Shown: piece after piece, positions 1 through 64,000 of the stretch
Position numbering within the stretch: position 1 is the stretch's first letter
How the letters are laid out: the number at the start of each line of letters is the position of its first letter
From: a virus
Reading direction: 5' to 3' (one strand)
DNA: 64,000 nucleotides
Virus record (IMG/VR): IMGVR_UViG_3300033998_000198
Coordinates: 67,935 to 131,934 of that record
The notes under the pieces: generated by a model
Databases searched by the model: none
Seen by the model: only the letters and a program-made list of their open reading frames with translations
Told to the model about the DNA's origin: nothing
Translations under genes and position numbers: made by a program

Positions 1-69
1 GAATATGTAGATCCTGCCAAACTCCAGGCATTACAGTCACAAGTCGACGAATACTACGAAATAAGCTAA
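1..69 (+). CDS. 3' end of upstream gene (partial)
   Basis: Open frame EYVDPAKLQALQSQVDEYYEIS* from the window start; GGAGG RBS of the next gene follows the TAA. Confidence 0.6.
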   Translation, partial: EYVDPAKLQALQSQVDEYYEIS

Positions 70-84
70 TGGAGGTATAGATAG

Positions 85-3000
85 ATGTATTTTGGCGAGA
101 ACTCAAGAATTGTTCCGGAAAGGAAATTAGAAATCATCCAGCAGCTTCATAACAATCTTATTGACAGATCAAAGGCAAAATACATAACCGTCGAAGCTGT
201 TGAAGGAACAACACAATTCTATCCTGAAAAGATAAGCACTGTTTCCAGTCAGATTCATAGATTATATGAATCTGAATTTTACGCAGGTTGGAAAGCAGAC
301 CCAGATACATTTATACACAAAGACTTATATAAGACTTATATTCTCGGCAAGAAGTATGCAACAATACCTTACCTGTCAGACAAAGACCGTGGAGAAGATA
401 GTGGCATTGTGTCTTGTGTTTTGGACTGTGTATGGCTATGGTATGACAACGACATTTACAATAGCACTTCATGGGCAGACATACAGGCATTCATAAACCG
501 GCACAAATCCGATAATCCATCGTTAAAAGTGCATGTAGATAACGGACCAAATGGCATATATATTGCCTGGGACGGATATATTACCTATAACCGGGCAACC
601 GGACATACAGTTGTCAATCCTGATATCCTAAAGACAAACAAGATCATTTATAAGCTCGGTTTAAGGAATGATGCTGAAAGTGTCGTTATTGACATGAACA
701 TGCACTCCACATATTATAAAATACCTGACTGTATATACTTTGACAGAGGTAATTCCGTTGTCAAGACTTTAGACCCAGGACTTGAATATATTGGAATGAC
801 TGCCGGAACTCAGTGTTGCTATGAGATGTCAGGAAACTACTATATCGATATATATTGCGGCGAGAATGTTTCAACTATTACTCTCCCTCATGGCGGAGAT
901 TTTAGGTTGGTTCTCCATAATACCGGTATTGTTGATGTAATCTATAGCGATGACGAGCAATATATAGGTTATACTGTAGTTACGTTACCTTCTGCAAAAG
1001 ACGATGCCATTGATATCGTGTTTTCAGTATACAGTGATGCCATTAAAACTGATATATATAGCATTACACCTACACTTGTTGAGGAAGGTGTTATCAAAGA
1101 ATATATTAAGAAAGATCATTATGCTACATATTACAAGACTACAACAATGATCCATTACATAAAAGACATTAAGGCATTTGATGCTTCTGGACACGAAGAT
1201 ACGAGCCTTTTAATTCCTCATATCGCATATAGGCAGAAAATATCACCTATATGGAATAAATCATTGATGTATACCAACTACTCTTGGAGGACAGGAAATG
1301 ACGCATTAGCTATTGCTTCAGAGCCTTATGTGGCCAATAACGATCTAATTATTTGTGGTAACAGGATATTTACATCAGGCGTGTCTGTCCATAATATCTT
1401 ATATGACAAACTGCAAGTAAATTTTACAGCATTACAGAATGGTACTTTTAATTTATACGAGAATGCCGGGTTCTACTTTAAAGGGGTTCCTACTTGTCTT
1501 ATAGACAATGAACTGTTTAAGAAAGTTGAACTGCAATTTGACGCATCCACAAAGGTTGACGTTGTAAAGAGTACAGACTACAGGCTCTGCTTAATTAATG
1601 AGTTTGAGCTTTCTCAGAATGCTGCAAAAGTATCATACCGTTTTAGTGTAAAAGGCGGAATGCTTGCTGAAGACGTAACAGTACCATGTACAGTAACACA
1701 GCACGTAAACTGCATCAATGAATCACAACTGCTGGACTGGTCTGGACATCCTGCAAACAGCTACTATTGTATAAAGATTGCCAACGCATATCTGCCTGTT
1801 AAAACTGCATACACCAAGAACGGTTGTGGTGTATTTGAAATTAAATGGGCAAGTAAAAGATATATCGTATTTGGCAAAATAACAGGATGCAGTAATGGTA
1901 TACTGGAACTTGAAGAAGAAGGATACAGAATTTGTGACATATCGACACACTCATTGCCAATCACATTCCAGGCGTTAACTGTCGATACTGACGGTAATCC
2001 TCATATTATCTTCGGAGAGACCGATGATGTTCCTGTAACATATACCGATGTATCTTACATTGATGCTAACACTAACTTTTACCAGAATGTAAGGTATAGA
2101 GTTGGTGACGGTACAGGTATGCCTTCAGGCAGCATGCAGACATATGACAAACTGTACTATCTTGGAGTTAACAATGAAAACAGGTTTGCTCCAGTTGCAT
2201 TGCCTGACAACAAGAAAACTGAAGATTATACATACTGTAAGTTGCCAAGAAGAAAAAACCCTGAGTATATACCTCCTTATATTCCTAACCCTGGATATGA
2301 TCCTACAGCATCAAGGTTTTATTATCTTCCGAAGCCAGAATCGTACAAATTTAAATGGGGAACAGGCGATGGAACAAGCCCGTATACCGGAAAAGATGGC
2401 GGTGGTGAATATCTGTCATTTGAATCGAGTGTAAACATAGAACATTATATCATTTTCAAATGCACAAATCCGAATGCTGTATTGAAAGTAAATAGTTCAT
2501 GTTATTCGAGAAATTATCTGTCTGGCGGGTCAAGCTATGAATCTGTGTTCCTGCATAGCCATAGCTATACACTTAATCCTGACGGATATGTTGAGATTGA
2601 CGAACATGGTTATGATGTACGCATATCTTTTAGCGTTGAAGGATTAAACGCAGGAGATAAGTTCACTGTCTTTCATGCAACTTACAACAAAAAAACATAC
2701 ACATGGTCCGGAAGCATAAATCCAAACGATTATGTTGAGGATACCGAAAATGTTCCAGTACATCCCAACCCAGCATATCCGCCTTCTCCAATTATGCCGA
2801 ATCCGGACTACGATCCAAATGCTCCAGCAATGATTGACGACCCGAATTTTGTACCTACAATGGAGCCTATAACAGTGTATCTGGAAGATATTTATTATGC
2901 TAATAGCCTACACGGAGACGACGGAAAACCTGCAACGTATGAATATGCTATCGATCCGTCATACAGTAAGTTATACTTTGATTTTAAAGTATACGATAAT

Positions 3001-6000
3001 AAAATTACATCTGCAATCCGCACAAAGATACTCATAACTCTTAAACGTGATGACGGATCAGGAATCACGGTGTTTAACAAGGAAGCATTTTCAATAGGTG
3101 ACAATAATCCATACAGGGTGGTAATAAACAACGACGGAACATACACTAAAGTACGTGTAGAGTTAACATGCTTAAGTTCGTCGTTTGACGGTATCTCTGT
3201 TCTAAACGGTTCCTCTACTATAACCGGAACAATTAAACAGGCCCCAAGCCAGATTCCAAATCCTGATCCTGCATCACAGGAGTATATACCAAATCCGAAT
3301 TATGAATCTCAGTGTACCGAGTGGCTCGAACCGGTATTTGAAACTGTAAAGATACCTTCAATTAACACACAGACACTGTTTGTCAACGGGCCGTTGTATA
3401 AAACAATTGACAAAGCCAGCGTTCCTGTATATATGAAAGGCACTTATACATTCAGAAACATGGACTTTGACAACTGTGCTGTAGAGTTTATAAACGGGAA
3501 GGTAAGGGTTTCTGGAACCGGTGTTTGGTATTATAACAGCAGCACCCCAGGAAGTGTAGACACAAGAAGTCTTGTATTTGCAAAGGCTATAATATACTAT
3601 GACCCGGCTACAGGCAAATGGTCATGGGATTCCGACTCCGTAAACGGGACAGAGAAGCCTTATGAAACAACGGACACAGTCTATAATCTCGAAGCTGTTA
3701 CTAATTTTGACAGCTTGGTAAATCCAACAAATATCGTAACAAGGGATGTCAACGCTGTATTCAAAGCATCAAATGGCCCTGCTTACCTTGAGGTCCATGC
3801 TTTCGGTAATTTAAAAATCATGGATATATCCACTGATATTACAGCGGACACCAACATCGTAATAGAGGCTACGAAATCAACCATTAATATTAACGTGAAC
3901 GGAACTTCGTATCCTTTCTCTCTTGGTGAGAATCCCGAGTCTGCAATCAACAACTCATTCAAGGTAATATACTGGAACAGAAATATCGAGTTTATAGCAG
4001 AGCCGATAGAAGGAGCAAAGGTTTCTTTCAAAGGTTATACCGAAGAAACATTGACAGGATTTGATCTACAGGTGTTTGACGTTTCCGGCAACAGAATCAA
4101 CAACCCGGTTGTTGATATAAGGCCGCTGAAAAACTACGAATTGGAGGATTTTGATTCAAACTTCCTTGACGGATGTTTTGATACAGATGTATCCTATGCA
4201 TTAGTGCCAAGAATGGAGAAAATCTCTCCATATGGATTAAGTGCACAAGGAGCAGTTGAAGCTATTCAAAATGCACCTTCGATTGCAGCTCCAATTGATT
4301 GTACCCCAAAGAGCACAATCGTTGTAGAGTTTGATATCAAGGCAAAAGCAAATATTGCCGGCAACAGTTTAATATTCTCTACAACTCCTGGTGTAGGTAG
4401 TGTCCCTGCTGATATAAACCTGCACATCAACGGATATAACTGCCCTCAGTTGTCAATGAACGTGCTGATGAACGATAATTACACACATGTTGTTGTAAAG
4501 TATGACTTTGACGCTATGACAGGTTATATAAAGGCATATGGGCAGGCATCGCAGTATCCGTTAACAAAATATACACGGATATCGTCAGGAGAGGACTGCT
4601 TTGGGTCGCTTGTTGCAACTTTCTTTGCTGGAACGAGATTTTCTGGTATTCCTGCTTCACATGTGTTTAACTCCATCCATGTGAAGAACATTGATATCTA
4701 TGAAGAAGTTGCAGGCGTAAGGCGTGAAATTGTTGTTAGAAAGAAACCTAACGACACAGGAAAATGCCTTATAAATGACTTTACAACATTGCTCGATGGT
4801 GCAACGACACCATATCCTGCTTATGGTTTCTACAAAGGTAACGACAAGTTGAGTAATTACAAAGGTAATTATCATAGTACCTCAAGAACTATGATAGATG
4901 AACTCAGAATGTTTAAAGACAAATATATAATCAACAACGATGAGTTCGGGTATAGCAATATATCATCAGAGTTCTATCCGAAGATAGGAAGAACAAGTAT
5001 GGTAACCAACTCTCCGGATGTAAATGCGTTTGCATACATCGATGCAAGGTATAAAGAAAGCGAATACAGAACACCCTGGTGTGCAATGTTCTTTACAGAA
5101 CAGAAAACGTCCAGAAGCTATGGCTTCAAGATAGCGGATGATCACGAAGTCACATTAAACTACAAGTTGAAGAACCTGTTTACTGATTCTTCAGAATATA
5201 CAAAGACTTACTTGTATGATGGCGACAAATGCTACGAAATTACAAGCGACGAAAGCGACATGTGCATTACTGTAAAAACCGGTTCTAAAAGAATTGAAGT
5301 ATCCAAGGACGGAATTGTGTCAGAGATTTTCCTTGACACACCTGTACATGTAGGTCGTGAGTTTACATTTGTAATCGAAGCGACGTCAAAGAATATTGAG
5401 AGACGTGTGTCGATGCTGTATTTCTACTTTACAGGAACAGTAAAGCCTGCCGACACGGTAAGTGACTTAATGATTACGCCATTCATTGCCGACGAAAGAG
5501 ATATCGTTCCTGAAGTTGAAGTATTGCCTTTTAGACGAGTAGATTGCAGTATAGATGACTACAACCTTACTTCAACTGTAAGCAGTTTTGATGGCGGTTA
5601 CACTCGCCATATCTATAATGACGGAGACATGGCTATCGTTGCTGGAAGTGTTTCTGGAGAAAAGAACACACTTGTTCTTGGCAACAAAAAGATCTTTGAG
5701 GACAATGGTGTATTTGGAGGTCATATATTCAACTATGAATTCATAGTTGACGCAAAAGGCCCTGGTGCGACATTGAAGTTCGCACATATAACCATACCTT
5801 TACAGGAAGGTAAACATTCATACAAGTTAAAATTCTATAACATACCCGACAAGGAAATGTTGATGGGAAGAACCAAACAGTATGGAGAGTTATGGTATGC
5901 CGTTTCTGTGGATGGCGGAGATTTTGTTCACAACCTGTTTACTGATTTTACCGAAAGCACAATGCTTCATGATGGAATCATAATGCCTGGTTGGAATGAA

Positions 6001-9000
6001 AGTGGGTGGAACACAGCTCCAATGTACACCAACTTCATATTTGAGGTTGAAGACGGAAATGAAATTGTCCTCTACAAAGGACGTATCATTGAGAATGAGT
6101 TCAATCAATCATGGAGAATGCGTTCGCAAAATCCCGTATTGAACGCCATCGTAAAAGATACAAGGAATCTTGACCTCTATCTTGTGATAGACAATGACAA
6201 GCTACTGTATGGGGAAATAGCCAACACTATCTTAAAAGAACTTCCAGTTCTTCTTGAGAACGCAGATAGGTACGATATAGACCTCAGAGTCTGTGTGTAC
6301 ACTTACTGCGATACATTAAACTCAATAGATAGTTCTGGTGTTCCCAAATCAAGCCCGCAATGGTATACAGGATACGAAGACATCATGAACGTACTGAAGA
6401 AGATGCCTCTGCGTGATGGTGGAGTAAGTCCGGAAGCCAATGTGTTTGGTGTATTGCAGACTATGCCTGATATTATAAACGCAGAATCGGCAGGAAGAAA
6501 CAAAGTAATGTTCCTGTATAATTCCAGCCGGATGGTTGATTATCCGTTAACAGCTCCTGAGATGAACGCTGCTGGCGACGAGATACGGAAACTTGATCTT
6601 GACACTATAGATGCAGTAACCACCAAGTATATTGAATATGGTATATACCTGCACATGGCTTATAACCAGAACTATCACCCAAAGGATTACATGTACGGCG
6701 TGTTCTACAGGATGGTTATGAAACGGGATCTTGTCGACGACAAGTTAAGTACGGTTTACCATTATTACAATGACAAGATTGTGATAAGCGGAAGCGAAGG
6801 TAATATGGATATAGACGGTCCTGTTAATACAGACGGATATCCTGTGTATATCGACTATATGAAGTTGACAGGAAGACCGAATTATAATCTGATTTCAGAT
6901 TTTGATGATGTTGACAGCTTTGTTACGGTCAACAATAGTATTTCGGCCGCCAATATTTTTAGACACTTTATAAAGGACTCTACAATATTGGCAATGCCTG
7001 TCACCTATTATGAAGACAAAGCGTACTATATCGCTTCCCGTGGTGGAATGTATAAAATCTCTGAGCATACTCCGGTTCTTGAATCTGTGAGGTTCACAAC
7101 TCAGACACAGGTCATCAATCCAACACCTGGTTTTTACCAACAACGGTATGATGAAATAATCTACAGAGCCTTCGGAACCGATGTTCCATATGCTCCGTTT
7201 GACACCATTGGCAGATGGAATGCTGACAACCTTGTGAGAAAAGGTGAGAACTTCAAGGCATTCTATAGAACGACAAGAAGGGTAGACAAGAACATAAAGA
7301 ATTACTACCATGTGCTGCTTGCCGTAGCACCAAGCGATATTATGCTTTTTGGTAAAAGCGAAAAGCAGATATTAAAGGATATAATAAACAAGGCACAATA
7401 CGGAGATATCATCTCTGTAAGTTGTATTACAAGACAGAATAATGCATACGACACATGGTTCTCAATCAGGCCGACGCTTATATATAACCAGACAAAGAAA
7501 GAGCGGCTGCTTAAAGACATCGACGATATGCAAATTTACCCTGATTATCAAGAAAAGACGAATGCCTTGATGTCGATGTACTTTAACAAACTCAAGAATT
7601 ATTATGCTGCAAATAAAGGCATATTCTCTGTTGAAGATATATCGTATTCATCGGAGGATTATAACGTCAATGTACTGAACCTGGTAATGGGTAGGTTCGA
7701 CAATGAAACAACGCACTTTGACATAAAGACTATACCGAGTTATTTCCCTATCAATACAAGGGTACAAACTGTTGTTCTTGAAATATCAGATAATGACAGT
7801 AAAGCCTATAAGGATATGAAAGGCTATTTCCCATACGGTGTTGCAAAGACCAAACATCCGGAAGAAGCCCGTGCAGTTATAGAACGTGAGCTCGAAGTGT
7901 TCAACAGGAAACGTTGTTCGTTCGGTCACATAGCTATGGAGCTTATCGGTACTTCCGATAAAATGTCTGAGGTCAATATCATAAGGGACGTAAAGAATGC
8001 ATCAAACGTACAGGGGGCTGTGTATACGTTTGTTGGATATACAAAGATCAATAATCCCGATCAATTGTATGATGTTGGGTTTATAATCTTCGGAAGACTA
8101 TACGGACTGAAACTGACAACAGAACCTATGCAGTATACTCTGTACTTTAGAAATGATAAGACTTCACGCACATTCAGCGACAGTCAATGCTACGGAAGAC
8201 AGGATGTTGTGTTTGAGGCGTTTTACGAACCTGAAGACAACTACGATCCTACAAAGATTCAGCCTTGTGAAATGCTGATTGTCGACAAGTTCGTATATTG
8301 TGAGGAAAAGTATTCTCCTCATATGATTTACTTCTACGCCGATGGAGAGAACTATGTGATAGACCGGTTGAACATATCAGCCATGAACGCTACGCCAAAC
8401 ATGAGGTATGTAAGGCCGCCTATCAACATGATCATTGACATCGACAAAGGATACGAAAAGGATGCTGAAGGAAAGTATACCGACTACATCGGTTCGACTG
8501 GAATGTTCATTGGTGTTCCTTCAAGCGGGGGCAACACAAGCCACTGGTGGGATAGACCAAGTGACGACAAGGAACCAGTCACTGGTATTGGTACAAGTTC
8601 ACCATTTGATGGAACTCCAGGCGGCAGCAATACAACAGGAGACCATGAATATAATCCTCCGGACAGGTTCTATACAGATTCGATTCCGGAATGGCCAACC
8701 CCAACACCGAATTGGCCATCTACTCCTGATTTACCTCAGCTTCCACCTAAAACACATCCTCCGGTGTCACCGCAGGTGTGCGTAAGAGACTGGATAAAGA
8801 ACCTTGTTCTTGCGTCAGCAATGAAACAGTTTACGCAGGAAAAATGGGACGAAATCATTGCAAACTACGGCAGCATACAGTCATGGTTGTCGTTCTACTG
8901 TAATGACATAACCAAGTGGACGGTAGTTGATGAGAATGGAACTGTAGTAAATTACGTAATTGATGAAACGCTCGGATGTCCGACCCTTGGAATAACCTAT

Positions 9001-12000
9001 AGCAGCATAAAAGAGGTAAGACATAAAACGTTGTATAGTGACGTTTATGAATATACGCTGAAGAAACCTACAACCCGTGAGTTCATACAGCCTGAAAATG
9101 CACAGATGATGTTAAAAGACCAGATAGATAGCGATGCAGACCTGATTAACTGCAAGCTGAACGGACTGCATTACAGTTTCGACAGATACTTTATTGAAGA
9201 TGACTATGCATTTGTCGACAGCACATCTGACCCTGACTATAATCCTTATGACAGGAATGCAGCAAGGACTCTTGATGCGGCGGAAAAAGGCGACATTGAG
9301 GTGTATAATGCTGCTGACGGTATTTGGATCAGAGGTGGATGGGTTGGACAGGAATACTCCGGGACTGTAAGCAAGTCTGTAAGGATAAGCCACAAGACAT
9401 CCTGGACTCCGGTTCTGTTCCGTGACGATTTGGCTTATGTATTAAAGAACTGTTATGACGAGCTCTATACTGGTCTAATGGATACATTGACAAATTACAT
9501 CACGGTCGACAATATGGATTCAGGTGTGTTGCTTGACTGGACAGTCCGTGATAATGTACTTCTTACAGCTAAAGCAACGGATATATCAGATTCGATTGTA
9601 GTACATCAGACATTCAATGACGCAGAACCATCTAAGACTTTTGCCATTGCTGATTTGGTAACTCTGCTTCCTGATGAATCTTATGATTTCAGGCTGTTCA
9701 TTGTTGACTTCACTGGCAACATCAGTATCAACGGAACAGAATATCATGACGGTGACAGTATTTACTTTAATTCAGACAGCGATACAGAATTCACCATTGA
9801 AGCGAACGATATTGTGATATACAAACCTTGGGAAGAAACAAAGACCGGATTTAGCGGTATCGTAAATGGCAAAGAACCTTACCGTAAGGCTTACGACGGC
9901 AAACAAGACTATATTGTCAACCTTGAACCGTTTGACCTCCCGGATGGACTCATCAATCTCCGTCAGACCGTTGAGATTGAGAATACGCCTGAAATCATAA
10001 TCGTAAGGTTCGAACACGAGGTAGAGCCAGGAGTAAGTAATGTAAACGGAGATCTTGCGTACTTTACATGCGGGTCATTGATGCCTTGGACATTCGTTAC
10101 GGACTGGGTAAGTACGTCAGTTGAGAGTGATTTGTTTACACTGGATTCAGTTCTTCCTTCTGTAGTAAACATAAAGGTATACAATCCGAAGTACGAAGAC
10201 TATAAAGATAGTGTAATATCAAACATTCACGCAGTAATAACCTCAAATGACCCGAATGTAAAAGTCATCAGCTATGACAAGAGTGAACTCACATTTGAAC
10301 CTGAAGAAGACTACAGGGAGATACCGGTAACCGTCAAAGCGTTGCCAAGTGCAATGAGTCAATGGTATCCGGTAATCCACAATGGTTACTACTACATCAA
10401 TAACCATGAATACTTCCTGTACTCAAAGAATACGCCGGATGGTGAATATAGCGAAGAAGACCAGATCGTCACAAAAGATTTGGTATACGCTATCGACATA
10501 ATTATGAAATCATCTTCTCCGGAAGGTGTTATGGCATTTAATGATTCAACCGCACCAGACTTCACGAAGGGGACTAAAGACGGGGTTGTATTCAGGAATG
10601 CCGGGCTTGAATGTGCATACATTTCAGACACTCAGTATTACAAAGAGTTTGCAAACGGCACTTATACATCTGAAGAAATACTGTTAGACAAGGAGACTCC
10701 GGTAGAGTACCTAAATACAACTTACCGCAGTAACACTCCTGACGGTACAGAAATAAGGCTGTATATGTCAGCATATGATTATACCGCAAAGACTTGGACT
10801 GACTGGGTGTATGTACAAAACAATACCGTTCCTCAGATGCTGGTTTCAAAGAGGATAAAGTACAAGGTTACATTAAAACCTCTTAATGAAATCGCAGAAA
10901 TGCAGGTAACGGAAGTAGATGACGATTTGTATGATTTCTTTGGAATAGACGGAACCTTGGCACGTAACGTCACAGCAACATCAGGCTGTCTTGAGAACCT
11001 TGACAAGAGCACAACAGGCGAATACTACTCTGTAATTAAAGATTACAACACAGCGGTTCTTAGGTATACTCTCGAAGTCGAAGGCACCGGCAATTACACA
11101 GTAGAGTTCGCAACTTCCGACAATAAGACGGACCTTACTGAAACTGCAACCTGGATACCGGCTGCCGATGCAGCTACTACTGAGATGAAGCAGTTTGTTA
11201 GATACAAGGTTACATTAAATGGAGATGCCACTGTAACCAAGATTACAAGGACCGCCAGCATAAGGTCTACGCACAATGTAACGCCAAATTTCGGAGAGCT
11301 TACAATTAGATACGTAATAGGTGGAGACAGAGGTGTTGGTGAAACCATAACACAAACCGTTATAGGTAAACTTCCAAGAGACGGAGAATGGCATGACCTG
11401 ATTGATACTACACTTCAGGCAAAACTGTATCCTTCCATCGTTAGCAATGGATTTAAGATTACAGATTTGTTGAGACTGTCTGTAAAGACGAATGATAGTA
11501 CGGTAGAGTTTGATTACCAGCCTGATGGAAAGAGCGGACTTAAAGCAAGGAGTTCTAAGATAGAAACCGCTGTAGGACCAACACCGTACATTAAGTTTAC
11601 AGATAATACATGTGTGGTAACGCCGATTCCACAGCAATTCGATCCGGTTATTGTGTTTGACGAAGCAAATGGCAAATACTTCACAAGGGTGAATTTTACT
11701 GACAGCGAAGGCAGACTTACCCTGACGAACGTCGAAACGTTTACCGGAGAAGGCCGAAGCGGAATAGCACTTAGTTACACCGATATCGACCCTGCATCGC
11801 TAAAGATAACAATTGACGAAACAGAGGTTGATGCTGAAGACTATGATATATTAAACAACATTATCCGGTTCAAGTATGCAATCCCTGAAGGTGCAAAAAT
11901 TACAGCAGAGTACAGCATCAAAGACTCCTTCATTGTAGATTACAACTATAAGCCGGAAGAAGACAAGGCACAGATAACAGTGCACAGCGACAGTGATTTG

Positions 12001-12417
12001 AAGAAGATCAAGATATACTACGAAACGAACAAATCTTCCGCAAACCTGATTGCTGATGTAATCAACCTCAATACATTATACTGCCCTGAGAACCACGGTT
12101 TCATCTATATCACAGACGACATCAATGAGTGTGAATCTGTAGAGATAATGATGAATCCGACAACACTCTGGGGGAACGGATTGGACAGCACTACAGTGTA
12201 CGTCAGGGCTCTCGACAGTAATCTCAATCCAGTAGCTGGAGAAAAGATGATTATTGATGCGATTTATGGTAAGATAGTATTGACGGACAATGTATCGGAT
12301 CAGTTTGGCGTAGTCTCATTCAAATATATAGCACCTAACGCCAAAGGAACTGACACGATTACAGTAAACGTGTACGGAAAAGATATTACAAATACCGTAA
12401 ATGTTACTTTGAGATAG
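85..12417 (+). CDS. Giant (4110 aa) virion/tail-associated protein with PNPxY repeats, possible degenerate vWA-like domains, a Pro-rich linker and a C-terminal Ig-like (Big_1-type) domain
   Basis: Uninterrupted ORF with GGAGG RBS in a co-oriented structural operon. C-terminus NPTTLWGNGLDSTTVYVRALDSNLNPVAGE...GVVSFKYIAP...DTITV resembles invasin/intimin Ig repeats. Confidence 0.7.
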   Translation: MYFGENSRIVPERKLEIIQQLHNNLIDRSKAKYITVEAVEGTTQFYPEKISTVSSQIHRLYESEFYAGWKADPDTFIHKDLYKTYILGKKYATIPYLSDKDRGEDSGIVSCVLDCVWLWYDNDIYNSTSWADIQAFINRHKSDNPSLKVHVDNGPNGIYIAWDGYITYNRATGHTVVNPDILKTNKIIYKLGLRNDAESVVIDMNMHSTYYKIPDCIYFDRGNSVVKTLDPGLEYIGMTAGTQCCYEMSGNYYIDIYCGENVSTITLPHGGDFRLVLHNTGIVDVIYSDDEQYIGYTVVTLPSAKDDAIDIVFSVYSDAIKTDIYSITPTLVEEGVIKEYIKKDHYATYYKTTTMIHYIKDIKAFDASGHEDTSLLIPHIAYRQKISPIWNKSLMYTNYSWRTGNDALAIASEPYVANNDLIICGNRIFTSGVSVHNILYDKLQVNFTALQNGTFNLYENAGFYFKGVPTCLIDNELFKKVELQFDASTKVDVVKSTDYRLCLINEFELSQNAAKVSYRFSVKGGMLAEDVTVPCTVTQHVNCINESQLLDWSGHPANSYYCIKIANAYLPVKTAYTKNGCGVFEIKWASKRYIVFGKITGCSNGILELEEEGYRICDISTHSLPITFQALTVDTDGNPHIIFGETDDVPVTYTDVSYIDANTNFYQNVRYRVGDGTGMPSGSMQTYDKLYYLGVNNENRFAPVALPDNKKTEDYTYCKLPRRKNPEYIPPYIPNPGYDPTASRFYYLPKPESYKFKWGTGDGTSPYTGKDGGGEYLSFESSVNIEHYIIFKCTNPNAVLKVNSSCYSRNYLSGGSSYESVFLHSHSYTLNPDGYVEIDEHGYDVRISFSVEGLNAGDKFTVFHATYNKKTYTWSGSINPNDYVEDTENVPVHPNPAYPPSPIMPNPDYDPNAPAMIDDPNFVPTMEPITVYLEDIYYANSLHGDDGKPATYEYAIDPSYSKLYFDFKVYDNKITSAIRTKILITLKRDDGSGITVFNKEAFSIGDNNPYRVVINNDGTYTKVRVELTCLSSSFDGISVLNGSSTITGTIKQAPSQIPNPDPASQEYIPNPNYESQCTEWLEPVFETVKIPSINTQTLFVNGPLYKTIDKASVPVYMKGTYTFRNMDFDNCAVEFINGKVRVSGTGVWYYNSSTPGSVDTRSLVFAKAIIYYDPATGKWSWDSDSVNGTEKPYETTDTVYNLEAVTNFDSLVNPTNIVTRDVNAVFKASNGPAYLEVHAFGNLKIMDISTDITADTNIVIEATKSTININVNGTSYPFSLGENPESAINNSFKVIYWNRNIEFIAEPIEGAKVSFKGYTEETLTGFDLQVFDVSGNRINNPVVDIRPLKNYELEDFDSNFLDGCFDTDVSYALVPRMEKISPYGLSAQGAVEAIQNAPSIAAPIDCTPKSTIVVEFDIKAKANIAGNSLIFSTTPGVGSVPADINLHINGYNCPQLSMNVLMNDNYTHVVVKYDFDAMTGYIKAYGQASQYPLTKYTRISSGEDCFGSLVATFFAGTRFSGIPASHVFNSIHVKNIDIYEEVAGVRREIVVRKKPNDTGKCLINDFTTLLDGATTPYPAYGFYKGNDKLSNYKGNYHSTSRTMIDELRMFKDKYIINNDEFGYSNISSEFYPKIGRTSMVTNSPDVNAFAYIDARYKESEYRTPWCAMFFTEQKTSRSYGFKIADDHEVTLNYKLKNLFTDSSEYTKTYLYDGDKCYEITSDESDMCITVKTGSKRIEVSKDGIVSEIFLDTPVHVGREFTFVIEATSKNIERRVSMLYFYFTGTVKPADTVSDLMITPFIADERDIVPEVEVLPFRRVDCSIDDYNLTSTVSSFDGGYTRHIYNDGDMAIVAGSVSGEKNTLVLGNKKIFEDNGVFGGHIFNYEFIVDAKGPGATLKFAHITIPLQEGKHSYKLKFYNIPDKEMLMGRTKQYGELWYAVSVDGGDFVHNLFTDFTESTMLHDGIIMPGWNESGWNTAPMYTNFIFEVEDGNEIVLYKGRIIENEFNQSWRMRSQNPVLNAIVKDTRNLDLYLVIDNDKLLYGEIANTILKELPVLLENADRYDIDLRVCVYTYCDTLNSIDSSGVPKSSPQWYTGYEDIMNVLKKMPLRDGGVSPEANVFGVLQTMPDIINAESAGRNKVMFLYNSSRMVDYPLTAPEMNAAGDEIRKLDLDTIDAVTTKYIEYGIYLHMAYNQNYHPKDYMYGVFYRMVMKRDLVDDKLSTVYHYYNDKIVISGSEGNMDIDGPVNTDGYPVYIDYMKLTGRPNYNLISDFDDVDSFVTVNNSISAANIFRHFIKDSTILAMPVTYYEDKAYYIASRGGMYKISEHTPVLESVRFTTQTQVINPTPGFYQQRYDEIIYRAFGTDVPYAPFDTIGRWNADNLVRKGENFKAFYRTTRRVDKNIKNYYHVLLAVAPSDIMLFGKSEKQILKDIINKAQYGDIISVSCITRQNNAYDTWFSIRPTLIYNQTKKERLLKDIDDMQIYPDYQEKTNALMSMYFNKLKNYYAANKGIFSVEDISYSSEDYNVNVLNLVMGRFDNETTHFDIKTIPSYFPINTRVQTVVLEISDNDSKAYKDMKGYFPYGVAKTKHPEEARAVIERELEVFNRKRCSFGHIAMELIGTSDKMSEVNIIRDVKNASNVQGAVYTFVGYTKINNPDQLYDVGFIIFGRLYGLKLTTEPMQYTLYFRNDKTSRTFSDSQCYGRQDVVFEAFYEPEDNYDPTKIQPCEMLIVDKFVYCEEKYSPHMIYFYADGENYVIDRLNISAMNATPNMRYVRPPINMIIDIDKGYEKDAEGKYTDYIGSTGMFIGVPSSGGNTSHWWDRPSDDKEPVTGIGTSSPFDGTPGGSNTTGDHEYNPPDRFYTDSIPEWPTPTPNWPSTPDLPQLPPKTHPPVSPQVCVRDWIKNLVLASAMKQFTQEKWDEIIANYGSIQSWLSFYCNDITKWTVVDENGTVVNYVIDETLGCPTLGITYSSIKEVRHKTLYSDVYEYTLKKPTTREFIQPENAQMMLKDQIDSDADLINCKLNGLHYSFDRYFIEDDYAFVDSTSDPDYNPYDRNAARTLDAAEKGDIEVYNAADGIWIRGGWVGQEYSGTVSKSVRISHKTSWTPVLFRDDLAYVLKNCYDELYTGLMDTLTNYITVDNMDSGVLLDWTVRDNVLLTAKATDISDSIVVHQTFNDAEPSKTFAIADLVTLLPDESYDFRLFIVDFTGNISINGTEYHDGDSIYFNSDSDTEFTIEANDIVIYKPWEETKTGFSGIVNGKEPYRKAYDGKQDYIVNLEPFDLPDGLINLRQTVEIENTPEIIIVRFEHEVEPGVSNVNGDLAYFTCGSLMPWTFVTDWVSTSVESDLFTLDSVLPSVVNIKVYNPKYEDYKDSVISNIHAVITSNDPNVKVISYDKSELTFEPEEDYREIPVTVKALPSAMSQWYPVIHNGYYYINNHEYFLYSKNTPDGEYSEEDQIVTKDLVYAIDIIMKSSSPEGVMAFNDSTAPDFTKGTKDGVVFRNAGLECAYISDTQYYKEFANGTYTSEEILLDKETPVEYLNTTYRSNTPDGTEIRLYMSAYDYTAKTWTDWVYVQNNTVPQMLVSKRIKYKVTLKPLNEIAEMQVTEVDDDLYDFFGIDGTLARNVTATSGCLENLDKSTTGEYYSVIKDYNTAVLRYTLEVEGTGNYTVEFATSDNKTDLTETATWIPAADAATTEMKQFVRYKVTLNGDATVTKITRTASIRSTHNVTPNFGELTIRYVIGGDRGVGETITQTVIGKLPRDGEWHDLIDTTLQAKLYPSIVSNGFKITDLLRLSVKTNDSTVEFDYQPDGKSGLKARSSKIETAVGPTPYIKFTDNTCVVTPIPQQFDPVIVFDEANGKYFTRVNFTDSEGRLTLTNVETFTGEGRSGIALSYTDIDPASLKITIDETEVDAEDYDILNNIIRFKYAIPEGAKITAEYSIKDSFIVDYNYKPEEDKAQITVHSDSDLKKIKIYYETNKSSANLIADVINLNTLYCPENHGFIYITDDINECESVEIMMNPTTLWGNGLDSTTVYVRALDSNLNPVAGEKMIIDAIYGKIVLTDNVSDQFGVVSFKYIAPNAKGTDTITVNVYGKDITNTVNVTLR

Positions 12418-12429
12418 TGGGGTGCCAAA

Positions 12430-14955
12430 ATGTTCTTAAATACCAGACCGCACAGCAATATACTCAATGGATACCAGTACAGCATACGTACTGGTATCCG
12501 TTTACCTTCAAACGCCGTCAATTTGGCGTATTATTATAACAAGCCACTGTCACCTGCGGACAACGTGGTTATTTCAGACACCTCTAAATTTGTTCTGGAG
12601 AACGTAAACCAGGAATACGACAATGAACTTATCATGTATCCTGACACAAACGGGATTCTTTCTGTTGACGGGATTTCTGATCTCGATAGTGAACTGTTTG
12701 AAGTAACAGATAAGTTTTGCGACGGAGTTCCGTTATATTATGGGTACAGACTGTACTACAGGCATTATGATAAGGTTGGCCCAAACAGCCTTGGTGAATA
12801 CACAGGCGACAGTATATATTTGATAGGTCTTAACAATAAGCCTATCAGCAAGAACCGGTATAAATATTCTATATACCTAAAACCGGACCCTGCAAATCCA
12901 GGAATGTATTATGTCTACATATACACCGCATTCCTTCTGAAGAATGAGAATATTATGCGGTGCGTTTACAATGCAATTGTCGAGAAGACAGTCGGAGGGG
13001 TGACAGAGTATGACGTTATACCGGCATACGAGGAACGTATAAATCCGCAGCCGTTTTTTAATTCTTACCAGGTGCTTCCCGGAAGTGTCACAGGAAACAT
13101 ACAGACCAACGTAATTAAGATAGACAGCCCTTTAAGGATTCAAGATACAAGGCAGAAGATTAACTTTAGCTATATTGTCAGAACAAGCGACGGTTCATTC
13201 TCATCCAGTCCTGTAACTGCATCTGTCGTTAAAGTAAACTACGCACTTCCGCACGAAAAGGAATTATTTATTGGCAAGAGCATGATTGTCTCACCAAGAA
13301 ACAGCGAAGGGAAACTCATGACTGCAAAGGAAATCATATTACGTGACAATCCAGGAGCGGACCTGAGCGATAAACTGTTCGTTGTATCATTTGATACTGA
13401 TATAGATACGGCTGCAAATAAGAACTATATAAACCTGTCAACCGACCCTGATGGAAATTCCGGAATCATTGCTGAAACAACAAAAGATACCGGTATAGGA
13501 TCTGATGGCACAGGAAAGATCGATGTCCCAAATATGTACAAGATAGAAGGTTCTGATATTGTTGCAGCTTACGGGGTAAAGAAAAAAGACCATAGACAGA
13601 TCTTGGTTAAACTCCCAACCCAGGAAGGAGTGTTCGAGAACTGGTATCCGAGAATCCAGTATGGTAGGTTCAGCGTAATTACCACTGAAAATGGAAACCG
13701 TGTAAAATACTATTACACACTCCCTGAATACAACCGTGAACTGTATAGTGCAAAATACGGGAAGCCTTACGTTGATATAGTCGACGAGAAACCTAAAGTT
13801 CTTAATTCAAGGGTAATCAAGACGAAATTCTATCCGCTATATGTTGAACTCGAAGATATGAAGTTCCCAAAGAACCTTACAGTAAACAAGAAGGATGCTT
13901 ATGGCAACGTTATATCTCTGTCTATTGCTTCATGGAACTGTACAGATGGCATCATCGAACTTGACAGTATAATCAAGGAGAACGACGAACTTACTGTTTC
14001 CTATACCTACGAGGAACAAACATTTACATATCGTGGGTTCATAGACGAAACAATCAACGACTTTGTAAACCTTGATTTAAACCCTATGCAATATCACATG
14101 GTAAAAGTAAAGACCGCAGGTATCTATAAAGACATCCCTGCATACTACCTATTTAATTTTGTCATCAATATCTGGATGAGACCTGTTGCAATGGCCTATC
14201 TTGACAATGATGACAATGAAACTCTGAATACATCTTTCCCGAATGTTACTAACGCCATCTATCATCGGTTTGATAACGACGATCCGATAGGACCAAATGA
14301 CATTCTACTTGGGAAGATATATGTAAGGCATAACACAACAGTAAACAGTATTCAGCTTACAGATACACGGGTGCGTGGCGGTGGCGTTATCGAAAGCATG
14401 TATGAACCTTTAAGAAAACAGCTTGAACCGGAATCTGACTACTACTGGGACATTGGATACTGGGATGGCGAGCCTTACTCAGAGAATGCGGTTGTAATTA
14501 TTCGCCTTGACAGAAGAATTCTGAAGGATTACGGAGGAAGGTTTACTCCGCAGGAAGTCGAGAAGGCTGTTAACAAGTTCATAGCATATGGGGTACTGCC
14601 GATTATAGAATACGTTGCAACATATAGTTCAGACAATGCTGTCAACAGAGACATCAAGGTTGAAAGCACTTATAAAAACAAGCTCAACTTCAGACCTATA
14701 TTCTCAGTTGACTTGTTTAACCAGGTTGTTGTTCCAGATATATCGATAGATTCTGTATATAAATCCGCACCAGCATGTGGTATAATTAAACTGATTGAAG
14801 AAGACATGAGGGAAAACATTATCTGCGGAGAACAATACGAGACAAGCCACAGGCTTGATACTGCCGACATTATCGGCATTCACGTTGAGAGAAAATTAAT
14901 GAAACAGCCAGTGGGAATTCTCAAGATTGTTGACACATCAGAATATATGTATTAG
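12430..14955 (+). CDS. Putative phage structural (tail/baseplate) protein, 841 aa
   Basis: Long beta-rich ORF in the structural operon; no enzyme motifs recognised. Confidence 0.6.
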   Translation: MFLNTRPHSNILNGYQYSIRTGIRLPSNAVNLAYYYNKPLSPADNVVISDTSKFVLENVNQEYDNELIMYPDTNGILSVDGISDLDSELFEVTDKFCDGVPLYYGYRLYYRHYDKVGPNSLGEYTGDSIYLIGLNNKPISKNRYKYSIYLKPDPANPGMYYVYIYTAFLLKNENIMRCVYNAIVEKTVGGVTEYDVIPAYEERINPQPFFNSYQVLPGSVTGNIQTNVIKIDSPLRIQDTRQKINFSYIVRTSDGSFSSSPVTASVVKVNYALPHEKELFIGKSMIVSPRNSEGKLMTAKEIILRDNPGADLSDKLFVVSFDTDIDTAANKNYINLSTDPDGNSGIIAETTKDTGIGSDGTGKIDVPNMYKIEGSDIVAAYGVKKKDHRQILVKLPTQEGVFENWYPRIQYGRFSVITTENGNRVKYYYTLPEYNRELYSAKYGKPYVDIVDEKPKVLNSRVIKTKFYPLYVELEDMKFPKNLTVNKKDAYGNVISLSIASWNCTDGIIELDSIIKENDELTVSYTYEEQTFTYRGFIDETINDFVNLDLNPMQYHMVKVKTAGIYKDIPAYYLFNFVINIWMRPVAMAYLDNDDNETLNTSFPNVTNAIYHRFDNDDPIGPNDILLGKIYVRHNTTVNSIQLTDTRVRGGGVIESMYEPLRKQLEPESDYYWDIGYWDGEPYSENAVVIIRLDRRILKDYGGRFTPQEVEKAVNKFIAYGVLPIIEYVATYSSDNAVNRDIKVESTYKNKLNFRPIFSVDLFNQVVVPDISIDSVYKSAPACGIIKLIEEDMRENIICGEQYETSHRLDTADIIGIHVERKLMKQPVGILKIVDTSEYMY

Positions 14956-15101
14956 ACAACTCCAAAAGCTATTGGCGAAGTCAGTACCGGTACGTCAACG
15001 GAAGTGCATGCAAGTATTGGTGTGGAAGAAAATGATGCATGAACAGCTCCTACTGTATTTATATCTGTCGATGATAATTAAGACGTAAAGGAGATGGCGA
15101 A

Positions 15102-16586
15102 ATGAAACGAATCAAGTTGGGGATTAAAACAAGTGAGAATATGAATTACACCTACAATGTCTACAGGTCAACATCTCAGCAGGACCTGCCTGACAGTCTT
15201 GAGGTTCTTTCTCAGTTAAATCCTTTAATGGTAGTGCAAGAGTCACTACTTCAGAAGGAAGCTACAAACGTACAGGAGGATATAACCCCTGATAAGTCAA
15301 AAGCACCAAGGGCTTTGAAGACTCCATACAAACTAAGTTACGACCCTTTGTGCAGTTCTATACATAACTTTGTGCTTAGCATAAAGGACATTGACACACA
15401 GGTCCTTGCTCAGTACAATATTAAGTTTAACAACTCAGGAGTAATCCAGAGTGTTACCGAAACCATTACAGATGGGTCAACTGTAACAACAAATCTGCAT
15501 ATAAACGGAGACTTTGAGATACTCGGGTCTAACATATTTATTGCAGAAACACTGTTGAACGGTCATAAAGCTGTATCTGCAAGCTATTACATCAAGGTCA
15601 TAAATGTATATGACGACAATGAAAAGCTCTATGACGGAATTGACTACAATGGACCGGTAGCCACCGGGCTCAGTAAACCTTCTGTGGTAAGAGATATACA
15701 AGAATACCAGGTCGCAATGAACACAAAACTGCCTACATTCAAGATTGTATGTAGTGGCAGCGATCAGGGAGTTGTTTATTACTATAGGATTGTAGCAGAA
15801 GATACAATAGGCAATGTATCAGAACCGTCACCGCTTTTCTCCATGCTGCTAAAACAGAACCCTGCCAATATTATATATAAGCTGGAAGGTTCGTTTGATG
15901 TAGGTGTAAAACCCGATGATGAAGTAGTATGGAAGACGCTGCTGCAAGACGCTCACCACAATATAGAGTACATATTCGGACAGCCTGGTACTGCTGAGTT
16001 CGATTCTGTTGGACCAATAGTTCCAGAAACCGTCCCTGCGTTTAATGCAGCACAGGTAAATCTTGATACATCCCATGTTGTGTCTGACAATACATTGCAG
16101 ATTACCATACCTAATGTATGGATGGAGAATACGCCGGTATACAATTCCAGGAAGACTCTTGCGTTAAGAGCTATTGCTACCGACATGTTTGGTAATATCT
16201 CTGATATCAGCGACATCGTTCCGTCCGTTGATGTTGATGTTCCTATTGAAAGAATGGTCATCGTCAAGAAGGATGTGTCCATGCTGGTAGAAAATCAGGC
16301 TGCTCCTGTTGCACTGGATGACGCAAACGCCACAATAATTAAGGATTGGGTAAAAGTTGACGGAAGATATTATGACGCTTCAGTTCATACCGGATTCCCC
16401 ACAAATTTGCAGCTTACAAACTCCCCAATATGTCTGATGACTACAGAATCAACATTTAATACGTTAATTACTGTTGATGATTCTGTTGCAGCCGGTCAGA
16501 TACTCAACTACACAATCCATATCTTCGATGCATATGGAAAAGTTGCTACGGTGTCAAAAGTTGTTGATACAACGGTGACTCCATAA
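15102..16586 (+). CDS. Putative structural protein with fibronectin type III-like motifs
   Basis: AAGGAG RBS; YNVYRS and YYYRIVAEDTIGNVSEPS are FN3-type strand motifs. Confidence 0.55.
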   Translation: MKRIKLGIKTSENMNYTYNVYRSTSQQDLPDSLEVLSQLNPLMVVQESLLQKEATNVQEDITPDKSKAPRALKTPYKLSYDPLCSSIHNFVLSIKDIDTQVLAQYNIKFNNSGVIQSVTETITDGSTVTTNLHINGDFEILGSNIFIAETLLNGHKAVSASYYIKVINVYDDNEKLYDGIDYNGPVATGLSKPSVVRDIQEYQVAMNTKLPTFKIVCSGSDQGVVYYYRIVAEDTIGNVSEPSPLFSMLLKQNPANIIYKLEGSFDVGVKPDDEVVWKTLLQDAHHNIEYIFGQPGTAEFDSVGPIVPETVPAFNAAQVNLDTSHVVSDNTLQITIPNVWMENTPVYNSRKTLALRAIATDMFGNISDISDIVPSVDVDVPIERMVIVKKDVSMLVENQAAPVALDDANATIIKDWVKVDGRYYDASVHTGFPTNLQLTNSPICLMTTESTFNTLITVDDSVAAGQILNYTIHIFDAYGKVATVSKVVDTTVTP

Positions 16587-16597
16587 AGGAGGTTGCC

Positions 16598-17068
16598 ATG
16601 AATATAGTCAAGGAGAACAGGATTGTATTCAAGCGGCTGGCTGACATTAACGTGACGGCATATAAGATATTAGGGAAACAGACTATAAATGGCGAGAGTG
16701 TTACAACCACTCTCGCAACCATCCCAAATCCTTCTTCGCCGACACCTGTTAAAATCAGAAAGAAATTTGATTACAACCCGAAACTGGAGTTTGAAATAAA
16801 AGATGAAGTGTTCTACAACGACGAACACGATGTCGCAGCATACATCAATGGACGCAAACTCATAGATGTAGTTACCTTGTACAACCCAAGCAAAAGAACT
16901 GTTACATTATTATACCAAGGAATTACAGAGTTTGATATAATAGAAATTGAGTATTACTACGACGGTATTGAGTTCATCCACGACACAGACAAGCCGACAG
17001 AGTATATCGTGGAATTGGTTGTAGACTATACCTCAAATAACGTGGGGGATCATAATATCTTAATTTAG
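16598..17068 (+). CDS. Hypothetical structural protein
   Basis: AAGGAGG RBS; operon context. Confidence 0.6.
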   Translation: MNIVKENRIVFKRLADINVTAYKILGKQTINGESVTTTLATIPNPSSPTPVKIRKKFDYNPKLEFEIKDEVFYNDEHDVAAYINGRKLIDVVTLYNPSKRTVTLLYQGITEFDIIEIEYYYDGIEFIHDTDKPTEYIVELVVDYTSNNVGDHNILI

Positions 17069-18025
17069 GTGGTGAGTGGGTTCATGGCCGATCAATTCAG
17101 GACATATACAAAGTTCACAAGACATGTCGACAACGCAAAAGAAGTTATAAGTGCCTCTGATATAAACAAGATTCAGAGTGCTGTAAATACAGGTGAAACG
17201 CACATTATAAAGCTAAACGCCAACGATTTTTTGCAAAGGGCGTTATTTGCGTTTGATAACAACTTTTACGTCAACAGCATGTTTGCCGATACGCTTGAGA
17301 ACTTACAGTATATTGACATGTCTCGTTCCACCAATATACTGTACAATGAAAAAGAGAAGTCACTTTATCTGGGAGACATGTCGGACAAGGGAAGCGTTAT
17401 TACAGTACCTATGAGCTCTACAAACGAAACCCCAATGAACGACTTTGTTCTTCTGGTTGATGAATATATACCTGTCGGGGCAAGTATTAAGTATTTCCTG
17501 TCTGTCAACAACATAGACTTCTATCCTATCAAGGCAAACGATGTCAATAACCCAAACCACTTTAATGTTGAATATGACCCTGGTTCAATTCTGAACCTCA
17601 TATTAAGGATAGAGCTTACCAAGAACTTTGCCGGCGAATCACCGAGAGTATCAGGATATGTTGTGATGTACAACGACCCTGTCGTTGAAAGATCTTATGG
17701 TCTCATAAATCCGGATCTTGAACGATTCCAACAGGAAAACCTTGGTGATATTATCTTGATCAGAGATAGAATGCAGGGTGACAAACTGGTCAAGGTTATT
17801 GAGCCAAACATGGTAACAACGCTTGAATACAATGAAGATGGTTCGTTAAAGAATGTTATCACAAACGACGGCTCTACAAAAGTTATTGAAACATTGATAT
17901 ACGGCAACTACATAAACAGCCAGGGACAGATTGAAACAGTGTTGTTACAGGTTAGTAGAAAGCAGGAAACACTTGCCTCCCAGTTGAGCGAAACCTCAGT
18001 TTTTGAAGGAGGTAGCAGCTCATGA
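17069..18025 (+). CDS. Putative structural protein (paralog family; probable ATG at 17084)
   Basis: Contains LRIELTK...ESPRVSGYVV motif shared with downstream paralogs; ATGA-coupled to the next gene. Confidence 0.6.
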   Translation: MVSGFMADQFRTYTKFTRHVDNAKEVISASDINKIQSAVNTGETHIIKLNANDFLQRALFAFDNNFYVNSMFADTLENLQYIDMSRSTNILYNEKEKSLYLGDMSDKGSVITVPMSSTNETPMNDFVLLVDEYIPVGASIKYFLSVNNIDFYPIKANDVNNPNHFNVEYDPGSILNLILRIELTKNFAGESPRVSGYVVMYNDPVVERSYGLINPDLERFQQENLGDIILIRDRMQGDKLVKVIEPNMVTTLEYNEDGSLKNVITNDGSTKVIETLIYGNYINSQGQIETVLLQVSRKQETLASQLSETSVFEGGSSS

Positions 18026-18612
18026 GAATAGAACAACAGTCAAAGAACGTTTACACCAAGAAGCCCGATAAAATTGAGGCTCACATACTCAGGATTATCG
18101 AGCGTTTCTTTGAAACCAATAAAGAAGCGATAGAAGGCACGAGAGAGGAGATTATACAGGAGACTATAAGAAGAATCCGCCAAGATACAATCAACTCTTT
18201 ACGTCAGATTATCATTGAAGAAATCCGGTCTTCAGTAAACGATGAGTTTGGTGTGCTGATTGACAAACGTATCAACGACATCATCCTTTCAATATATCAG
18301 GGTGTATATACCGTTCCTGTAATTAAGACTCACGAGTACATGGTTACCGTGGACGAATACACTCATGAAATACCGATTGAAGGTCAGGAAATAGCCGCTC
18401 TTAAAGACAATGACGTATGTGATGTATTTATCAATGGCCTTCTTCATAAAGATTTTACAATAGAGCAGGATGATCTTGGGTTTGTCAATAAGATTGTCAT
18501 GGCTGATACCGACCAATTGGTTCCAGGAGATCAGGTATGGATTAGGTTTATGTCACTGTACAATCCTAAGAGCAATCAGACCAGCACAACGACCGAAGGA
18601 GGTACGCCATGA
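18022..18612 (+). CDS. Hypothetical structural protein
   Basis: ATGA-coupled on both sides with GGAGG RBS. Confidence 0.6.
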   Translation: MRIEQQSKNVYTKKPDKIEAHILRIIERFFETNKEAIEGTREEIIQETIRRIRQDTINSLRQIIIEEIRSSVNDEFGVLIDKRINDIILSIYQGVYTVPVIKTHEYMVTVDEYTHEIPIEGQEIAALKDNDVCDVFINGLLHKDFTIEQDDLGFVNKIVMADTDQLVPGDQVWIRFMSLYNPKSNQTSTTTEGGTP

Positions 18613-20762
18613 ACCAAAAGACAATATCTCTTGATGAAGTAAAAATTGCTGTTATAAAGAAGATCTTGGATGACAAAGTTGCTGCCGGAGAGATACAATC
18701 ACAGGAGCAGTATGATGCAGAATATAAGATCTTATATAACAAAGTACAGAGTACAAAGACAATCACTACTTTGAAAGAACAGTCCGGGTTAACAGACGCA
18801 AAATCATTCAACGAGAATATCGTTGATTTGTATATAGATTTGCTTACCGCCTTCGGAGCTATGAATGAACTTGACCAGGCAGTAAACAGGCATAAGAAAT
18901 TAAACGAATCCATTATTAACTCCTTGAAGACACAAGTTGCCAAGATGAACGACGAGGTTAGTAACTACGAACAAATCATCAAGGAGCAATGGAACTCTGA
19001 CAATTATACTGAAGGATTTAGGGATGTAGGATGCTTCGAGGAGAATAACAATCTCTATACAGAAAGGGACGGGACATTGATGTCATCGTCCTATAAGGCT
19101 GTTTTGGACAAATTCAATGAGAGCATTAACTTGCCGTACATAACAAAAACCAATGTTCTCATTCATCAGAACGGAACTCCGCTTGCTACAGCGTCGCTTC
19201 CAAAACAACTTGGAAGCGGACTTATTACAATAAAGAATGAGAGAAATTCTCTTGACAAGGCAATTGATACATCTACAGATACATACTGGGCTGAGTGTAT
19301 ACTGTGCGACACACCGATGCGTGTCGAACTCAGTGACTATTACTATAACACGAATTTTGGAGCGGTATGCGAGATTGAGATTTCACTACAGACACCTACT
19401 GTAGTGAATGAAATATCTTTGCTTCCATACGGACCATATCCTATGGAGATTATCGCTATAAGGTATTTTGAAACTGATGAACCAAGTGAGCCTATAAAAG
19501 AAATTGTATTCCCAGGGAATACAGATAAAACACTTGACTATCAGCATATCACAGGGTCAATTAGTTTTAAATTTACAGACCGGCTTTGCAAGAGGATTAG
19601 AATACTGATAAACCAGATTCATTACATAAAGAATAACTTTATTGTAGATAAGGAAGAACAGTCTAAAAATGAGTTGTGGTTTAATTCAACCGGTACAGTG
19701 ATTCCGAAACTGGAAGGCCATGAAGTATTTAAGCCGGTATATTATGACAAGGCTCTAAAAGACAGGGCATGGGTAATATTTAACAACAGTATCGGCGACG
19801 TTGCCAATATTGATGTTACAAAACTAATGGAAACAAAGAAGTCTATGAAACCGGTAAGTAAATACCAATATGTATACGGATTCTATAATATCGGGGTATA
19901 CTATAATGACTTTCAGGATACAGGAATTTTTGTTAGCAAGACGATAAAGTCCAGGGGAAACATCAAGACGGTTACATTGGAGTCAAAAGAAATACATCCC
20001 GGGAACCAGAACTGTTGTGATATAGAATATTACATCAGTTACGCTGACAACCCGCAAGCTGAGGATTGGATTCCGCTGCTTCCAATGGATAAGGAGGTTA
20101 TCCACAACGAGCTGTTGACAGTGTGGGTAAATGAGGGTCTTCCATACTATTTACTCAGGTTCCCGGCAAAAGGTAATATCATAGTGAAAGCAAACGGAAT
20201 TGTTCTTAGTCCTATGTATTACAACACAAGAACCGACAGCAACGGCAATATAAACAGGGTGGCTATATTACCCTACAAGAAGCCTAATGTCAAATACACT
20301 GTTGAGTATACTCCAGTTGATAAAGCAAAACGCATTGACTTTATTGACTCCAATGTAAACCCTATCGTGTCTGCTGATGTTATCCCTGGAACAAACACTA
20401 ATTATTATTCTCTCTCGAATATTCCGTTTTTATACGAAGGTATGGTGATGAATGTTCAAATCACAACCAAGGACGGAAACCTTATCACGCAACAACGTGG
20501 AGATATACAGAATGTGACTGACATCTACAGTCCAAGTGAAAGTTATAAGAATTTTACAACCGGTAAATTACAATATTACGTTGACAAGGATAAATTATAC
20601 TTCAATCAGGATATAGCTGCTGGGAATACTATAAAGATAGAATATAGTCATTTTGTAACCCAGATTAGAGTCAAAGCTATCCTTAGAAGGAATTGCCAAG
20701 GTAACAATTGGATTACGCCATCAATTGACGAATTCAGAGTAAAATTCCAGGTTATAGAATAG
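18609..20762 (+). CDS. Putative tail/baseplate protein (paralog family)
   Basis: N-terminal helical motif SFNENIVDLYIDL and C-terminal KAILRR...TPSIDEFRV motif. Confidence 0.6.
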   Translation: MNQKTISLDEVKIAVIKKILDDKVAAGEIQSQEQYDAEYKILYNKVQSTKTITTLKEQSGLTDAKSFNENIVDLYIDLLTAFGAMNELDQAVNRHKKLNESIINSLKTQVAKMNDEVSNYEQIIKEQWNSDNYTEGFRDVGCFEENNNLYTERDGTLMSSSYKAVLDKFNESINLPYITKTNVLIHQNGTPLATASLPKQLGSGLITIKNERNSLDKAIDTSTDTYWAECILCDTPMRVELSDYYYNTNFGAVCEIEISLQTPTVVNEISLLPYGPYPMEIIAIRYFETDEPSEPIKEIVFPGNTDKTLDYQHITGSISFKFTDRLCKRIRILINQIHYIKNNFIVDKEEQSKNELWFNSTGTVIPKLEGHEVFKPVYYDKALKDRAWVIFNNSIGDVANIDVTKLMETKKSMKPVSKYQYVYGFYNIGVYYNDFQDTGIFVSKTIKSRGNIKTVTLESKEIHPGNQNCCDIEYYISYADNPQAEDWIPLLPMDKEVIHNELLTVWVNEGLPYYLLRFPAKGNIIVKANGIVLSPMYYNTRTDSNGNINRVAILPYKKPNVKYTVEYTPVDKAKRIDFIDSNVNPIVSADVIPGTNTNYYSLSNIPFLYEGMVMNVQITTKDGNLITQQRGDIQNVTDIYSPSESYKNFTTGKLQYYVDKDKLYFNQDIAAGNTIKIEYSHFVTQIRVKAILRRNCQGNNWITPSIDEFRVKFQVIE

Positions 20763-20772
20763 GAGGTCGGAC

Positions 20773-22530
20773 ATGTCGAACTTGATGCAATTATTGAATA
20801 AATCAAAGACCATAGATGAAAAGGCTTCAGCTATATTCAGCGAACTTATCGGCCAATACAATCATGGCGAGATAAAGACTGAAACCGAGCTTTTATACAA
20901 AGTCTTCAATGCTTTGAATGATTTCTATGCGTCTATCGGCAAGCCAACATACAAGTTTCGTCCAGCAAAAGGAACACCTGTGTCCGAACACTACAACTCA
21001 ATGATAAAAGAAGCTGTTGCTGATATATCGTCAATATTGGCTGAAAGTGACAATCTATCCGATATTCTTGACCAGTCATTCACCGAAATAGAGGTTGACA
21101 GAAAGATGCTCCAGAACAAAATCAAGTATATCGGAAAACTCCTTGACAAAGTAAAGATTGCAGCACAGGACTCCAGGAACAGATTGGTTTTTGGAGATTC
21201 GTTTGTAAACACGAAACAGATGGATACAGACATGATTAAAGGCATTCCGGCATCTATCAACATCACCGAAGGTGTGTTGACATTAAACAAACTTCAGGCA
21301 GAAGACTACTCCAGCACATGTGATGTTGAGATACTTTCGGACTCCAATGGGTTTCCTGGTAATACCCATGTTGCAGACATTCTTGATGGTTCATTGCATT
21401 TTAGCGGAGAAGACAATCTTCATATAAACTTAAAGGACATCATCGACGGGAACAATGACACATGGTTTGAGTATGAAATCTTCTCAGTTACCAACGAAGT
21501 TTACGAACAAACTGTTGGTCTTGGATTTAATTATAAGGAAAATGTAAGCTGGATAACCGAAGAAGGACCATTAAGGCTTGTTATCAGACTGACACTTAAA
21601 CAACCAAAAACATGCAATTGGTTGTCGCTGTCTCCGTTTATCCCTGAACATAAAGGCGTTAAAGCACCACAGATAAGCAGTATCATAATATCTGACGGTA
21701 AAGGTACAGTCCAGAATATAACCTCTGGCAAACGTAGCTTTGACAGTGATATCATATATATCTTCCAGACTCAGGTATGCAAGACTGTTACAGTTGTGTT
21801 TGAGCAGCCTTTATCCTATGATATTAACATAGGCCACTTCTTTTTTACAGAGGTATCGTCATCTAATGAGAACTATTTTGATACCACTGAATCAAAAGGC
21901 GGCCGTGTAGATGGACCAAGCCCATCTATTGAACTGCTCGGATTAAAATACGACAGCAAGGCGAAGAAAGTCGTTAATCCTTCCTATACCGAAGGTTCTA
22001 ACTTTATTGACGACGCAAAAGTTAAGAAGGAACTATTTACATTTCCTTCAGATACAGCCAATATAAAGGCCGGAAAAGAGATACTGCCTGCATCAAGATA
22101 TCACATAGGCATCAAGGGGATCAATATATCCTGTTACACCTTTGACCAGTCAAGTGAGTATATATCCACAGCATATGAGTCTGATGAATCTATAGCTACG
22201 GTTTCCCTGGATGTAACTGAAATGATACCACGAAGTTATGGTGAAGGCGAATGGATCAAATATAGTATCTCAGTTGATGACGGACAAAACTGGTATCCGA
22301 TTGTTCCTACATTCAAATCATATGCCGGCAAATCCGTTTATTATATCAACAGTAATACTCCGGTAGAGCTAAGGCACCCCGCAAATGGCTATATTGAAAC
22401 CGGGAGCGACGTATATTCGTTAAGGCTCAAAATAGAACTATCAAGACCTACAGGTGTAAATGATGTATACACTACTCCTATTGTTTCGGGATATAATATC
22501 AAAGTAACCACTGGAGGGAAGAAAAAATGA
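20773..22530 (+). CDS. Putative tail/baseplate protein (paralog family)
   Basis: SEHYNSMIKEAVADI and LKIELSR...TPIVSGYNI motifs; AGGAGG RBS. Confidence 0.6.
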   Translation: MSNLMQLLNKSKTIDEKASAIFSELIGQYNHGEIKTETELLYKVFNALNDFYASIGKPTYKFRPAKGTPVSEHYNSMIKEAVADISSILAESDNLSDILDQSFTEIEVDRKMLQNKIKYIGKLLDKVKIAAQDSRNRLVFGDSFVNTKQMDTDMIKGIPASINITEGVLTLNKLQAEDYSSTCDVEILSDSNGFPGNTHVADILDGSLHFSGEDNLHINLKDIIDGNNDTWFEYEIFSVTNEVYEQTVGLGFNYKENVSWITEEGPLRLVIRLTLKQPKTCNWLSLSPFIPEHKGVKAPQISSIIISDGKGTVQNITSGKRSFDSDIIYIFQTQVCKTVTVVFEQPLSYDINIGHFFFTEVSSSNENYFDTTESKGGRVDGPSPSIELLGLKYDSKAKKVVNPSYTEGSNFIDDAKVKKELFTFPSDTANIKAGKEILPASRYHIGIKGINISCYTFDQSSEYISTAYESDESIATVSLDVTEMIPRSYGEGEWIKYSISVDDGQNWYPIVPTFKSYAGKSVYYINSNTPVELRHPANGYIETGSDVYSLRLKIELSRPTGVNDVYTTPIVSGYNIKVTTGGKKK

Positions 22531-24524
22531 GTATTAGTCAAAGACAAATCCAAACGGTAACCGATAAGGCGGTGGAAACTTTGCTAAAGGCCGGACAACT
22601 GCCTAATACTGCTGATATTAACAAGTATGTCGATACATTCTTTGCCGGTAAAACTCCCGGGCTGCCTTATTACAGACCAACAGAAGTTGCAGAAGGAGAA
22701 GTTTCAGATCCTGATAGCTACAACAGAATGTTTCAGGATCTCAAAACAGACCTTGATACAATTTTTTCTGAGAACATATACCAGAATAATAGAATTGTAT
22801 CAATGTTTGATTACTATGCAACTGAGAAGGAACGCCTGGATGCAGCGGTTGAAAAACTGCAACTGAGAGTTGACGGTCTGCTCGATTCCCTAAAGTCCAG
22901 TAAAGCAACTGAAGGATTCATTGAATCATTTAATAATTTCTATGGAGTTGAGCTATACGGCGATAAGGCCCGAAATATTCCGAAGACTTCTGCTTTTGTC
23001 GACCTTGTGCAGAGAAAAGTATATAATGAGAAGCTGACACGACCGCAAGATAAGATTGATATTTCATCAGCCTCAATAACTATAACTCCTGTAACAACCA
23101 TTAACGGCTCAACTGTCCTTGGTGCTGCCGAGAATATATTAAAAGATTCAACCAATGAAACCTGTACGTGGATATTCACCAAAAACGGAGACGGAGAATG
23201 TATTATAGAGCTGCTTGTAAAGATGAAAGATGCTGCAACGGCAAGTTCTGTTGTAATTAACACCAAGTCAACAAAGGCTGCCAATATTAGCCTTCAGATA
23301 TCTGAAGATGATGTTAATTATAAAGACTTAATGGATATTGATACAGCTTCGTTTGCTGAATGGAATTTTAACAGAACGCCTGTGAAATTTATGAAGTTCA
23401 GAATTAAGAAATATGAGCCTGATGGCGATACCGGTTCTTCAAGTGAATATTACTTTACAATCTGCAATATATCGCTTGTAAACGACAATTTCATGAACAA
23501 GAATGTATTTGTCAGTAAACCGATAACCATAAACAAAATCCCCGACAAGGCTACATTGATAACGGAAGACGTAATCTATCCAAATACCGATATCAAATAT
23601 TATCTTGGGATAGACAACGGGATCGACAAAGTTGACTGGAGATTAGTTCAAAGCGGAGTGCCATATGACTTTGGCCTTCTTACTCCAAGACGTGAGATTG
23701 TTACCAACAATGTAAGTCCTTACAACTATGACGGCAAAGTGTCGAGGATATGCAAACTTCATGAGAATACGGACAAAAATACAATTAACCTTATGCTTGG
23801 ATACCAGATGTGGTTTCATGAAAGGTTCAGTTTGCCTGACTCTGTAGTAAATGAAACCGACGCTTCTGGGAGAAATATCTTCGAACCAGGAATTGGCCAA
23901 ATGATTTACCCAAAGATCGGCAATTCATTCTATGATTGCGAGATATACGATCTCAATGTTAAGGCTGGAGAGCTGAACGTATATACACAGTATGTAATAT
24001 GCGGTCAGGATGTTTCTATCAGTCATAGAAAAATCATTGGCAGCGTGAAGCATTCGATTTATGTCAATAATATCGTAGTGCAGCCAATAGACGGGAAGTA
24101 TACGATCAATCTGGTAAAGGGTATAAATAAAGTCCAAATGTGCATTTATTCATATTCAGACACAACAGTGTCCCACAATATCAATATGAAGAACGCTTCA
24201 TTTGATATTTATTGTAGGCTTGCACTCAGGCAGGTTACAGAACACAACCTTATATCCAACACTAAGGACGAGGATCTGAATTTCTTCGCTGTAGATTCAG
24301 AAGGGTATATTATTGTGAAGTACGACCCGAAAAAAGCCGGGTTGTGTTACAATATAAATAATGATGATTTGATTCGTTATGTAGTTGAGTATAAATATAT
24401 ACCGAACGATGTATTAACTGCCTACCCGGATAATACTCTGAAGATCAGGGTAATGGCGACGCTGACAAGTTCGTATGACGACATTTCGCCTCAAATCATG
24501 AACTACAGGATTATATCTGAATAG
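22527..24524 (+). CDS. Putative tail/baseplate protein (paralog family)
   Basis: DSYNRMFQDLKTDL and IRVMATL...SPQIMNYRI motifs; ATGA-coupled. Confidence 0.6.
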   Translation: MSISQRQIQTVTDKAVETLLKAGQLPNTADINKYVDTFFAGKTPGLPYYRPTEVAEGEVSDPDSYNRMFQDLKTDLDTIFSENIYQNNRIVSMFDYYATEKERLDAAVEKLQLRVDGLLDSLKSSKATEGFIESFNNFYGVELYGDKARNIPKTSAFVDLVQRKVYNEKLTRPQDKIDISSASITITPVTTINGSTVLGAAENILKDSTNETCTWIFTKNGDGECIIELLVKMKDAATASSVVINTKSTKAANISLQISEDDVNYKDLMDIDTASFAEWNFNRTPVKFMKFRIKKYEPDGDTGSSSEYYFTICNISLVNDNFMNKNVFVSKPITINKIPDKATLITEDVIYPNTDIKYYLGIDNGIDKVDWRLVQSGVPYDFGLLTPRREIVTNNVSPYNYDGKVSRICKLHENTDKNTINLMLGYQMWFHERFSLPDSVVNETDASGRNIFEPGIGQMIYPKIGNSFYDCEIYDLNVKAGELNVYTQYVICGQDVSISHRKIIGSVKHSIYVNNIVVQPIDGKYTINLVKGINKVQMCIYSYSDTTVSHNINMKNASFDIYCRLALRQVTEHNLISNTKDEDLNFFAVDSEGYIIVKYDPKKAGLCYNINNDDLIRYVVEYKYIPNDVLTAYPDNTLKIRVMATLTSSYDDISPQIMNYRIISE

Positions 24525-24526
24525 GA

Positions 24527-24787
24527 GTGAGGTCAGTGATATATCCGATTGGGGTAAAAGAAAACAGTAGATACCGTGGTCCGATAGAAAGCATTAAAAC
24601 ACTTAGAACCAACGGTGATATTGAACAGAACATCAAACTGCTGTATAATAAATTTATGGAGCTTGAGGAATTAAATACCTATATTAAAACAGTCCTTGAT
24701 GATAACAACATATACAAGTCTCACAGGGATATCAAGGTAATAGACGGCAATACGAGCTCATTTATAAAGGAGGCTGACAACAGTTAA
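24527..24787 (+). CDS. Small structural-operon protein; last 4 codons and stop come from the inserted element
   Basis: GTG start after AGGA. Removing element 24774-26697 gives ...IKEAMVNG* overlapping the ATG at 26707. Confidence 0.6.
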   Translation: MRSVIYPIGVKENSRYRGPIESIKTLRTNGDIEQNIKLLYNKFMELEELNTYIKTVLDDNNIYKSHRDIKVIDGNTSSFIKEADNS

Positions 24788-24841
24788 GAAAAATTTATAA
24801 AATTTTATAAAAATCTATACACAATTTATAAAAAATCCCAC

Positions 24842-25009
24842 CTATTTGGTAGGATTGGTATATTTGATAATTAAATCTTGTAATGCTTCATCAAGCAATT
24901 TAGACTTAGGAATTTTAGTGTCTTTGCTTAACTTTTCAAATGCTTCATAGATTTTTATATCTACTGCGTTTGAGATGGGTTTTCTGTTTTTAAGACCTCG
25001 ATTATTCAT
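24842..25009 (-). CDS. Ribbon-helix-helix protein divergent from tnpB (55 aa)
   Basis: MNNRGLKNRKPISNAVDIKIYEAFEKLSKDTKIPKSKLLDEALQDLI has an RHH pattern; GGAGG RBS; homologous to 58621-58782. Confidence 0.75.
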   Translation of the reverse strand: MNNRGLKNRKPISNAVDIKIYEAFEKLSKDTKIPKSKLLDEALQDLIIKYTNPTK

Positions 25010-25094
25010 AAAATCACCTCCTAAAAAATATTGTACAACTACTTTTAAATACTTGCAACTACTTGTAGTTTGTAGTAAAATAATAATTAGGAGG

Positions 25095-25324
25095 TTCACT
25101 ATAGTTAATAAAAAGTTATAAAAAGTCATAAATTAATGAAATATGAAAAATCAGCATAATTCACTTAACGAATTATGTTGGTATGTACGGTGTCGTTACA
25201 TCGGAATTTAAGCCTTTGGAGAGTCATACCAAACGCAAGTAGGATTCCGAAAGCGGACTCTATGAATAAGGAAAAGAACATAAAAGTTATAATTTTATAA
25301 CTTTTTATAAGTTTCTTATAACGG
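25095..25324 (+). mobile_element. Nested 230-bp non-coding IS607-like mini-element B (left end + omegaRNA) in the RBS of tnpB
   Basis: GGAGG at 25090-25094, then left end TTCACTATAGTTAA..TTATAA, then omegaRNA scaffold ending TTTCTTATAACGG. Removal gives GGAGG-tgaaacga-ATG (25333). Confidence 0.8.
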
Positions 25325-25344
25325 TGAAACGAATGATTAGAACC
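25180..25344 (+). ncRNA. omegaRNA candidate B; predicted guide TGAAACGAATGATTAGAACC (tnpB start)
   Basis: Shares GGAATTTAAGCCTTTGGAG, GTAGG, ATGAATAAGGAA, AACATAAA and TAACGG blocks with the other copies; boundaries approximate. Confidence 0.65.
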
Positions 25345-26520
25345 TACAAAGTAATGCTTTTACCTAATAACAAACAAAGAATAAAGCTGTTTGAATGTGC
25401 TGGAGTTGCAAGATGGGCATACAACTGGGCATTAGAACAGCAACAGATTAACTATAAAAATGGTGGTAAATTTTTAGATGATAAAACTTTAAGAAAAAGG
25501 CTAACAGAACTTAAACAGACAGAAGAATACAAGTGGCTTAATGACTATTCAAATAACATTACAAAACAAGCAATAAAAGATGCCTGTATTTCTTATAAGA
25601 ACTTCTTTGAAGGTAGAGCCAAATTACCAAAGTTTAAATCTAAGAAAAGAAGTAAACAAAGTTTTTATCAAGATACTGATAAAATTGTTGTAACAGATAC
25701 TCATGTTAAATTAGAGAAACTAACTACTTCTAAAAAGAAAAACAAACAAAAATTAAATTGGATTAAATTATCTGAAATAGGCAGAATGCCGATAGGTGAA
25801 AACATAAAATACTCTAATCCACGCATAACATTTGATGGTCTAAATTGGTGGTTATCAATAGGAGTAGAAGAAGATATAAAGCAAGATAGTTCTAAGTATT
25901 CAGAAGGGATTGGTGTAGATTTAGGAGTAAAGGATTTAGCAGTAGTTAGCACAGGGCAAAAGTTTAAGAATATAAACAAGTCAAACAAAGTAAAGAAACT
26001 TGAAAAGATGCTTAGAAAACTACAAAGAAAACTATCTAAAAAATATGAGTTGAATAAAATTGAAACAGAAGGAGGTGAATACCGTTACAGAAAGACTAAA
26101 AATATTAAAAAGTTAGAATTCCTTGTTCTAAAGGTGCGAAGAAGGCTTAAAAACATAAGGCACAATTATATTCATCAGACAACTACATCTTTGGTGAGAA
26201 GCAAGCCTGAATATGTAGTAATGGAAAGTTTAAATACTTGCGGGATGTTGAAGAATAGAAAACTGTCAAAGGCAATACAAGAACAAGTTTTTCATGAGTT
26301 TAAAAGACAGATGGAATATAAGTGTGCATGGAATGGAATTAAGTTTATACTTGCAGATAGATTTTATCCTTCAAGCAAAACTTGCAGTAGATGTGGCAAT
26401 GTAAAGGATACCCTATCCTTATCAGAAAGAACCTTTATATGTGATAGATGTGGATATGAAATAGATAGGGACTTAAATGCAAGTATAAATCTTAAAAACT
26501 ATGGTAAATCAATAGCATAG
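25333..26520 (+). CDS. tnpB: TnpB RNA-guided endonuclease (IS607-associated type); ORF track extends to a junction GTG at 25324
   Basis: N-terminal HTH; RuvC-I GVDLG, RuvC-II VVMESL, zinc finger CSRCG/CDRCG, RuvC-III DRDLNA; catalytic D-E-D intact. Confidence 0.92.
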   Translation: MIRTYKVMLLPNNKQRIKLFECAGVARWAYNWALEQQQINYKNGGKFLDDKTLRKRLTELKQTEEYKWLNDYSNNITKQAIKDACISYKNFFEGRAKLPKFKSKKRSKQSFYQDTDKIVVTDTHVKLEKLTTSKKKNKQKLNWIKLSEIGRMPIGENIKYSNPRITFDGLNWWLSIGVEEDIKQDSSKYSEGIGVDLGVKDLAVVSTGQKFKNINKSNKVKKLEKMLRKLQRKLSKKYELNKIETEGGEYRYRKTKNIKKLEFLVLKVRRRLKNIRHNYIHQTTTSLVRSKPEYVVMESLNTCGMLKNRKLSKAIQEQVFHEFKRQMEYKCAWNGIKFILADRFYPSSKTCSRCGNVKDTLSLSERTFICDRCGYEIDRDLNASINLKNYGKSIA

Positions 26521-26529
26521 CACCAGACG

Positions 26530-26717
26530 CAACTATTGATATGTACCGATTCGTTAGTCGGGAATTTAAGCCTTTGGAGTGTCAAGCAAACATGAGTAGG
26601 TTTATCCGAAAGAGGACATGATGAACAAGGAAGGAAACATAAACTTTTATAAGGTTTAAGGAAAATCTTATAGAATTTTATAAGTTTTCTGTAACGGCAA
26701 TGGTCAATGGATAACGT
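26530..26717 (+). ncRNA. omegaRNA candidate A; predicted guide CAATGGTCAATGGATAACGT
   Basis: Directly 3' of tnpB and ending at the element right end (GTAACGG, 26697); conserved scaffold blocks. Confidence 0.7.
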
Positions 26718-27939
26718 ACCATCCTTTAGAAAACAAGAAGTAAAGTTCAGATCAACTGCATCCAGCGAACAATACAATCAGATGCAGGACAGTGCACTTT
26801 ATGATATCCTGAATCTTTTCAACAAAGCAAACAAGCTGGAAAGCGATCTTTTAGACACAAAAGACATCGTCTTTACTGAGAATAAGTATATGCAGTTGAA
26901 GATCCAATCCCTTGAAGCAAAGTTGGCCACGATGGCACAGCTATATAAAGATCTGACTACTGCCGGGAATAAATTAATGACGCTCAACGTATATCCGAAC
27001 CAGATGTATATAAACAGCTCATCCAGCGTTCCTGCATTTGTAGATACTGCCTGCATGGATGTAACGCTTCCGTTTGCCTCAAAAACAAGCAAGGTTCATG
27101 TATATGACGACGTATCCGACACTGTGTTTATTCCTGATTCATTGGTTGCTGAGAACAGTATAATAACACCGACCAAAGGAATCATCGAAATTACAGAGAA
27201 TGATATCATGAATGCGTTCAACGGAAACAACAGTTCTTACTGGAGAAAAAAAGTAATTACCGACAATACTGTAAACGAAGTAAACATGCAGATTGTCATA
27301 GGGCTTCCTGAAGACATTATATCAAACAGGGAAATCAATGCAGTTATCTTCTCTCCATTCCCATATGGCTCACTTGATCTGGTAAATATCGAATACAAAT
27401 TGTTCGGCGACTGGACCCAGATTCCTTCATTTAGCGAGCACTCCGAAGGAACGCTCGAATCATATTCCGATGTTTTCGGTAATATAAGTTATAAACCGAT
27501 TATTCCAGGAGTAGGTAACATTAAGTTCTGTTTCAATGACATCAGTGCATCTGAACTCAGAATCACTGTAAGACAAAGAAACTACACACAGGAGAATGGT
27601 AACCGGGTATTTTATCTTGGTGCCCGTGAAATTGAAATAGTCAATTATAAGTACAATAAAGATGTAGCTACATTCTATACAAAAGTTATATTCCCAGGCA
27701 ATCCTGTTAAGGTTGTGTGTGATATACAATCTATATTGAATAACCAGGGAGAAATCGGGAAGAATGTTGTACAGTATGAAATGTTCACACTGGACGACTA
27801 TGATCGGCCATCAAAGATAACAAAGGGATTTCCCTTTGAAATATCTAACGGTAAAATGCTTGTCAAGTGTGACATTTACAAAAATAATACTTCGCCGGCA
27901 TTAAATAAGATAAAAGTTATTTATAAAGAAAAAATATAG
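26707..27939 (+). CDS. Putative tail/baseplate protein (paralog family); SD displaced by element A
   Basis: SSEQYNQMQDSALYDI and VKCDIYK..TSPALNKIKV motifs. Confidence 0.6.
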   Translation: MDNVPSFRKQEVKFRSTASSEQYNQMQDSALYDILNLFNKANKLESDLLDTKDIVFTENKYMQLKIQSLEAKLATMAQLYKDLTTAGNKLMTLNVYPNQMYINSSSSVPAFVDTACMDVTLPFASKTSKVHVYDDVSDTVFIPDSLVAENSIITPTKGIIEITENDIMNAFNGNNSSYWRKKVITDNTVNEVNMQIVIGLPEDIISNREINAVIFSPFPYGSLDLVNIEYKLFGDWTQIPSFSEHSEGTLESYSDVFGNISYKPIIPGVGNIKFCFNDISASELRITVRQRNYTQENGNRVFYLGAREIEIVNYKYNKDVATFYTKVIFPGNPVKVVCDIQSILNNQGEIGKNVVQYEMFTLDDYDRPSKITKGFPFEISNGKMLVKCDIYKNNTSPALNKIKVIYKEKI

Positions 27940-27950
27940 GAGGTGCTCTT

Positions 27951-28895
27951 ATGAAAAAGACGCTATGTTTGCTGCTTGTTCTTGTTATTGCTTTTGTTTC
28001 AATACCTGTTTTTGCTGTGTATGACAATTCTAAAGTTTACACTGTGATTGGCAATGACAAGTATTATATGAATGGAACAAAGCTGATGAAGGACGGAAAA
28101 ATGGTCGTTAACTTCCAGGATCTTACCTACAGTTATGGAGGCATCGAAATCACCAAAGAGATGATGAAGACACTCCTTGTTACCGACCTTACTCATGACA
28201 AATGGAACGGACATGATATTATCTATGCTGTAGGATTGGTATTTGAACCTGATCAAGATATATTGAATGATTCATCGAAGTTCAAAGACCAGAAAATCAA
28301 GATAGGGTATCCGTACATGCTTGTTATGTCATATTGTATAGGAGGTCCGACCAAAGATATTTACTGGTACAAAGATAACTATTTAATGATGGAGGCCATA
28401 CTAAAGTATGATGCACTATGGGATGCTGCACACGATGTCATACTTGATGAGAGTAAAGACCCAACGGAAGATGAGAGTTATGATACGCTCTACAACTTCG
28501 CAGCAAGAATTGTACATCCAAGGATAATCATGAGCCAGCATTACTCACATAAGGCATACTTATTAGTACAGGATACAAAATCCGATGAGGTAAACGCAGA
28601 TCATATCAAACTATTTACATTCAATACTGACAGGACATTGAAGCCGGAATACAAGTTCACTCCGGAATTATTTGCAACATTCTGGTGGTTAAACGAGCAA
28701 GGGCAAAAGTACGGAGATTATGAAGTCAGATTAGATAGATTCTATCTTAAGGAAACCCAGAAAGACCATGTTGTAATATATAACTTTGGCGACGAAATAT
28801 CAATTGCACTTGATAACGATATTAGCATTCATACACAGCCAAGGTTGGCGGGTTTATACTGGCAGTATACTGAACAATTAGATCTTGACGAATAG
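27951..28895 (+). CDS. Secreted/exported protein with Sec signal peptide
   Basis: MKK-hydrophobic core-VFA|V signal peptide; AGGAGG RBS; last gene of the + operon. Confidence 0.65.
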   Translation: MKKTLCLLLVLVIAFVSIPVFAVYDNSKVYTVIGNDKYYMNGTKLMKDGKMVVNFQDLTYSYGGIEITKEMMKTLLVTDLTHDKWNGHDIIYAVGLVFEPDQDILNDSSKFKDQKIKIGYPYMLVMSYCIGGPTKDIYWYKDNYLMMEAILKYDALWDAAHDVILDESKDPTEDESYDTLYNFAARIVHPRIIMSQHYSHKAYLLVQDTKSDEVNADHIKLFTFNTDRTLKPEYKFTPELFATFWWLNEQGQKYGDYEVRLDRFYLKETQKDHVVIYNFGDEISIALDNDISIHTQPRLAGLYWQYTEQLDLDE

Positions 28896-28901
28896 AAAAT
28901 C

Positions 28902-28936
28902 AAATGGGTATTATACACAAAGTATAATACCCATTT
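28902..28936. terminator. Bidirectional intrinsic terminator
   Basis: Perfect 15-bp stem AAATGGGTATTATAC/GTATAATACCCATTT between convergent genes. Confidence 0.8.
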
Positions 28937-28940
28937 TGAA

Positions 28941-29135
28941 TTACTCGTCACCTTCGTCGGTATGATCTTTGGCAGCTCCCTGCATTTCACCGTCAACACC
29001 GAATCTCTTATTCAGTTCATCCTGTGAAATAGTGCCGTGATTGGCTGCTTCAGGAACAACCTGTCTACCATAAACTTTACCGGCCACAGCAGAACCGCTG
29101 AAGCCCATTGCTACATTTGAATTAACTATTGGCAT
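28941..29135 (-). CDS. Small hypothetical protein (64 aa)
   Basis: AGGAGG RBS before ATG at 29135. Confidence 0.55.
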   Translation of the reverse strand: MPIVNSNVAMGFSGSAVAGKVYGRQVVPEAANHGTISQDELNKRFGVDGEMQGAAKDHTDEGDE

Positions 29136-29165
29136 TGTTGCATCCCTCCTGGAATTGATTATCAC

Positions 29166-29438
29166 TTATTTAGTGATAGTGAAATATATAATGGCTTCAT
29201 AACCTTTCACCCGCACCTCAAGCGAATTTTCATCAAGCTGAACATACTCACATAATATTTCCTCTCTGCGTTTTATGGCCCATTTATGCATCTCTGTTCT
29301 CCATTTAACAACATCAAGGCCGCAGATATCCTTGTTTGTGTCAATTGCTGTTTTTAGGCTGTCATAATATTGAGCTTTACGCTCATCTCCGTTAATGAAT
29401 TCATCTAATTTTTCTTGAAATGGCCATAGAACTTTCAT
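29166..29438 (-). CDS. Hypothetical protein (90 aa)
   Basis: GGAGGAGG RBS before ATG at 29438; the longer ORF-track call overlaps the tRNA. Confidence 0.6.
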   Translation of the reverse strand: MKVLWPFQEKLDEFINGDERKAQYYDSLKTAIDTNKDICGLDVVKWRTEMHKWAIKRREEILCEYVQLDENSLEVRVKGYEAIIYFTITK

Positions 29439-29465
29439 ACAACCTCCTCCTAAGATTTGATAAAG

Positions 29466-29540
29466 TGGCAGGAGAGGCAGGATTCGAACCTGCAACCGAC
29501 GGTTTTGGAGACCGGCGTTCTACCACTGAACTACTCCCCT
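29466..29540 (-). tRNA. trnW: tRNA-Trp(CCA) with encoded CCA end; C27/U43 mismatch
   Basis: Cloverleaf AGGGGAG-TA-GTTC-AGTGGTA-GAAC-G-CCGGT-CTCCAAA-ACCGT-CGGTT-GCAGG-TTCGAAT-CCTGC-CTCTCCT-G-CCA. Confidence 0.95.
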
Positions 29541-29541
29541 A

Positions 29542-29945
29542 CGCAAGAAGGGCGAAACCATATTTGCTTGAGCTAAGGTTACCGCATTGATCTTTCAGAT
29601 CCATCGGCCTACCTTCCATTCCGGAAGGTCTTAGACATCAAGGCACAGCACGTTTACTTAGTTGCGGGGCCGTAACACCCGCTGGCTACTTGCGGCTACT
29701 CACTTACATCCGTACTTGTATCATATAATTTGACAGGATAGTGTTGGCAAGGCTGGTACTCCAAATCGTATAAATTTTCAGCAGCAGGATATATCATTTC
29801 ACCTTTCTGTCTAACCAGCAGTAAACACGTCCTCATCCCGTTCACCGGCGGGAAACCCGTTTTCCTTCTGTAGCTTTCTGCCTTAACACCAAAATTTCAG
29901 CCACCCTTCAGCCTGGGCCGGATAGGTTCCGGCGGACCTTGACAT
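29542..29945 (-). ncRNA. Candidate large structured RNA (GOLLD/ROOL-class-like) abutting tRNA-Trp
   Basis: About 400 nt with no ORF of 60 aa or more, GC-richer than flanks, many hairpins, and a long-range closing helix (29902-29909 with 29547-29554). Class assignment is from recalled similarity only. Confidence 0.55.
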
Positions 29946-29979
29946 AAAAGAGACGTGATAGAATAGATTTGTATATTTC

Positions 29980-30354
29980 TCACAACTCCTCAATCTCCCT
30001 GTAACACATTCCGACAACTCCAGGACTTTTATCGGAATCGGTTGGTTCGTAGTGTGCTTTGGGATGTTGTGGATACATCTATTCTATCATAGCGAAATTC
30101 GCAATGTCAATCAAATATTCCTTGTTGCCGGTTTCTTTGTATTTTTGAAGCCTTAACTCAAGGCTTGCAATTTCACCAACCAACTTATCACCAGAGTTAA
30201 TCCTTAATGGTCCATACTTATAGTATGACATAACCTTTGCTTTCTTGCTTGACACTCCCCATGACTAAAGTCGTTTGGATGAAGGCTAAGTTTCATGTAA
30301 ATCATCAAACTGTTCTGAATACTCAGTAGCTAATATGTCCTCTGTTCTTGCCAT
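29980..30354 (-). pseudogene. Phage hypothetical gene broken by a 48-bp IS605 hairpin and an in-frame TAG
   Basis: Removing 30249-30296 restores MARTEDILATEYSEQFDDLRKKAKVMSYYKYGP...; a later MIE*MYPQHPKAH continues in frame. Confidence 0.7.
30249..30296 (-). mobile_element. 48-bp IS200/IS605 right-end remnant
   Basis: Follows TTTAC; contains GACTTTAGTCATGGGGAG and ends TCAA. Confidence 0.65.
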
Positions 30355-30363
30355 AACCCACCT

Positions 30364-30813
30364 CTACATATCTATCTTGAGCTGAACAACCTCGACGCCG
30401 GCTTCTTCTAACATATCAAGAGATAATGTATCATCATACCCTTCTATGTACACAACCTTCTTTATGCCTGCATTAATCATCATCTTTGCACATATAACAC
30501 AAGGTTGGCATGTTACATACATGGTACTGCCATTTGTGCTTGCACCGAAGAATGCTGCTTGTGTGATTGCGTTCTGCTCTGCATGGACGGCTCGACATAA
30601 CTCGTGTCTCTCACCTGAAGGTATATTAAGCTGCTGTCTTAGACAACCAATATCTTCACAATGAGGTGAACCTGACGGAGCCCCGTTATATCCGGTTGAT
30701 ACGATATATTTATCTTTTACCAGCAAAGCTCCCACCTGTCTGCGAATGCACGTCGACCGTGTTTGTATTAGTTTGGCTATGGACAAAAAATATTCGTCCC
30801 ATGATGGCCTCAT
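30364..30813 (-). CDS. dCMP deaminase (ComEB-like)
   Basis: [24 protein letters not shown] and PCVIC zinc motifs; GGAGG RBS before 30813. Confidence 0.92.
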
Positions 30814-30943
30814 TTCTTTTGCCTCCTTAGAATTTCCTGCACTGTTATGCAGTCCCCTCAATCTCTATGTAGACCGGGAGAGGTGAGAGTCCTCTTATAA
30901 CTTTTTATTAACTATAGTGAACCCCCATATCATCTTTTTATGC

Positions 30944-31528
30944 CTATAATTTCTTAATACGATGTCCTGTTGAGTTGTTTTTTAATGCCTGGAATTCTTC
31001 ATTACTAAGTTCGCCAAGACCACGAGTATCCTTTGCTGCTTCTGCGGCAGCTTTTTGTGAATTTCTGTAACTTGCATTTGTTACATTCTGTGCTCCGCCA
31101 CTTATCTGAGCTGTCTTATGCTCCATAATCTTTCTGGCTGTATCCATGTCGCCTTTGGCATCATTGAATATCGTCTGTGCTATATTCTGTGCTTCTTTCT
31201 TTGAACCAGCTTCTGCAAATCCCGTATACCCTATTTCATCTGCTATATCCTGCATCTTAAACATGTCTGCTTTTGACATTATAGACTTTGTACTTGTCTT
31301 TGCAGTAGCTTCTGCACCTTTAGCGACGCTTGCTGCCGCAGCTTTGCCTTCGGCCGCTGCAATTTTCTCAGCACCTTTTGCTGCTTCTTTAACGCCTTGT
31401 TTGGCACCTTTCTTAAACAAGCCTTTAGCGGCACCAACACCAAGGAAGATAGCACCCGCTGCGAGAGCTACGTTAAATAACCCGTTCTCGCCTGCATCTT
31501 TGTTTGACTCAATTTGACTATCAGCCAT
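30944..31528 (-). CDS. Ala/Lys-rich protein with N-terminal hydrophobic segment
   Basis: LFNVALAAGAIFLGVGAA followed by AAK/AAE repeats; GGAGG RBS. Confidence 0.6.
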   Translation of the reverse strand: MADSQIESNKDAGENGLFNVALAAGAIFLGVGAAKGLFKKGAKQGVKEAAKGAEKIAAAEGKAAAASVAKGAEATAKTSTKSIMSKADMFKMQDIADEIGYTGFAEAGSKKEAQNIAQTIFNDAKGDMDTARKIMEHKTAQISGGAQNVTNASYRNSQKAAAEAAKDTRGLGELSNEEFQALKNNSTGHRIKKL

Positions 31529-32022
31529 TATAATACCTCCTTTACTATCTGCTTGAACTGATCAAGCGTAATAACTGTGTGTGGAACCTTGAATAATTTA
31601 ATTCCCTTGGTTCTTAATATTTCTTCCTTAAGTTTATCACATTTCTGGAGATATTGGAATTCCTCCTCAGTCTGGAAATATTGCTTTGTATCGTGTTGCT
31701 GGCCTTCTACTTCAATTGCGAAATGCGGTTTATTTCCGTATACAAATACGTCAAGTTGCATCGGATAACCTTTTGGAGATGGCAGCCATGAATAATATCC
31801 GCCAAATATAACAGGTCGATCCGGAAACAACTCTCTTACAAACATTTGTATTCGAAATTCCAGTTTACTGCGTTGAGGTATCGGTGTACGTTTTGGCTTC
31901 CTATAAACAGAAGCCGGCGAGTGTTCCTTGCAATATCCCGGTTTCTTTGTAGTATATTCAACAACCTTCCCGCACTTCTTGCATGTTGTAGTCTTGATCC
32001 TTATTTCCTTCTTCTTGGCCAT
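31528..32022 (-). CDS. Zn-finger + Vsr/DUF559-like PD-(D/E)XK endonuclease
   Basis: CKKC...C..H; SKLE, QLDVFV, AIEVEGQQH and D..KEEIL motifs; GGAGG RBS before 32022. Confidence 0.7.
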   Translation of the reverse strand: MAKKKEIRIKTTTCKKCGKVVEYTTKKPGYCKEHSPASVYRKPKRTPIPQRSKLEFRIQMFVRELFPDRPVIFGGYYSWLPSPKGYPMQLDVFVYGNKPHFAIEVEGQQHDTKQYFQTEEEFQYLQKCDKLKEEILRTKGIKLFKVPHTVITLDQFKQIVKEVL

Positions 32023-32848
32023 GAATAATCGCCTCCAGCTTGCGTTGTGCAGCCATCCTGCGACGGTTAATCGTAGCACGACATACTCCACATTGCTCAC
32101 CGATGTCTTGATCCCTCAGTTTGTCTACATAGTAGAGCTTCAGGATTTTCCGTTCAAATGAGGTTAACTTCTTGAACGGCTCACAGCACGTATATCCATC
32201 TATCCATGCAATATCAAATATCGCATTGTCGTATGGATTCTTGCATATCACTGGTTTTAACCTAACGTCGGACTCATAGAACTTTTTTATTGTATAATGC
32301 CAATCTGCAATCTCCAATGCTTTGTCAAATTGGTCTTCTATACTTTCATCGCTTTCAAACTCGTCTTCATAACTAATTAATGATTTGCTTACCGGATCAG
32401 TAAAATACTTTGTAGTCTTCCACCAGAACCATTTGTAGAAGCATTTGTCAACATAGTTATGAAAACTTGGTTTGGTATCCTTGTAGCATTTAGCCATTTC
32501 AAGAATGACAGCTATTGCTTCTGCCTTCATTTCTTCGTACCCGTACTGTGAGAGCAGATATGAAACGACTTTACTTGTTTCATATAGCTGCTCTCTTACG
32601 GTATATCTCTTTTTATAGTTGTTAACCTGTGACCGAATGCTCTTGTCAGCAATAAACATGCCTACAAAATTCCTTAGCGTAAAGTCATTTATATTGAAAG
32701 TTTCATTCATAATGAAATCCAGAAACTTCTCAATAAACCATGAAAATGACTCTAATATCTGTATGGCAGCATCCATATTACCGGCTTTATATTGAAAGGC
32801 CAGGTTATGAATTTTTTGATAATCTTCCTTTGTAAAATTTGGTGCCAT
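31958..32848 (-). CDS. Phage sigma-70 family sigma factor
   Basis: AFQYKAGNMDAAIQIL (region 1.2/2-like) and LTSFERKILKLYYVDKLRDQDIGEQCGVCRATINRRR (region 4 HTH). Confidence 0.75.
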   Translation of the reverse strand: MAPNFTKEDYQKIHNLAFQYKAGNMDAAIQILESFSWFIEKFLDFIMNETFNINDFTLRNFVGMFIADKSIRSQVNNYKKRYTVREQLYETSKVVSYLLSQYGYEEMKAEAIAVILEMAKCYKDTKPSFHNYVDKCFYKWFWWKTTKYFTDPVSKSLISYEDEFESDESIEDQFDKALEIADWHYTIKKFYESDVRLKPVICKNPYDNAIFDIAWIDGYTCCEPFKKLTSFERKILKLYYVDKLRDQDIGEQCGVCRATINRRRMAAQRKLEAIIHGQEEGNKDQDYNMQEVREGC

Positions 32849-32852
32849 ATTA

Positions 32853-33347
32853 TCAATCCTTATATGAGTATACTGCTGCCACAGCATCATAAATATCGCT
32901 GGTCTTTTGTTTATTTGATTTGTCGCTAAAAGGTCCTATGTTTTGCACCTTCTCATTATCCTTATAGATTACAAGAAGCGTTGCTGCAACATCTTCTTTC
33001 TCTGCTTTACCATTACCTGTAACGGCCTGTTTAATTTCAGAAGGAGATATGTACTTAACAGATATATTTGCCATCTTTAGCAGAACAACAATTCCGCCAC
33101 GAAGTCTTGATAACTGTAGAGCTGTCTTGGCGTTTCTGTATACGAATTGAGATTCCATTATGACGGCATCTATCTTGTGTTCTCTTGCTTTCTGAAGAAT
33201 CTGTACTGCAATTTGAAATATGCGTTCATCTTCTTCTGATTTATTCGTTGTTGTTATCCTGCCTAAATCAACAATATCCTCGTCTATTTTGACCGCCCAT
33301 CCTGTAGATGAAATGGATGGGTCCAAGCCCATCACCCTATTTGCCAT
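32853..33347 (-). CDS. ruvC: RuvC-like Holliday junction resolvase
   Basis: MGLDPSISSTGW, VIMES, SPSEIKQAVTGNGKAEK and DIYDAVA motifs. Confidence 0.85.
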   Translation of the reverse strand: MANRVMGLDPSISSTGWAVKIDEDIVDLGRITTTNKSEEDERIFQIAVQILQKAREHKIDAVIMESQFVYRNAKTALQLSRLRGGIVVLLKMANISVKYISPSEIKQAVTGNGKAEKEDVAATLLVIYKDNEKVQNIGPFSDKSNKQKTSDIYDAVAAVYSYKD

Positions 33348-33480
33348 CGTCCTTTACCTCACTTATTTTGACGTTAGCAGGCAATTCCTTGTCTTTCAAT
33401 TGTTCTGCCGCCTCTTTGTCCTTGATGATTGTGTCACCATTCTCATCGAGAATAATCTTACCGAAGTCAATTCTGTCCAT
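33337..33480 (-). CDS. Small hypothetical protein (47 aa; below ORF-track cutoff)
   Basis: GGAGG RBS; MDRIDFGKIILDENGDTIIKDKEAAEQL...; overlaps the ruvC start. Confidence 0.55.
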   Translation of the reverse strand: MDRIDFGKIILDENGDTIIKDKEAAEQLKDKELPANVKISEVKDDGK

Positions 33481-33577
33481 GCTTACACCTCCTCTACAGT
33501 AACGTCAGCTCCCCATATGGCTTTAAGCTGAGTCATTCATTAACTGCAAACCGCTTATCGATCCAGGTTTTAACTGA

Positions 33578-34399
33578 TTACCTCTTGGTTGCATTAATGG
33601 CATTAAAATCACTCCCTGGTTTAATTATACCATAATCCATATTGGTATCACATACCAGTCTATATGGGCATGTATAGCACTTGCTGTCAGGGTTGGCATA
33701 GAATAGATTATGGTTTATTGCATAGGCGACGCACTTCACTGTGTGCTCCAGAACTTTGAAATCTCGTTCAGAACGAGTAGTTTTGTGTACTTTCTTTTTA
33801 TCAAGTCCAAAGTATACAATGACATCCTCTTTTGTATTGAAAGTCTTACGAAATGCATAGCTTGCCGCCGTAATTTCAAGATCATTACCTACAGCAACTT
33901 TGTTATGAACCTTGTCATTGTTCTTAAAATCAATGATCTCAATAATTGGAATATCTTTGTCTTTTATTTCTCTTATAAGTTCCCATGAGCCTGTAAGGAA
34001 TATATTATCACCAAGATCTACTTTGTAAGGATGGTTTATTGCAAGTAAAATACCAGGGTCTTTCCTGTAATAGTTGAATACATACACAAGGGTATCGACC
34101 CCACGTTTTCTACGTTCGTTTTCAATAACTCCCCATGATAATGACTTGGAGTATACGATATCATATTTGGTTTTGTTCCCGAGCCATAGCGACCCCCATA
34201 TCCTTGTCACTTCCCGGAGTGTCACGCTCTCATTGTTCTGTAAAGCATTGAAGAACGAATAGATCGCTCGATGGATGTCATATTCATATTTTTCTATAAT
34301 GCTGATCTTCTTTTTCTTCTTAGACTTGTTCAGATACTTGTGTTTGTACATCATTGGGCAGAAGCAATAGTCAAGAACTTCCCTGATATCGATATCCAT
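33578..34399 (-). CDS. PD-(D/E)XK nuclease, RecB/AddB/Cas4-like
   Basis: N-terminal CP, IIDFK motif and C-terminal C..CPYR..C Fe-S-type cysteines. Confidence 0.7.
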   Translation of the reverse strand: MDIDIREVLDYCFCPMMYKHKYLNKSKKKKKISIIEKYEYDIHRAIYSFFNALQNNESVTLREVTRIWGSLWLGNKTKYDIVYSKSLSWGVIENERRKRGVDTLVYVFNYYRKDPGILLAINHPYKVDLGDNIFLTGSWELIREIKDKDIPIIEIIDFKNNDKVHNKVAVGNDLEITAASYAFRKTFNTKEDVIVYFGLDKKKVHKTTRSERDFKVLEHTVKCVAYAINHNLFYANPDSKCYTCPYRLVCDTNMDYGIIKPGSDFNAINATKR

Positions 34400-34746
34400 T
34401 ATCTTCGCTTCCTTTCGGTAAGCAGACCAGGTGTACTTCTGTCAGCCAAATCAAACATCTGTTGCATACATGCATTGTGCATGTGCCATTTGAATTCACG
34501 TTTTCGTGTTGCCGGATCTTTACTGAATGCTTCCGGCGGCATTGGCTGTCCGCAGATCTGACAATGAATGATTTCTCCAGGCTTTGGTAGAGGTGGAAGC
34601 ATGATGTTCCTTTTTGTCTGGTCGACATTACGTATGAAATTTTCAGTTTGCTCTGTACTTGAGAAATTAGACAGATGTTCTTTTCTCTCCTCGTCAGACA
34701 TCTGAGAAATATCAATTTCTTGCCGGCTGTACCTTTGCTTTTCCAT
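34399..34746 (-). CDS. Hypothetical Zn-binding protein
   Basis: CQICG...H.H..C; GGAGG RBS before 34746. Confidence 0.55.
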   Translation of the reverse strand: MEKQRYSRQEIDISQMSDEERKEHLSNFSSTEQTENFIRNVDQTKRNIMLPPLPKPGEIIHCQICGQPMPPEAFSKDPATRKREFKWHMHNACMQQMFDLADRSTPGLLTERKRR

Positions 34747-34939
34747 CTCTATAACCTCCATTTATAATTACGGTAAACGACCTTCCTGTGTAATTGTAAT
34801 ACTCAAATACATGGTTGGCCGTAATTTCTATTATACACGAATTTGATATTATGGTTTGCCCAAGAGGATTGCTTCCTTCTTTTACAATGGAGTCAACACA
34901 TTCCATTAGGTATTCATCAAAATTACTTACCCTTCTCAT
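34712..34939 (-). CDS. Hypothetical protein
   Basis: GAGG RBS; fills the operon gap. Confidence 0.5.
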   Translation of the reverse strand: MRRVSNFDEYLMECVDSIVKEGSNPLGQTIISNSCIIEITANHVFEYYNYTGRSFTVIINGGYRDGKAKVQPARN

Positions 34940-34947
34940 AGGCTACC

Positions 34948-35781
34948 TCACATGACTTGGTACGGTTCTCCGCACGACATTTTGCCTTCTGTGCATTGAC
35001 CTCTTGTACAGGGTGCACCGGCATATTTGAATAATACTGGTGAAACTTCTCTGCATATCTCCAGTATTTTTGTTGCTACTTCCCTAATTTCCCACTGAGC
35101 ACGTTTACAATGGCGTAGCTTTAAGAAGTGAAACAATTCCCTGACATTCATTGTCATGATAATTGTTGTTTGAATTCCGTTAGGTAGTATGTATCTTGCA
35201 TCTTCAAATGCCTTTTTCTCTACCTTCCTGGACATGGTTTGATATTTGTCTGGCATATATTTTTTAAGCATCTGTGCGAATTTGATACCTCTGTCGTGAT
35301 CTGGAACCATGCCGATCAATTCTTTTATGAGTCCCATGTTTGAGTGTTTGCTTAGTTCTAATTCTATATAATCGTCAATTAACAACGCTACAACTTCCCT
35401 GTAGGTTTCAAGGCACATATCCATTGCTCTGTCAAATTTGAATCTGGCCAGGGAGTTATTCTCAATCACAGGAGGGAAACGAAGTTTCCCGTTTGAACGG
35501 TTTGTATATCTTCCTGACTGGATTGAGTAGCTTGCAATTCTGTGCCTTGTTAGCTGTTGCTCTGTAATTCTTGACACACCTTCTATCGCAAACGTAAACG
35601 ACGCATGTTCAAAAGGTGATTCGTGTCCCATGTCATGAAGTGTTTCGATAAACTTGTCAATATCACTGTTTTCTATCTTCTCCATCAGTTCATCTATCGT
35701 AGATGAACTGTAACAGAGCTTTGCAGCAGAAGCAATAAGTTTATCAGGATTTTCTGTATGTGCAAGTAGCTTTACTATCAT
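34948..35781 (-). CDS. thyX: FAD-dependent thymidylate synthase
   Basis: GHESPFEH, QLTRHRIASYSIQSGRY, ARYILP and HAQ-like RAQWEIR motifs. Confidence 0.93.
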   Translation of the reverse strand: MIVKLLAHTENPDKLIASAAKLCYSSSTIDELMEKIENSDIDKFIETLHDMGHESPFEHASFTFAIEGVSRITEQQLTRHRIASYSIQSGRYTNRSNGKLRFPPVIENNSLARFKFDRAMDMCLETYREVVALLIDDYIELELSKHSNMGLIKELIGMVPDHDRGIKFAQMLKKYMPDKYQTMSRKVEKKAFEDARYILPNGIQTTIIMTMNVRELFHFLKLRHCKRAQWEIREVATKILEICREVSPVLFKYAGAPCTRGQCTEGKMSCGEPYQVM

Positions 35782-36149
35782 TTTTCCGCCTCCTTTGCCA
35801 TATTTCTAATGGCTTCTTTGATTTCAGTAGTCGCATTGATAGCAAAGTTATTACGACGGATCATAAACTTTCTGTCCTTGTATGTATGAACACATATAGG
35901 AATAGTGCAAGTTTGACACCTAACGTAAAGATGACTTGCCTTATTGCGGCATTTGCTACATATAGGGCAAGGGTCATACAATGCACATGTGTGGAATTTT
36001 GGTTCTTCCTTGAAAAAATCTTTATTATTAGCGAACAGACGTTTATTACCTTCAAGAGCTCTGCGAAGTTTTTGTTCATCAAATACAGTAAGCCCTTCGT
36101 CATTTGTTGTTGTTGCCATGTCGTAAAGACCTTGGATTAAACTATTCAT
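35778..36149 (-). CDS. Hypothetical Cys-rich protein
   Basis: C..CP.CSKC...C..C..C cluster; coupled to thyX. Confidence 0.55.
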   Translation of the reverse strand: MNSLIQGLYDMATTTNDEGLTVFDEQKLRRALEGNKRLFANNKDFFKEEPKFHTCALYDPCPICSKCRNKASHLYVRCQTCTIPICVHTYKDRKFMIRRNNFAINATTEIKEAIRNMAKEAEK

Positions 36150-36168
36150 ATTTTAACCCCCGTAAATT

Positions 36169-36549
36169 CTATTCTTCTTCTTCTACAGTTATAACTCTGA
36201 CCGGTATTGTTGCACCTTCTGCTATATGCCACGTAAAATTATCGATTGGCTTGTCAGAAGATAGCGTAAATATCAGCTCAGGTATTTCATCGGCGACAAA
36301 CAGAGGTTTGTCAATAACCGCATCGATCCTTACATTGTCCGGAAATCCGAGCTTCATAGCAACAAGCTCATACGTCAGCACAGAAGCCTTCTGCTGTACG
36401 CTTTTGCTGGTATGAATAGACTCATGCAATTGAATCGTTTCGTTCCCTGAGTCAACAGAAATCTTGTATGTAGTCGTTGGCTGTTTACTCTTTCCGAATG
36501 CCCGATGAATAAGCGAATAAGGAACCGATATTCTGCCTTTGCATTTCAA
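36169..36549 (-). CDS. Hypothetical protein
   Basis: TTG start with GGAGG RBS. Confidence 0.55.
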   Translation of the reverse strand: MKCKGRISVPYSLIHRAFGKSKQPTTTYKISVDSGNETIQLHESIHTSKSVQQKASVLTYELVAMKLGFPDNVRIDAVIDKPLFVADEIPELIFTLSSDKPIDNFTWHIAEGATIPVRVITVEEEE

Positions 36550-36579
36550 GCTGACTACCTCCTTTCAACATCTAAGTTA

Positions 36580-36608
36580 ATTTTACTACATTTTGTTACA
36601 AATGTCCA
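36580..36608 (-). promoter_or_regulatory. Sigma-A-like promoter TGGACA-N17-TAAAAT
   Basis: Near-consensus hexamers with 17-nt spacing upstream of the thyX/sigma operon. Confidence 0.55.
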
Positions 36609-36635
36609 TCAGTGATGCATAATATGAATGTAAAA

Positions 36636-36668
36636 CGGGAACCCTAAGTTATTATACCAAGGTTCCCG
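36636..36668 (-). terminator. Hairpin terminator candidate
   Basis: CGGGAACC/GGTTCCCG stem downstream of the 36683 gene. Confidence 0.45.
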
Positions 36669-36682
36669 CCCCATTGCCGACA

Positions 36683-37414
36683 TTATATCGTATACCCTTT
36701 AAACACTAAGCCTTTGAGGTCACCATTCAGTTCGTTCAGAGTCATCTGGGCATCTTGTATCGTGTTGATAAATTCCGATAAATATGTATCCAGGATAACT
36801 GCTGCCTTGGTCTTAACGTCGGTATAAAACACGGAGTTACATATACTGACGAGCATCTGTGGTGTGTTTTCGATACGCTTGTAATGCCATTTGTTAAACT
36901 TCTCCATGACAATACTCAGAACACGTTGCTCCTCGGCTGTATACCGTTGAGTCACATAGTAGCTTGCGTATTGTTCAATGGCAGCCTGAAAGAGTTTCAT
37001 GTGCTCATTATAGAGCTCCGTTGAATCCTCAATCTTACCTTCGTCTACGTTATCACAGAGTTCCATCAATAAGTTCGACCATATATCCATCTTAGCTATC
37101 AGAATATCCCTGAACACTTCTTCTTTTCCCTTATTCGGTAAAGTAAAAGAATAATTCAGATGTTGTTTCAGTGCCTGGATTCTGGTGAAGAAAGGGTGGT
37201 CTGTGAGATAGACTTCAGAAGAAGGTTGCTTCTTTTCGCTGTCTTCCGAATCTGCATCTAATTCAGGGTCAGCGTCCGGATCATCCTTCGGTAGTTTACC
37301 ATTGGTTGCTCGACGTTTGATTATATAAGCTGTTGCACCGATTATAGGAGCGGCTGCACCAATCACAGCAATCAATACGTCAATGAAAGTCTTTGAACCT
37401 TGTTGATCAGCCAT
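36683..37414 (-). CDS. Single-pass membrane protein
   Basis: Probable start MADQQ; TM segment FIDVLIAVIGAAAPIIGATAYII followed by basic residues and an acidic linker. Confidence 0.55.
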   Translation of the reverse strand: MADQQGSKTFIDVLIAVIGAAAPIIGATAYIIKRRATNGKLPKDDPDADPELDADSEDSEKKQPSSEVYLTDHPFFTRIQALKQHLNYSFTLPNKGKEEVFRDILIAKMDIWSNLLMELCDNVDEGKIEDSTELYNEHMKLFQAAIEQYASYYVTQRYTAEEQRVLSIVMEKFNKWHYKRIENTPQMLVSICNSVFYTDVKTKAAVILDTYLSEFINTIQDAQMTLNELNGDLKGLVFKGYTI

Positions 37415-37621
37415 GTTTTGAGCCCCCTCAAAACTATAGATGACCGCTGTTACGGCCTTTGGAGCAGACGGCTCCTTCATGTACAAATTGTACAAATTAA
37501 AGTAGCACAGTGTTACCAATGCTACTTTAATTATACTTCATTTTAGGTAGGATTTACAATATGGATATGCATGTTTTAACATATGACCTCCTAACGCTTA
37601 AACCTCTTTATATAATCGTTC

Positions 37622-38749
37622 CTAACTGCCAAATACCACACTTGCATATGCTTTTGCAGCTTGTGGATCAGCTTCTTCAAATCTGGCCATCTCCGGGTAA
37701 AACTCAAAGAACAGTCGTCCCTTAAATGTATGGAATTTGTTCTTTGCAAAGTGAACTTCAAATACTGGCTGTTTTAACGGCTCGTTTGCACGTAGAAAAT
37801 ACACGCCAGCTGCTTCTCCTTTGTAGTGCACTTCATTATAAACCAGGAGTACAGCCTTTGCTTCGTACTTGATTTTTACAGTTTCCCTCAAATCATCAAG
37901 GGATGGTCTCCTGATGCCGTTTAATTTCTTTAGCTCGGCAGAACAAATCATGACCAGATTGTACTTTATAGCCGTATCCGAACACCATTGTGCAATAGTA
38001 TCATACTTTAATTTATCGGTAAGACCCGGTTGGTTCTTTAAGTTCAAATCATGCATGTTATCAATGCAGACGACGATCTGTTTCTCAAGACAGGCAGCGT
38101 CAAGCATAACCATAATTCTTTTGATTTCATCTTCAATATCTTCTACGTATGTACTGAAATTGGCATCATACACATTGTATGAATTACACATTGCCCTAAG
38201 TTTATTAAGTCCAACTTCACGACGCTGTAGCATTAACGGAATATGCTTGTAATTTTGTGGACACTTTACTGCATTTAGCATAACCCTATTGATAGAACCT
38301 ACAATCCTTGGAATCTTATCCTGTAATGGATCGTCAAGACTGAAGTCCATAACATAAGCGTTTGAATTCTCATGAGCAATCTGTTGGGCAAGTTGTGTAA
38401 TAAAGCCCGACTTTCCAAGGTTTGAGTCGCCACCGATAACAATAAACCCTGGAACCAACCCGCCATCAAATGCGGCATCAATTGATTTCCACCCTGTCTT
38501 CAGCCCCTGGTTCTTTTTGCTCCAGGCACGTTTTTCGAATGCTTCAATCTTGTCCCACATCTCTATCTCATGGTCAAGACTCGGCTTTGGTGGTGCAGCA
38601 CTTCTTATCTTCTGTAAATCCTGATCTATGTTAGTAAGATCCGGAAGGTCCGGGTCACCAAGAATGTCTTCCGGCGACCCAACATCCGGCTCGGTGCTTG
38701 TAGCTTCCTCAAACGTGAGGAAATCTTCTATGTTATAACCATCACTCAT
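37622..38749 (-). CDS. dnaB: DnaB-like replicative helicase (short acidic N-terminus)
   Basis: LKTGWKSID, Walker A GGDSNLGKS, FSLD, VCIDNMH, ELKK, RPSLDDLRE and AKNK motifs. Confidence 0.85.
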   Translation of the reverse strand: MSDGYNIEDFLTFEEATSTEPDVGSPEDILGDPDLPDLTNIDQDLQKIRSAAPPKPSLDHEIEMWDKIEAFEKRAWSKKNQGLKTGWKSIDAAFDGGLVPGFIVIGGDSNLGKSGFITQLAQQIAHENSNAYVMDFSLDDPLQDKIPRIVGSINRVMLNAVKCPQNYKHIPLMLQRREVGLNKLRAMCNSYNVYDANFSTYVEDIEDEIKRIMVMLDAACLEKQIVVCIDNMHDLNLKNQPGLTDKLKYDTIAQWCSDTAIKYNLVMICSAELKKLNGIRRPSLDDLRETVKIKYEAKAVLLVYNEVHYKGEAAGVYFLRANEPLKQPVFEVHFAKNKFHTFKGRLFFEFYPEMARFEEADPQAAKAYASVVFGS

Positions 38750-39831
38750 CTTGCAACAACCCCCGCTTGCCTATTTTTCATTAACTTGCAGTTCTTAAAG
38801 TCACACTCGCTTAGGACTTTTAATGTAGAACATCCATAACTTGCGTGTCCTGCAAAGATACTTCTTACGCTTCTCTCTAATTCCTGTTCTTTTGTAGGAG
38901 GTGTATTCTTCGTATCATTCCATTCCTTTATCTTTTCAAGTGCCTGTACATATTCCATTCCACAATTCTTATAGTAACTTGCCAATGCTACTATTGAATT
39001 GTTTCGTCGTCCTTCCGGAGCTCCTGTTTTGAGCAGATGACTAACGCATGGAGGCATGTACCGTAAATTCCCTGTACCCTTCAGTGTCACTTTCTTTTGT
39101 GATTCTTTTATATATAAATCTACAAGGTATTTGTATTGTTTGTTTGCCAGAGTATTAAACGACGGCGGAGCGACCGCTATAGTTCTTGGCTGTCTGGCCA
39201 GTTCAAGTATTTCCTTGTGGCTTATGTCCCTGAGTTCTTGTTGTGTGATAGGGATTTTGTATAGTCTTGTTTTTTCGTGAATGGTTCCAGGGATTCTGAA
39301 TAGCCTTTTATTGTCATAGATAACCAAATCAAGCGTCTTGTTTGGTGTGTGTTTTATTACGTCACTTGCAATAAACTTGTATATCAAGTTCAGTTTCTTG
39401 TGTGGCTCAACTCCCAGGATTTCCGAAGGAACCATTATATGTACTCCCTTGTTTCCAGAGAAGTATATCTGTAATTCTTCCGGTTCAATATGCATGATTG
39501 TTTTCAGATATGATATACTTCGCAAGGCATCGATCCTTACTTTCTCAAAGTCATTCTGGTCGTCGAAATCCAAATACAAGTCACTAAACAGATATGCTTC
39601 ATTCAAGTCGGTCGTGTTGTACCTGTACGGAGTAATAAATAAACCGAATCCGTTATGCTTTTGTATGAATTTATCGACCTCATCTTCTTTGATGTAGATA
39701 TTCCTCTTAAAATACTTATTCCCCTTGGCGATTGTCCAGAACCCGGTTTCTACCAGGCAACACTCTTGCTTTTGGCACAATCTTATCATCTCCCGCCGCT
39801 TTAACATCGGTAACCCTTTGGTTAAGGGCAT
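38746..39831 (-). CDS. Archaeo-eukaryotic primase (prim-pol) with PriCT-like C-terminus; start uncertain
   Basis: LYLDFD, FSGNKGVH, RLFRIPGT and PPC...G.RNN motifs. Confidence 0.8.
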   Translation of the reverse strand: MPLTKGLPMLKRREMIRLCQKQECCLVETGFWTIAKGNKYFKRNIYIKEDEVDKFIQKHNGFGLFITPYRYNTTDLNEAYLFSDLYLDFDDQNDFEKVRIDALRSISYLKTIMHIEPEELQIYFSGNKGVHIMVPSEILGVEPHKKLNLIYKFIASDVIKHTPNKTLDLVIYDNKRLFRIPGTIHEKTRLYKIPITQQELRDISHKEILELARQPRTIAVAPPSFNTLANKQYKYLVDLYIKESQKKVTLKGTGNLRYMPPCVSHLLKTGAPEGRRNNSIVALASYYKNCGMEYVQALEKIKEWNDTKNTPPTKEQELERSVRSIFAGHASYGCSTLKVLSECDFKNCKLMKNRQAGVVAR

Positions 39832-40432
39832 TCTGTGCGAATCTCAGATAATTCTGCAAATCCATGATCGATGTCAACGGAGGTAAGTCATTTGCAGCTA
39901 TCATATCATTCGCTATATCTATCATATAGAGCACAAGCTCTAACGAATACTTATCCATCAACCATTTGAGTCCACCGATATATTTCGCCTGATTTATCTC
40001 CATCTTGTCATAGAGATTTTCATGACGTAAGTAATAATCGTAGAGCTCCTCAATGGTATAACTGCACCTCATCTCAAGAAAATAAGGCTGTACTTCACGT
40101 TTTATCTCACCGGTATTATAGTCTACTGTTACCTTTGGCGGAGGAGGTGTTATTCTGAGTTCATTGTGATAATAATATTCAAATGGCTTCAGAATGTTCC
40201 TTCTCTTTGGCGTTCGTCCGTCAAAATAAGTGTTCAGATCAAGCACCTTATCAGGATATTTGTTCTTGAAGAAATCCATATTCAGTTGTATTTCTCCTGA
40301 AGTCCACCCTTTGGACAAGAGGGAGGCCATAGAATTTACGGCCTCTTTCTTAATGTCCTTAGTGATATCAGGAACAGCGTAGAACATAATGACATAGTTG
40401 AAAGCCAAGTCATATATACTCATAGCGTCCAT
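39716..40432 (-). CDS. Hypothetical replication-cluster protein
   Basis: GGAGG RBS; operon with helicase and primase. Confidence 0.55.
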   Translation of the reverse strand: MDAMSIYDLAFNYVIMFYAVPDITKDIKKEAVNSMASLLSKGWTSGEIQLNMDFFKNKYPDKVLDLNTYFDGRTPKRRNILKPFEYYYHNELRITPPPPKVTVDYNTGEIKREVQPYFLEMRCSYTIEELYDYYLRHENLYDKMEINQAKYIGGLKWLMDKYSLELVLYMIDIANDMIAANDLPPLTSIMDLQNYLRFAQNALNQRVTDVKAAGDDKIVPKARVLPGRNRVLDNRQGE

Positions 40433-40444
40433 AGTGATACCTCC

Positions 40445-41059
40445 TTAATCTATTTGCATAAAATCAAGGAAATCATCAATATTGTCCGGAGTCAACTGGC
40501 TCTTGGTCTTGATGTTTGCGTTCCACCTCTGTAAGTATTTATTAAATTCTTCGTCAGTTTTTATATTGAGTTTTGCTTTGAGCCTGTTTACTCTCTCTAC
40601 CTGTTCTTTGGAGAATTTCTTTTTCTCTCCTGTTGTATGACGCTGTTCCTCGGTTTGATGTGTCACCGGAGCGTTGTTTACAGGGCTTATATGAGCCTGA
40701 GTGAATGTGAATTCATTGTACTCCATTCCGAGAGTAGACAGTGCATTATTGATTGCGTCTTTTATGACGACTTTACGGGCAATCAGGTCTACTTCCTTCT
40801 TTGTGAGTTTGGAGCTTCCTACTCCAATCCTTACAATCTGCGGCAAATAGACTGCGACTGTGATATGGAGACTGCGTGGACCAAGGTCTTCAGAAATTTC
40901 TTCTTTTAGTATTTCATAAGACCAAGGGATACCTTTAGAATTGATGACATCGATAGGATTTTCTGTCTTGATTTTTTCTGCTGCGATTTCACGCAGCTCT
41001 TTTGCGTAGTTTTTATACATATCTCCGCCAAGATATGTGTTCAACAACAATTCATTCAT
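40445..41059 (-). CDS. Possible Rad52/Sak-like single-strand annealing protein
   Basis: RIGVGSS...ARKVVIKDAINNALSTLGM resembles the Rad52_Rad22 helix motif; weak. Confidence 0.4.
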   Translation of the reverse strand: MNELLLNTYLGGDMYKNYAKELREIAAEKIKTENPIDVINSKGIPWSYEILKEEISEDLGPRSLHITVAVYLPQIVRIGVGSSKLTKKEVDLIARKVVIKDAINNALSTLGMEYNEFTFTQAHISPVNNAPVTHQTEEQRHTTGEKKKFSKEQVERVNRLKAKLNIKTDEEFNKYLQRWNANIKTKSQLTPDNIDDFLDFMQID

Positions 41060-41091
41060 GACCTTTCCCCCTAAATCTAATCTGTACTTAA

Positions 41092-41120
41092 ATTATATCT
41101 TCACGAGTTTGTTATGTCAA
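41092..41120 (-). promoter_or_regulatory. Perfect sigma-A promoter TTGACA-N17-TATAAT driving the replication operon
   Basis: Exact consensus hexamers and spacing. Confidence 0.85.
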
Positions 41121-41170
41121 TAATGTTTGTAACATGATGACACTTAAAAATGTAGCATTTTGCTACATTT

Positions 41171-41379
41171 TCATCTGAACATCTGTTTGTTTATCCCTGT
41201 CTTTCCCCATTGTACGAGGCCCATGACAGCTATACCAACTTGAACCACTCCAACTTTCGCTTCGCTTAGAAGTGGGAGTCTTCTCGCCTTAAACTAATAA
41301 AGCACCATCGCTTTTTGTAAACATTTGCGATGGTGCCAACAAGACTTGCTATTGTAATTAGTATTGTCCAATCAAACAT
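41171..41379 (-). pseudogene. Small PnuC-like membrane protein gene broken by a 49-bp IS605 remnant
   Basis: MFDWTILITIASLVGTIANVYKKRWCFI before the insertion and VGIAVMGLVQWGK after it; the middle appears deleted. Confidence 0.5.
41240..41288 (-). mobile_element. 49-bp IS200/IS605 hairpin mini-element
   Basis: Follows TTTAA; hairpin homologous to the right end at 41779-41820; ends GGTTCAA. Confidence 0.65.
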
Positions 41380-41386
41380 CTTCTTA

Positions 41387-41400
41387 CCGTTATAAGAATA
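41387..41400 (-). mobile_element. Degenerate IS607-like right-end remnant 7 nt before an ATG
   Basis: TTCTTATAACGG-taagaag-ATG matches the end of element B; no left end found. Confidence 0.4.
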
Positions 41401-41466
41401 AAGCCACCTGCTATTGGCGGAGGCGGCTTTGACTCTTTAGGCGAAAAGGTTGTTGTTGTTAATTAC

Positions 41467-41495
41467 ATTCTACTCTATATGTAGTATAATGTCAA
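41467..41495 (-). promoter_or_regulatory. Sigma-A promoter TTGACA-N17-TAGAAT
   Basis: Near-consensus hexamers; overlaps a + strand TATAAT. Confidence 0.6.
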
Positions 41496-41527
41496 TATTT
41501 TTATGCTACATTGTGAGTATCAACAAC

Positions 41528-41746
41528 CTATACAAAGTATTCTTTCCATTCGAGTTCTATATCTTTGAGCTCTTTTGCAAACGTGAAGTTTACAATCTTT
41601 ATACCAGGCGAGAACTTGTGATTGAGTTCTTCATCATAAGTCTTCTGGTAGTATGCCAGTTTGGCGTCGATGTTCTCAGTTGTGTTAATAATCATTTCTG
41701 GTTTTGGGAAGCCGGCCATCTCGACCAAAATGGCGACGTACTTCAT
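41528..41746 (-). CDS. Small hypothetical protein
   Basis: 72-aa ORF after the IS605 right end. Confidence 0.6.
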   Translation of the reverse strand: MKYVAILVEMAGFPKPEMIINTTENIDAKLAYYQKTYDEELNHKFSPGIKIVNFTFAKELKDIELEWKEYFV

Positions 41747-41758
41747 ATCAAGTTCTTT

Positions 41759-41954
41759 TGCTCTCAGGAATATCTTGAATGAACCTCTCCAACCTACGCT
41801 TCGCTTAGAGGTTGGAGTTTCTTAGCACCATGTATTATTACCTTCGCAGATATGTTGTTACATATCTTCGTTGCAAACAACGGAAGTATAATAATACACT
41901 AACTAAGCAACTACCTTTCGGCAGGGTGGATTCACACCATCTACTACTTCTTGC
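41759..41954 (-). ncRNA. omegaRNA candidate of the IS605 TnpB; predicted guide TCAAGATATTCCTGAGAGCA
   Basis: Structured non-coding stretch between the tnpB stop and the right end. Confidence 0.6.
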
Positions 41955-43197
41955 CTAAGCAATACGTAGATACTTTATTTCTCTTGTCTTTCCTAAGTAC
42001 CTAATATCATTATATTTATACTTAGATAATATATTTTTGCTTCCATGTATATCTCTATGCTCTTTATATCCACATTTACATATATAATTCCTCGTAGAAG
42101 TTTTCTTCCTTCTACCACAAACAGGACATGTTTGTGTAGTATATCCTTCGTTGATTTTAGTTATATTTATTCCTTCGGCTTTTAATTTGTATTCTAAATA
42201 TTTATATAATTTACCAAACTGCCATTGACTTAATTTTTGATTGGTATTTTTATTCATTTTCTTTTTAGTGTTTCTTTGTACTCCATCAATATCACCTATT
42301 ACCACTTCATTGACTTTATTTTCGATACACCAATCAACATATTGCTTAGTTGTTTTATGAAGTATATCAGTTAATTGATTGTCAGATTTAGATAGTATAT
42401 ATTGTTTTGCTTTATTGTACTTTTTACATTTTCTGCTACCTTTCTTACATTTGCTCATTTTCCTTTGTAATTCTGCTATCTTTTTATTTCTTAGTCTTTT
42501 TATACTTCTTGCCTTACGTCCAGTTATTATAATCGCATTACCGTTTTCACAATATGAACTAATTGTGTGTATTTCTCCTACGTCTATCCCTGCTATGTTT
42601 TTATGATTATTTATACTTTCAATTAATCCATCTTCATATGTTAATGATAATTTTAATCCTCTATCATATATTAATTCAATTTCTTTTATTTTACCAATTT
42701 GTAGTTCTTTAACATGGACTATAATAGGCTGTTGTCTCTTACCATTCCATATACCCATACTTAACTCAATTTTGCCATTATCATACACCTTGAAACCATC
42801 TTTAGCCCATTTTGTATTATAATTCTTTTTCTTTTTATAAGGATATCTATTGTCTAATCCTTGTTGCTTTGCTTTATGTGCTGCATCTCTTGCAAATAAG
42901 TATTTATGGCATACTGCTTGTATTGATTGAGAATGCAATGGATATTTGTTTTTTAATGCTTTTTGTAATTCTGTTTTATTAATCCATTTACCATCATTAG
43001 CAAGAGAGTATTGTTTAGCAATGTCTAAACAATCATTCCATATTTGTGCTGATATACGGTTACATTCGTAAAGTCTATTTAGATTGGTTTTAGATGTTTT
43101 GAATGTAGTTTTTAAGCAACGTATCACGTTCTCACCTCACTTTTCAGCAATTCATCTCCCACCTATAGAGGATGGGAGAATTCTTGCTGATTCTCCG
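41779..43197 (-). mobile_element. IS200/IS605 (tnpB-only, IS1341-like) element
   Basis: TTTAA target then left-end hairpin (about 43140-43190); right-end hairpin CTCCAACC..GGTTGGAG ending GGTTCAT; AT-rich. Confidence 0.8.
41955..43127 (-). CDS. tnpB: TnpB, rearranged-RuvC type
   Basis: GIDVG; VVIGD at the canonical RuvC-II position with E in INEGYTTQTC; HRDIHG; zinc finger. Confidence 0.88.
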   Translation of the reverse strand: MIRCLKTTFKTSKTNLNRLYECNRISAQIWNDCLDIAKQYSLANDGKWINKTELQKALKNKYPLHSQSIQAVCHKYLFARDAAHKAKQQGLDNRYPYKKKKNYNTKWAKDGFKVYDNGKIELSMGIWNGKRQQPIIVHVKELQIGKIKEIELIYDRGLKLSLTYEDGLIESINNHKNIAGIDVGEIHTISSYCENGNAIIITGRKARSIKRLRNKKIAELQRKMSKCKKGSRKCKKYNKAKQYILSKSDNQLTDILHKTTKQYVDWCIENKVNEVVIGDIDGVQRNTKKKMNKNTNQKLSQWQFGKLYKYLEYKLKAEGINITKINEGYTTQTCPVCGRRKKTSTRNYICKCGYKEHRDIHGSKNILSKYKYNDIRYLGKTREIKYLRIA

Positions 43198-43208
43198 TTA
43201 AATTGTCT

Positions 43209-43517
43209 TTAGAAACCTTTCCCAAGTAGCACCTGAAGTTTATTCTTCAGTGTTTTGCCAGGGTGGAACACCGCTGTCATCTGAGCAGGTATTATGATAT
43301 CCTGTTTGGTGTTGGGAGTATGGCCTTTTCTTTCAGCTCTTTCTCTGGGCTCCAATGTACCGAATCCTACGATACATACTTTGTCTCCGGATTCAAGAGC
43401 TCCTGTGATTGCTTCGAGCACAGCATTTACATCTGCCTCAATGTCTTTCTTTGGGACGGTATCACCGTTTTTCTCCCTGATTTCTTTTACCTTTTCAATC
43501 AAATCTTTTTTGTTCAT
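43209..43517 (-). CDS. hup: HU/IHF-family DNA-binding protein; SD displaced by element C
   Basis: MNKKDLI...GDKVCIVGFGTLEPRERAERKGHTPNT...IPAQ...FHPGKTLK. Confidence 0.9.
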   Translation of the reverse strand: MNKKDLIEKVKEIREKNGDTVPKKDIEADVNAVLEAITGALESGDKVCIVGFGTLEPRERAERKGHTPNTKQDIIIPAQMTAVFHPGKTLKNKLQVLLGKGF

Positions 43518-43670
43518 GTTTGTAACCGTTACGCAAAACTTATAAAACTTTACAAAAACATTGTAAAAGTTTATGTTTGCTTCCTCGTTCATAGTGTCCG
43601 ACCTCGGCTAACCTACTATCGTTTGATGTGACACTCCAGAGGCTTGAATTCCCGTGTAACTCACGGTACA
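43506..43670 (-). ncRNA. omegaRNA candidate C; predicted guide TTACAAACATGAACAAAAAA (hup start)
   Basis: GGAATTCAAGCCTCTGGAG, GTAGG, ATGAACGAGGAA and AACATAAA blocks. Confidence 0.65.
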
Positions 43671-44072
43671 CCTTAATGCCAATCGTTCTGGTGATTCGCA
43701 TTAAGTAACGGTTTCCTCCTTTCTCAATTTATTCATCAAAAATTAAGTGAACCTCCTACGACTTCAGTCGTAGGCTTCTTCCTGCTTCTTCGTCCTCGTA
43801 ACCTACTAACTCCACAGGCGTTAATTCCGATAGTTCCTACCGTACTTCTGTCCTTACTCATGACTAAAGTCACGAGAATGCGGACATTAACACTTCAATT
43901 TTTGCTTGGTTTTCGCTATTCATCACGGTGCTAAAGACCCTCTCCATTCTATTGGATGCTTATACCACTTTCGCAGTACCCTGGATTCACATTAGAACAC
44001 ACCGACCACAACGCTATGTGGATTTTTACATAATTTTATAATGTTTTATAAAAATCCTTTAACTGTTGTTAC
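43526..44072 (-). mobile_element. Non-coding IS607-like element C (547 bp), inserted after GGAGG of hup
   Basis: GGAGG at 44073-44077; left end GTAACAACAGTTAA; right end TTTTATAAGTTTTGCGTAACGG. Removal gives AAGGAGG-ttacaaac-ATG. Confidence 0.8.
43747..43885 (-). mobile_element. 139-bp IS605-type mini-element (LE hairpin + omegaRNA-like + RE) nested in element C
   Basis: TTAAT target (43886-43890); CTCGTGACTTTAGTCATGAG left hairpin; GGAATTAACGCCTGTGGAG; CCTACGACTGAAGTCGTAGG right hairpin ending TTCAC. Confidence 0.7.
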
Positions 44073-44081
44073 CCTCCTTGT

Positions 44082-44222
44082 TTACTGTGGGTGAGTATAG
44101 TCTTCCGTCTTCCCACACTTGCAGCAAACATACTGGTTCTTCTTCTCGCCAGTGACAGGATCTATAGCAGATTGAAGCAGCATATCCGTCCCGCATACAG
44201 GACATTCCTTAATGAATTCCAT
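44082..44222 (-). CDS. 46-aa zinc-ribbon protein (below ORF-track cutoff)
   Basis: GGAGG RBS; MEFIKECPVCG...VCCKCG. Confidence 0.6.
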   Translation of the reverse strand: MEFIKECPVCGTDMLLQSAIDPVTGEKKNQYVCCKCGKTEDYTHPQ

Positions 44223-44262
44223 CGCTTCCACCTCCGTCATCAGATTCATTAACTATATTATA

Positions 44263-44291
44263 ATTATAGCTAATTCTGGAAACGATGTAAA
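44263..44291 (-). promoter_or_regulatory. Sigma-A promoter TTTACA-N17-TATAAT
   Basis: Near-consensus hexamers upstream of the Zn-ribbon/hup genes. Confidence 0.65.
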
Positions 44292-44340
44292 TACCGAAAT
44301 TCCTGTAATTTAATTAAATTTGTTAAATTTTGTTACAATA

Positions 44341-44368
44341 ATGGAGTAAATCAGAAGATTTACTCCAT
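44341..44368 (-). terminator. Intrinsic terminator after the nrdJ operon
   Basis: 12-bp stem ATGGAGTAAATC/GATTTACTCCAT. Confidence 0.65.
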
Positions 44369-44379
44369 TTATCATATTT

Positions 44380-44982
44380 TCAGACCTTGCTTAACCTGTC
44401 CTGTGATACTGGGTTCCAGTAGTTTGACAAGCTCCAGTTGCGAGAATTTGGAGCTATATCAATTTTCTTTCCATCCTGGCACCACAGAATTCTTGCCGGG
44501 ATGTTGTAGAGTTTCATGTTTATAAGGCATATTTTGTATGCCAACAGGTCATGCTCAATGCCGTAATACATGAGATCTCTTTTTGCCCTCTCCTTGACCA
44601 TGATAAAGAAACGACCTGTCCCGACACTTTTATCAAGTACCGGAGGTGGAGTAACTCCACCCTCGGATTCTATCATATCAAGGCACTTGTTCACGTGTTT
44701 ATTCAGAGATTTTCTGGTACTCAACGGAGTTGACGGCCTGAATATTAGTTCATAGTATTCACCAAACCAATCCCAGGTATTCTGCTTCAGTACATCTACA
44801 CTGAAGTGACTTGTGACATAATCATAGGTCGGCTGCTTGAATCTAACCATTGCGTCTCCTATACTGAGCTTATACGCTGCATAGTTAAGCAGTCTTTTGA
44901 ATGCTTCCTGCTCATGAATGCCTTCCATCCTGACAATATTATCAATGCAGTCACCAATCATGGTCAAGGCTTGAGATTTCAT
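44380..44982 (-). CDS. N-6 DNA methylase-like protein, apparently lacking the catalytic motif
   Basis: SAM-binding VLDKSVGTGRF and YGIEHD...ICLINM; no NPPY/F motif. Confidence 0.55.
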   Translation of the reverse strand: MKSQALTMIGDCIDNIVRMEGIHEQEAFKRLLNYAAYKLSIGDAMVRFKQPTYDYVTSHFSVDVLKQNTWDWFGEYYELIFRPSTPLSTRKSLNKHVNKCLDMIESEGGVTPPPVLDKSVGTGRFFIMVKERAKRDLMYYGIEHDLLAYKICLINMKLYNIPARILWCQDGKKIDIAPNSRNWSLSNYWNPVSQDRLSKV

Positions 44983-44994
44983 AGGCTTTTCCTC

Positions 44995-47547
44995 CTAATT
45001 GCATTTGGATGTACCGCAGTTACGGCATACCATGCAACCTTCTAATTTTTCCATAGGTGCTCCGCATTCACAATACTCCACACCTGGAACTGCCGCTGCT
45101 GCGGCTTCAAGTTTTGCTTTCCTTAAATCAGGCAGTATGATCTGTTTGCCTTCGTCAAGACCACAAGCCTCTCTGTTTGTACAAGATGCACAGCCGTCTT
45201 CATCTTCACAAGATACAAACTGCTGTACCCATGAACGTGGTGCATTCTGGAATATGGTCTCTCCGAAGTGTCTGTTCTGTGCTTCCACCAGGGCCTTTGC
45301 AAAAATAGCAGGACATGACTTCCCTTCGGCCTTCTTATTTCTCAGTGCAACATTGCAGCGGACGCTTGATAGCTGGTCGATTAAACCGTCAAGTACACCA
45401 TCCATTACTATCTTCGTGTTAAGCCCGAGTTCTTCACAGAAGGCTCTGGACAAACGCAAAGTATAACTTATGGTTCTTGACAACCCTTCAGTAAGACCAG
45501 AACACCCACCAGAAGAACCTGTGAAAGCAAAAGTTTCTATAATTGACTTGCCGTCATGGTTAATTACGATGTATGTCTTTCCGCATCCTGTATGATACTG
45601 AGTTGTGTCACCAGGAGCTGTTTTTGGTCTTGAGATAGGGTAAATCGGCATTTGATCGTCAGTAAAGTCAAGATCTTCGTCAAGCTCTATTTCTGGCTGC
45701 GTCTCAAGCCCTATATTGATAGGAGCTGATTCTCTTGACTTGTCACGGTATACCGTCATCCCTTTGATGTTACCCAATGAATACGCCATCATGAATGCTT
45801 CACGCACATCTTCTTTTGTTGTATCTGACCTCATATTGATAGTCTTTGATATACCGCTATCACAATATTTCTGAAGTTCAGACTGCATCATGAGATGTTC
45901 TTTATATGAAATCTCATTGGCATTCTTAAAGATAGCCTTCCATTTATCAGGAACACCATCAACATTAGCAGAACCTTTCCTTGCAACCTTATACATGAGT
46001 TCTTCACTATAGAAGCCTTCACGCTTTGCTATTTTCTCAAACAGTGCTGATACGCAAGGTAATTCCTCACCGTTTAAGATAACACGCATATATGCTGGTG
46101 AGAATAAAGGTTCGCAACCATATGATTCACAGTGCATTAATGTCGTAAGAGAGCCAGTAGGAGCGATTGTAGATACAGCGGCGTTTCTCATGTATCCGTC
46201 TTCGCCGGATTCCATTAACCAGTTGAATTCTTCTTCCGGCAGGAAGCTCTTATAGAATTCAATAGCCTGTTCTCTGTAAGGACCGTTAAGATTGTATTTA
46301 GAGTCCTTAAATGCAGGGAAGTTCCCACGCTCTTTTCCGAGCATGTAACTATAGTAATGTCCTCTGTCATTTATGTATTTCATGATTGATGCTGCTGTTT
46401 CACGGCCCTCTTTTGATGCATATTCAAGACCCATCATGATAAGCACGTCGCCAAGACCTGTAAACCCAACACCAATTCGGCGTTGTCTGTTATGATTTTC
46501 TTTTATTTCAGAAATAGGATACTCATTTATAGTAACAATATTGTCGAGCATCCTTACTGTTGTCTCAATTGTATGATCAAGTGCAGCCCAGTCAATTGTC
46601 TGTCGACCATCGTCCAAATCTCCAGTCATTACATGAGGCAACCCAATTGACCCAAGAACGCAGGAATTATAAGGGGGCAGCGGCTGTTCGCCGCAGGGAT
46701 TACTCGCAACAATTACCTCCTCTGGAACACTGTTCCAGCGTTGAATTCTGTCAATGAATATGATACCAGGTTCTCCGTTCTTATGTGCATGTTCAACGAT
46801 ATTGTCAAATAGTTCTCTTGCTGACACCCATCGTGACTGCACAAGCGTACCCGTTTCGTCTCCTGTATCATAAAACCACATCTTCTCACCATTCTCGTCA
46901 AGGAAATACAATTCCCACGGTTTATCTTCGATTACAGCTTGGAAGAATTCTTCGGTGACACCAACAGAAAGATTGAAATTATTGATCTGGTTGTTGTCCT
47001 CTTTACAACAGATGAATCTTTCGATATCAGGATGATTTACATTCAGAATACCCATGTTGGCACCACGACGAACTCCTCCTTGGGATACAGCACCAGTACC
47101 GGCATCGTATGCCTTCATGAATGGGATAACACCTGAACTTGGTTTGCCTGTTGTCTTTACCAATGCACCTGCCGGACGGAGCGAACTGAAATTAAATCCT
47201 GTACCTCCTCCGGTCTTATGTATCAACGCTGCTTTCCTTATTGTGTCAAAGATATCTGACATGTCGTCCTTGATAGGAAGTACAAAACAAGCAGAACCTT
47301 GTTGTACTCTATGTGATTTGCCATAATTCATAATGACCGGACTGTTTGGCAGCAGCCTCTTTTCGGCAAAAGCATCGAATATTCTCTGCTTCCAGCGAAG
47401 TTTGTCATTGTCGTTCTCTACACTTGCGATCTTGTCTGCCATTGAAAGATATCTTTCGCATGGTGTCTCGCCAGGCTCAAGGCATCTTTTCTTCAAGATC
47501 TTGATTGCATTGTCTGATAGACTAAGTTGTTCTATCACGAACCTCAC
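44995..47547 (-). CDS. nrdJ: Class II (B12-dependent) ribonucleotide reductase
   Basis: SACF, RRGANMG, NPCGE and TIAPTGS motifs; C-terminal TSCPD-like domain and zinc ribbon. Confidence 0.92.
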   Translation of the reverse strand: MRFVIEQLSLSDNAIKILKKRCLEPGETPCERYLSMADKIASVENDNDKLRWKQRIFDAFAEKRLLPNSPVIMNYGKSHRVQQGSACFVLPIKDDMSDIFDTIRKAALIHKTGGGTGFNFSSLRPAGALVKTTGKPSSGVIPFMKAYDAGTGAVSQGGVRRGANMGILNVNHPDIERFICCKEDNNQINNFNLSVGVTEEFFQAVIEDKPWELYFLDENGEKMWFYDTGDETGTLVQSRWVSARELFDNIVEHAHKNGEPGIIFIDRIQRWNSVPEEVIVASNPCGEQPLPPYNSCVLGSIGLPHVMTGDLDDGRQTIDWAALDHTIETTVRMLDNIVTINEYPISEIKENHNRQRRIGVGFTGLGDVLIMMGLEYASKEGRETAASIMKYINDRGHYYSYMLGKERGNFPAFKDSKYNLNGPYREQAIEFYKSFLPEEEFNWLMESGEDGYMRNAAVSTIAPTGSLTTLMHCESYGCEPLFSPAYMRVILNGEELPCVSALFEKIAKREGFYSEELMYKVARKGSANVDGVPDKWKAIFKNANEISYKEHLMMQSELQKYCDSGISKTINMRSDTTKEDVREAFMMAYSLGNIKGMTVYRDKSRESAPINIGLETQPEIELDEDLDFTDDQMPIYPISRPKTAPGDTTQYHTGCGKTYIVINHDGKSIIETFAFTGSSGGCSGLTEGLSRTISYTLRLSRAFCEELGLNTKIVMDGVLDGLIDQLSSVRCNVALRNKKAEGKSCPAIFAKALVEAQNRHFGETIFQNAPRSWVQQFVSCEDEDGCASCTNREACGLDEGKQIILPDLRKAKLEAAAAAVPGVEYCECGAPMEKLEGCMVCRNCGTSKCN

Positions 47548-47951
47548 TCCTTTTCGTTATCTGTGCAAATCTTGGCCCTCAAGTATTTAATCTCATAAGG
47601 GACTATCAGAACCCGTTTGTCTTCCGGGAACTTACCAACGTCTTTCATATGCTGCAATCCTTCTACCAGTGCATCTATCTCGTTCATGCTTAACTGGACA
47701 AGAGGCTGTAACAAAAAGAATTCTTCCTCACCTTTTAATATGCATGGTATGTGCCCTATTTCAATCTGTTTCTGCTCCATGTCATATGCTTTGAGTTTGA
47801 ATTCTACTTTTTCAAGGGCCTTCTTAACCGTTTCAAGGACAGTGACCATATGAGCAGAAGCATCCGCCTTTGAAATAAGTTCCTTGTCGTTCTTGCACTT
47901 ATCGCTGGAATAGTATTGTATAAGAGAATCTATTACAGAAAACACACTCAT
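47544..47951 (-). CDS. Hypothetical protein
   Basis: Coupled to nrdJ. Confidence 0.55.
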   Translation of the reverse strand: MSVFSVIDSLIQYYSSDKCKNDKELISKADASAHMVTVLETVKKALEKVEFKLKAYDMEQKQIEIGHIPCILKGEEEFFLLQPLVQLSMNEIDALVEGLQHMKDVGKFPEDKRVLIVPYEIKYLRAKICTDNEKE

Positions 47952-47959
47952 ATTACTTA

Positions 47960-48532
47960 CTACCCCCTATTGCTCTCTAATTGTTGGATCTTTTTCTTTA
48001 ATGCCTCTATTTCCAACCGCTGGCATTCATTGTCATGCATATAAGCCTTCATATGGGTAACGAGAGATGCAAGGTCTTCAAGCTCAATGATAGCATATCT
48101 GTGAGGGTCTTCCTTGAATGCAAAAGGAAGACACATCACTTTGTTTGTGCTTCGAGCTTCCTCTCGTGCTTTGTCGAGCCATCCTTTCTGGATGCTCATG
48201 GATCTCTCCCCTGACTTTAACTGTCTGCCTGTACGTTCTTTGTTTTCCGGATGAAGAATCTCATCAACGACATCTCCTTTCTCGAACCAAAGAGCACCGG
48301 AGGCCCTTGATCTTCTGGCCTCCTTTATTGTAGGTATATTATTTAATTCATCTGCTGTATCCTGTTCGAGAATTTTCCATGAATCTTTTGCTCCAGCCTT
48401 CTTTGAATCAAATATTTTAGTCCGGCCGGGATTGCTTCGTTTCTTATCTCCGGGTAGCTTTAAAAGAACCTGATCAAAACACCGATAGCACTTTTCGGAG
48501 TTCAGGCATCTGTTTTCATACTCGCAACTCAT
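47960..48532 (-). CDS. Hjc-like PD-(D/E)XK resolvase/nuclease candidate
   Basis: ILEQ..A..L, RRSRASGA...GDV, ENK and SIQKGWLDKAREEA motifs. Confidence 0.55.
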   Translation of the reverse strand: MSCEYENRCLNSEKCYRCFDQVLLKLPGDKKRSNPGRTKIFDSKKAGAKDSWKILEQDTADELNNIPTIKEARRSRASGALWFEKGDVVDEILHPENKERTGRQLKSGERSMSIQKGWLDKAREEARSTNKVMCLPFAFKEDPHRYAIIELEDLASLVTHMKAYMHDNECQRLEIEALKKKIQQLESNRG

Positions 48533-49026
48533 GGCTGACCACCGCTAATGTTTGATTCAATCTTCAACATGGCGTTATCTGTAACAAGAGCTGCTTTCTT
48601 TCCTTCAAGTATCTTAATCATTTCCTGCATAAAGATATGACGTTCCTCGTATCCCATAACAAGGTCGTAGATAGAATGTTTCATTCCTGGAAGTGGATTG
48701 TTTTTCAGATATGTAACCACATGACTTTTAACTTCTGACTCGGTCGGCTTCTGTGTGGTTGGAATAGAGGATTTAACCGTGCTGAAGGCTTCAGTGGTTG
48801 CAAGTTTCATGAGAGTTTCATATTTCTCGAAGTTACGTCTTATATATGCAAAGTCCAGAAGGGCTTCGCTAAGAATTGAGTCTATCTCTGATGTAATTCT
48901 TTTGATGTCACCGGTAGTTGGGTCAGCCGGGATGTCTATTTTATTAATTTGATCAATATAGTATTGCTCCCTCTGAGCCCATTCGGCGTTTGTGTACGCC
49001 AGCTTAACATTGGCCATATTGCCCAT
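48529..49026 (-). CDS. Hypothetical helical protein
   Basis: GGAGG RBS; coupled to the downstream gene. Confidence 0.55.
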   Translation of the reverse strand: MGNMANVKLAYTNAEWAQREQYYIDQINKIDIPADPTTGDIKRITSEIDSILSEALLDFAYIRRNFEKYETLMKLATTEAFSTVKSSIPTTQKPTESEVKSHVVTYLKNNPLPGMKHSIYDLVMGYEERHIFMQEMIKILEGKKAALVTDNAMLKIESNISGGQP

Positions 49027-49089
49027 AATTAAGTAACCTCCCTTTTCGCCTGTGAATAATATTTTAACATAATGTAGGAGCTAAATCAA

Positions 49090-49686
49090 TCATTCATAAT
49101 ACTTTATAATCGGCTTAATCAGATTCCATAACTCCCTCTTATTGGTCTGCAAGTCTTTCTTCTGATCTTCTGTCAACGGATCTTTAGACTGTTCTTCCAG
49201 CTTGTTTATCCGTATTATGTTGTCCAGTATTTCCGGCGGAATTATAATAACATCCATCTTATCTGTCGGTTTGATTCCATAATCTCCGACGCTAACAACA
49301 ACTGATGGGCTGATATCATTTATCTCCAAAGTCATTATTGTATCAAATTTCTCTTTTGTTCCTCCTTCAGCTTTATTGTATGAAGTGAAGTAAACGGCAT
49401 TAAAGTCCATATTGATATCTTTGAAGACCTTTTTGAACAGATCTATATAGTCCTTGCCGCCTCTTAAAGTTTCAAGAACAAACATGATCTTTGAGTTCAG
49501 GTTCCCTATACCTCTTTCAACTTCATTACCATTCATTATCGCTACTGAGTAAGCATACAAGTCATCAAGATACAGGTAACGCTGAATAAATTGCCAGCAG
49601 TATTCTGGATCATCTGCATTCTCAAACAGACAGTCGTGGATGTCCTTCAATAACTGCTTATTATTCGTCCTGTATTGAAGTGCCAC
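49090..49686 (-). CDS. Degenerate uracil-DNA glycosylase family 4-like protein
   Basis: G.GNLNSKIMFVLE, VYFTS.NK and EI..ISP..VV.VG pattern. Confidence 0.45.
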   Translation of the reverse strand: MALQYRTNNKQLLKDIHDCLFENADDPEYCWQFIQRYLYLDDLYAYSVAIMNGNEVERGIGNLNSKIMFVLETLRGGKDYIDLFKKVFKDINMDFNAVYFTSYNKAEGGTKEKFDTIMTLEINDISPSVVVSVGDYGIKPTDKMDVIIIPPEILDNIIRINKLEEQSKDPLTEDQKKDLQTNKRELWNLIKPIIKYYE

Positions 49687-49705
49687 TTATATCACCTCCT
49701 CATGC

Positions 49706-49966
49706 TTACACATAATCTATTACAATCTCATCTCCCGGCTGGATGTTAAGCTCAGGAGCAAGCATAACAGAACGCCATTGCACCTGTAACTCGAATCCGT
49801 GTTTTAACCTTGTACCATTTACAAACACATTTACTGTTGATTCATGAGTCGGTTTTTCCTGAAGCTCAAACTTGAGCTGCCCGCCGGCAGGACAGCTCGT
49901 TACGGTAAAACATTCATGCATCATCCTGACATTCGGGACATCTGGTTTACCGAAGAAATCATCCAT
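49706..49966 (-). CDS. Small hypothetical protein
   Basis: 86-aa ORF in the operon. Confidence 0.55.
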   Translation of the reverse strand: MDDFFGKPDVPNVRMMHECFTVTSCPAGGQLKFELQEKPTHESTVNVFVNGTRLKHGFELQVQWRSVMLAPELNIQPGDEIVIDYV

Positions 49967-49969
49967 GAT

Positions 49970-50149
49970 TTATGATGGAATCTTTTTGCTTTTATGCAGC
50001 CGTTTGAAATCATCACAGCATGTATGTGCTTGGAACTTAAAGAACTTGGCATTTCCTTTTGTACATTTTTCAGCAACCGGGTCTCATTTAATGCAGTTTC
50101 CGCAACTACTTACATGTGGATTTGGCTCTTTTGTGGCCTCATACCTCAT
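49970..50149 (-). pseudogene. 59-codon Cys-rich gene with a single in-frame TGA (50084-50086): pseudogene or readthrough
   Basis: MRYEATKEPNPHVSSCGNCIK*DPVAEKC...HTCCDDFKR...; exactly fills the intergenic gap and has an AGGTGA RBS. Confidence 0.55.
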
Positions 50150-50161
50150 ACATTGCTTCAC

Positions 50162-50800
50162 CTACTTCTTCATGTATTCCTTTAGAACCTGCTCGGCGTT
50201 TGTACCGACATGTCGGGCTTCAAGATTCTTCAGTGCCGGTATAGTATCTATCATTGTTTCCTTGTATTCAGGAACAATAGGACAAACACTAAACCCTGTA
50301 TAGATATATGCTATCGCTGCAAGAATTGAACCCCAGGGGTATCCATTATCTCCTTTCTTGATGTCTACATGAATCTTGTCGTCAAAATAAGATGGAGACC
50401 ATATCGTTACTGTATTGTTTACTTCTGATACTCTTATCTTCAGAGATCTTAGATGCTCACAGATGTGTTCTGCGTCCTTGAACATATAATTATAGTCCAT
50501 CTTAAACATTCTATCAAGGTCTTGCTTTTGTTCATCACTTAATAATTTCCAGTGAATGATTCCACGACCAAGATGATTTGTGGCTTCTATCCTGTAAAGT
50601 TTCTCGTCGATATCTCCGCAGTTGCTGCAATTGATTCGATGTTTTGATGTACTGCATATCTGTGGACCCATCGGTCCTGGCTTCATTTTTAATTCGTATG
50701 TGTCATCAGCATATACGACTTTTATTGCTTTCATTTCTTCTATAACAGAAAGCGTTCCGGTCTTACATAGCGGACACACAGCATATGGTTTATCACTCAT
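50162..50800 (-). CDS. Hypothetical protein with two CxxC pairs
   Basis: CPLC...CSNC. Confidence 0.55.
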   Translation of the reverse strand: MSDKPYAVCPLCKTGTLSVIEEMKAIKVVYADDTYELKMKPGPMGPQICSTSKHRINCSNCGDIDEKLYRIEATNHLGRGIIHWKLLSDEQKQDLDRMFKMDYNYMFKDAEHICEHLRSLKIRVSEVNNTVTIWSPSYFDDKIHVDIKKGDNGYPWGSILAAIAYIYTGFSVCPIVPEYKETMIDTIPALKNLEARHVGTNAEQVLKEYMKK

Positions 50801-51290
50801 TATCTCTCATTCCTTCCCAAATGGCATTTGCCAACTGGATGCCAAGCAATCCAGTATAATATTCGTTTTCATTGATAAGAAAACTCTCCCAATTGAGTTT
50901 TTCTCTCTTTGTTTCCACCATGTTTTCATAATCCGGGATGTCATTAGGGTATTTATTATCGTCGACTTCTTTAAATATACGTTCATGATGTTGGCGGGCC
51001 AGGTCTACAAACAGATCTTTTCCGCCTGCTTTATTCTTTCCATAGATCCAAGCATGGTTATAATGAACCTGTTTATTATAAACAATATCATCAAATTCTC
51101 CATCCCATGCTTCCCATTCATAATCTGGAAGTAATTTGTCAAGTATATAACAACCGATTATTGCAGTCTGCCGGCAGCAGTTCCCCTGCCATTGATAATA
51201 CAGCAGGGGATTTGCAGCCTTTAGCAAGTAATGCAGCAGCGGAATGAATCGGGAATACATTTTATCCTTTACGGATTCAATCGTATCCAT
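50793..51290 (-). CDS. Hypothetical protein
   Basis: Overlap-coupled ORF. Confidence 0.55.
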   Translation of the reverse strand: MDTIESVKDKMYSRFIPLLHYLLKAANPLLYYQWQGNCCRQTAIIGCYILDKLLPDYEWEAWDGEFDDIVYNKQVHYNHAWIYGKNKAGGKDLFVDLARQHHERIFKEVDDNKYPNDIPDYENMVETKREKLNWESFLINENEYYTGLLGIQLANAIWEGMRDNE

Positions 51291-51298
51291 GATTTCAC

Positions 51299-51610
51299 CT
51301 ACCTCTGTTTAGTTCGCATATTGTAGTAGTCCTCCATAGCAGGTTCGTAAATATCTTTTGAATAAACTCTTGTTACTCCTTTCTTTGTCGGGTAATAAAA
51401 TCTTGGGATTTCTATTTGCCGGCGTTCATAGTATTTTTTAATGATGCTATGGACTTCCGAAGGAGTAGCTCTCATACTTGTATACTTGAGTCTTTCAGTA
51501 TATATTTCTGCAATTTCAGTTGCGAACAACATGTGTTCCTCAAGTTCTACAGGCTGAAGGTAAATATATGACATGTTAATCGCCTCCCGCCATGATGTGA
51601 CGCAATACAC
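51299..51610 (-). CDS. Hypothetical protein
   Basis: Operon context; internal GGAGG suggests a later ATG start. Confidence 0.5.
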   Translation of the reverse strand: MYCVTSWREAINMSYIYLQPVELEEHMLFATEIAEIYTERLKYTSMRATPSEVHSIIKKYYERRQIEIPRFYYPTKKGVTRVYSKDIYEPAMEDYYNMRTKQR

Positions 51611-51659
51611 GACGAATCAATACTTGTCAGTTCAATTCTCATAGCATTTAGCATTTACC

Positions 51660-52016
51660 TCACTTCAATTTCATAGTAAATACCGGTGTCTTCTTTACAA
51701 ATGCGTCCACCTCAGCCTGTGTGATTTCGCCATTTTTGACGGCCTGATTAACCATGTCCATGTCAGGTTCCAGCGTCATCTTTATATACTGTTTAAGACC
51801 TTTCTTGGCCAAAAATGCAACAAAATCCTCTTTCTTTACAGTCTCTCTTGTGGATTCTGTAAGGGTCAAGGTTCTGTTAAGATGTTTTACAGTATTTACC
51901 CTATCAGCAATCATCTGAGCCTTTAAGACGTCCTTTATGCTGTCTTGTTCCTCTTTCCTTACTTTAATTTCATCGTCAAGTTCTATATATCGAGTTACTT
52001 TTTCCATATCAATCAT
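51660..52016 (-). CDS. Hypothetical phage protein (Gam/Gp157-like coiled coil)
   Basis: Charged helix then KTLTL..STR...; weak family recall. Confidence 0.45.
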   Translation of the reverse strand: MIDMEKVTRYIELDDEIKVRKEEQDSIKDVLKAQMIADRVNTVKHLNRTLTLTESTRETVKKEDFVAFLAKKGLKQYIKMTLEPDMDMVNQAVKNGEITQAEVDAFVKKTPVFTMKLK

Positions 52017-53035
52017 CAGAATCTCTCCTCCTCATCTATATATGGATCGGCTTCTTCAAGCTCGTCCTCATCAATTCCGGCAATTTCTTCTGGTGAGATA
52101 TACTCTATAGAAATGCCTATAATCTGTTTGTCCGGATCTCCGTCTTCGTATGCTACATAACATGTGTATGAACCATCACCAAATCCCGACGAAGAAACTG
52201 TACCTCCAGGGACAACACCCGCACCCAGGTCTGACAAAGTGATATGGCAACACTGTTCATACCAGGGTTCGTCTTCAAATCCAAGATCCTTTTGTTTGTC
52301 AGGATTGTCGACATGGAACACCGCATTGTTGTTCTTAAATACATCGATGTCAAATATTCCACATTGGCCGGAATCTACTCCAATATTAAAGTTTAGAGGA
52401 ATCATTTCAATTTCCGTTCCGTCTTTTGAAATGTAGAGATCTTTGTGCATTGCTGTAAGTACGGTAACACGGTTACCCCAGTGTTCAATGTCTGCTTTAT
52501 GACAGAATGCCATCCATTTTCCTTTCTTTACGTTCTCAAGTTTACCCTGGCACCATGTTCCAAGACTATAGCAAGGATCTGAAACGATAACAGTTCCAGA
52601 TGTGATATCGAATTCACCAAGGTCAATTGCATCCCACAATGGACTATCATTAGACAACTCATTGTCTGAAAGTTCTTCATATATTTCCACCGGAATTTCA
52701 ATGAACACAGTTGGGTCATCATACGCAACACCGGAAGCACTAATCCTTGAGTCGGTTGAACCAAACAAGTCAAGCAGCAGCTTGTTAGCTGCAAGATAAT
52801 GCTCTTGTGGATTATAACCTGCCATGCAGATCTTGTCATAATCCTCCTCGTCAAGTAGTTCATCAGGATCAATTTCTACAGCTACAGAAAGAGTTTCGTC
52901 ATCCAGATATACTGACAACGGAGTTTTGACATGGGTCTTTCTGTAAATCAACTGTTTGAACATCTTTTCCATTTCATCTGTGGTTGTCCTAAACAGCACA
53001 CACAATGGATTTAAGTTAAAACCATTGACAATCAT
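52016..53035 (-). CDS. Acidic protein with DUF4241-like C-terminal domain
   Basis: GEFDITSGTVIVSDPC, VDSGQ.GIFD and SGFGDGSY motifs. Confidence 0.55.
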   Translation of the reverse strand: MIVNGFNLNPLCVLFRTTTDEMEKMFKQLIYRKTHVKTPLSVYLDDETLSVAVEIDPDELLDEEDYDKICMAGYNPQEHYLAANKLLLDLFGSTDSRISASGVAYDDPTVFIEIPVEIYEELSDNELSNDSPLWDAIDLGEFDITSGTVIVSDPCYSLGTWCQGKLENVKKGKWMAFCHKADIEHWGNRVTVLTAMHKDLYISKDGTEIEMIPLNFNIGVDSGQCGIFDIDVFKNNNAVFHVDNPDKQKDLGFEDEPWYEQCCHITLSDLGAGVVPGGTVSSSGFGDGSYTCYVAYEDGDPDKQIIGISIEYISPEEIAGIDEDELEEADPYIDEEERF

Positions 53036-53466
53036 TCGCTTTCTCTCCTTCTACTGAAATAATCTATACCGCTCCTTATATCGTCATCACTTATGGTATC
53101 TGAGATATATGGACGCAAGACATTCAACAGATATTCTGTTGCCTGTTTGTCATTCTTTATATGTTTTGCTACCAGTTCTATCTCATAACTTTGCCAGGGA
53201 TAAAACGTAGGAATAAACACAAACACTTCATTGTTTGCTATAATTCCTTCACTGATGACCACTCCGTTACTATCAGTCTGTTCGATGCACTCTCCAATCT
53301 CATCCAGAGAGACATCATTGTCTTCCAGAATTTCACGTTTTTCTTCAGATGTTATTCCTTCAGGGAACGGGTCAAGCCCTATGAGCTTAGGCATGGCATC
53401 AAGGTTCAGGTTTTCCCATTTCAACTGATACCCATATCCTATAACACCCCAAGTTGTTTTCGACAT
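53032..53466 (-). CDS. Hypothetical acidic protein
   Basis: GGAGG RBS; coupled to the downstream gene. Confidence 0.55.
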   Translation of the reverse strand: MSKTTWGVIGYGYQLKWENLNLDAMPKLIGLDPFPEGITSEEKREILEDNDVSLDEIGECIEQTDSNGVVISEGIIANNEVFVFIPTFYPWQSYEIELVAKHIKNDKQATEYLLNVLRPYISDTISDDDIRSGIDYFSRRRESE

Positions 53467-53477
53467 GATTATACCTC

Positions 53478-55379
53478 CTAATTGTTTAATATATTCATCA
53501 GTTCGGATTCACTGATAACTTTTATTCCTTTAGCCTTAGCTGCATTTGTTTTGGTTGCACCAACATTCTGGCCGACAACAAGGTAATCTGTATTTCTTGA
53601 AACAGAGTTTGATACATTGTGGCCTTTATTCCTTATGTAATTTTCAAACCATGCTCTCGGCTTACTCAGTGTTCCAGTAATAACAAATGTATAACTCTTT
53701 GTCCAACCTGATGTTCCGTCCTGTGGCAAGGTTGTGTTTGACGACCTTTTTACAGGTGAATCCTTTGGAGTTACATACTGAAACAGATATAGCCATAGTG
53801 CAGCATATTTCATGATATTCTGAACAATGGTGTTCCCTATACCATTGATCTGTTTAATCTGTACACAACCTGCCTTGATATCATTTATGAATTCGGCGAA
53901 CGAACCAACTGTTTCAGCTATATCTCTTGATACGCTACGACCTACTCCGGGTACACCAGTGGCATACAAGAATCTGTGTAGTTCAGTAGTTCTTGCCCTT
54001 TGTATCCTGTTGTAGAGAGTTGTTGCAGACCTCTTTGCAAATCCGGGAAGCTGTTGGATTGCGGTTACATCAAGCGTGAATATATCCCAGGGGTATTTAA
54101 CAAACCCTGAGTCTATCAGCTTTTTCGCTGTTTCATCAGACAATCCTTCGATATCCAGTGCATCTTTCTTTGCAAGATGAACAATGCTCCCTATTAATTT
54201 TGATTTGCAGATAGGATTATTACAGAAGGCTTGGTCATTGACTACATCGATATCCCCTCCACAGTCCGGACATTTCTTTGGTTCCGGAAAGCTGTCAACT
54301 GGTGATACAATTGTTTCAGCCTTTGTTATTGCAGGAATTACGTCATTTGCTTTAATGACAAACACCTTTTGTCCCTTTGCTTTTACTCCAAGAGCATTCA
54401 TGATTCCCTTGTTGTGTAGTGTTACTCTTGATATTTCAGAGCCACATACCCTTACCGGTTGTATTTCCGCAACCGGAGTCAGTTTACCTGTTCTTCCAAC
54501 CTGCCAAGTAACATCGTTTATGATAGTCCACTTCCCTTCGGAAGGAAACTTCCATGCAAATGCGTTCTTTGGGTGATGTCCGGTTACTCCGAATACAGCC
54601 TGAGCATTTGGAATGTTTGATTTTATAACAAGACCGTCTATGTCATACGGCAGTCTGTCACGCTTGTCTTTGTAGCTGATAATAAATCTTACTGCATCAT
54701 CTACTGTCTTTCCGTTTTCATCAGAGAATACACCATAAGGAACGACGGACCATCCCTGATTCTTCAAGGTTATAAGCTGCTGCTCCTCTGTTGCTGATGA
54801 TCCTAATATGTTATATACGTGATAATTCAAATACTTTATATAATTCGGATCTGCTTTGCGGAGGATTCCAGGAATGGCATTCCTTGTATTTTCAAATGTC
54901 TTTTCGCCGTTAGCTTGTCTTTCTGTATTCAGTTTCTCAAGGTTCTCTCTGGTTATAAATACTTCCATCCTTACGGCAGTATTATACTGTGAGAATTGTA
55001 TCCCTTGTATCTGTGATACTCCTGGAGTCACTATCTCTCCTATAAATCCATTTCCTCTTGTCACAAACTTATCATTATAGGCTACGATAGTCATTCCGTC
55101 TATCTTTGGCTCTACAACAACAGGCCATAACTCTTTAACTTTCTCTCTGAGTTCTGTTTCGTCATTTACTTTGTCAAGCGACAATACCTGTGCAATATGT
55201 GTAAATGTAGCACCACCATCTGTATCGTCAGGAACGTAGTCGTATTCTCCTCCCATTGCGATATATTGCTGTTTCAATGCGTCATATTCTGCGTCACTGA
55301 TTTCAGGAGCTGCCTTCTTATAGTAAAGGTCGTCGTGGTAGTCAATTAACTCCTTCAGCTTCCTTAATTCTTCAGTCAC
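53478..55379 (-). CDS. ligA: NAD-dependent DNA ligase (probable GTG start at 55379)
   Basis: EISDAEYD, EPKIDG, DIDGLVIK, QVGRTGKLTP, C4 zinc finger, HhH repeats and BRCT FVITG. Confidence 0.95.
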   Translation of the reverse strand: MTEELRKLKELIDYHDDLYYKKAAPEISDAEYDALKQQYIAMGGEYDYVPDDTDGGATFTHIAQVLSLDKVNDETELREKVKELWPVVVEPKIDGMTIVAYNDKFVTRGNGFIGEIVTPGVSQIQGIQFSQYNTAVRMEVFITRENLEKLNTERQANGEKTFENTRNAIPGILRKADPNYIKYLNYHVYNILGSSATEEQQLITLKNQGWSVVPYGVFSDENGKTVDDAVRFIISYKDKRDRLPYDIDGLVIKSNIPNAQAVFGVTGHHPKNAFAWKFPSEGKWTIINDVTWQVGRTGKLTPVAEIQPVRVCGSEISRVTLHNKGIMNALGVKAKGQKVFVIKANDVIPAITKAETIVSPVDSFPEPKKCPDCGGDIDVVNDQAFCNNPICKSKLIGSIVHLAKKDALDIEGLSDETAKKLIDSGFVKYPWDIFTLDVTAIQQLPGFAKRSATTLYNRIQRARTTELHRFLYATGVPGVGRSVSRDIAETVGSFAEFINDIKAGCVQIKQINGIGNTIVQNIMKYAALWLYLFQYVTPKDSPVKRSSNTTLPQDGTSGWTKSYTFVITGTLSKPRAWFENYIRNKGHNVSNSVSRNTDYLVVGQNVGATKTNAAKAKGIKVISESELMNILNN

Positions 55380-55380
55380 T

Positions 55381-56619
55381 TTAACACCCTCCTTTAATAT
55401 CCAGTCTTTTATATAGCAAGTCCTCATAGACTTTTCGTTCTGCGGCCGGGATTTTCTCAATCAGTGCTGATACAGCCCTTACTGCTTTAAGCCTTTCACG
55501 TATAACGATTTGCTCATAAGCCTTTGTTTCCCGTTCAATAACTACAGACATTGCAGCTTTTGCATTGTCTGTGATATACTGCCTTATGGCATTTCCGTCA
55601 AAGTTTTTCCATAAGCATACATCTGCCGCATCCATATTGTTCTCTGCAATCATAATGAGGACATTAAAGTCTTTTTCAAATAGTTGCGGCAATACTTTAA
55701 GCATATTGTCAATTCCTGCTTTGTCTCCGTCCAAGAATAAGATGATATTTCTTGTCATCTTCCGAATGGTATCCATTTGATGTTCTGTTAACGCAGTACC
55801 AAGACATCCTACAGTATTTGTAAGACCTGCCTGATGCATTGAGATAACATCTATATAACCTTCAACTACTATTGCAAAATTATTTTTTCTGATAGTCTGA
55901 TGTGCCCAAGGATATCCATACAATGTCTCTCCTTTAATAAACACTCCTTTTAGTGGGTCACGGTCATCAGTTCTGTTTTTATCATTGATATACTTTGGCC
56001 CGGTATCTTTCGGGTCAAACTGACGATACCCCATACCAATACACTTGGCATATTTGATATCTTTTGATTCCAATATAGGGAATGCAATTCTTCCGGATAT
56101 TCCCCCCATGTCTGTTCTGACTTTATATTCATCTACCGGAACAAGGCCAAGTCTGAATTGATTAATGGTTGCCTGTGTTAATTTTCTCTGGTTCATAAGA
56201 TAATGGAGAGCTCCTGGTGACTGCTGTAGGTTTCTCCAGTACCTTCGTGAATGTTCATCCATTCTGTCTTTATAAGCCTCATGTTCCTTGTTGGGCGGAA
56301 CAATTTCGTAAGCTATTCCAGCTTCATCTGCTCCCATCTTACACGCCTCCTTGAACTCAAGGTTTTCTTTCTTCATCAGAAAATCAATGACATCTCCTCC
56401 TTCTCCGTCAGTAAAACAGTGCCACTTATTTGTCTTTGGCCACACAACAAAGGAAGGAGTGTCAAAATTATGTTTGTGAAACGGACAATAACCTTTATAG
56501 ACATCCCCGGATTTTCTTAGCCTTATCTCGTCCTGATAATATTTCTCGATGATGTCCCATATCTTTACTGATGATTTGATTTCATCTATGGGTATCCCAT
56601 TGCCTGCCACTTCCACCAC
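55381..56619 (-). CDS. dnaG: DnaG-type primase
   Basis: CPFH zinc-binding domain, GRIAFPI, KYIN, VVEGYIDV and LDGDKAG TOPRIM motifs. Confidence 0.92.
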   Translation of the reverse strand: MVEVAGNGIPIDEIKSSVKIWDIIEKYYQDEIRLRKSGDVYKGYCPFHKHNFDTPSFVVWPKTNKWHCFTDGEGGDVIDFLMKKENLEFKEACKMGADEAGIAYEIVPPNKEHEAYKDRMDEHSRRYWRNLQQSPGALHYLMNQRKLTQATINQFRLGLVPVDEYKVRTDMGGISGRIAFPILESKDIKYAKCIGMGYRQFDPKDTGPKYINDKNRTDDRDPLKGVFIKGETLYGYPWAHQTIRKNNFAIVVEGYIDVISMHQAGLTNTVGCLGTALTEHQMDTIRKMTRNIILFLDGDKAGIDNMLKVLPQLFEKDFNVLIMIAENNMDAADVCLWKNFDGNAIRQYITDNAKAAMSVVIERETKAYEQIVIRERLKAVRAVSALIEKIPAAERKVYEDLLYKRLDIKGGC

Positions 56620-56627
56620 TCCCTGAT

Positions 56628-56828
56628 TTAATCTTCTAACAAATCACGCTCCAACAGCATATCTTTTACTATAAGTTCAATGTTCTCAATCAATGCACCA
56701 GAATAATCAAGAAGCGTCAATGCAATGTCGTCTATATCTGACATATCTGCATTATGTGCATATTTCATTATGATTTTCTTAAACAATGCTAATAACAGTT
56801 CTTGCTGACTTGCTGATTCCAAACCCAT
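56628..56828 (-). CDS. Small hypothetical protein
   Basis: GGAGG RBS. Confidence 0.55.
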   Translation of the reverse strand: MGLESASQQELLLALFKKIIMKYAHNADMSDIDDIALTLLDYSGALIENIELIVKDMLLERDLLED

Positions 56829-56896
56829 AATATCACCTCCTATAATAAAATTGCCTCCCCCTCCCGATAGGGAGAAAAAGGCAATCTTGTTACGGT

Positions 56897-57220
56897 TTAC
56901 TCTTTGTTGTCTTCAGGAAACAACGACAACTGCCCTGGGATCTGGTCGTCCATTATGCTCGGATGTGTCTTAGCCTCATTTACAAATTCGTCTGTGAGCT
57001 GAGGTCCTTGACAAGGCAGATATTCTACAGTTGTTTCAGGTACACCTTCTGATTCAACATAAGTAATCGGGAATTCTGTCGACGGATCTTGGTGAGCCGC
57101 AGCCAGACATTCCAGTATGAACAATTTCATGTCCTGCTCTGAAGCAACCTCTCCCTGCTGAATCATTTCAGCAGTAAAATCGCCCATATTGAGCTTCAAC
57201 AATTCGTTAATCGGTTTCAT
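56897..57220 (-). CDS. Acidic hypothetical protein; SD displaced by element D
   Basis: ATG lies 8 nt from the element right end; contains a PGQLSLF clamp-binding-like motif. Confidence 0.55.
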   Translation of the reverse strand: MKPINELLKLNMGDFTAEMIQQGEVASEQDMKLFILECLAAAHQDPSTEFPITYVESEGVPETTVEYLPCQGPQLTDEFVNEAKTHPSIMDDQIPGQLSLFPEDNKE

Positions 57221-57370
57221 TAGATTACCCGTTACAGAAAACTTATAAAAAGTTATAAATTAACTTTTATGTTTCCTTCCTTATTCATCCTGCCCGGTTT
57301 CGGAAACCTACTCCCGTTTGATATAGCAGTCCAAAGGCTTAACTTCCCGAATAACGTATCGGTACTACAC
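57209..57370 (-). ncRNA. omegaRNA candidate D; predicted guide GTAATCTAATGAAACCGATT
   Basis: GGAAGTTAAGCCTTTGGA, GTAGG, ATGAATAAGGAA and AACATAAA blocks 3' of tnpB. Confidence 0.7.
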
Positions 57371-57387
57371 GCATAAACGTTTTGTGT

Positions 57388-58509
57388 TTATGCTGTTACT
57401 GGATATTTCATCAGGTTAATACTTGCGTTTAAATCCCTGTCATGTAATGTTCCACATACTGGACATACCCATTCTCTTGTTGAAAGAGATAATTTTTCAA
57501 GTATGTGCCCACATTCAGAGCACATCTTTGACGATGGATAAAACCTGTCTGCTATTATCAACCTGATACCGTTCCATTCGCATTTATACTCCATCTGTCT
57601 GCGGAATTCTTTCAATGTCTGTTCCTGCACCGCTTTTGCAAGTTTGTGGTTTTTAATCATCCCGCTGACATTCAAATCTTCCATTACAACGTATTCCGGC
57701 TTGGTTTTCACCAGTTTTGTTGTTATTTGATGGATATAATTTGTGCGAATGTTTTTAAGCCTTTGATATGTCTTACGAATAAGGCGCTCCAGTTTTATAA
57801 TATTCTTTGTTTTTCTGTAACGGTTTCCCTCCTTTCCTTTTTCATATTTTTTCGATACTTTCCTTTGGATCCTTTTTAGTTTCTTTTCCAACTTCTTAGC
57901 CTTTTTGCTTTTATTTATGTTTTTGAATTTTTCACCTGTACTCACTACAGCTAAATCCTTTACCCCTAAGTCTATTCCTATAGGCTCTGAATGTGAGGTA
58001 CCGTCTTGTACAGGGTGAAATTCAATACATACTGTTAACCACCAGTTTAAACCGTCAAATTTAATTCTTGGATTCAAGTATTTACCATCAGGTAAAGGCT
58101 CTGCTACTTTTACCCAACCTATTTTCTCTAATACAACTTTGCCGTTTTTGTACTTTAATTTATCTTCTCTCTGATAAAAAGAAGGTTTACTGTGTTTTTT
58201 GCTTTTGAATTTTGGTTTGTTAGAAACCCCTTTAAAGAACCTTTGATATGCTAAACACGCATCTTTTACTGCCTGCTTTGGTATTTGTGCTGATACATCA
58301 TTTAGCCATTTATACTGTTCTGTTTTCTTTAATTGTGTTATCTCTTTTCTTAATTCTCCGTCTGGTATGAACTTCCCACCATTTTTATAATTTTCCTCTT
58401 GCCTTGCCAAAGTCCAATTGTATGCCCATCTTGCTACTCCTGCACACTCAAATAGCTTTGTTTTTTGCTTGTTGTTCGGCTTTAACTGTATTTTATAGGT
58501 TTTTATCAT
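57388..58509 (-). CDS. tnpB: TnpB RNA-guided endonuclease (IS607-associated type)
   Basis: GIDLG, VVMEDL, CSECG/CPVCG and DRDLNA; catalytic D-E-D intact; clearly homologous to 25333-26520. Confidence 0.92.
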   Translation of the reverse strand: MIKTYKIQLKPNNKQKTKLFECAGVARWAYNWTLARQEENYKNGGKFIPDGELRKEITQLKKTEQYKWLNDVSAQIPKQAVKDACLAYQRFFKGVSNKPKFKSKKHSKPSFYQREDKLKYKNGKVVLEKIGWVKVAEPLPDGKYLNPRIKFDGLNWWLTVCIEFHPVQDGTSHSEPIGIDLGVKDLAVVSTGEKFKNINKSKKAKKLEKKLKRIQRKVSKKYEKGKEGNRYRKTKNIIKLERLIRKTYQRLKNIRTNYIHQITTKLVKTKPEYVVMEDLNVSGMIKNHKLAKAVQEQTLKEFRRQMEYKCEWNGIRLIIADRFYPSSKMCSECGHILEKLSLSTREWVCPVCGTLHDRDLNASINLMKYPVTA

Positions 58510-58620
58510 TCTATCACCACCTTATATAATCTTCTATTATATAATCTTCTATAAGTATTGTATCATAAAACTTATTGTGTTACAATAAGTTTATATAATT
58601 TTATATAAGGAGTGATAAAT

Positions 58621-58782
58621 ATGACTGATTTAAAAAACAGGGTTCGCATTGGTACATCGGTAGATATACAAACTTATAATGCTTTAAAAAAACTATCCGC
58701 ACAAACTCAAATACCTATGAGTCGGTTACTTGATAAAGCCATTGAGCTTGTTTTAAAAGAGTATGGAAAGCCTGTTAAATAG
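58621..58782 (+). CDS. Ribbon-helix-helix protein divergent from tnpB (53 aa; below ORF-track cutoff)
   Basis: AAGGAG RBS; MTDLKNRVRIGTSVDIQTYNALKKLSAQTQIPMSRLLDKAIELVL. Confidence 0.75.
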   Translation: MTDLKNRVRIGTSVDIQTYNALKKLSAQTQIPMSRLLDKAIELVLKEYGKPVK

Positions 58783-58811
58783 CAGGCTTTATAACTTTTT
58801 ATAAGTTTTGT

Positions 58812-59522
58812 TTAACTGTTGCTCCACCTCCCTATTTTCTGTTTGTACCCACATTCTTTGTTCTCACAAAGTCTGTATTCAGTTCCTTCCTGCATGGTTG
58901 TTACTGTTTCAGCACCACACATTGCACATGGATGCTCAAATTCAAAGAATGACAGTGGATCTTCCCATGCTGCAAACCATTTTAAGAGCTTGCTGGTTGA
59001 CAGGCATTTCGGACAAAATCCTTCAGTGTTTTCGTCGGCAGCAAGTTGAACTACCGGATAACTGTCATCTCCTTCAGTGTTTTTATAAACATAGTTATTG
59101 ATATCTATTCCTGTTCCCGTCTTTACAACTTCCAAATCACCATCAAGAACACGGAATGCAATGATCCCGTCTACCGACACAATGGCTGATTGTCCGCAGT
59201 CAGGACATCTGAAATAACTTGCCTGCTTGGTTTGTCCGGTTTCGTTTAGCTGCACCTCAACACGTTTTCCTCCTTCGACAAGGGTAAGAGTTTCACGCTT
59301 CTTGTCAAAGTTCGGAAGTCTTGGTCTTACAACTTCTCTTTCATTATACTCAGGCTGGTCAAGCCTTGGTGTCGGAGACGGTTTAACAGTCTTGTCCTCA
59401 ACAGGAACTCTTACTTGTATAAAATCCTCCAACATCAAGGCTTGTTTACCAGGTATATTAAAAGGCTTAATAGAACTTGCATATCCTATCAATCCTTCTG
59501 TTGTATAGATTTCAAACTTCAT
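58812..59522 (-). CDS. Multi-zinc-ribbon hypothetical protein; last codons come from element D
   Basis: CPDC, CPKC, CAMC and CENKEC motifs. Confidence 0.55.
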   Translation of the reverse strand: MKFEIYTTEGLIGYASSIKPFNIPGKQALMLEDFIQVRVPVEDKTVKPSPTPRLDQPEYNEREVVRPRLPNFDKKRETLTLVEGGKRVEVQLNETGQTKQASYFRCPDCGQSAIVSVDGIIAFRVLDGDLEVVKTGTGIDINNYVYKNTEGDDSYPVVQLAADENTEGFCPKCLSTSKLLKWFAAWEDPLSFFEFEHPCAMCGAETVTTMQEGTEYRLCENKECGYKQKIGRWSNS

Positions 59523-60187
59523 ATTGTTGCCTCCTCCGGGATTACACTGTCAGGATCTATGACGACACTGACATCGTTTTGTAGTATTATTACGTTTGTT
59601 TTGTCTGCCACAGCCTGAAGGTTCTCATTATGAGTAACCAGTATAGTCTGTCTTTTAAAGCTGTCGCAGAGCTGTTTTACAAACTCTGCAAACTTGACTG
59701 AAGCATTCTCCGATATCATCTTGCCCGGTTCGTCAAGCATTAACATACCTTTTACCGTAGGATTATTGAACAGCTCAAGGTAAGCGTACCGTAGTGCTGC
59801 TGATATGATATCCACAAATCCACCACCACACGCATCTTGTGGTCTCTGTCTGGACTTATGACCATTAACAGTGGATACGACATAGAATTCCGCATCTGGT
59901 TTGCCACGCAGTTCCTGGATATCTATTTCAAATGTATAACCCGCACCAGAAATGTATTGAAGTGCGTTTGTTACGATATTCTCAAGATATACTTTTGCCT
60001 TGAGCCTTGCTTCCTCCGCTGTCTTCTGCAATAAAAGAACAACCTTTTGATCTGTTTCAAGAGACTGTTTGGCTTGTTCGAGAGCTTCAATACAGACTTT
60101 ATCGTCATTCATGATTTTACTCTGAACACCCTTCCGGATGTTGTATTTTTGCTTGATTGAATCAAGCCTTTCTCTGTAAATATCCAT
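59519..60187 (-). CDS. SbcC/Rad50 C-terminal ATPase half
   Basis: Signature-like CGGG...AALR, Walker B LMLDEP and LVTH switch; no Walker A. Confidence 0.8.
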   Translation of the reverse strand: MDIYRERLDSIKQKYNIRKGVQSKIMNDDKVCIEALEQAKQSLETDQKVVLLLQKTAEEARLKAKVYLENIVTNALQYISGAGYTFEIDIQELRGKPDAEFYVVSTVNGHKSRQRPQDACGGGFVDIISAALRYAYLELFNNPTVKGMLMLDEPGKMISENASVKFAEFVKQLCDSFKRQTILVTHNENLQAVADKTNVIILQNDVSVVIDPDSVIPEEATI

Positions 60188-60199
60188 TATATCACATCC

Positions 60200-60691
60200 T
60201 TAGAATGGCATATTAGAGTCAGACTTCTCCAACTCTGCAAACAAGTCATCTCCTGTTTCCGCCTGCTCTTTGTTTGCAGGTTCTGCCGGTTTCTCATCCG
60301 GTACTTCAATCGAAGGGAGCTCAACATCCTCTGGTATTTTGAAGTCTCCGCTGACGACATCAATCCTGTCTATAGCGTTGACGTCTTCTTTTACTCCAGC
60401 CATAATTTCAATCTTACCGTTTTCATCAGGGAGTATCTGGTCGAGCTTTGCCAGTACGGCTGACAGTTTCTTCTGCCTGTCAATGATATATGCTTTGAGT
60501 TCGTCTGGGTCAAGGCCGGCAGCCTTGATTTTTGCAAGGAATTCCTGCTCATTCTTCTTGAGCTGTTCAACCTTTGCTTCACCTTTGATACGCTTGTCTC
60601 TGATTTCTTGAGCTTTAGCCTTCTTCTCTTTTAGCGTATTCTCGAATTCCTGAATTTTGTCGTATACAGGATCTTTCACATGCATTGTCAT
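60200..60691 (-). CDS. Coiled-coil protein between the SbcC halves
   Basis: Long charged heptad helix and acidic tail. Confidence 0.55.
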   Translation of the reverse strand: MTMHVKDPVYDKIQEFENTLKEKKAKAQEIRDKRIKGEAKVEQLKKNEQEFLAKIKAAGLDPDELKAYIIDRQKKLSAVLAKLDQILPDENGKIEIMAGVKEDVNAIDRIDVVSGDFKIPEDVELPSIEVPDEKPAEPANKEQAETGDDLFAELEKSDSNMPF

Positions 60692-61001
60692 CCCTCCTTA
60701 TCTTAATGCTTGCCACAAGATTGAACAACATAACTGCACTCCATATTATTCCGAATAATACTGTAGAAAGCGGTATCAAGACGATCTTCAGTGGCATGAG
60801 TAATAACTTGAATATATTTGTGTCTAAAGGAACAAGATAACTTCCACTTGGCTCCTCCCATCTTCTATCTTCCAGCTTATAAAAGCCTGGTAGCCAGAGA
60901 AGAAATGTACTCCACTCAAAGTTATCTATCGGACGTAATTCATTCAGCCACCATTTAACGTTGTCTTTATCGAAATAGACTTTTAATTTCATCTGGTGCA
61001 T
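60615..61001 (-). CDS. Putative membrane protein (probable start about 60992)
   Basis: Hydrophobic LLLMPLKIVLIPLSTVLFGIIWSAVMLF segment. Confidence 0.45.
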   Translation of the reverse strand: MHQMKLKVYFDKDNVKWWLNELRPIDNFEWSTFLLWLPGFYKLEDRRWEEPSGSYLVPLDTNIFKLLLMPLKIVLIPLSTVLFGIIWSAVMLFNLVASIKIRRDDNACERSCIRQNSGIREYAKREEG

Positions 61002-61222
61002 CTCCTTCCATCTCTATTTTTATTCCGAACATTGGAATAGGAAAGATATATTATAGCTTTACGCCAATCTATAAAGGAGCCAATCTATAAGTCGTACCAT
61101 GCAAACATCGGCTTTATCCTGAAATGGATTTTGCCTGTTACCATTACCCGAACAAAGAGCATCCAGGCTATAGGTAAAAGCCATGTGATTGCAATATATA
61201 CTACAAGCAACAAACGCATCAT
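61000..61222 (-). pseudogene. Decayed small membrane-protein gene
   Basis: GGAGG RBS; MMRLLLVVYI...FAWYDL*IG then a frameshift to YIFPIPMFGIKIE; 12-nt direct repeat GCCAATCTATAA. Confidence 0.45.
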
Positions 61223-61224
61223 AA

Positions 61225-63567
61225 TTATCCTCCCACAATATGCTTTATGTGGTCTTTGTCAAGTTTCGTACCGCAGGTCGGGCAAACCCCTATTGAGGCA
61301 AGGTATTCCTTGAATTGCTTCTCAATATCAATTACTGCCATATTGGCTTCGACTTCGAGGTCTTCCAGATTCTCTTGGAATGATTCTTCATTCCTGATAT
61401 CTGACGTGAGTTTTTGTAGTCCTTCAGCAAATTCCTGAGCTTGTTTCATTTCTGACAACAGGGTTTCCGCTTCGGTAACCAGAGAGGCTATCTGGTCTGC
61501 GTCTATGTTTTTGATACTGTCTTCTTCAACCTGGATTTCCCTAAAGAGCCTTATACGCTCTGTCCTGAAGTCTTGTGCTTGCTTTAGTTCTTTAAGTAGC
61601 TGGTCAGCCTCGTCTATGAGAGGTTGATATTCTTCCTGCTTTGGAATCCAACCAAGAGTCATTTCCCCCCTAAACCTTGCGTTGGCAACATCTATATGCT
61701 GTGATATAAGTTCCTCCATGAACTTCATAAACGCAACATCTTTTAATGCTTCTTCGATTACAGGAAGTTGACGGTCATAGTCTGGCAATGACTTTAATTC
61801 AGCTTCGGCTTCAGCAAGTTCTTTTCGGCATGCATTGAGTCCATTGTCGCACTCTATGGCAACCTCAAGTTCCTTTTCGGTCGTTTCTTTGAAACTGACG
61901 TAAAATTCGCAAAGGTCAATGAATGATTTCCATAAGTCCATGTCGTCAAAGGATTTAAGATCATTTAAGTTCTTTTCATGATCTTCCTCAAGTTTCTTTA
62001 TATCCTTTTGCAAAGCCTTTATGTTCTTGCTTGCCTGACTTATTGCTCCATCAACAATCTGTACTCCGATAAGCCTTCCAATTGCAGCAGCACGGTTTGC
62101 ACCGGTTGTCCCGATAAGGAACGGAGGGTCAAGCTGAGATGCAACATTAAGATTCTCCTGGTAATCCTTTGCAAGGTACACTTTTGGCATCTGATGGGTA
62201 TTTGCAACTTCAATCGGAATGTCGTTTCCAAATCCTTTGTATTCCGTTGTCTTCCCGTTTGCATCAGTGACACGGTAGGTTCCTGAAGATGACCTATCTC
62301 TTTCCCTTTCAATTACAGAACCGTCAGAGAACTTTAGTGTAACTTTGCATTTGCTCTCTCCTGTACGGATAAAGTCAGAACCTTTTGGTTCGTTATATAA
62401 CGCCCAGTTGATTGCACGAAGAATTGCAGTCTTACCTTGATTGGATTCTCCAATTAGTGCATTCAGTCCTTGTACGAAATTTATCGTTGTATCTTTGTGC
62501 GACTGAAAGTTTACAATGTGTGCCTCAGTCAGCCATACATCCGCTGTCTTTTCTATGTAGCCCTGTATTGCAGGACATGCTTCGTCCTGATTTACTTCAG
62601 CATCATGAAGATACTTTTGAGCCGTAGTTATTATAGATTGATCAGCTCCAATCTGCTGTCCTATGATGGTCAGCATTTGCGGAATACTTACAGTGTTTTG
62701 TAATACAGCCGTAGATTGCAAACTTGCCTTGAAGTTATTTAGTAACTGCTGTTGTTGAGTGGCCTGCTGTTTTGATTTATAATCAAACACTGAAGTTCCA
62801 GGTGCGGCTACAGTAAGCGGTATATCCTCAAGTTTAACATTAGAAAGGTCTGTAATGTCAATCATCATAACCTTTGGTACGGCTGTCTTGTTGTGGTCAC
62901 TTCTATCCATTCGAAGAAGCGAACCCGGATTTGCAAATGTGGTATTTCCAATTGTATGCGTTGGCCACCCTGGATGATAGTGTCCGCACAATACCAGATC
63001 TGCTTCTGTTACAATATCTTTTGTCTGAATATGCGGGACATCAGGTAGATATGGTTTATCCATAACCATATCATGAATTACCTGAATCTGATAATCCACT
63101 TTTGGTGAACGTGGACGCCGGTAATCAAATGTACTGGTAATCGTGTGTTCTTCTCCAAGTATTTCTACTATTCTATTGTCCCCGTTAATATCTTTATATT
63201 CAAGTTCGATCGGATTGTTTCTGCTTATGAGTTTTATTACACCTGTATTTTCATACATACCAAGCATGGTTTGGTCGATGGTGTCAAGATTGTATCCGTA
63301 CAGGTCATGGCTACCTGGAACCACGTATACCGGCACACTCCATGAACGGATTATCTTTGCCATCATTCCTGCGAACTTGAAACTTATCTTTGCTGTATTG
63401 AATAAATCTCCGCCTATAACTACAATATCGGGTTTCTTGGTCATAATAATACTTGTAATCTCAATAAACTTTTTATAGGCGGCTACGGCGAAGTTATCCA
63501 GTCTACCAACCGGAGTCTTCGCCGTTAAATGCGGATCTGTGAAGAACAGTACCTTCACATAACTCAC
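61225..63567 (-). CDS. SbcD/Mre11 metallophosphoesterase fused to the SbcC/Rad50 N-terminal half (Walker A, coil, zinc hook)
   Basis: TDPH, GGDLF, PGSHD, CGHYH and NPGS motifs, then NFQSH, GESNQGKT, Q-loop VASQ and C-terminal CPTCG. Confidence 0.85.
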   Translation of the reverse strand: MSYVKVLFFTDPHLTAKTPVGRLDNFAVAAYKKFIEITSIIMTKKPDIVVIGGDLFNTAKISFKFAGMMAKIIRSWSVPVYVVPGSHDLYGYNLDTIDQTMLGMYENTGVIKLISRNNPIELEYKDINGDNRIVEILGEEHTITSTFDYRRPRSPKVDYQIQVIHDMVMDKPYLPDVPHIQTKDIVTEADLVLCGHYHPGWPTHTIGNTTFANPGSLLRMDRSDHNKTAVPKVMMIDITDLSNVKLEDIPLTVAAPGTSVFDYKSKQQATQQQQLLNNFKASLQSTAVLQNTVSIPQMLTIIGQQIGADQSIITTAQKYLHDAEVNQDEACPAIQGYIEKTADVWLTEAHIVNFQSHKDTTINFVQGLNALIGESNQGKTAILRAINWALYNEPKGSDFIRTGESKCKVTLKFSDGSVIERERDRSSSGTYRVTDANGKTTEYKGFGNDIPIEVANTHQMPKVYLAKDYQENLNVASQLDPPFLIGTTGANRAAAIGRLIGVQIVDGAISQASKNIKALQKDIKKLEEDHEKNLNDLKSFDDMDLWKSFIDLCEFYVSFKETTEKELEVAIECDNGLNACRKELAEAEAELKSLPDYDRQLPVIEEALKDVAFMKFMEELISQHIDVANARFRGEMTLGWIPKQEEYQPLIDEADQLLKELKQAQDFRTERIRLFREIQVEEDSIKNIDADQIASLVTEAETLLSEMKQAQEFAEGLQKLTSDIRNEESFQENLEDLEVEANMAVIDIEKQFKEYLASIGVCPTCGTKLDKDHIKHIVGG

Positions 63568-63584
63568 CCCTTTTCGCCTTTATC

Positions 63585-63875
63585 CTATATAGGATCAGAA
63601 AGGTGCAGGACATGTCCTTTATATCCTTCTTCAAGATTTTCAAATGTAACCTTTTCAATCCTTCTTGTACATATCAGTTCTCCATTAACATAGTGTTCCA
63701 GAAGTTCTCCGGAATATGGAACGAGAACAGTCAGATCAATGCATCCATTATCTTCATTGAATGTGGCCAGGACTTCATCATCATTAGTTATTTTCGCTAC
63801 TTTGTATGTCATCTGTCCCTGGTTGTCCATCCCTGCTTGCTCATGATACAACTTCAGCATCTTCATTTCCTCCAT
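63585..63875 (-). CDS. Hypothetical protein (probable start 63860)
   Basis: GGAGG RBS before ATG at 63860. Confidence 0.55.
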   Translation of the reverse strand: MEEMKMLKLYHEQAGMDNQGQMTYKVAKITNDDEVLATFNEDNGCIDLTVLVPYSGELLEHYVNGELICTRRIEKVTFENLEEGYKGHVLHLSDPI

Positions 63876-63889
63876 TCATCTAAATTAAT

Positions 63890-63930
63890 GCGTGGAAACC
63901 CCAACTTCTTTAAGTTGGGGAGGAAACGCA
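63890..63930 (+). mobile_element. Solo IS200/IS605 left-end hairpin
   Basis: TTAAT (63885-63889) followed by GCGT-GGAAACCCCAACTT..AAGTTGGGGAGGAA-ACGC, the same layout as the other left ends. Confidence 0.55.
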
Positions 63931-64000
63931 TTCCCTCCTTTCCCATAATAATGTTTTTCTTTTACTCAATAGTTGTAAATCTTTGTAACTTGCTGACCTG

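Follow-up and report, generated by a model that had tools for sequence, protein, structure and literature searches.

The window, by which we mean the whole 64,000-nt stretch of DNA analysed, belongs to a large uncultured phage and contains four copies, here called A, B, C and D, of an IS607-type mobile element, a kind that carries the RNA-guided nuclease TnpB; B is nested within A. All four sit between the ribosome-binding site (RBS) and the start codon of a gene, and they have in common one left end, a right end in ..TAACGG, a RAGATH-18 scaffold and subterminal repeats of the TTATAA type. These common ends and their positions, proposed in a first-pass annotation, were borne out on re-inspection of each element.

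Element A (24774..26697, plus strand; 1924 nt) comprises the left end, an antisense ribbon-helix-helix (RHH) gene, the nested element B, tnpB, a reRNA scaffold and the right end ..GTAACGG. Its tnpB (25333..26520, plus strand) is intact and encodes 395 aa with the expected Pfam domains and the RuvC D/E/D residues, and the RAGATH-18 core of its reRNA lies at 26571..26632 (plus strand; Rfam, 53.5 bits). The Arc-like RHH gene (24842..25009, minus strand; 55 aa; Pfam RHH_3, E = 3.9e-12) is divergent from tnpB and has a Shine-Dalgarno (SD) sequence of its own, GGAGGTGAT. The GGAGG at the left flank (24769..24773, plus strand), the presumed target and TAM, is the SD of a virion structural gene at 26707, which is the gene that loses its SD behind A.

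Element B (25095..25324, plus strand; 230 nt) is a gene-less derivative consisting of left end, reRNA scaffold and right end, and interrupts the leader of the tnpB of A, with the AGGAGG SD on one side and the ATG on the other, so that one copy is nested in the RBS of another copy's tnpB. In L066, a relative from Caloramator, the tnpB leader is uninterrupted and reads GAGG-TGAAACGA-ATG. We suggest that B arose by deletion from a full-length element that is very abundant, and that the RBS of the tnpB of A was its target; since B parts this tnpB from its SD, TnpB of A may be poorly translated.

Element C (43526..44072, minus strand; 547 nt) is decayed and retains the left end, a nested foreign guide-RNA fragment, a tnpB remnant and a RAGATH-18 scaffold (43581-43642). 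Its interior was considered as same-family sequence and rejected as such, given its resemblance to the guide-RNA region of a neighbouring, unrelated TnpB element. Its left flank, as read from the sequence, is GGAGG (44073..44077, minus strand), and its right end, ..GCGTAACGG, is followed by 8 nt and the ATG of an HU-like gene.

Element D (57229..58826, minus strand; 1598 nt) carries the left end, an antisense RHH gene, tnpB, a reRNA scaffold (57277-57337) and the right end ..GTAACGG. The intact tnpB (57388..58509, minus strand; 373 aa) has the Pfam domains and the motifs GIDLG, VMEDLN, HDRDLN and CxxC..CxxC; the Arc-like RHH gene (58612..58782, plus strand; Pfam RHH_3, E = 2.2e-15) is divergent from it, and a GGAGG again forms the left flank (58827..58831, minus strand).

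Ends and joints of the four copies

The left joints, marked by a slash, read AAGGAGG/CTGACAACAGTTAA in A, TAGGAGG/TTCACTATAGTTAA in B and, on the minus strand, AAGGAGG/GTAACAACAGTTAA in C and AGGGAGG/TGGAGCAACAGTTAA in D. Thus, GGAGG directly precedes the element in 4/4 cases, and the right end (..GTAACGG or ..ATAACGG) lies 9 nt (A) or 8 nt (B, C and D) before an ATG, as the first-pass annotation had noted. Both ends of all four copies carry TTATAA(A/G)..TTATAA repeats, and the left-end model also matches the right ends on the opposite strand. The spacing from the GG to AACAG is one nucleotide longer in D than in A, B and C, and the boundary of D may alternatively fall after GGTGG, 3 nt further inward and also in frame.

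Excision with the GG counted once had been predicted to restore gene overlaps at A and D, and joining the flanks gave both: the rebuilt empty site of A reads ..AAAGGAGGCAATGGTCAATGGATAA, where the upstream ORF ends in ..AMVNG and a stop codon overlapping the next ATG, and that of D reads ..GGGAGGGTAATCTAATG, with a TAATG overlap. Within the window, 28/545 intergenic GGs end a GGAGG, which corresponds to p ~0.05 per insertion and, counting intergenic GG sites only, to a chance of ~1e-4 for A, C and D jointly.

Family assignment

TnpB of A, which has a zinc ribbon as well as RuvC, matches the structure of the ISFba1 TnpB (8iaz_A) with an E-value of 1.1e-68, the RuvC D/E/D residues being aligned (GVDLG, MESLN, DRDLN). 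The Rfam RAGATH-18 matches of all four elements score 53.5-69.3 bits, above the gathering threshold of 44.9. Ends of the same type were also found in 97 relatives, some of which (L010, L043, L070, L114 and L064) encode a MerR+Resolvase TnpA between them. Collectively, the structural match and the TnpA genes of these relatives uphold the earlier assignment to IS607. The closest tnpB relatives (81-90% identity) reside in Caloramator and allied thermophilic Clostridia, where some copies have tnpA. A serine recombinase TnpA (PF00239) found no match in the whole 132-kb record; given its presence in the relatives, the window copies are non-autonomous derivatives, and as the record is only ~61% complete, the phage itself may still carry a tnpA.

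A-D therefore belong to the IS607 family, in its ISFba1-type branch, as non-autonomous members that lack the transposase; this branch is made up of TnpB and a RAGATH-18-derived guide RNA between ends with TTATAA-type repeats, with crossover at GG. They resemble the characterised ISFba1-type elements (PMC11061315; PDB 8IAZ) in the TnpB fold, the catalytic residues, the RAGATH-18 scaffold after tnpB, a presumed G-rich TAM adjoining the left end and the right end in ..CGG, but differ in the lack of tnpA, the antisense RHH gene of A and D and the large phage as host. CboIStron and other Clostridium IS607 elements (Zedaveinyte et al., bioRxiv 10.1101/2023.11.20.567912) share the serine-recombinase family and the GG crossover; they are excised scarlessly, and their TnpB cuts the donor joint, restoring the element. 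Their target and TAM, however, is TGGG, unlike the GGAGG seen here, and they are removed from mRNA by a group I intron, whereas the window copies have no intron: Rfam scans of the 5' parts detected neither a group I intron nor another known RNA, and in A and D these parts are occupied by the RHH gene.

Target site and TAM

Across 52 independent left flanks, the composition at positions -5 to -1 is G40 G40 A43 G52 G52, that is, an overall purine logo G-G-A-G-G, with exact GGAGG in 29/52. Copies that are nearly identical but occupy different sites begin to differ exactly upstream of the GG; in the sets L125/L128/L080/L077, L093/L102 and L105/L106, the 5-6 nt after the GG are shared and the flank is not. 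These variable 5-6 nt were accordingly rejected as flank, and a target-site duplication was rejected as well: in the window and in most relatives, the 5-nt sequences that follow the left and the right GG do not match. That IS607 crosses over at GG and leaves no duplication is established (PMC6188088).

In the ISFba1-type family, the TAM was measured as AGGAG or GAGGG, with each TAM base required (Ren et al. 2024, PMC11061315). The TAM inferred here had thus already been published in 2024 and is no new inference. The earlier proposal that GGAGG serves as target or TAM gains support from the 29/52 flanks, from the enrichment of GGAGG in the logo of homologues, from the divergence upstream of the GG and from these published motifs. 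The term Shine-Dalgarno has 0 occurrences in the TAM paper (PMC11061315), which links the TAM neither to that sequence nor to start codons, and no SD link for the motif was found in the literature searched. Read in the TAM register, the flanks are AGGAG+G for A, B and C and GGGAG+G for D, so that the register suggested by the sequences may be AGGAG+G or GGAGG, one base apart. N121 and N122 of ISFba1, the readers of TAM positions -4 and -5, align ambiguously in TnpB of A, and hence its exact TAM may differ by one base.

In 70/97 relatives the right end lies 3-16 nt before an ORF start, against a background of 15-18%, in line with the suggestion that guides span start codons. The predicted guide, the first ~16-20 nt past the right end, would run from the spacer over the start codon into the first codons; in A, the family architecture (PMC11061315) places it at 26698..26717 (plus strand), where it takes in the spacer and the beginning of the virion gene, namely its ATG (26707) and opening codons. 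Judging from its flanks, the family inserts in the orientation of the gene and at the last GG of an SD-like GGAGG, which places the element between SD and start codon.

A simpler account would be that TnpA needs GG only and that the RBS pattern reflects the survival of intergenic insertions alone in compact genomes, intergenic GGs lying mostly in SDs. It draws on the Helicobacter pylori IS607, which requires (G)GG alone (PMC6188088), on the 88% coding share of the window and on the flanks AAAGG, ATAGG and AATGG that exist among relatives. We nevertheless consider it quite improbable: only 5% of the intergenic GGs of the window end a GGAGG against 4/4 insertions, the logo fixes A at -3 (43/52) and G at -4 and -5 (40/52 each), GGAGG precedes ~12% of flanking genes in a crude count but 56% of target sites, it is the second GG of GGAGG that is used and not the first, and ISFba1 cleavage needs every TAM base.

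The possibility that the elements avoid GGAGG in the RBS of their own tnpB was also considered and is not supported (4/52 versus 18/144 flanking genes; Fisher p 0.45); the enrichment of GGTGA probably reflects shared ancestry.

An empty allele of element A

Reconstructed empty sites carry a strong SD. A search for natural counterparts of the window sites that started from relatives of the phage genes on either side, by two scans of viral contigs and megablast against cultured phages, yielded none. Among the relatives of the elements, two sites in cultured Staphylococcus phages have empty alleles (99.6-99.8% identical) that are broken at the same GG. For element A, a 116,325-nt contig of the same phage from run X3, a sister metagenome, joins 24771 to 26696, skipping 1924 nt. 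This joint coincides with the GG junction at which the empty allele had been predicted in advance to break, with a 3-nt ambiguity (GGC) only. No empty joint for C was reported from the sequencing runs, and D lay outside the compared stretch; the GG junctions of B, C and D come from reconstruction and that of A from its empty allele.

Sequencing depth over the interior of A is 68-73 in X1 (flanks, 78) and ~2.5 in X3 (flanks, 20.3): the occupied allele predominates in X1, and A is polymorphic between the two samples, the direction being either gain or loss. The insertion or loss was precise and without target duplication, with GG at the junctions and target and only GGC shared in the empty allele. 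Relative to the window, the X3 contig shows 12 base differences in 15 kb and therefore represents a different strain.

That strain difference, together with the decay of C, the separation of the tnpB of A from its SD by B and the absence of tnpA from the record, might point to inert relics, long fixed and no longer cut or copied, in which the polymorphism of A would be an old difference between strains. Such an explanation seems improbable to us in view of the full-length tnpB genes of A and D with their catalytic residues, the 4/4 guide-RNA scaffolds above the Rfam threshold and the base-exact absence of A, with only GGC shared, as expected of a recombinase or of homing.

RHH genes in place of tnpA

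Within the sampled relatives, the antisense RHH gene that replaces tnpA occurs in viral copies only. The rhh/tnpB intergenic regions contain repeats, with two copies of AGAAGATTATATAA in D and two of CAACTACTT in A. Arc represses the promoters of IS605-family TnpB elements (bioRxiv 10.64898/2026.09.24.754181), which likewise combine a small RHH gene, oriented divergently to tnpB, with repeats in the shared promoter region. By analogy, repression of the divergent rhh/tnpB promoters is the probable role of the RHH protein; the Arc repressors were described in IS605-family elements, whereas here the RHH gene occupies the position of tnpA within an IS607-type element.

Cost to the downstream gene

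The first-pass annotation held that insertion leaves coding sequences almost intact, which conceals a cost: the downstream gene loses its SD, the median anti-SD pairing falling from -10.25 to -3.3 kcal/mol. As to compensation, pairing of <= -6 kcal/mol is kept in only 5/44 occupied sites, and the right ends share no in-frame start or coupling ORF, an in-frame ATG within the scaffold being present in C alone. With no intron found in the elements, the RBS is split without repair at the mRNA level. Long-range RNA pairing of left and right ends that would join SD to ATG was considered by eye only and is not favoured: the pairs would be almost all A-U, and protein binding accounts for the conservation of the repeats.

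The stripping of the SD, and the position of A before a virion structural gene even though the occupied allele dominates X1, might instead suggest that the elements are more than selfish passengers and are kept as regulators, acting as a removable SD/start block or through an RHH or TnpB-guide repressor, akin to TldR, domesticated TnpB relatives acting as RNA-guided repressors (bioRxiv 10.1101/2023.11.30.569447). We regard this as highly improbable, considering that the nuclease residues are intact, that the same placement recurs before unrelated genes in ~70 genomes and that no single site shows signs of conservation across phages.

Discussion

In our assessment, A-D are likely non-autonomous ISFba1-type IS607 elements that are placed at GGAGG and would persist like homing genes. 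Their first entry into the phage would have needed TnpA in trans, probably from host copies; thereafter, they would persist and spread in the phage in the manner of homing endonuclease genes, TnpB and guide cutting co-infecting genomes that carry the empty GGAGG+guide allele, with repair copying the element in.

The likeness to the free-standing homing endonuclease genes of T4-like phages, which cut the allele without the nuclease gene and are copied by repair, is one of function and not of membership. Those enzymes recognise their target by protein, and their genes lie between complete gene units, whereas here a guide RNA and a TAM would serve for recognition and the elements split an RBS. 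Among TnpB elements known from GenBank records, those of Twort-like Staphylococcus phages (Twort, SEP1, PSU6, S25-3 and Remus) likewise lack a transposase; their TnpB is 53-54% identical, they have the same right end (..GACAACGG) and empty alleles in sister phages, and they insert 8-14 nt ahead of an ATG, at a GG within a purine run; in three sites, the tip of the left end copies the right side of the target. Those elements keep a MerR-like tnpA stub rather than an RHH gene. Specific to the window are the four copies in one phage, one of them in the RBS of another's tnpB, the viral-only RHH gene and the polymorphic empty allele.

A more far-reaching proposal, which we find rather doubtful, is that this IS607 branch is a dedicated, non-neutral RBS-homing element, imposing a reversible translational block or else having a right end that supports SD-independent initiation, and that the phage RHH form is an RNA-guided gene drive whose members attack each other's tnpB RBS.

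With both the family and its TAM known, the gain lies in the biology and not in the kind of element. The TAM of a widespread TnpB family coincides with the SD core, and every SD-led gene of Firmicutes and their phages is consequently a potential landing site with a unique adjoining guide. This coincidence of TAM and SD explains the location of the elements at gene starts, co-oriented with the gene, and predicts the cost of insertion, namely, loss of the SD. A phage population with occupied and empty alleles emerges as a natural setting for a possible TnpB gene drive between co-infecting phages.

Insertion of TnpB elements at Shine-Dalgarno motifs

The four IS607-like TnpB elements in the window, A (24774-26697, +), B (25095-25324, +, nested in A), C (43526-44072, -), and D (57229-58826, -), lie in the final 64 kb of a 131,934-bp IMG/VR virus record that is ~61% complete (CheckV). 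Element A spans 1924 nt and D 1598 nt, each with an intact tnpB (395 and 373 aa, respectively); the gene is missing from B and C, which measure 230 and 547 nt. In the end alignment (n = 4), 5-6 weakly conserved bases are followed by (C/T)AACAGTTAA and TTATAA-type repeats at the left end, and the right end reads TTATAAGTTT..(G/A)TAACGG, with an above-threshold match to RAGATH-18 (Rfam) ~60-125 nt 5' of the right end in each element. The left flanks are AAGGAGG (A and C), TAGGAGG (B), and AGGGAGG (D), the next ATG follows the right end by 9 nt (A) or 8 nt (B, C, and D), and element and flanking genes are co-oriented in every case. Joining the flanks with the GG counted once yields a canonical ribosome-binding site (RBS) in all 4 cases and rebuilds stop/start overlaps in A (ATGgaTAA) and D (TAATG). 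The first-pass annotation had described these ends, GGAGG flanks, and ATG spacings, which inspection of the 4 sites and the end alignment uphold, and its reconstruction of the RBS, with coupling in A and D, was reproduced.

The window contains 93 GGAGG against ~5000 GG (both strands), and of its 545 intergenic GG, 28 form the end of a GGAGG. Assuming that only intergenic insertions survive, the probability of such a location is ~0.05 per event and ~1e-4 for A, C, and D jointly. For a broader view, we retrieved loci that carry tnpB relatives, 49 from viruses and 80 from bacteria. In a logo anchored on the conserved AACAG rather than on the flank, the 52 distinct left flanks (48 from relatives and 4 from the window) have G in 40, G in 40, A in 43, G in 52, and G in 52 at positions -5 to -1, and GGAGG is exact in 29. 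Near-identical copies at different sites (4 in Velocimicrobium porci and the locus pairs L093/L102 and L105/L106) have in common the 5-6 bases after the GG and differ in those before it; hence, the element starts directly after GG. Collectively, these results show that the insertion target is the last GG of a Shine-Dalgarno (SD)-like GGAGG, as had been proposed from the 4 window copies.

All 97 distinct right ends finish in ..(T/C)AACGG, with complete sequence divergence beyond. In 70 of them, an ORF of at least 50 codons starts 3-16 nt further on (mode 7), compared to 15% for randomly chosen positions and 18% when any GG is taken as the reference point, showing that the predicted guide sequence covers the spacer, start codon, and first codons, in line with the earlier suggestion of start-codon-spanning guides.

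Empty alleles

The phage is present in 4 runs of one subsurface-metagenome study. A contig from run X3 (116,325 nt, depth 20.3) covers 24500-24771 and resumes at 26696, skipping 1924 nt, with only GGC common to both sides of the joint. The joint matches, to the base and without duplication, the empty allele expected for site A. The contig differs from the window by 12 bases over 15 kb and thus represents a close strain. An artefact of de Bruijn assembly is ruled out as the source of the joint, the 3-nt overlap being too short. Depth in the interior of A is 68-73 in run X1 (flanks, 78) and ~2.5 in X3 (flanks, 20.3), indicating that occupied and empty alleles coexist at frequencies that differ between sister samples. 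Gain and loss of the element are thereby shown to be precise.

Enterocloster phage CB457P1 and some 98 Twort-like phages of Staphylococcus also carry members of this tnpB family (53-58% identity), and for the Staphylococcus phages, true empty sites are provided by sister phages of 99.6-99.8% identity. The SEP1 site is empty in phiIPLA-C1C, breaking between ..AGAAAAGG and ATGAAGAATAAATATG, and the PSU6/S25-3 site in phage K, between ..GATGAAGAGG and TGTATATTTAATG; both break at the GG of a purine run preceding the ATG of the next gene. In 3 Staphylococcus phage insertions, the left end opens with 9-11 nt that repeat the right side of the target (PSU6, L056 1460-1475 and 3083-3100; SEP1, L055 1383-1396 and 2783-2797; VL10, L064 50-62), with GGTGTATATTTAA on both sides in PSU6, and also restore the final codons and stop of the upstream gene. 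These repeats, which are found neither in Twort nor in the window, resemble a target duplication, which is not expected of IS607.

Relationship to known IS607 elements

Against the solved structure of ISFba1 IS607 TnpB (8iaz), TnpB A scores E 1e-68, and the 3 RuvC residues align. No resolvase domain was found anywhere in the 131,934-bp record, and relatives with the same ends (loci L010, L043, L070, and L114, and Staphylococcus phage VL10) encode a MerR+resolvase TnpA in the stretch from the left end to tnpB; the window copies are therefore non-autonomous members of a known family. IS607 transposases exchange at GG without duplication (PMC6188088; bioRxiv 10.1101/2023.11.20.567912), and IS607 TnpBs are guided by RAGATH-18-derived guide RNAs (Ren et al., PMC11061315). 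The measured target-adjacent motif (TAM) is 5'-AGGAG in 18 of 22 strains and 5'-GAGGG in 4, and each TAM base is required in ISFba1 (PMC11061315). The family to which A-D add new members was described in 2024, and the GGAGG TAM inferred in the first-pass annotation agrees with the published motifs and is not new; for TnpB A and D, the predicted register is AGGAG+G or GGAGG. In the literature searched, neither the motif as a Shine-Dalgarno nor placement before start codons is discussed: 'Shine-Dalgarno' is absent from PMC11061315 and 'ribosome' from PMC13565253, and no paper joining TnpB, AGGAG, and the ribosome binding site was found.

In the place that tnpA occupies in relatives, A and D carry an antisense ribbon-helix-helix (RHH_3) gene of 55-56 aa, with homologues in 3 viral loci (L022, L038, and L048) and none of the 80 bacterial ones. 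Arc proteins of this kind repress the promoter of IS605-family elements (bioRxiv 10.64898/2026.09.24.754181), and the divergent layout and intergenic repeats would fit an Arc-like repressor role.

Nested elements

The insertion point of B is immediately 3' of the AGGAGG that precedes tnpB A. In a Caloramator relative, this leader is uninterrupted (GAGG-TGAAACGA-ATG) and has the same spacer as that of tnpB A; B probably lowers translation of tnpB A. Positions 25134-25324 reach ~1900-fold depth in X1 and X3, where the phage itself is at 20-78-fold, and the extra copies run upstream into an apparent tnpB gene end (..DRDINAAIN), which argues that B arose by deletion from a full-length element of very high abundance, perhaps present in multiple copies in the host. 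A right-end-like sequence (..TTTTCAGTAACGG) also lies directly 5' of the tnpB start in other relatives, namely L013 (2416-2492), L016, and L032 (2411-2435 in both of the latter), in L013 as a ~75-nt left-end+right-end mini-element directly after GGGGG; insertions into the tnpB leader may thus recur.

A fifth TnpB element, of the IS605/IS1341-like kind (41780-43205, -), directly follows the HU-like gene. Its tnpB (390 aa; 41955-43127) has Pfam OrfB_IS605 and Cas12f1-like TNB matches, its left end forms the hairpin GGAGAAT..ATTCTCC, and its guide-RNA region ends in ..GGAGAGGTTCAT near 41780; RAGATH-18 is absent from this stretch, which has ~550-fold depth in the metagenome runs. The interior of C (43757-44020, -) is unrelated to A or D, ends in ..GTCGTAGGAGGTTCACT like the right end of this neighbour, and has a fold somewhat more stable than that of shuffled sequences (z -2.35), and an abundant contig connects 43784 to 41822. 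Nested in C, this interior appears to be a guide-RNA-only fragment from the neighbouring IS605-like family.

Cost to downstream genes and spread of the elements

Insertion removes the SD of the downstream gene, without replacement in ~90% of sites: median anti-SD pairing is -10.25 kcal/mol at reconstructed empty sites vs -3.3 kcal/mol at occupied ones (n = 44). Rfam scans found no intron able to splice the element out. In C (43521-43592, -), the RAGATH-18 scaffold contains an ATG (ATGAACGAGGAAG) in frame with the HU-like gene and with GAGG ~10 nt before it; it could serve as a substitute start, for this gene only, adding a 24-aa N-terminal extension. Among 20 bacterial genes lying behind an element, dispensable functions predominate (spore coat kinase, FlgL, histidine kinases, glycosidases, and GalT). 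The sole clearly essential one is dnaB (replicative helicase) of Caloramator proteoclasticus (L068 3840-5182), where the element lies directly 5' of the gene and the right end's GG and flank rebuild GGTGAGGA before the ATG. The gene behind A (26707, +) is a virion structural gene (phrog_19670, E 2e-76; phrog_19683 upstream in the same operon), and despite this the occupied allele dominates in X1. Viable cultured Staphylococcus phages likewise carry the element 5' of a gene annotated as putative structural protein in phage S25-3. The structural region of the window also contains a tRNA gene (29469-29540, -; Rfam 69.6 bits).

The closest tnpB relatives of A (81-90% identity) are from Caloramator, Thermotalea, and Alkalithermobacter, and one of these loci, L070, has tnpA; the elements presumably entered the phage through the action of a transposase supplied in trans. 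Within the tnpA-less phage, TnpB and its guide would cut co-infecting genomes with an empty allele, and the element would be copied in during repair, a mode of spread for which a 2026 review uses the name transposon non-restorative homing (PMC13565253). The polymorphism at A, whether it reflects gain or loss, would supply the substrate for such homing.

What the first reader, a model, noticed from the sequence alone, without database searches (positions are those of the whole stretch)
25090..25344. Parasite of a parasite: RNA-only mini-element in the RBS of tnpB, with a guide matching tnpB's own start
Seen: a 230-bp left-end plus omegaRNA unit splits GGAGG from the tnpB ATG (25333), so tnpB is flanked by two omegaRNA scaffolds. 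The upstream guide would read TGAAACGAATGATTAGAACC. Inference: it could direct TnpB to cut copies of element A lacking the mini (homing within a homing element), compete for TnpB, or reduce tnpB translation.
Basis: partly seen in the sequence, partly recalled or inferred. Interest (0 to 1): 0.75.

Follow-up and report, generated by a model that had tools for sequence, protein, structure and literature searches.

The report
Guide-RNA mini-transposon nested in tnpB's ribosome site
A 230-bp gene-less remnant of one IS607 transposon, which still carries an intact guide RNA, has jumped into the ribosome-binding site of the nuclease gene of a different IS607-type element in a phage, and public metagenomes of the same site also hold that element without the insert and the phage without the element.

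Summary
Window 25095-25324 is a discrete 230-bp insertion between the AGGAGG Shine-Dalgarno (25089-25094) and the ATG (25333) of tnpB in element A (24774-26697). It has a 44-bp left end and a complete RAGATH-18 guide RNA (omegaRNA/reRNA) that keeps 32 of 32 consensus base pairs.

It is not a normal part of the element. All 32 IMG/VR relatives carry one RAGATH-18, always downstream of tnpB. One metagenome run contains element A with exactly these 230 bp missing. Other runs contain the phage with all 1924 bp of element A missing.

The mini is about 99% identical to the ends of 2074-bp IS607 elements (serine-recombinase tnpA plus tnpB) found in bioreactor metagenomes. It is an internal-deletion derivative of that lineage. 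That lineage's TnpB is only 53% identical to TnpB-A.

Its position follows from published biology. This family has TAM AGGAG and recombines at a GG core, so insertions land on ribosome-binding sites. All four copies in the window do.

The self-directed guide is what any insertion produces, but its target allele exists in nature, so homing is plausible. Expression, loading and reduced translation were not tested.

The scan noted a truncated relic of this family in another phage before.

The parts
24774..26697 (+). Element A, 1924 bp including the mini. Order: left end, divergent RHH gene, promoter region, [mini], tnpB, guide RNA, right end ending in TAACGG. No tnpA.
   Evidence: A contig joint 24771->26696 skips 1924 bp in runs X4 and X1, which is the empty phage site.
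24842..25009 (-). Small ribbon-helix-helix gene (55 aa), divergent from tnpB. Element C has the same gene in the same position.
   Evidence: Pfam RHH_3, E 9.7e-13. Homologous ORF in element C.
25053..25081 (+). Promoter-like site (TTGCAA, 17 nt, TAAAAT) just upstream of the SD. It would transcribe the mini as the 5' leader of the tnpB-A mRNA. This is inferred.
   Evidence: It is a consensus match only; the number of such sites in the region is not above chance.
25089..25094 (+). AGGAGG: the Shine-Dalgarno of tnpB-A. It also equals the family TAM (AGGAG) plus the first G of the target. GG 25093-25094 is the recombination core on the left side.
   Evidence: TAM from PMC11061315. GG core from bioRxiv 10.1101/2023.11.20.567912.
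25095..25324 (+). The mini element (230 bp), a non-autonomous internal-deletion derivative of a 2074-bp IS607.
25095..25138 (+). Left end of the mini (44 bp). Its 36-nt core is identical to the left end of full-length parent L055. The parent's promoter, which follows this point, has been deleted.
   Evidence: A loose end behind 25138 continues into the parent promoter.
25134..25159 (+). Deletion junction (shared short repeat at 25134-25138), followed by the last codons and the TAA stop of the parent's tnpB.
   Evidence: alignment. A loose end before 25134 reads the parent's TnpB C-terminus.
25173..25324 (+). Guide-RNA scaffold of the mini: 5' flanking motif, RAGATH-18 (25213-25273), 3' flanking motif ending in TAACGG.
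   Evidence: 69.3 bits. (32/32 consensus pairs). Architecture as in PMC11061315.
25324..25343 (+). Predicted 20-nt guide of the mini's RNA: G plus the tnpB-A leader, start codon and first codons.
   Evidence: Position follows from the family architecture. The intact target is absent from the window but present in run X3.
25333..26520 (+). tnpB-A (395 aa). RuvC D/E/D and the zinc-finger cysteines are present.
   Evidence: Pfam. Alignment to 8iaz_A, E 1e-68.
26526..26697 (+). Element A's own guide-RNA scaffold (RAGATH-18 at 26571-26632), 72% identical to the mini's.
57229..58826 (-). Element C: the same architecture (RHH, tnpB, guide RNA) without a mini. Its tnpB has GGTGG, 7 nt, then ATG.
43526..44072 (-). 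Element B: a 547-bp tnpB-less copy with an intact guide RNA at its right end and a degenerate RAGATH-18-like stretch inside. It is also inserted between AGGAGG and an ATG.

Best explanation
Window 25095-25324 is a miniature, gene-less IS607-family transposon. It arose from a 2074-bp parent (MerR/resolvase tnpA, tnpB, RAGATH-18 guide RNA) by deletion between two short repeats. What remains is 44 bp of left end joined to the last roughly 190 bp, which comprise the tail of tnpB, the whole guide-RNA scaffold and the right end.

A serine recombinase supplied in trans inserted it at a GG core inside AGGAGG. None is encoded in the 132-kb phage record. This is the family's normal target, because its TnpB reads AGGAG as TAM. 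This particular AGGAGG is the ribosome-binding site of tnpB in element A, which belongs to a different lineage and is itself non-autonomous inside a phage.

Inferred consequences:
1. The mini has lost its own promoter, so it is transcribed as the leader of the tnpB-A mRNA.
2. Its RNA carries a guide equal to the tnpB-A leader and start. With a compatible TnpB it would cut element-A copies that lack the mini. Repair from a mini-bearing copy would then spread or retain the mini, which is the canonical TnpB homing role.
3. tnpB-A keeps only a weak SD (GGTGA), so its translation should drop.

I put anatomy and origin at about 0.95. I put homing by this RNA in nature at about 0.4-0.5, and reduced TnpB-A output at about 0.6.
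For: RAGATH-18 match of 69.3 bits. Alignment of 27 guide RNAs with 19 of 32 covarying pairs, of which the mini keeps 32/32.

All 32 relatives have a single RAGATH-18, downstream of tnpB. Element C in the same window lacks the insert.

Contig joints:
- A 230-bp skip at 25092->25323 in X3, at phage depth (about 50).
- A 1924-bp skip at 24771->26696 in X4 (depth 223, against about 6 for the element) and in X1.

The mini's 30-mer occurs in 24 metagenome loci, mostly full-length elements. The 2074-bp parents have AGGAGG-type left flanks. The alignment shows near-identity and the junction. The parent's tnpA is MerR plus Resolvase.

All 15 mapped left flanks end in GG and are SD-like. 20 of 47 right ends are followed within 4-13 nt by an ATG opening an ORF of 60 or more codons. 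The same test gives 5.5% for random GG and 37% for AGGAGG.

Published TAM AGGAG and reRNA architecture: PMC11061315. Published GG core, circular intermediate, and the need for 40-bp LE and 60-bp RE: bioRxiv 10.1101/2023.11.20.567912.

SD duplex energy falls from -16.1 to -7.6 kcal/mol. A promoter-like site lies upstream of the SD.
Against: - No RNA data: transcription, processing and loading of the upstream RNA are unknown.
- The mini's cognate TnpB is 53% identical to TnpB-A and 63% to TnpB-C. Its scaffold is 72-76% identical to theirs. Cross-use is therefore unproven, and no cognate tnpB or tnpA lies in the 132-kb record.
- TAM-contacting residues of ISFba1 are not all conserved in TnpB-A. 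The TAM here is inferred from flanks.
- The mini keeps perfect pairing because it is a very recent copy of the parent. That says nothing about selection on it at this site.
- Contigs cannot tell whether the mini-less allele is ancestral or an excision product.
Confidence: 0.78

Rival explanations
1. Neutral passenger. The mini landed by chance on one of about 50 AGGAGG sites in this window and survives only because breaking the SD of a selfish gene costs the phage nothing. Its RNA has no role at this site.
For: - 49 AGGAGG sites in the window.
- Insertion at a tnpB SD is rare elsewhere: one other hit in IMG/VR and none among 13 distinct parent-family sites.
- The mini family is at very high summed depth in the same runs, so many insertions are expected.
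- The cognate TnpB is absent from the record.
Against: - The scaffold is complete and lies downstream of a promoter-like site.
- Related TnpBs are encoded on the same phage.
- The target allele coexists in the same study.
This rival and the best explanation share the same anatomy. They differ only in whether the RNA is used.
Confidence: 0.3
2. Regulator or decoy. The 5' guide RNA mainly acts in cis on tnpB-A. TnpB binding and 3' trimming of the leader RNA would sever or occlude the start codon, and the extra scaffold would compete with element A's own guide RNA. The result would be damping of element A rather than spread of the mini.
For: - The guide region contains the tnpB-A start codon.
- The SD is weakened.
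- A paper titled 'The Transposon-Encoded Protein TnpB Processes Its Own mRNA into omegaRNA' exists (PMC10278001, listed; I read only its abstract).
Against: No data on processing in this family's 5' context. There is no sign that such an arrangement is selected, since it is absent from 32 relatives.
Confidence: 0.12
3. The upstream scaffold is an ordinary part of element A, or a local duplication of A's own right end.
For: The two scaffolds align over their whole length.
Against: - Only 72% identity to A's scaffold, against about 99% to unrelated full-length parents.
- It has its own left end.
- It is absent from element C and from 32 relatives.
- It is precisely absent in run X3.
Confidence: 0.01

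Closest known systems
IS607-family TnpB elements with RAGATH-18-derived guide RNAs (ISFba1 and 22 others; Ren et al., Cell Res 2024, PMC11061315; structure 8iaz)
   Same: TnpB domain set. Guide RNA made of a 5' flank, RAGATH-18 and a 3' flank directly after tnpB. Guide equals the DNA next to the right end. Left flanks read AGGAG(G) or GAGG(G), like the published TAMs.
   Different: The mini has no tnpB or tnpA. Elements A and C carry a small RHH gene in place of tnpA. TnpB-A is only distantly similar to ISFba1 (E 1e-68, several TAM-contact residues differ). The paper does not mention ribosome-binding sites.
IS607/IStron transposition by serine recombinase TnpA_S (Zedaveinyte et al., bioRxiv 10.1101/2023.11.20.567912)
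   Same: A GG core at both junctions. Precise empty sites. Short end requirements (40-bp LE, 60-bp RE) that the mini meets. TnpB homing to the vacated site.
   Different: That system has TAM TGGG and a group I intron that removes the element from mRNA. The elements here have no intron, so nothing restores the split SD-ATG unit.
Non-autonomous guide-RNA-bearing derivatives of IS200/IS605 (PATE-like elements). This comparison is from my own knowledge and was not checked in a paper here.
   Same: Ends plus guide RNA without protein genes. Dependent on transposase and nuclease in trans.
   Different: Different transposase chemistry: Y1 single-strand against serine recombinase double-strand with a GG core. 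Here the copy is nested in another element's tnpB ribosome site.
Earlier scan note e1-5401883 (another phage)
   Same: A tnpB-less remnant of an IS607/RAGATH-18 element next to a phage gene.
   Different: That one had lost the RNA core and was judged a relic. This one is complete and polymorphic.

Membership tests
IS607-family TnpB element with RAGATH-18 guide RNA (elements A and C) | TnpB with HTH, OrfB_IS605 and zinc-ribbon domains and the RuvC D/E/D residues | tested here: met
IS607-family TnpB element with RAGATH-18 guide RNA (elements A and C) | RAGATH-18 RNA directly downstream of tnpB | tested here: met
   The same holds in 32 relatives.
IS607-family TnpB element with RAGATH-18 guide RNA (elements A and C) | GG core dinucleotide at the left flank and at the right end; precise empty site | tested here: met
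IS607-family TnpB element with RAGATH-18 guide RNA (elements A and C) | Serine-recombinase tnpA (MerR HTH plus resolvase domain) | tested here: not met
   None in the 132-kb record. An RHH gene sits in its place. It is present in relatives and in the mini's parent. A and C are therefore non-autonomous derivatives.
IS607-family TnpB element with RAGATH-18 guide RNA (elements A and C) | TAM 5'-AGGAG or GAGGG read by TnpB | tested here: inconclusive
   Flanks fit. There is no cleavage assay, and the TAM-contact residues are only partly conserved.
Non-autonomous mini-IS607 (the 230-bp unit) | Both transposon ends present and long enough for TnpA_S (about 40-bp LE, about 60-bp RE) | tested here: met
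   44-bp LE and a full RE. Lengths from the bioRxiv paper.
Non-autonomous mini-IS607 (the 230-bp unit) | Derived from a full-length element by internal deletion; no ORF | tested here: met
   Loose ends.
Non-autonomous mini-IS607 (the 230-bp unit) | Presence/absence polymorphism with exact boundaries | tested here: met
   230-bp skip in X3.
Non-autonomous mini-IS607 (the 230-bp unit) | Guide RNA is made and loaded on a TnpB | not testable with these tools
   The RNA runs found hold only small shares from other studies.

The most novel reading that the evidence does not exclude
The mini works as a drive inside a drive and as a weapon between transposon lineages. tnpB genes of this family start with an AGGAGG or GGTGG SD, so they are standing targets for the family's own recombinase and nuclease. 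A mini from lineage P silences a rival lineage's nuclease by splitting its SD. It then uses any compatible TnpB in the cell to convert mini-less copies during phage co-infection. The three alleles seen in one subsurface site would be snapshots of that conflict.
Probability: 0.12. Interest if true: 0.8.

Novelty: new member of a known kind. Interest (0 to 1): 0.55.

Why it matters
The finding offers a natural, well-delimited case for testing TnpB homing outside the laboratory. Closely related phage genomes from one site carry no element, the element alone, or the element with a nested guide-RNA mini, and every junction is defined to the base.

It also points to a consequence of the published AGGAG TAM that the two papers I searched for the terms do not discuss, and that a library search for IS607 with Shine-Dalgarno did not turn up as a topic. 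These elements land on ribosome-binding sites and separate them from start codons, including those of phage genes and of other transposons' nuclease genes. How the downstream genes stay expressed is open.

Tried and rejected
- Megablast of the region against GenBank phages gave no match.
- A search for related phages through the downstream 410-aa protein found none, so empty sites came from reads instead.
- The mini's 30-mer found nothing in 185,579 species genomes, so no host was identified.
- RNA runs hold only 6-9% of the sampled words and come from other studies. I did not lay them and they give no evidence on expression.
- Rfam at a permissive threshold found nothing further in element A. 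In element B it found only a weak second RAGATH-18-like stretch.
- I considered that the SD-ATG position needs a special mechanism. I rejected this because AGGAGG sites in the same DNA are followed by an ATG-ORF about as often (37%) as the right ends are (43%).
- I considered that the 32/32 retained pairs show selection on the mini. I rejected this because the mini is about 99% identical to its parent.
- I considered L013 (left end plus a 20-nt right-end piece before tnpB) as a second nested case. It may be a scar of one, but this is not resolved.

Full report
WHAT IS IN THE SEQUENCE

Between two phage genes (ORFs 24527-24787 and 26707-27939) lies element A, at 24774-26697. Its parts, in order:
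- a left end;
- a small divergent ribbon-helix-helix gene (24842-25009, minus strand; Pfam RHH_3, E 9.7e-13);
- a promoter-like region;
- tnpB (25333-26520, 395 aa, with the three TnpB Pfam domains);
- a guide-RNA region ending in TAACGG at 26697.

Rfam finds four RAGATH-18 RNAs above threshold in the window:
- 25213-25273 (+), 69.3 bits;
- 26571-26632 (+);
- 43581-43642 (-);
- 57277-57337 (-).

No others occur in the whole 131,934-base virus record, apart from one weak hit inside element B.

The hit at 25213 lies upstream of tnpB, inside a 230-bp unit at 25095-25324. This unit separates AGGAGG (25089-25094) from an 8-nt spacer and the ATG.

IT IS AN INSERTION, NOT PART OF THE ELEMENT

- Element C (57229-58826, minus strand) has the same RHH-tnpB-guide RNA layout. 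Its tnpB has GGTGG, 7 nt, then ATG, with nothing in between.
- 32 loci from IMG/VR encode TnpBs 44-80% identical to TnpB-A. Each has exactly one RAGATH-18, 50-80 nt after tnpB, and none upstream.
- Four DNA runs of one subsurface-metagenome study hold this phage, and I laid their contigs on 24300-27200.
  - In X3, a 919-nt contig at phage depth (about 50) joins 25092 to 25323 and skips exactly 230 bp. The two sides share GGT.
  - In X4, a 67.6-kb contig at depth 223 joins 24771 to 26696 and skips 1924 bp. Element A's interior has depth of only about 6 there.
  - X1 shows the same 1924-bp joint at depth 13, against 33 for the element.
  - X2 and the window carry element A plus the mini.

Three alleles therefore coexist in near-identical phage genomes: no element, element alone, and element plus mini. 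X3 and X4 share SNPs (24631, 26397, 26868). Within that shared haplotype, element A carries the mini in X4 and lacks it in X3. The gain or loss is therefore recent. The contigs do not show which direction it went.

WHAT FAMILY

Many relatives carry a tnpA gene just upstream of tnpB. The mini's parent carries one with MerR HTH and Resolvase domains. This is the IS607 family.

Two papers fix the mechanism.
- Ren et al. (PMC11061315) showed that IS607 TnpBs use RAGATH-18-derived guide RNAs. These consist of a 37-nt 5' flank, RAGATH-18 and a roughly 64-nt 3' flank, followed by the guide. TAM was 5'-AGGAG in 18 of 22 strains and GAGGG in 4 of 22.
- Zedaveinyte et al. (bioRxiv 10.1101/2023.11.20.567912) showed that the serine recombinase TnpA_S excises a circle and integrates at a strict GG core. 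It needs about 40 bp of left end and 60 bp of right end. TnpB then cuts the vacated site.

The data here fit both papers.
- All 15 left flanks I could map end in GG and are SD-like, and 8 are GGAGG.
- Six full-length parents have the same kind of flank.
- Every right end ends in GG.
- The two natural joints have GG in the ambiguous overlap.
- No resolvase gene lies in the 132-kb record, which is 61% complete. Elements A, B, C and the mini therefore all depend on recombinase supplied in trans.

WHY IT SITS IN A RIBOSOME-BINDING SITE

AGGAG plus G is the consensus Shine-Dalgarno. All four copies in the window lie between AGGAGG (GGGAGG for element C) and an ATG 8-9 nt after the right end.

I tested 47 distinct right ends. 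Of these, 20 (43%) are followed within 4-13 nt by an ATG opening an ORF of at least 60 codons. In the same DNA the figure is 5.5% for random GG and 37% for AGGAGG. The TAM alone therefore accounts for the position, and no extra targeting needs to be assumed.

The window has 49 AGGAGG sites, so hitting tnpB-A's own SD is roughly a 1-2% event. A pattern search of IMG/VR for a right end joined to a tnpB leader found one other contig, L013. None of the parent-family sites is in a tnpB SD. Survival at this spot is easy to understand, because the phage loses nothing if a selfish gene's SD is broken.

WHERE THE MINI CAME FROM

Its guide-RNA scaffold is only 72% identical to A's and 76% to C's. A 30-mer from the scaffold occurs in 24 metagenome contigs, mostly from bioreactors and digesters. 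Most of these are full-length elements. Five are exactly 2074 bp, with tnpA, a 404-aa tnpB and the guide RNA.

The alignment shows two matching segments:
- The 36-nt core of the mini's 44-bp left end (25103-25138) is identical to the parent left end (L055); the first 8 nt after the GG core vary between copies, and the mini's differ from every parent seen.
- Mini 25134-25324 matches the parent's last roughly 191 bp at about 99%.

The two segments are joined inside a short repeat shared by both sites. The mini keeps the last codons and the stop of the parent's tnpB (stop at 25157-25159). It has lost the parent's promoter, which begins right after the retained left end.

Loose ends show both parental continuations in the same runs: the TnpB C-terminus before 25134, and the promoter after 25138. 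Contigs matching the mini sum to depths of about 200 to 110,000, against 30-220 for the phage. The family is therefore very abundant in that community. These are summed contig depths, not copy numbers.

The parent TnpB is 53% identical to TnpB-A and 63% to TnpB-C. A and C are 62% identical to each other.

STATE OF THE RNA

In an alignment of 27 scaffolds, RNAalifold predicts 32 pairs, and 19 of them show compensatory changes. The mini forms all 32, against 30 for A, 29 for C and 29 for B. It contains all three published motifs.

Because it is a near-identical recent copy of its parent, this shows the RNA is intact. It does not show that the RNA is under selection at this site.

HOW IT MOST LIKELY WORKS

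Shown:
- It is a discrete mobile insertion with a GG core.
- Its guide RNA is complete.
- Its guide would be G25324 plus the next 19 nt, which cover the tnpB-A leader, the ATG and the first codons.
- The matching target, preceded by AGGAG, does not exist in the window.
- That target does exist as the X3 allele.

Inferred:
- Transcription comes from the promoter-like site at 25053-25081, because the mini has no promoter of its own.
- A compatible TnpB would cut mini-less element A. Candidates are the parent's TnpB from the host or a co-infecting phage, or TnpB-A or TnpB-C if they cross-load the RNA.
- Copying from a mini-bearing genome would then retain or spread the mini, as published for this family.
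- tnpB-A's SD is weakened.
- The phage genes next to A, C and B lose comparable SD strength: -16.3 to -7.0, -12.3 to -6.4, and -12.4 to -2.9 kcal/mol.

Not tested: expression, processing, loading, cleavage and translation.

VERDICT

- 'Parasite of a parasite' is a fair description: a mini from one IS607 lineage sits inside a non-autonomous element of another lineage, inside a phage.
- The self-matching guide and the RBS position are ordinary consequences of a published TAM and recombination core.
- The event looks like a rare chance hit, not a dedicated strategy.
- This is a new member of a known kind. Its value is as a natural three-allele system for studying TnpB homing, and as a pointer to the SD-splitting habit of this family.

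An earlier scan note (e1-5401883) described a truncated relic of the same family in another phage. I did not re-test it.

Noticed in passing
window 24774-26697, 43526-44072, 57229-58826; loci L010-L029, L039-L055: Every copy in the window, and about 40% of right ends overall, separates a Shine-Dalgarno from the start codon of the next gene. There is no intron or replacement SD in the right end. Computed SD strength for the phage genes drops by 6-9.5 kcal/mol. How these genes stay expressed is unexplained.
   Followed up: partly
window 24771/26696 joint: Element A is itself polymorphic in the phage population. The empty site dominates in run X4 (depth 223 against about 6), is a minority in X1, and was not seen in X2 or X3.
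   Followed up: partly
window 24842-25009 (-) and 58612-58782 (+); L022: Elements A and C carry a small RHH_3 gene divergent from tnpB where IS607 normally has tnpA. L022 has the same left-end-to-tnpB spacing, though I did not check it for the ORF. Palindromic repeats lie in the shared promoter region. This may be a repressor that replaces the MerR domain of TnpA.
   Followed up: partly
window 24774-24787 and 58826-58812: In A and C the upstream phage ORF runs into the left end and stops at the TAA of the conserved AGTTAA motif. The 8-nt versus 9-nt spacer after the GG keeps that stop in frame in both. With n=2 this may be chance.
   Followed up: no
window 43526-44072 (-): Element B (547 bp) has no tnpB. 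It has an intact guide RNA at the right end, a degenerate RAGATH-18-like stretch (43779-43818; 25.8 bits) and an internal GGAGG followed by TTCACT, the same 11 nt as at the mini's left junction. It may be a decayed nested or composite element.
   Followed up: partly
window 41955-43127 (-): A 390-aa ORF whose translation looks like a TnpB of a different family (judged by eye; not run through Pfam) lies next to the HU-like gene that follows element B.
   Followed up: no
L013:2416-2500: A left end (about 58 nt) is joined directly to a 20-nt right-end piece ending in TAACGG, followed by 8 nt and the tnpB ATG. It may be a scar of an earlier nested insertion at a tnpB SD.
   Followed up: partly
L016 and L032, about 2411-2435: A right end is joined at a GG inside the 3' part of a tnpA gene. 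This is another insertion or recombination within an element.
   Followed up: no
L034:2070-2393, L035:2016-2347, L033:1019-1091: Distant relatives (TnpB 44-45% identical) have a group I intron just upstream of tnpB, an IStron-like layout with RAGATH-18 downstream. L033 has a Pistol ribozyme about 1.4 kb upstream of tnpB.
   Followed up: no
window 25076-25366 in runs X1-X4: Contigs at least 90% like the mini sum to depths up to about 110,000 where the phage is at 30-220. The parent IS607 family is hugely abundant in that subsurface community. The carrier organism was not identified.
   Followed up: partly
L061:3306-3646 and L051: These are other tnpB-less derivatives of the same parent with different deletion junctions, so minis of this lineage arise repeatedly.
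   Followed up: no
window 26233-26241 (TnpB-A residues about 299-303): TnpB-A reads MESLN where relatives and 8iaz read EDLN at the second RuvC motif. The catalytic E is kept and the neighbouring D is S.
   Followed up: no
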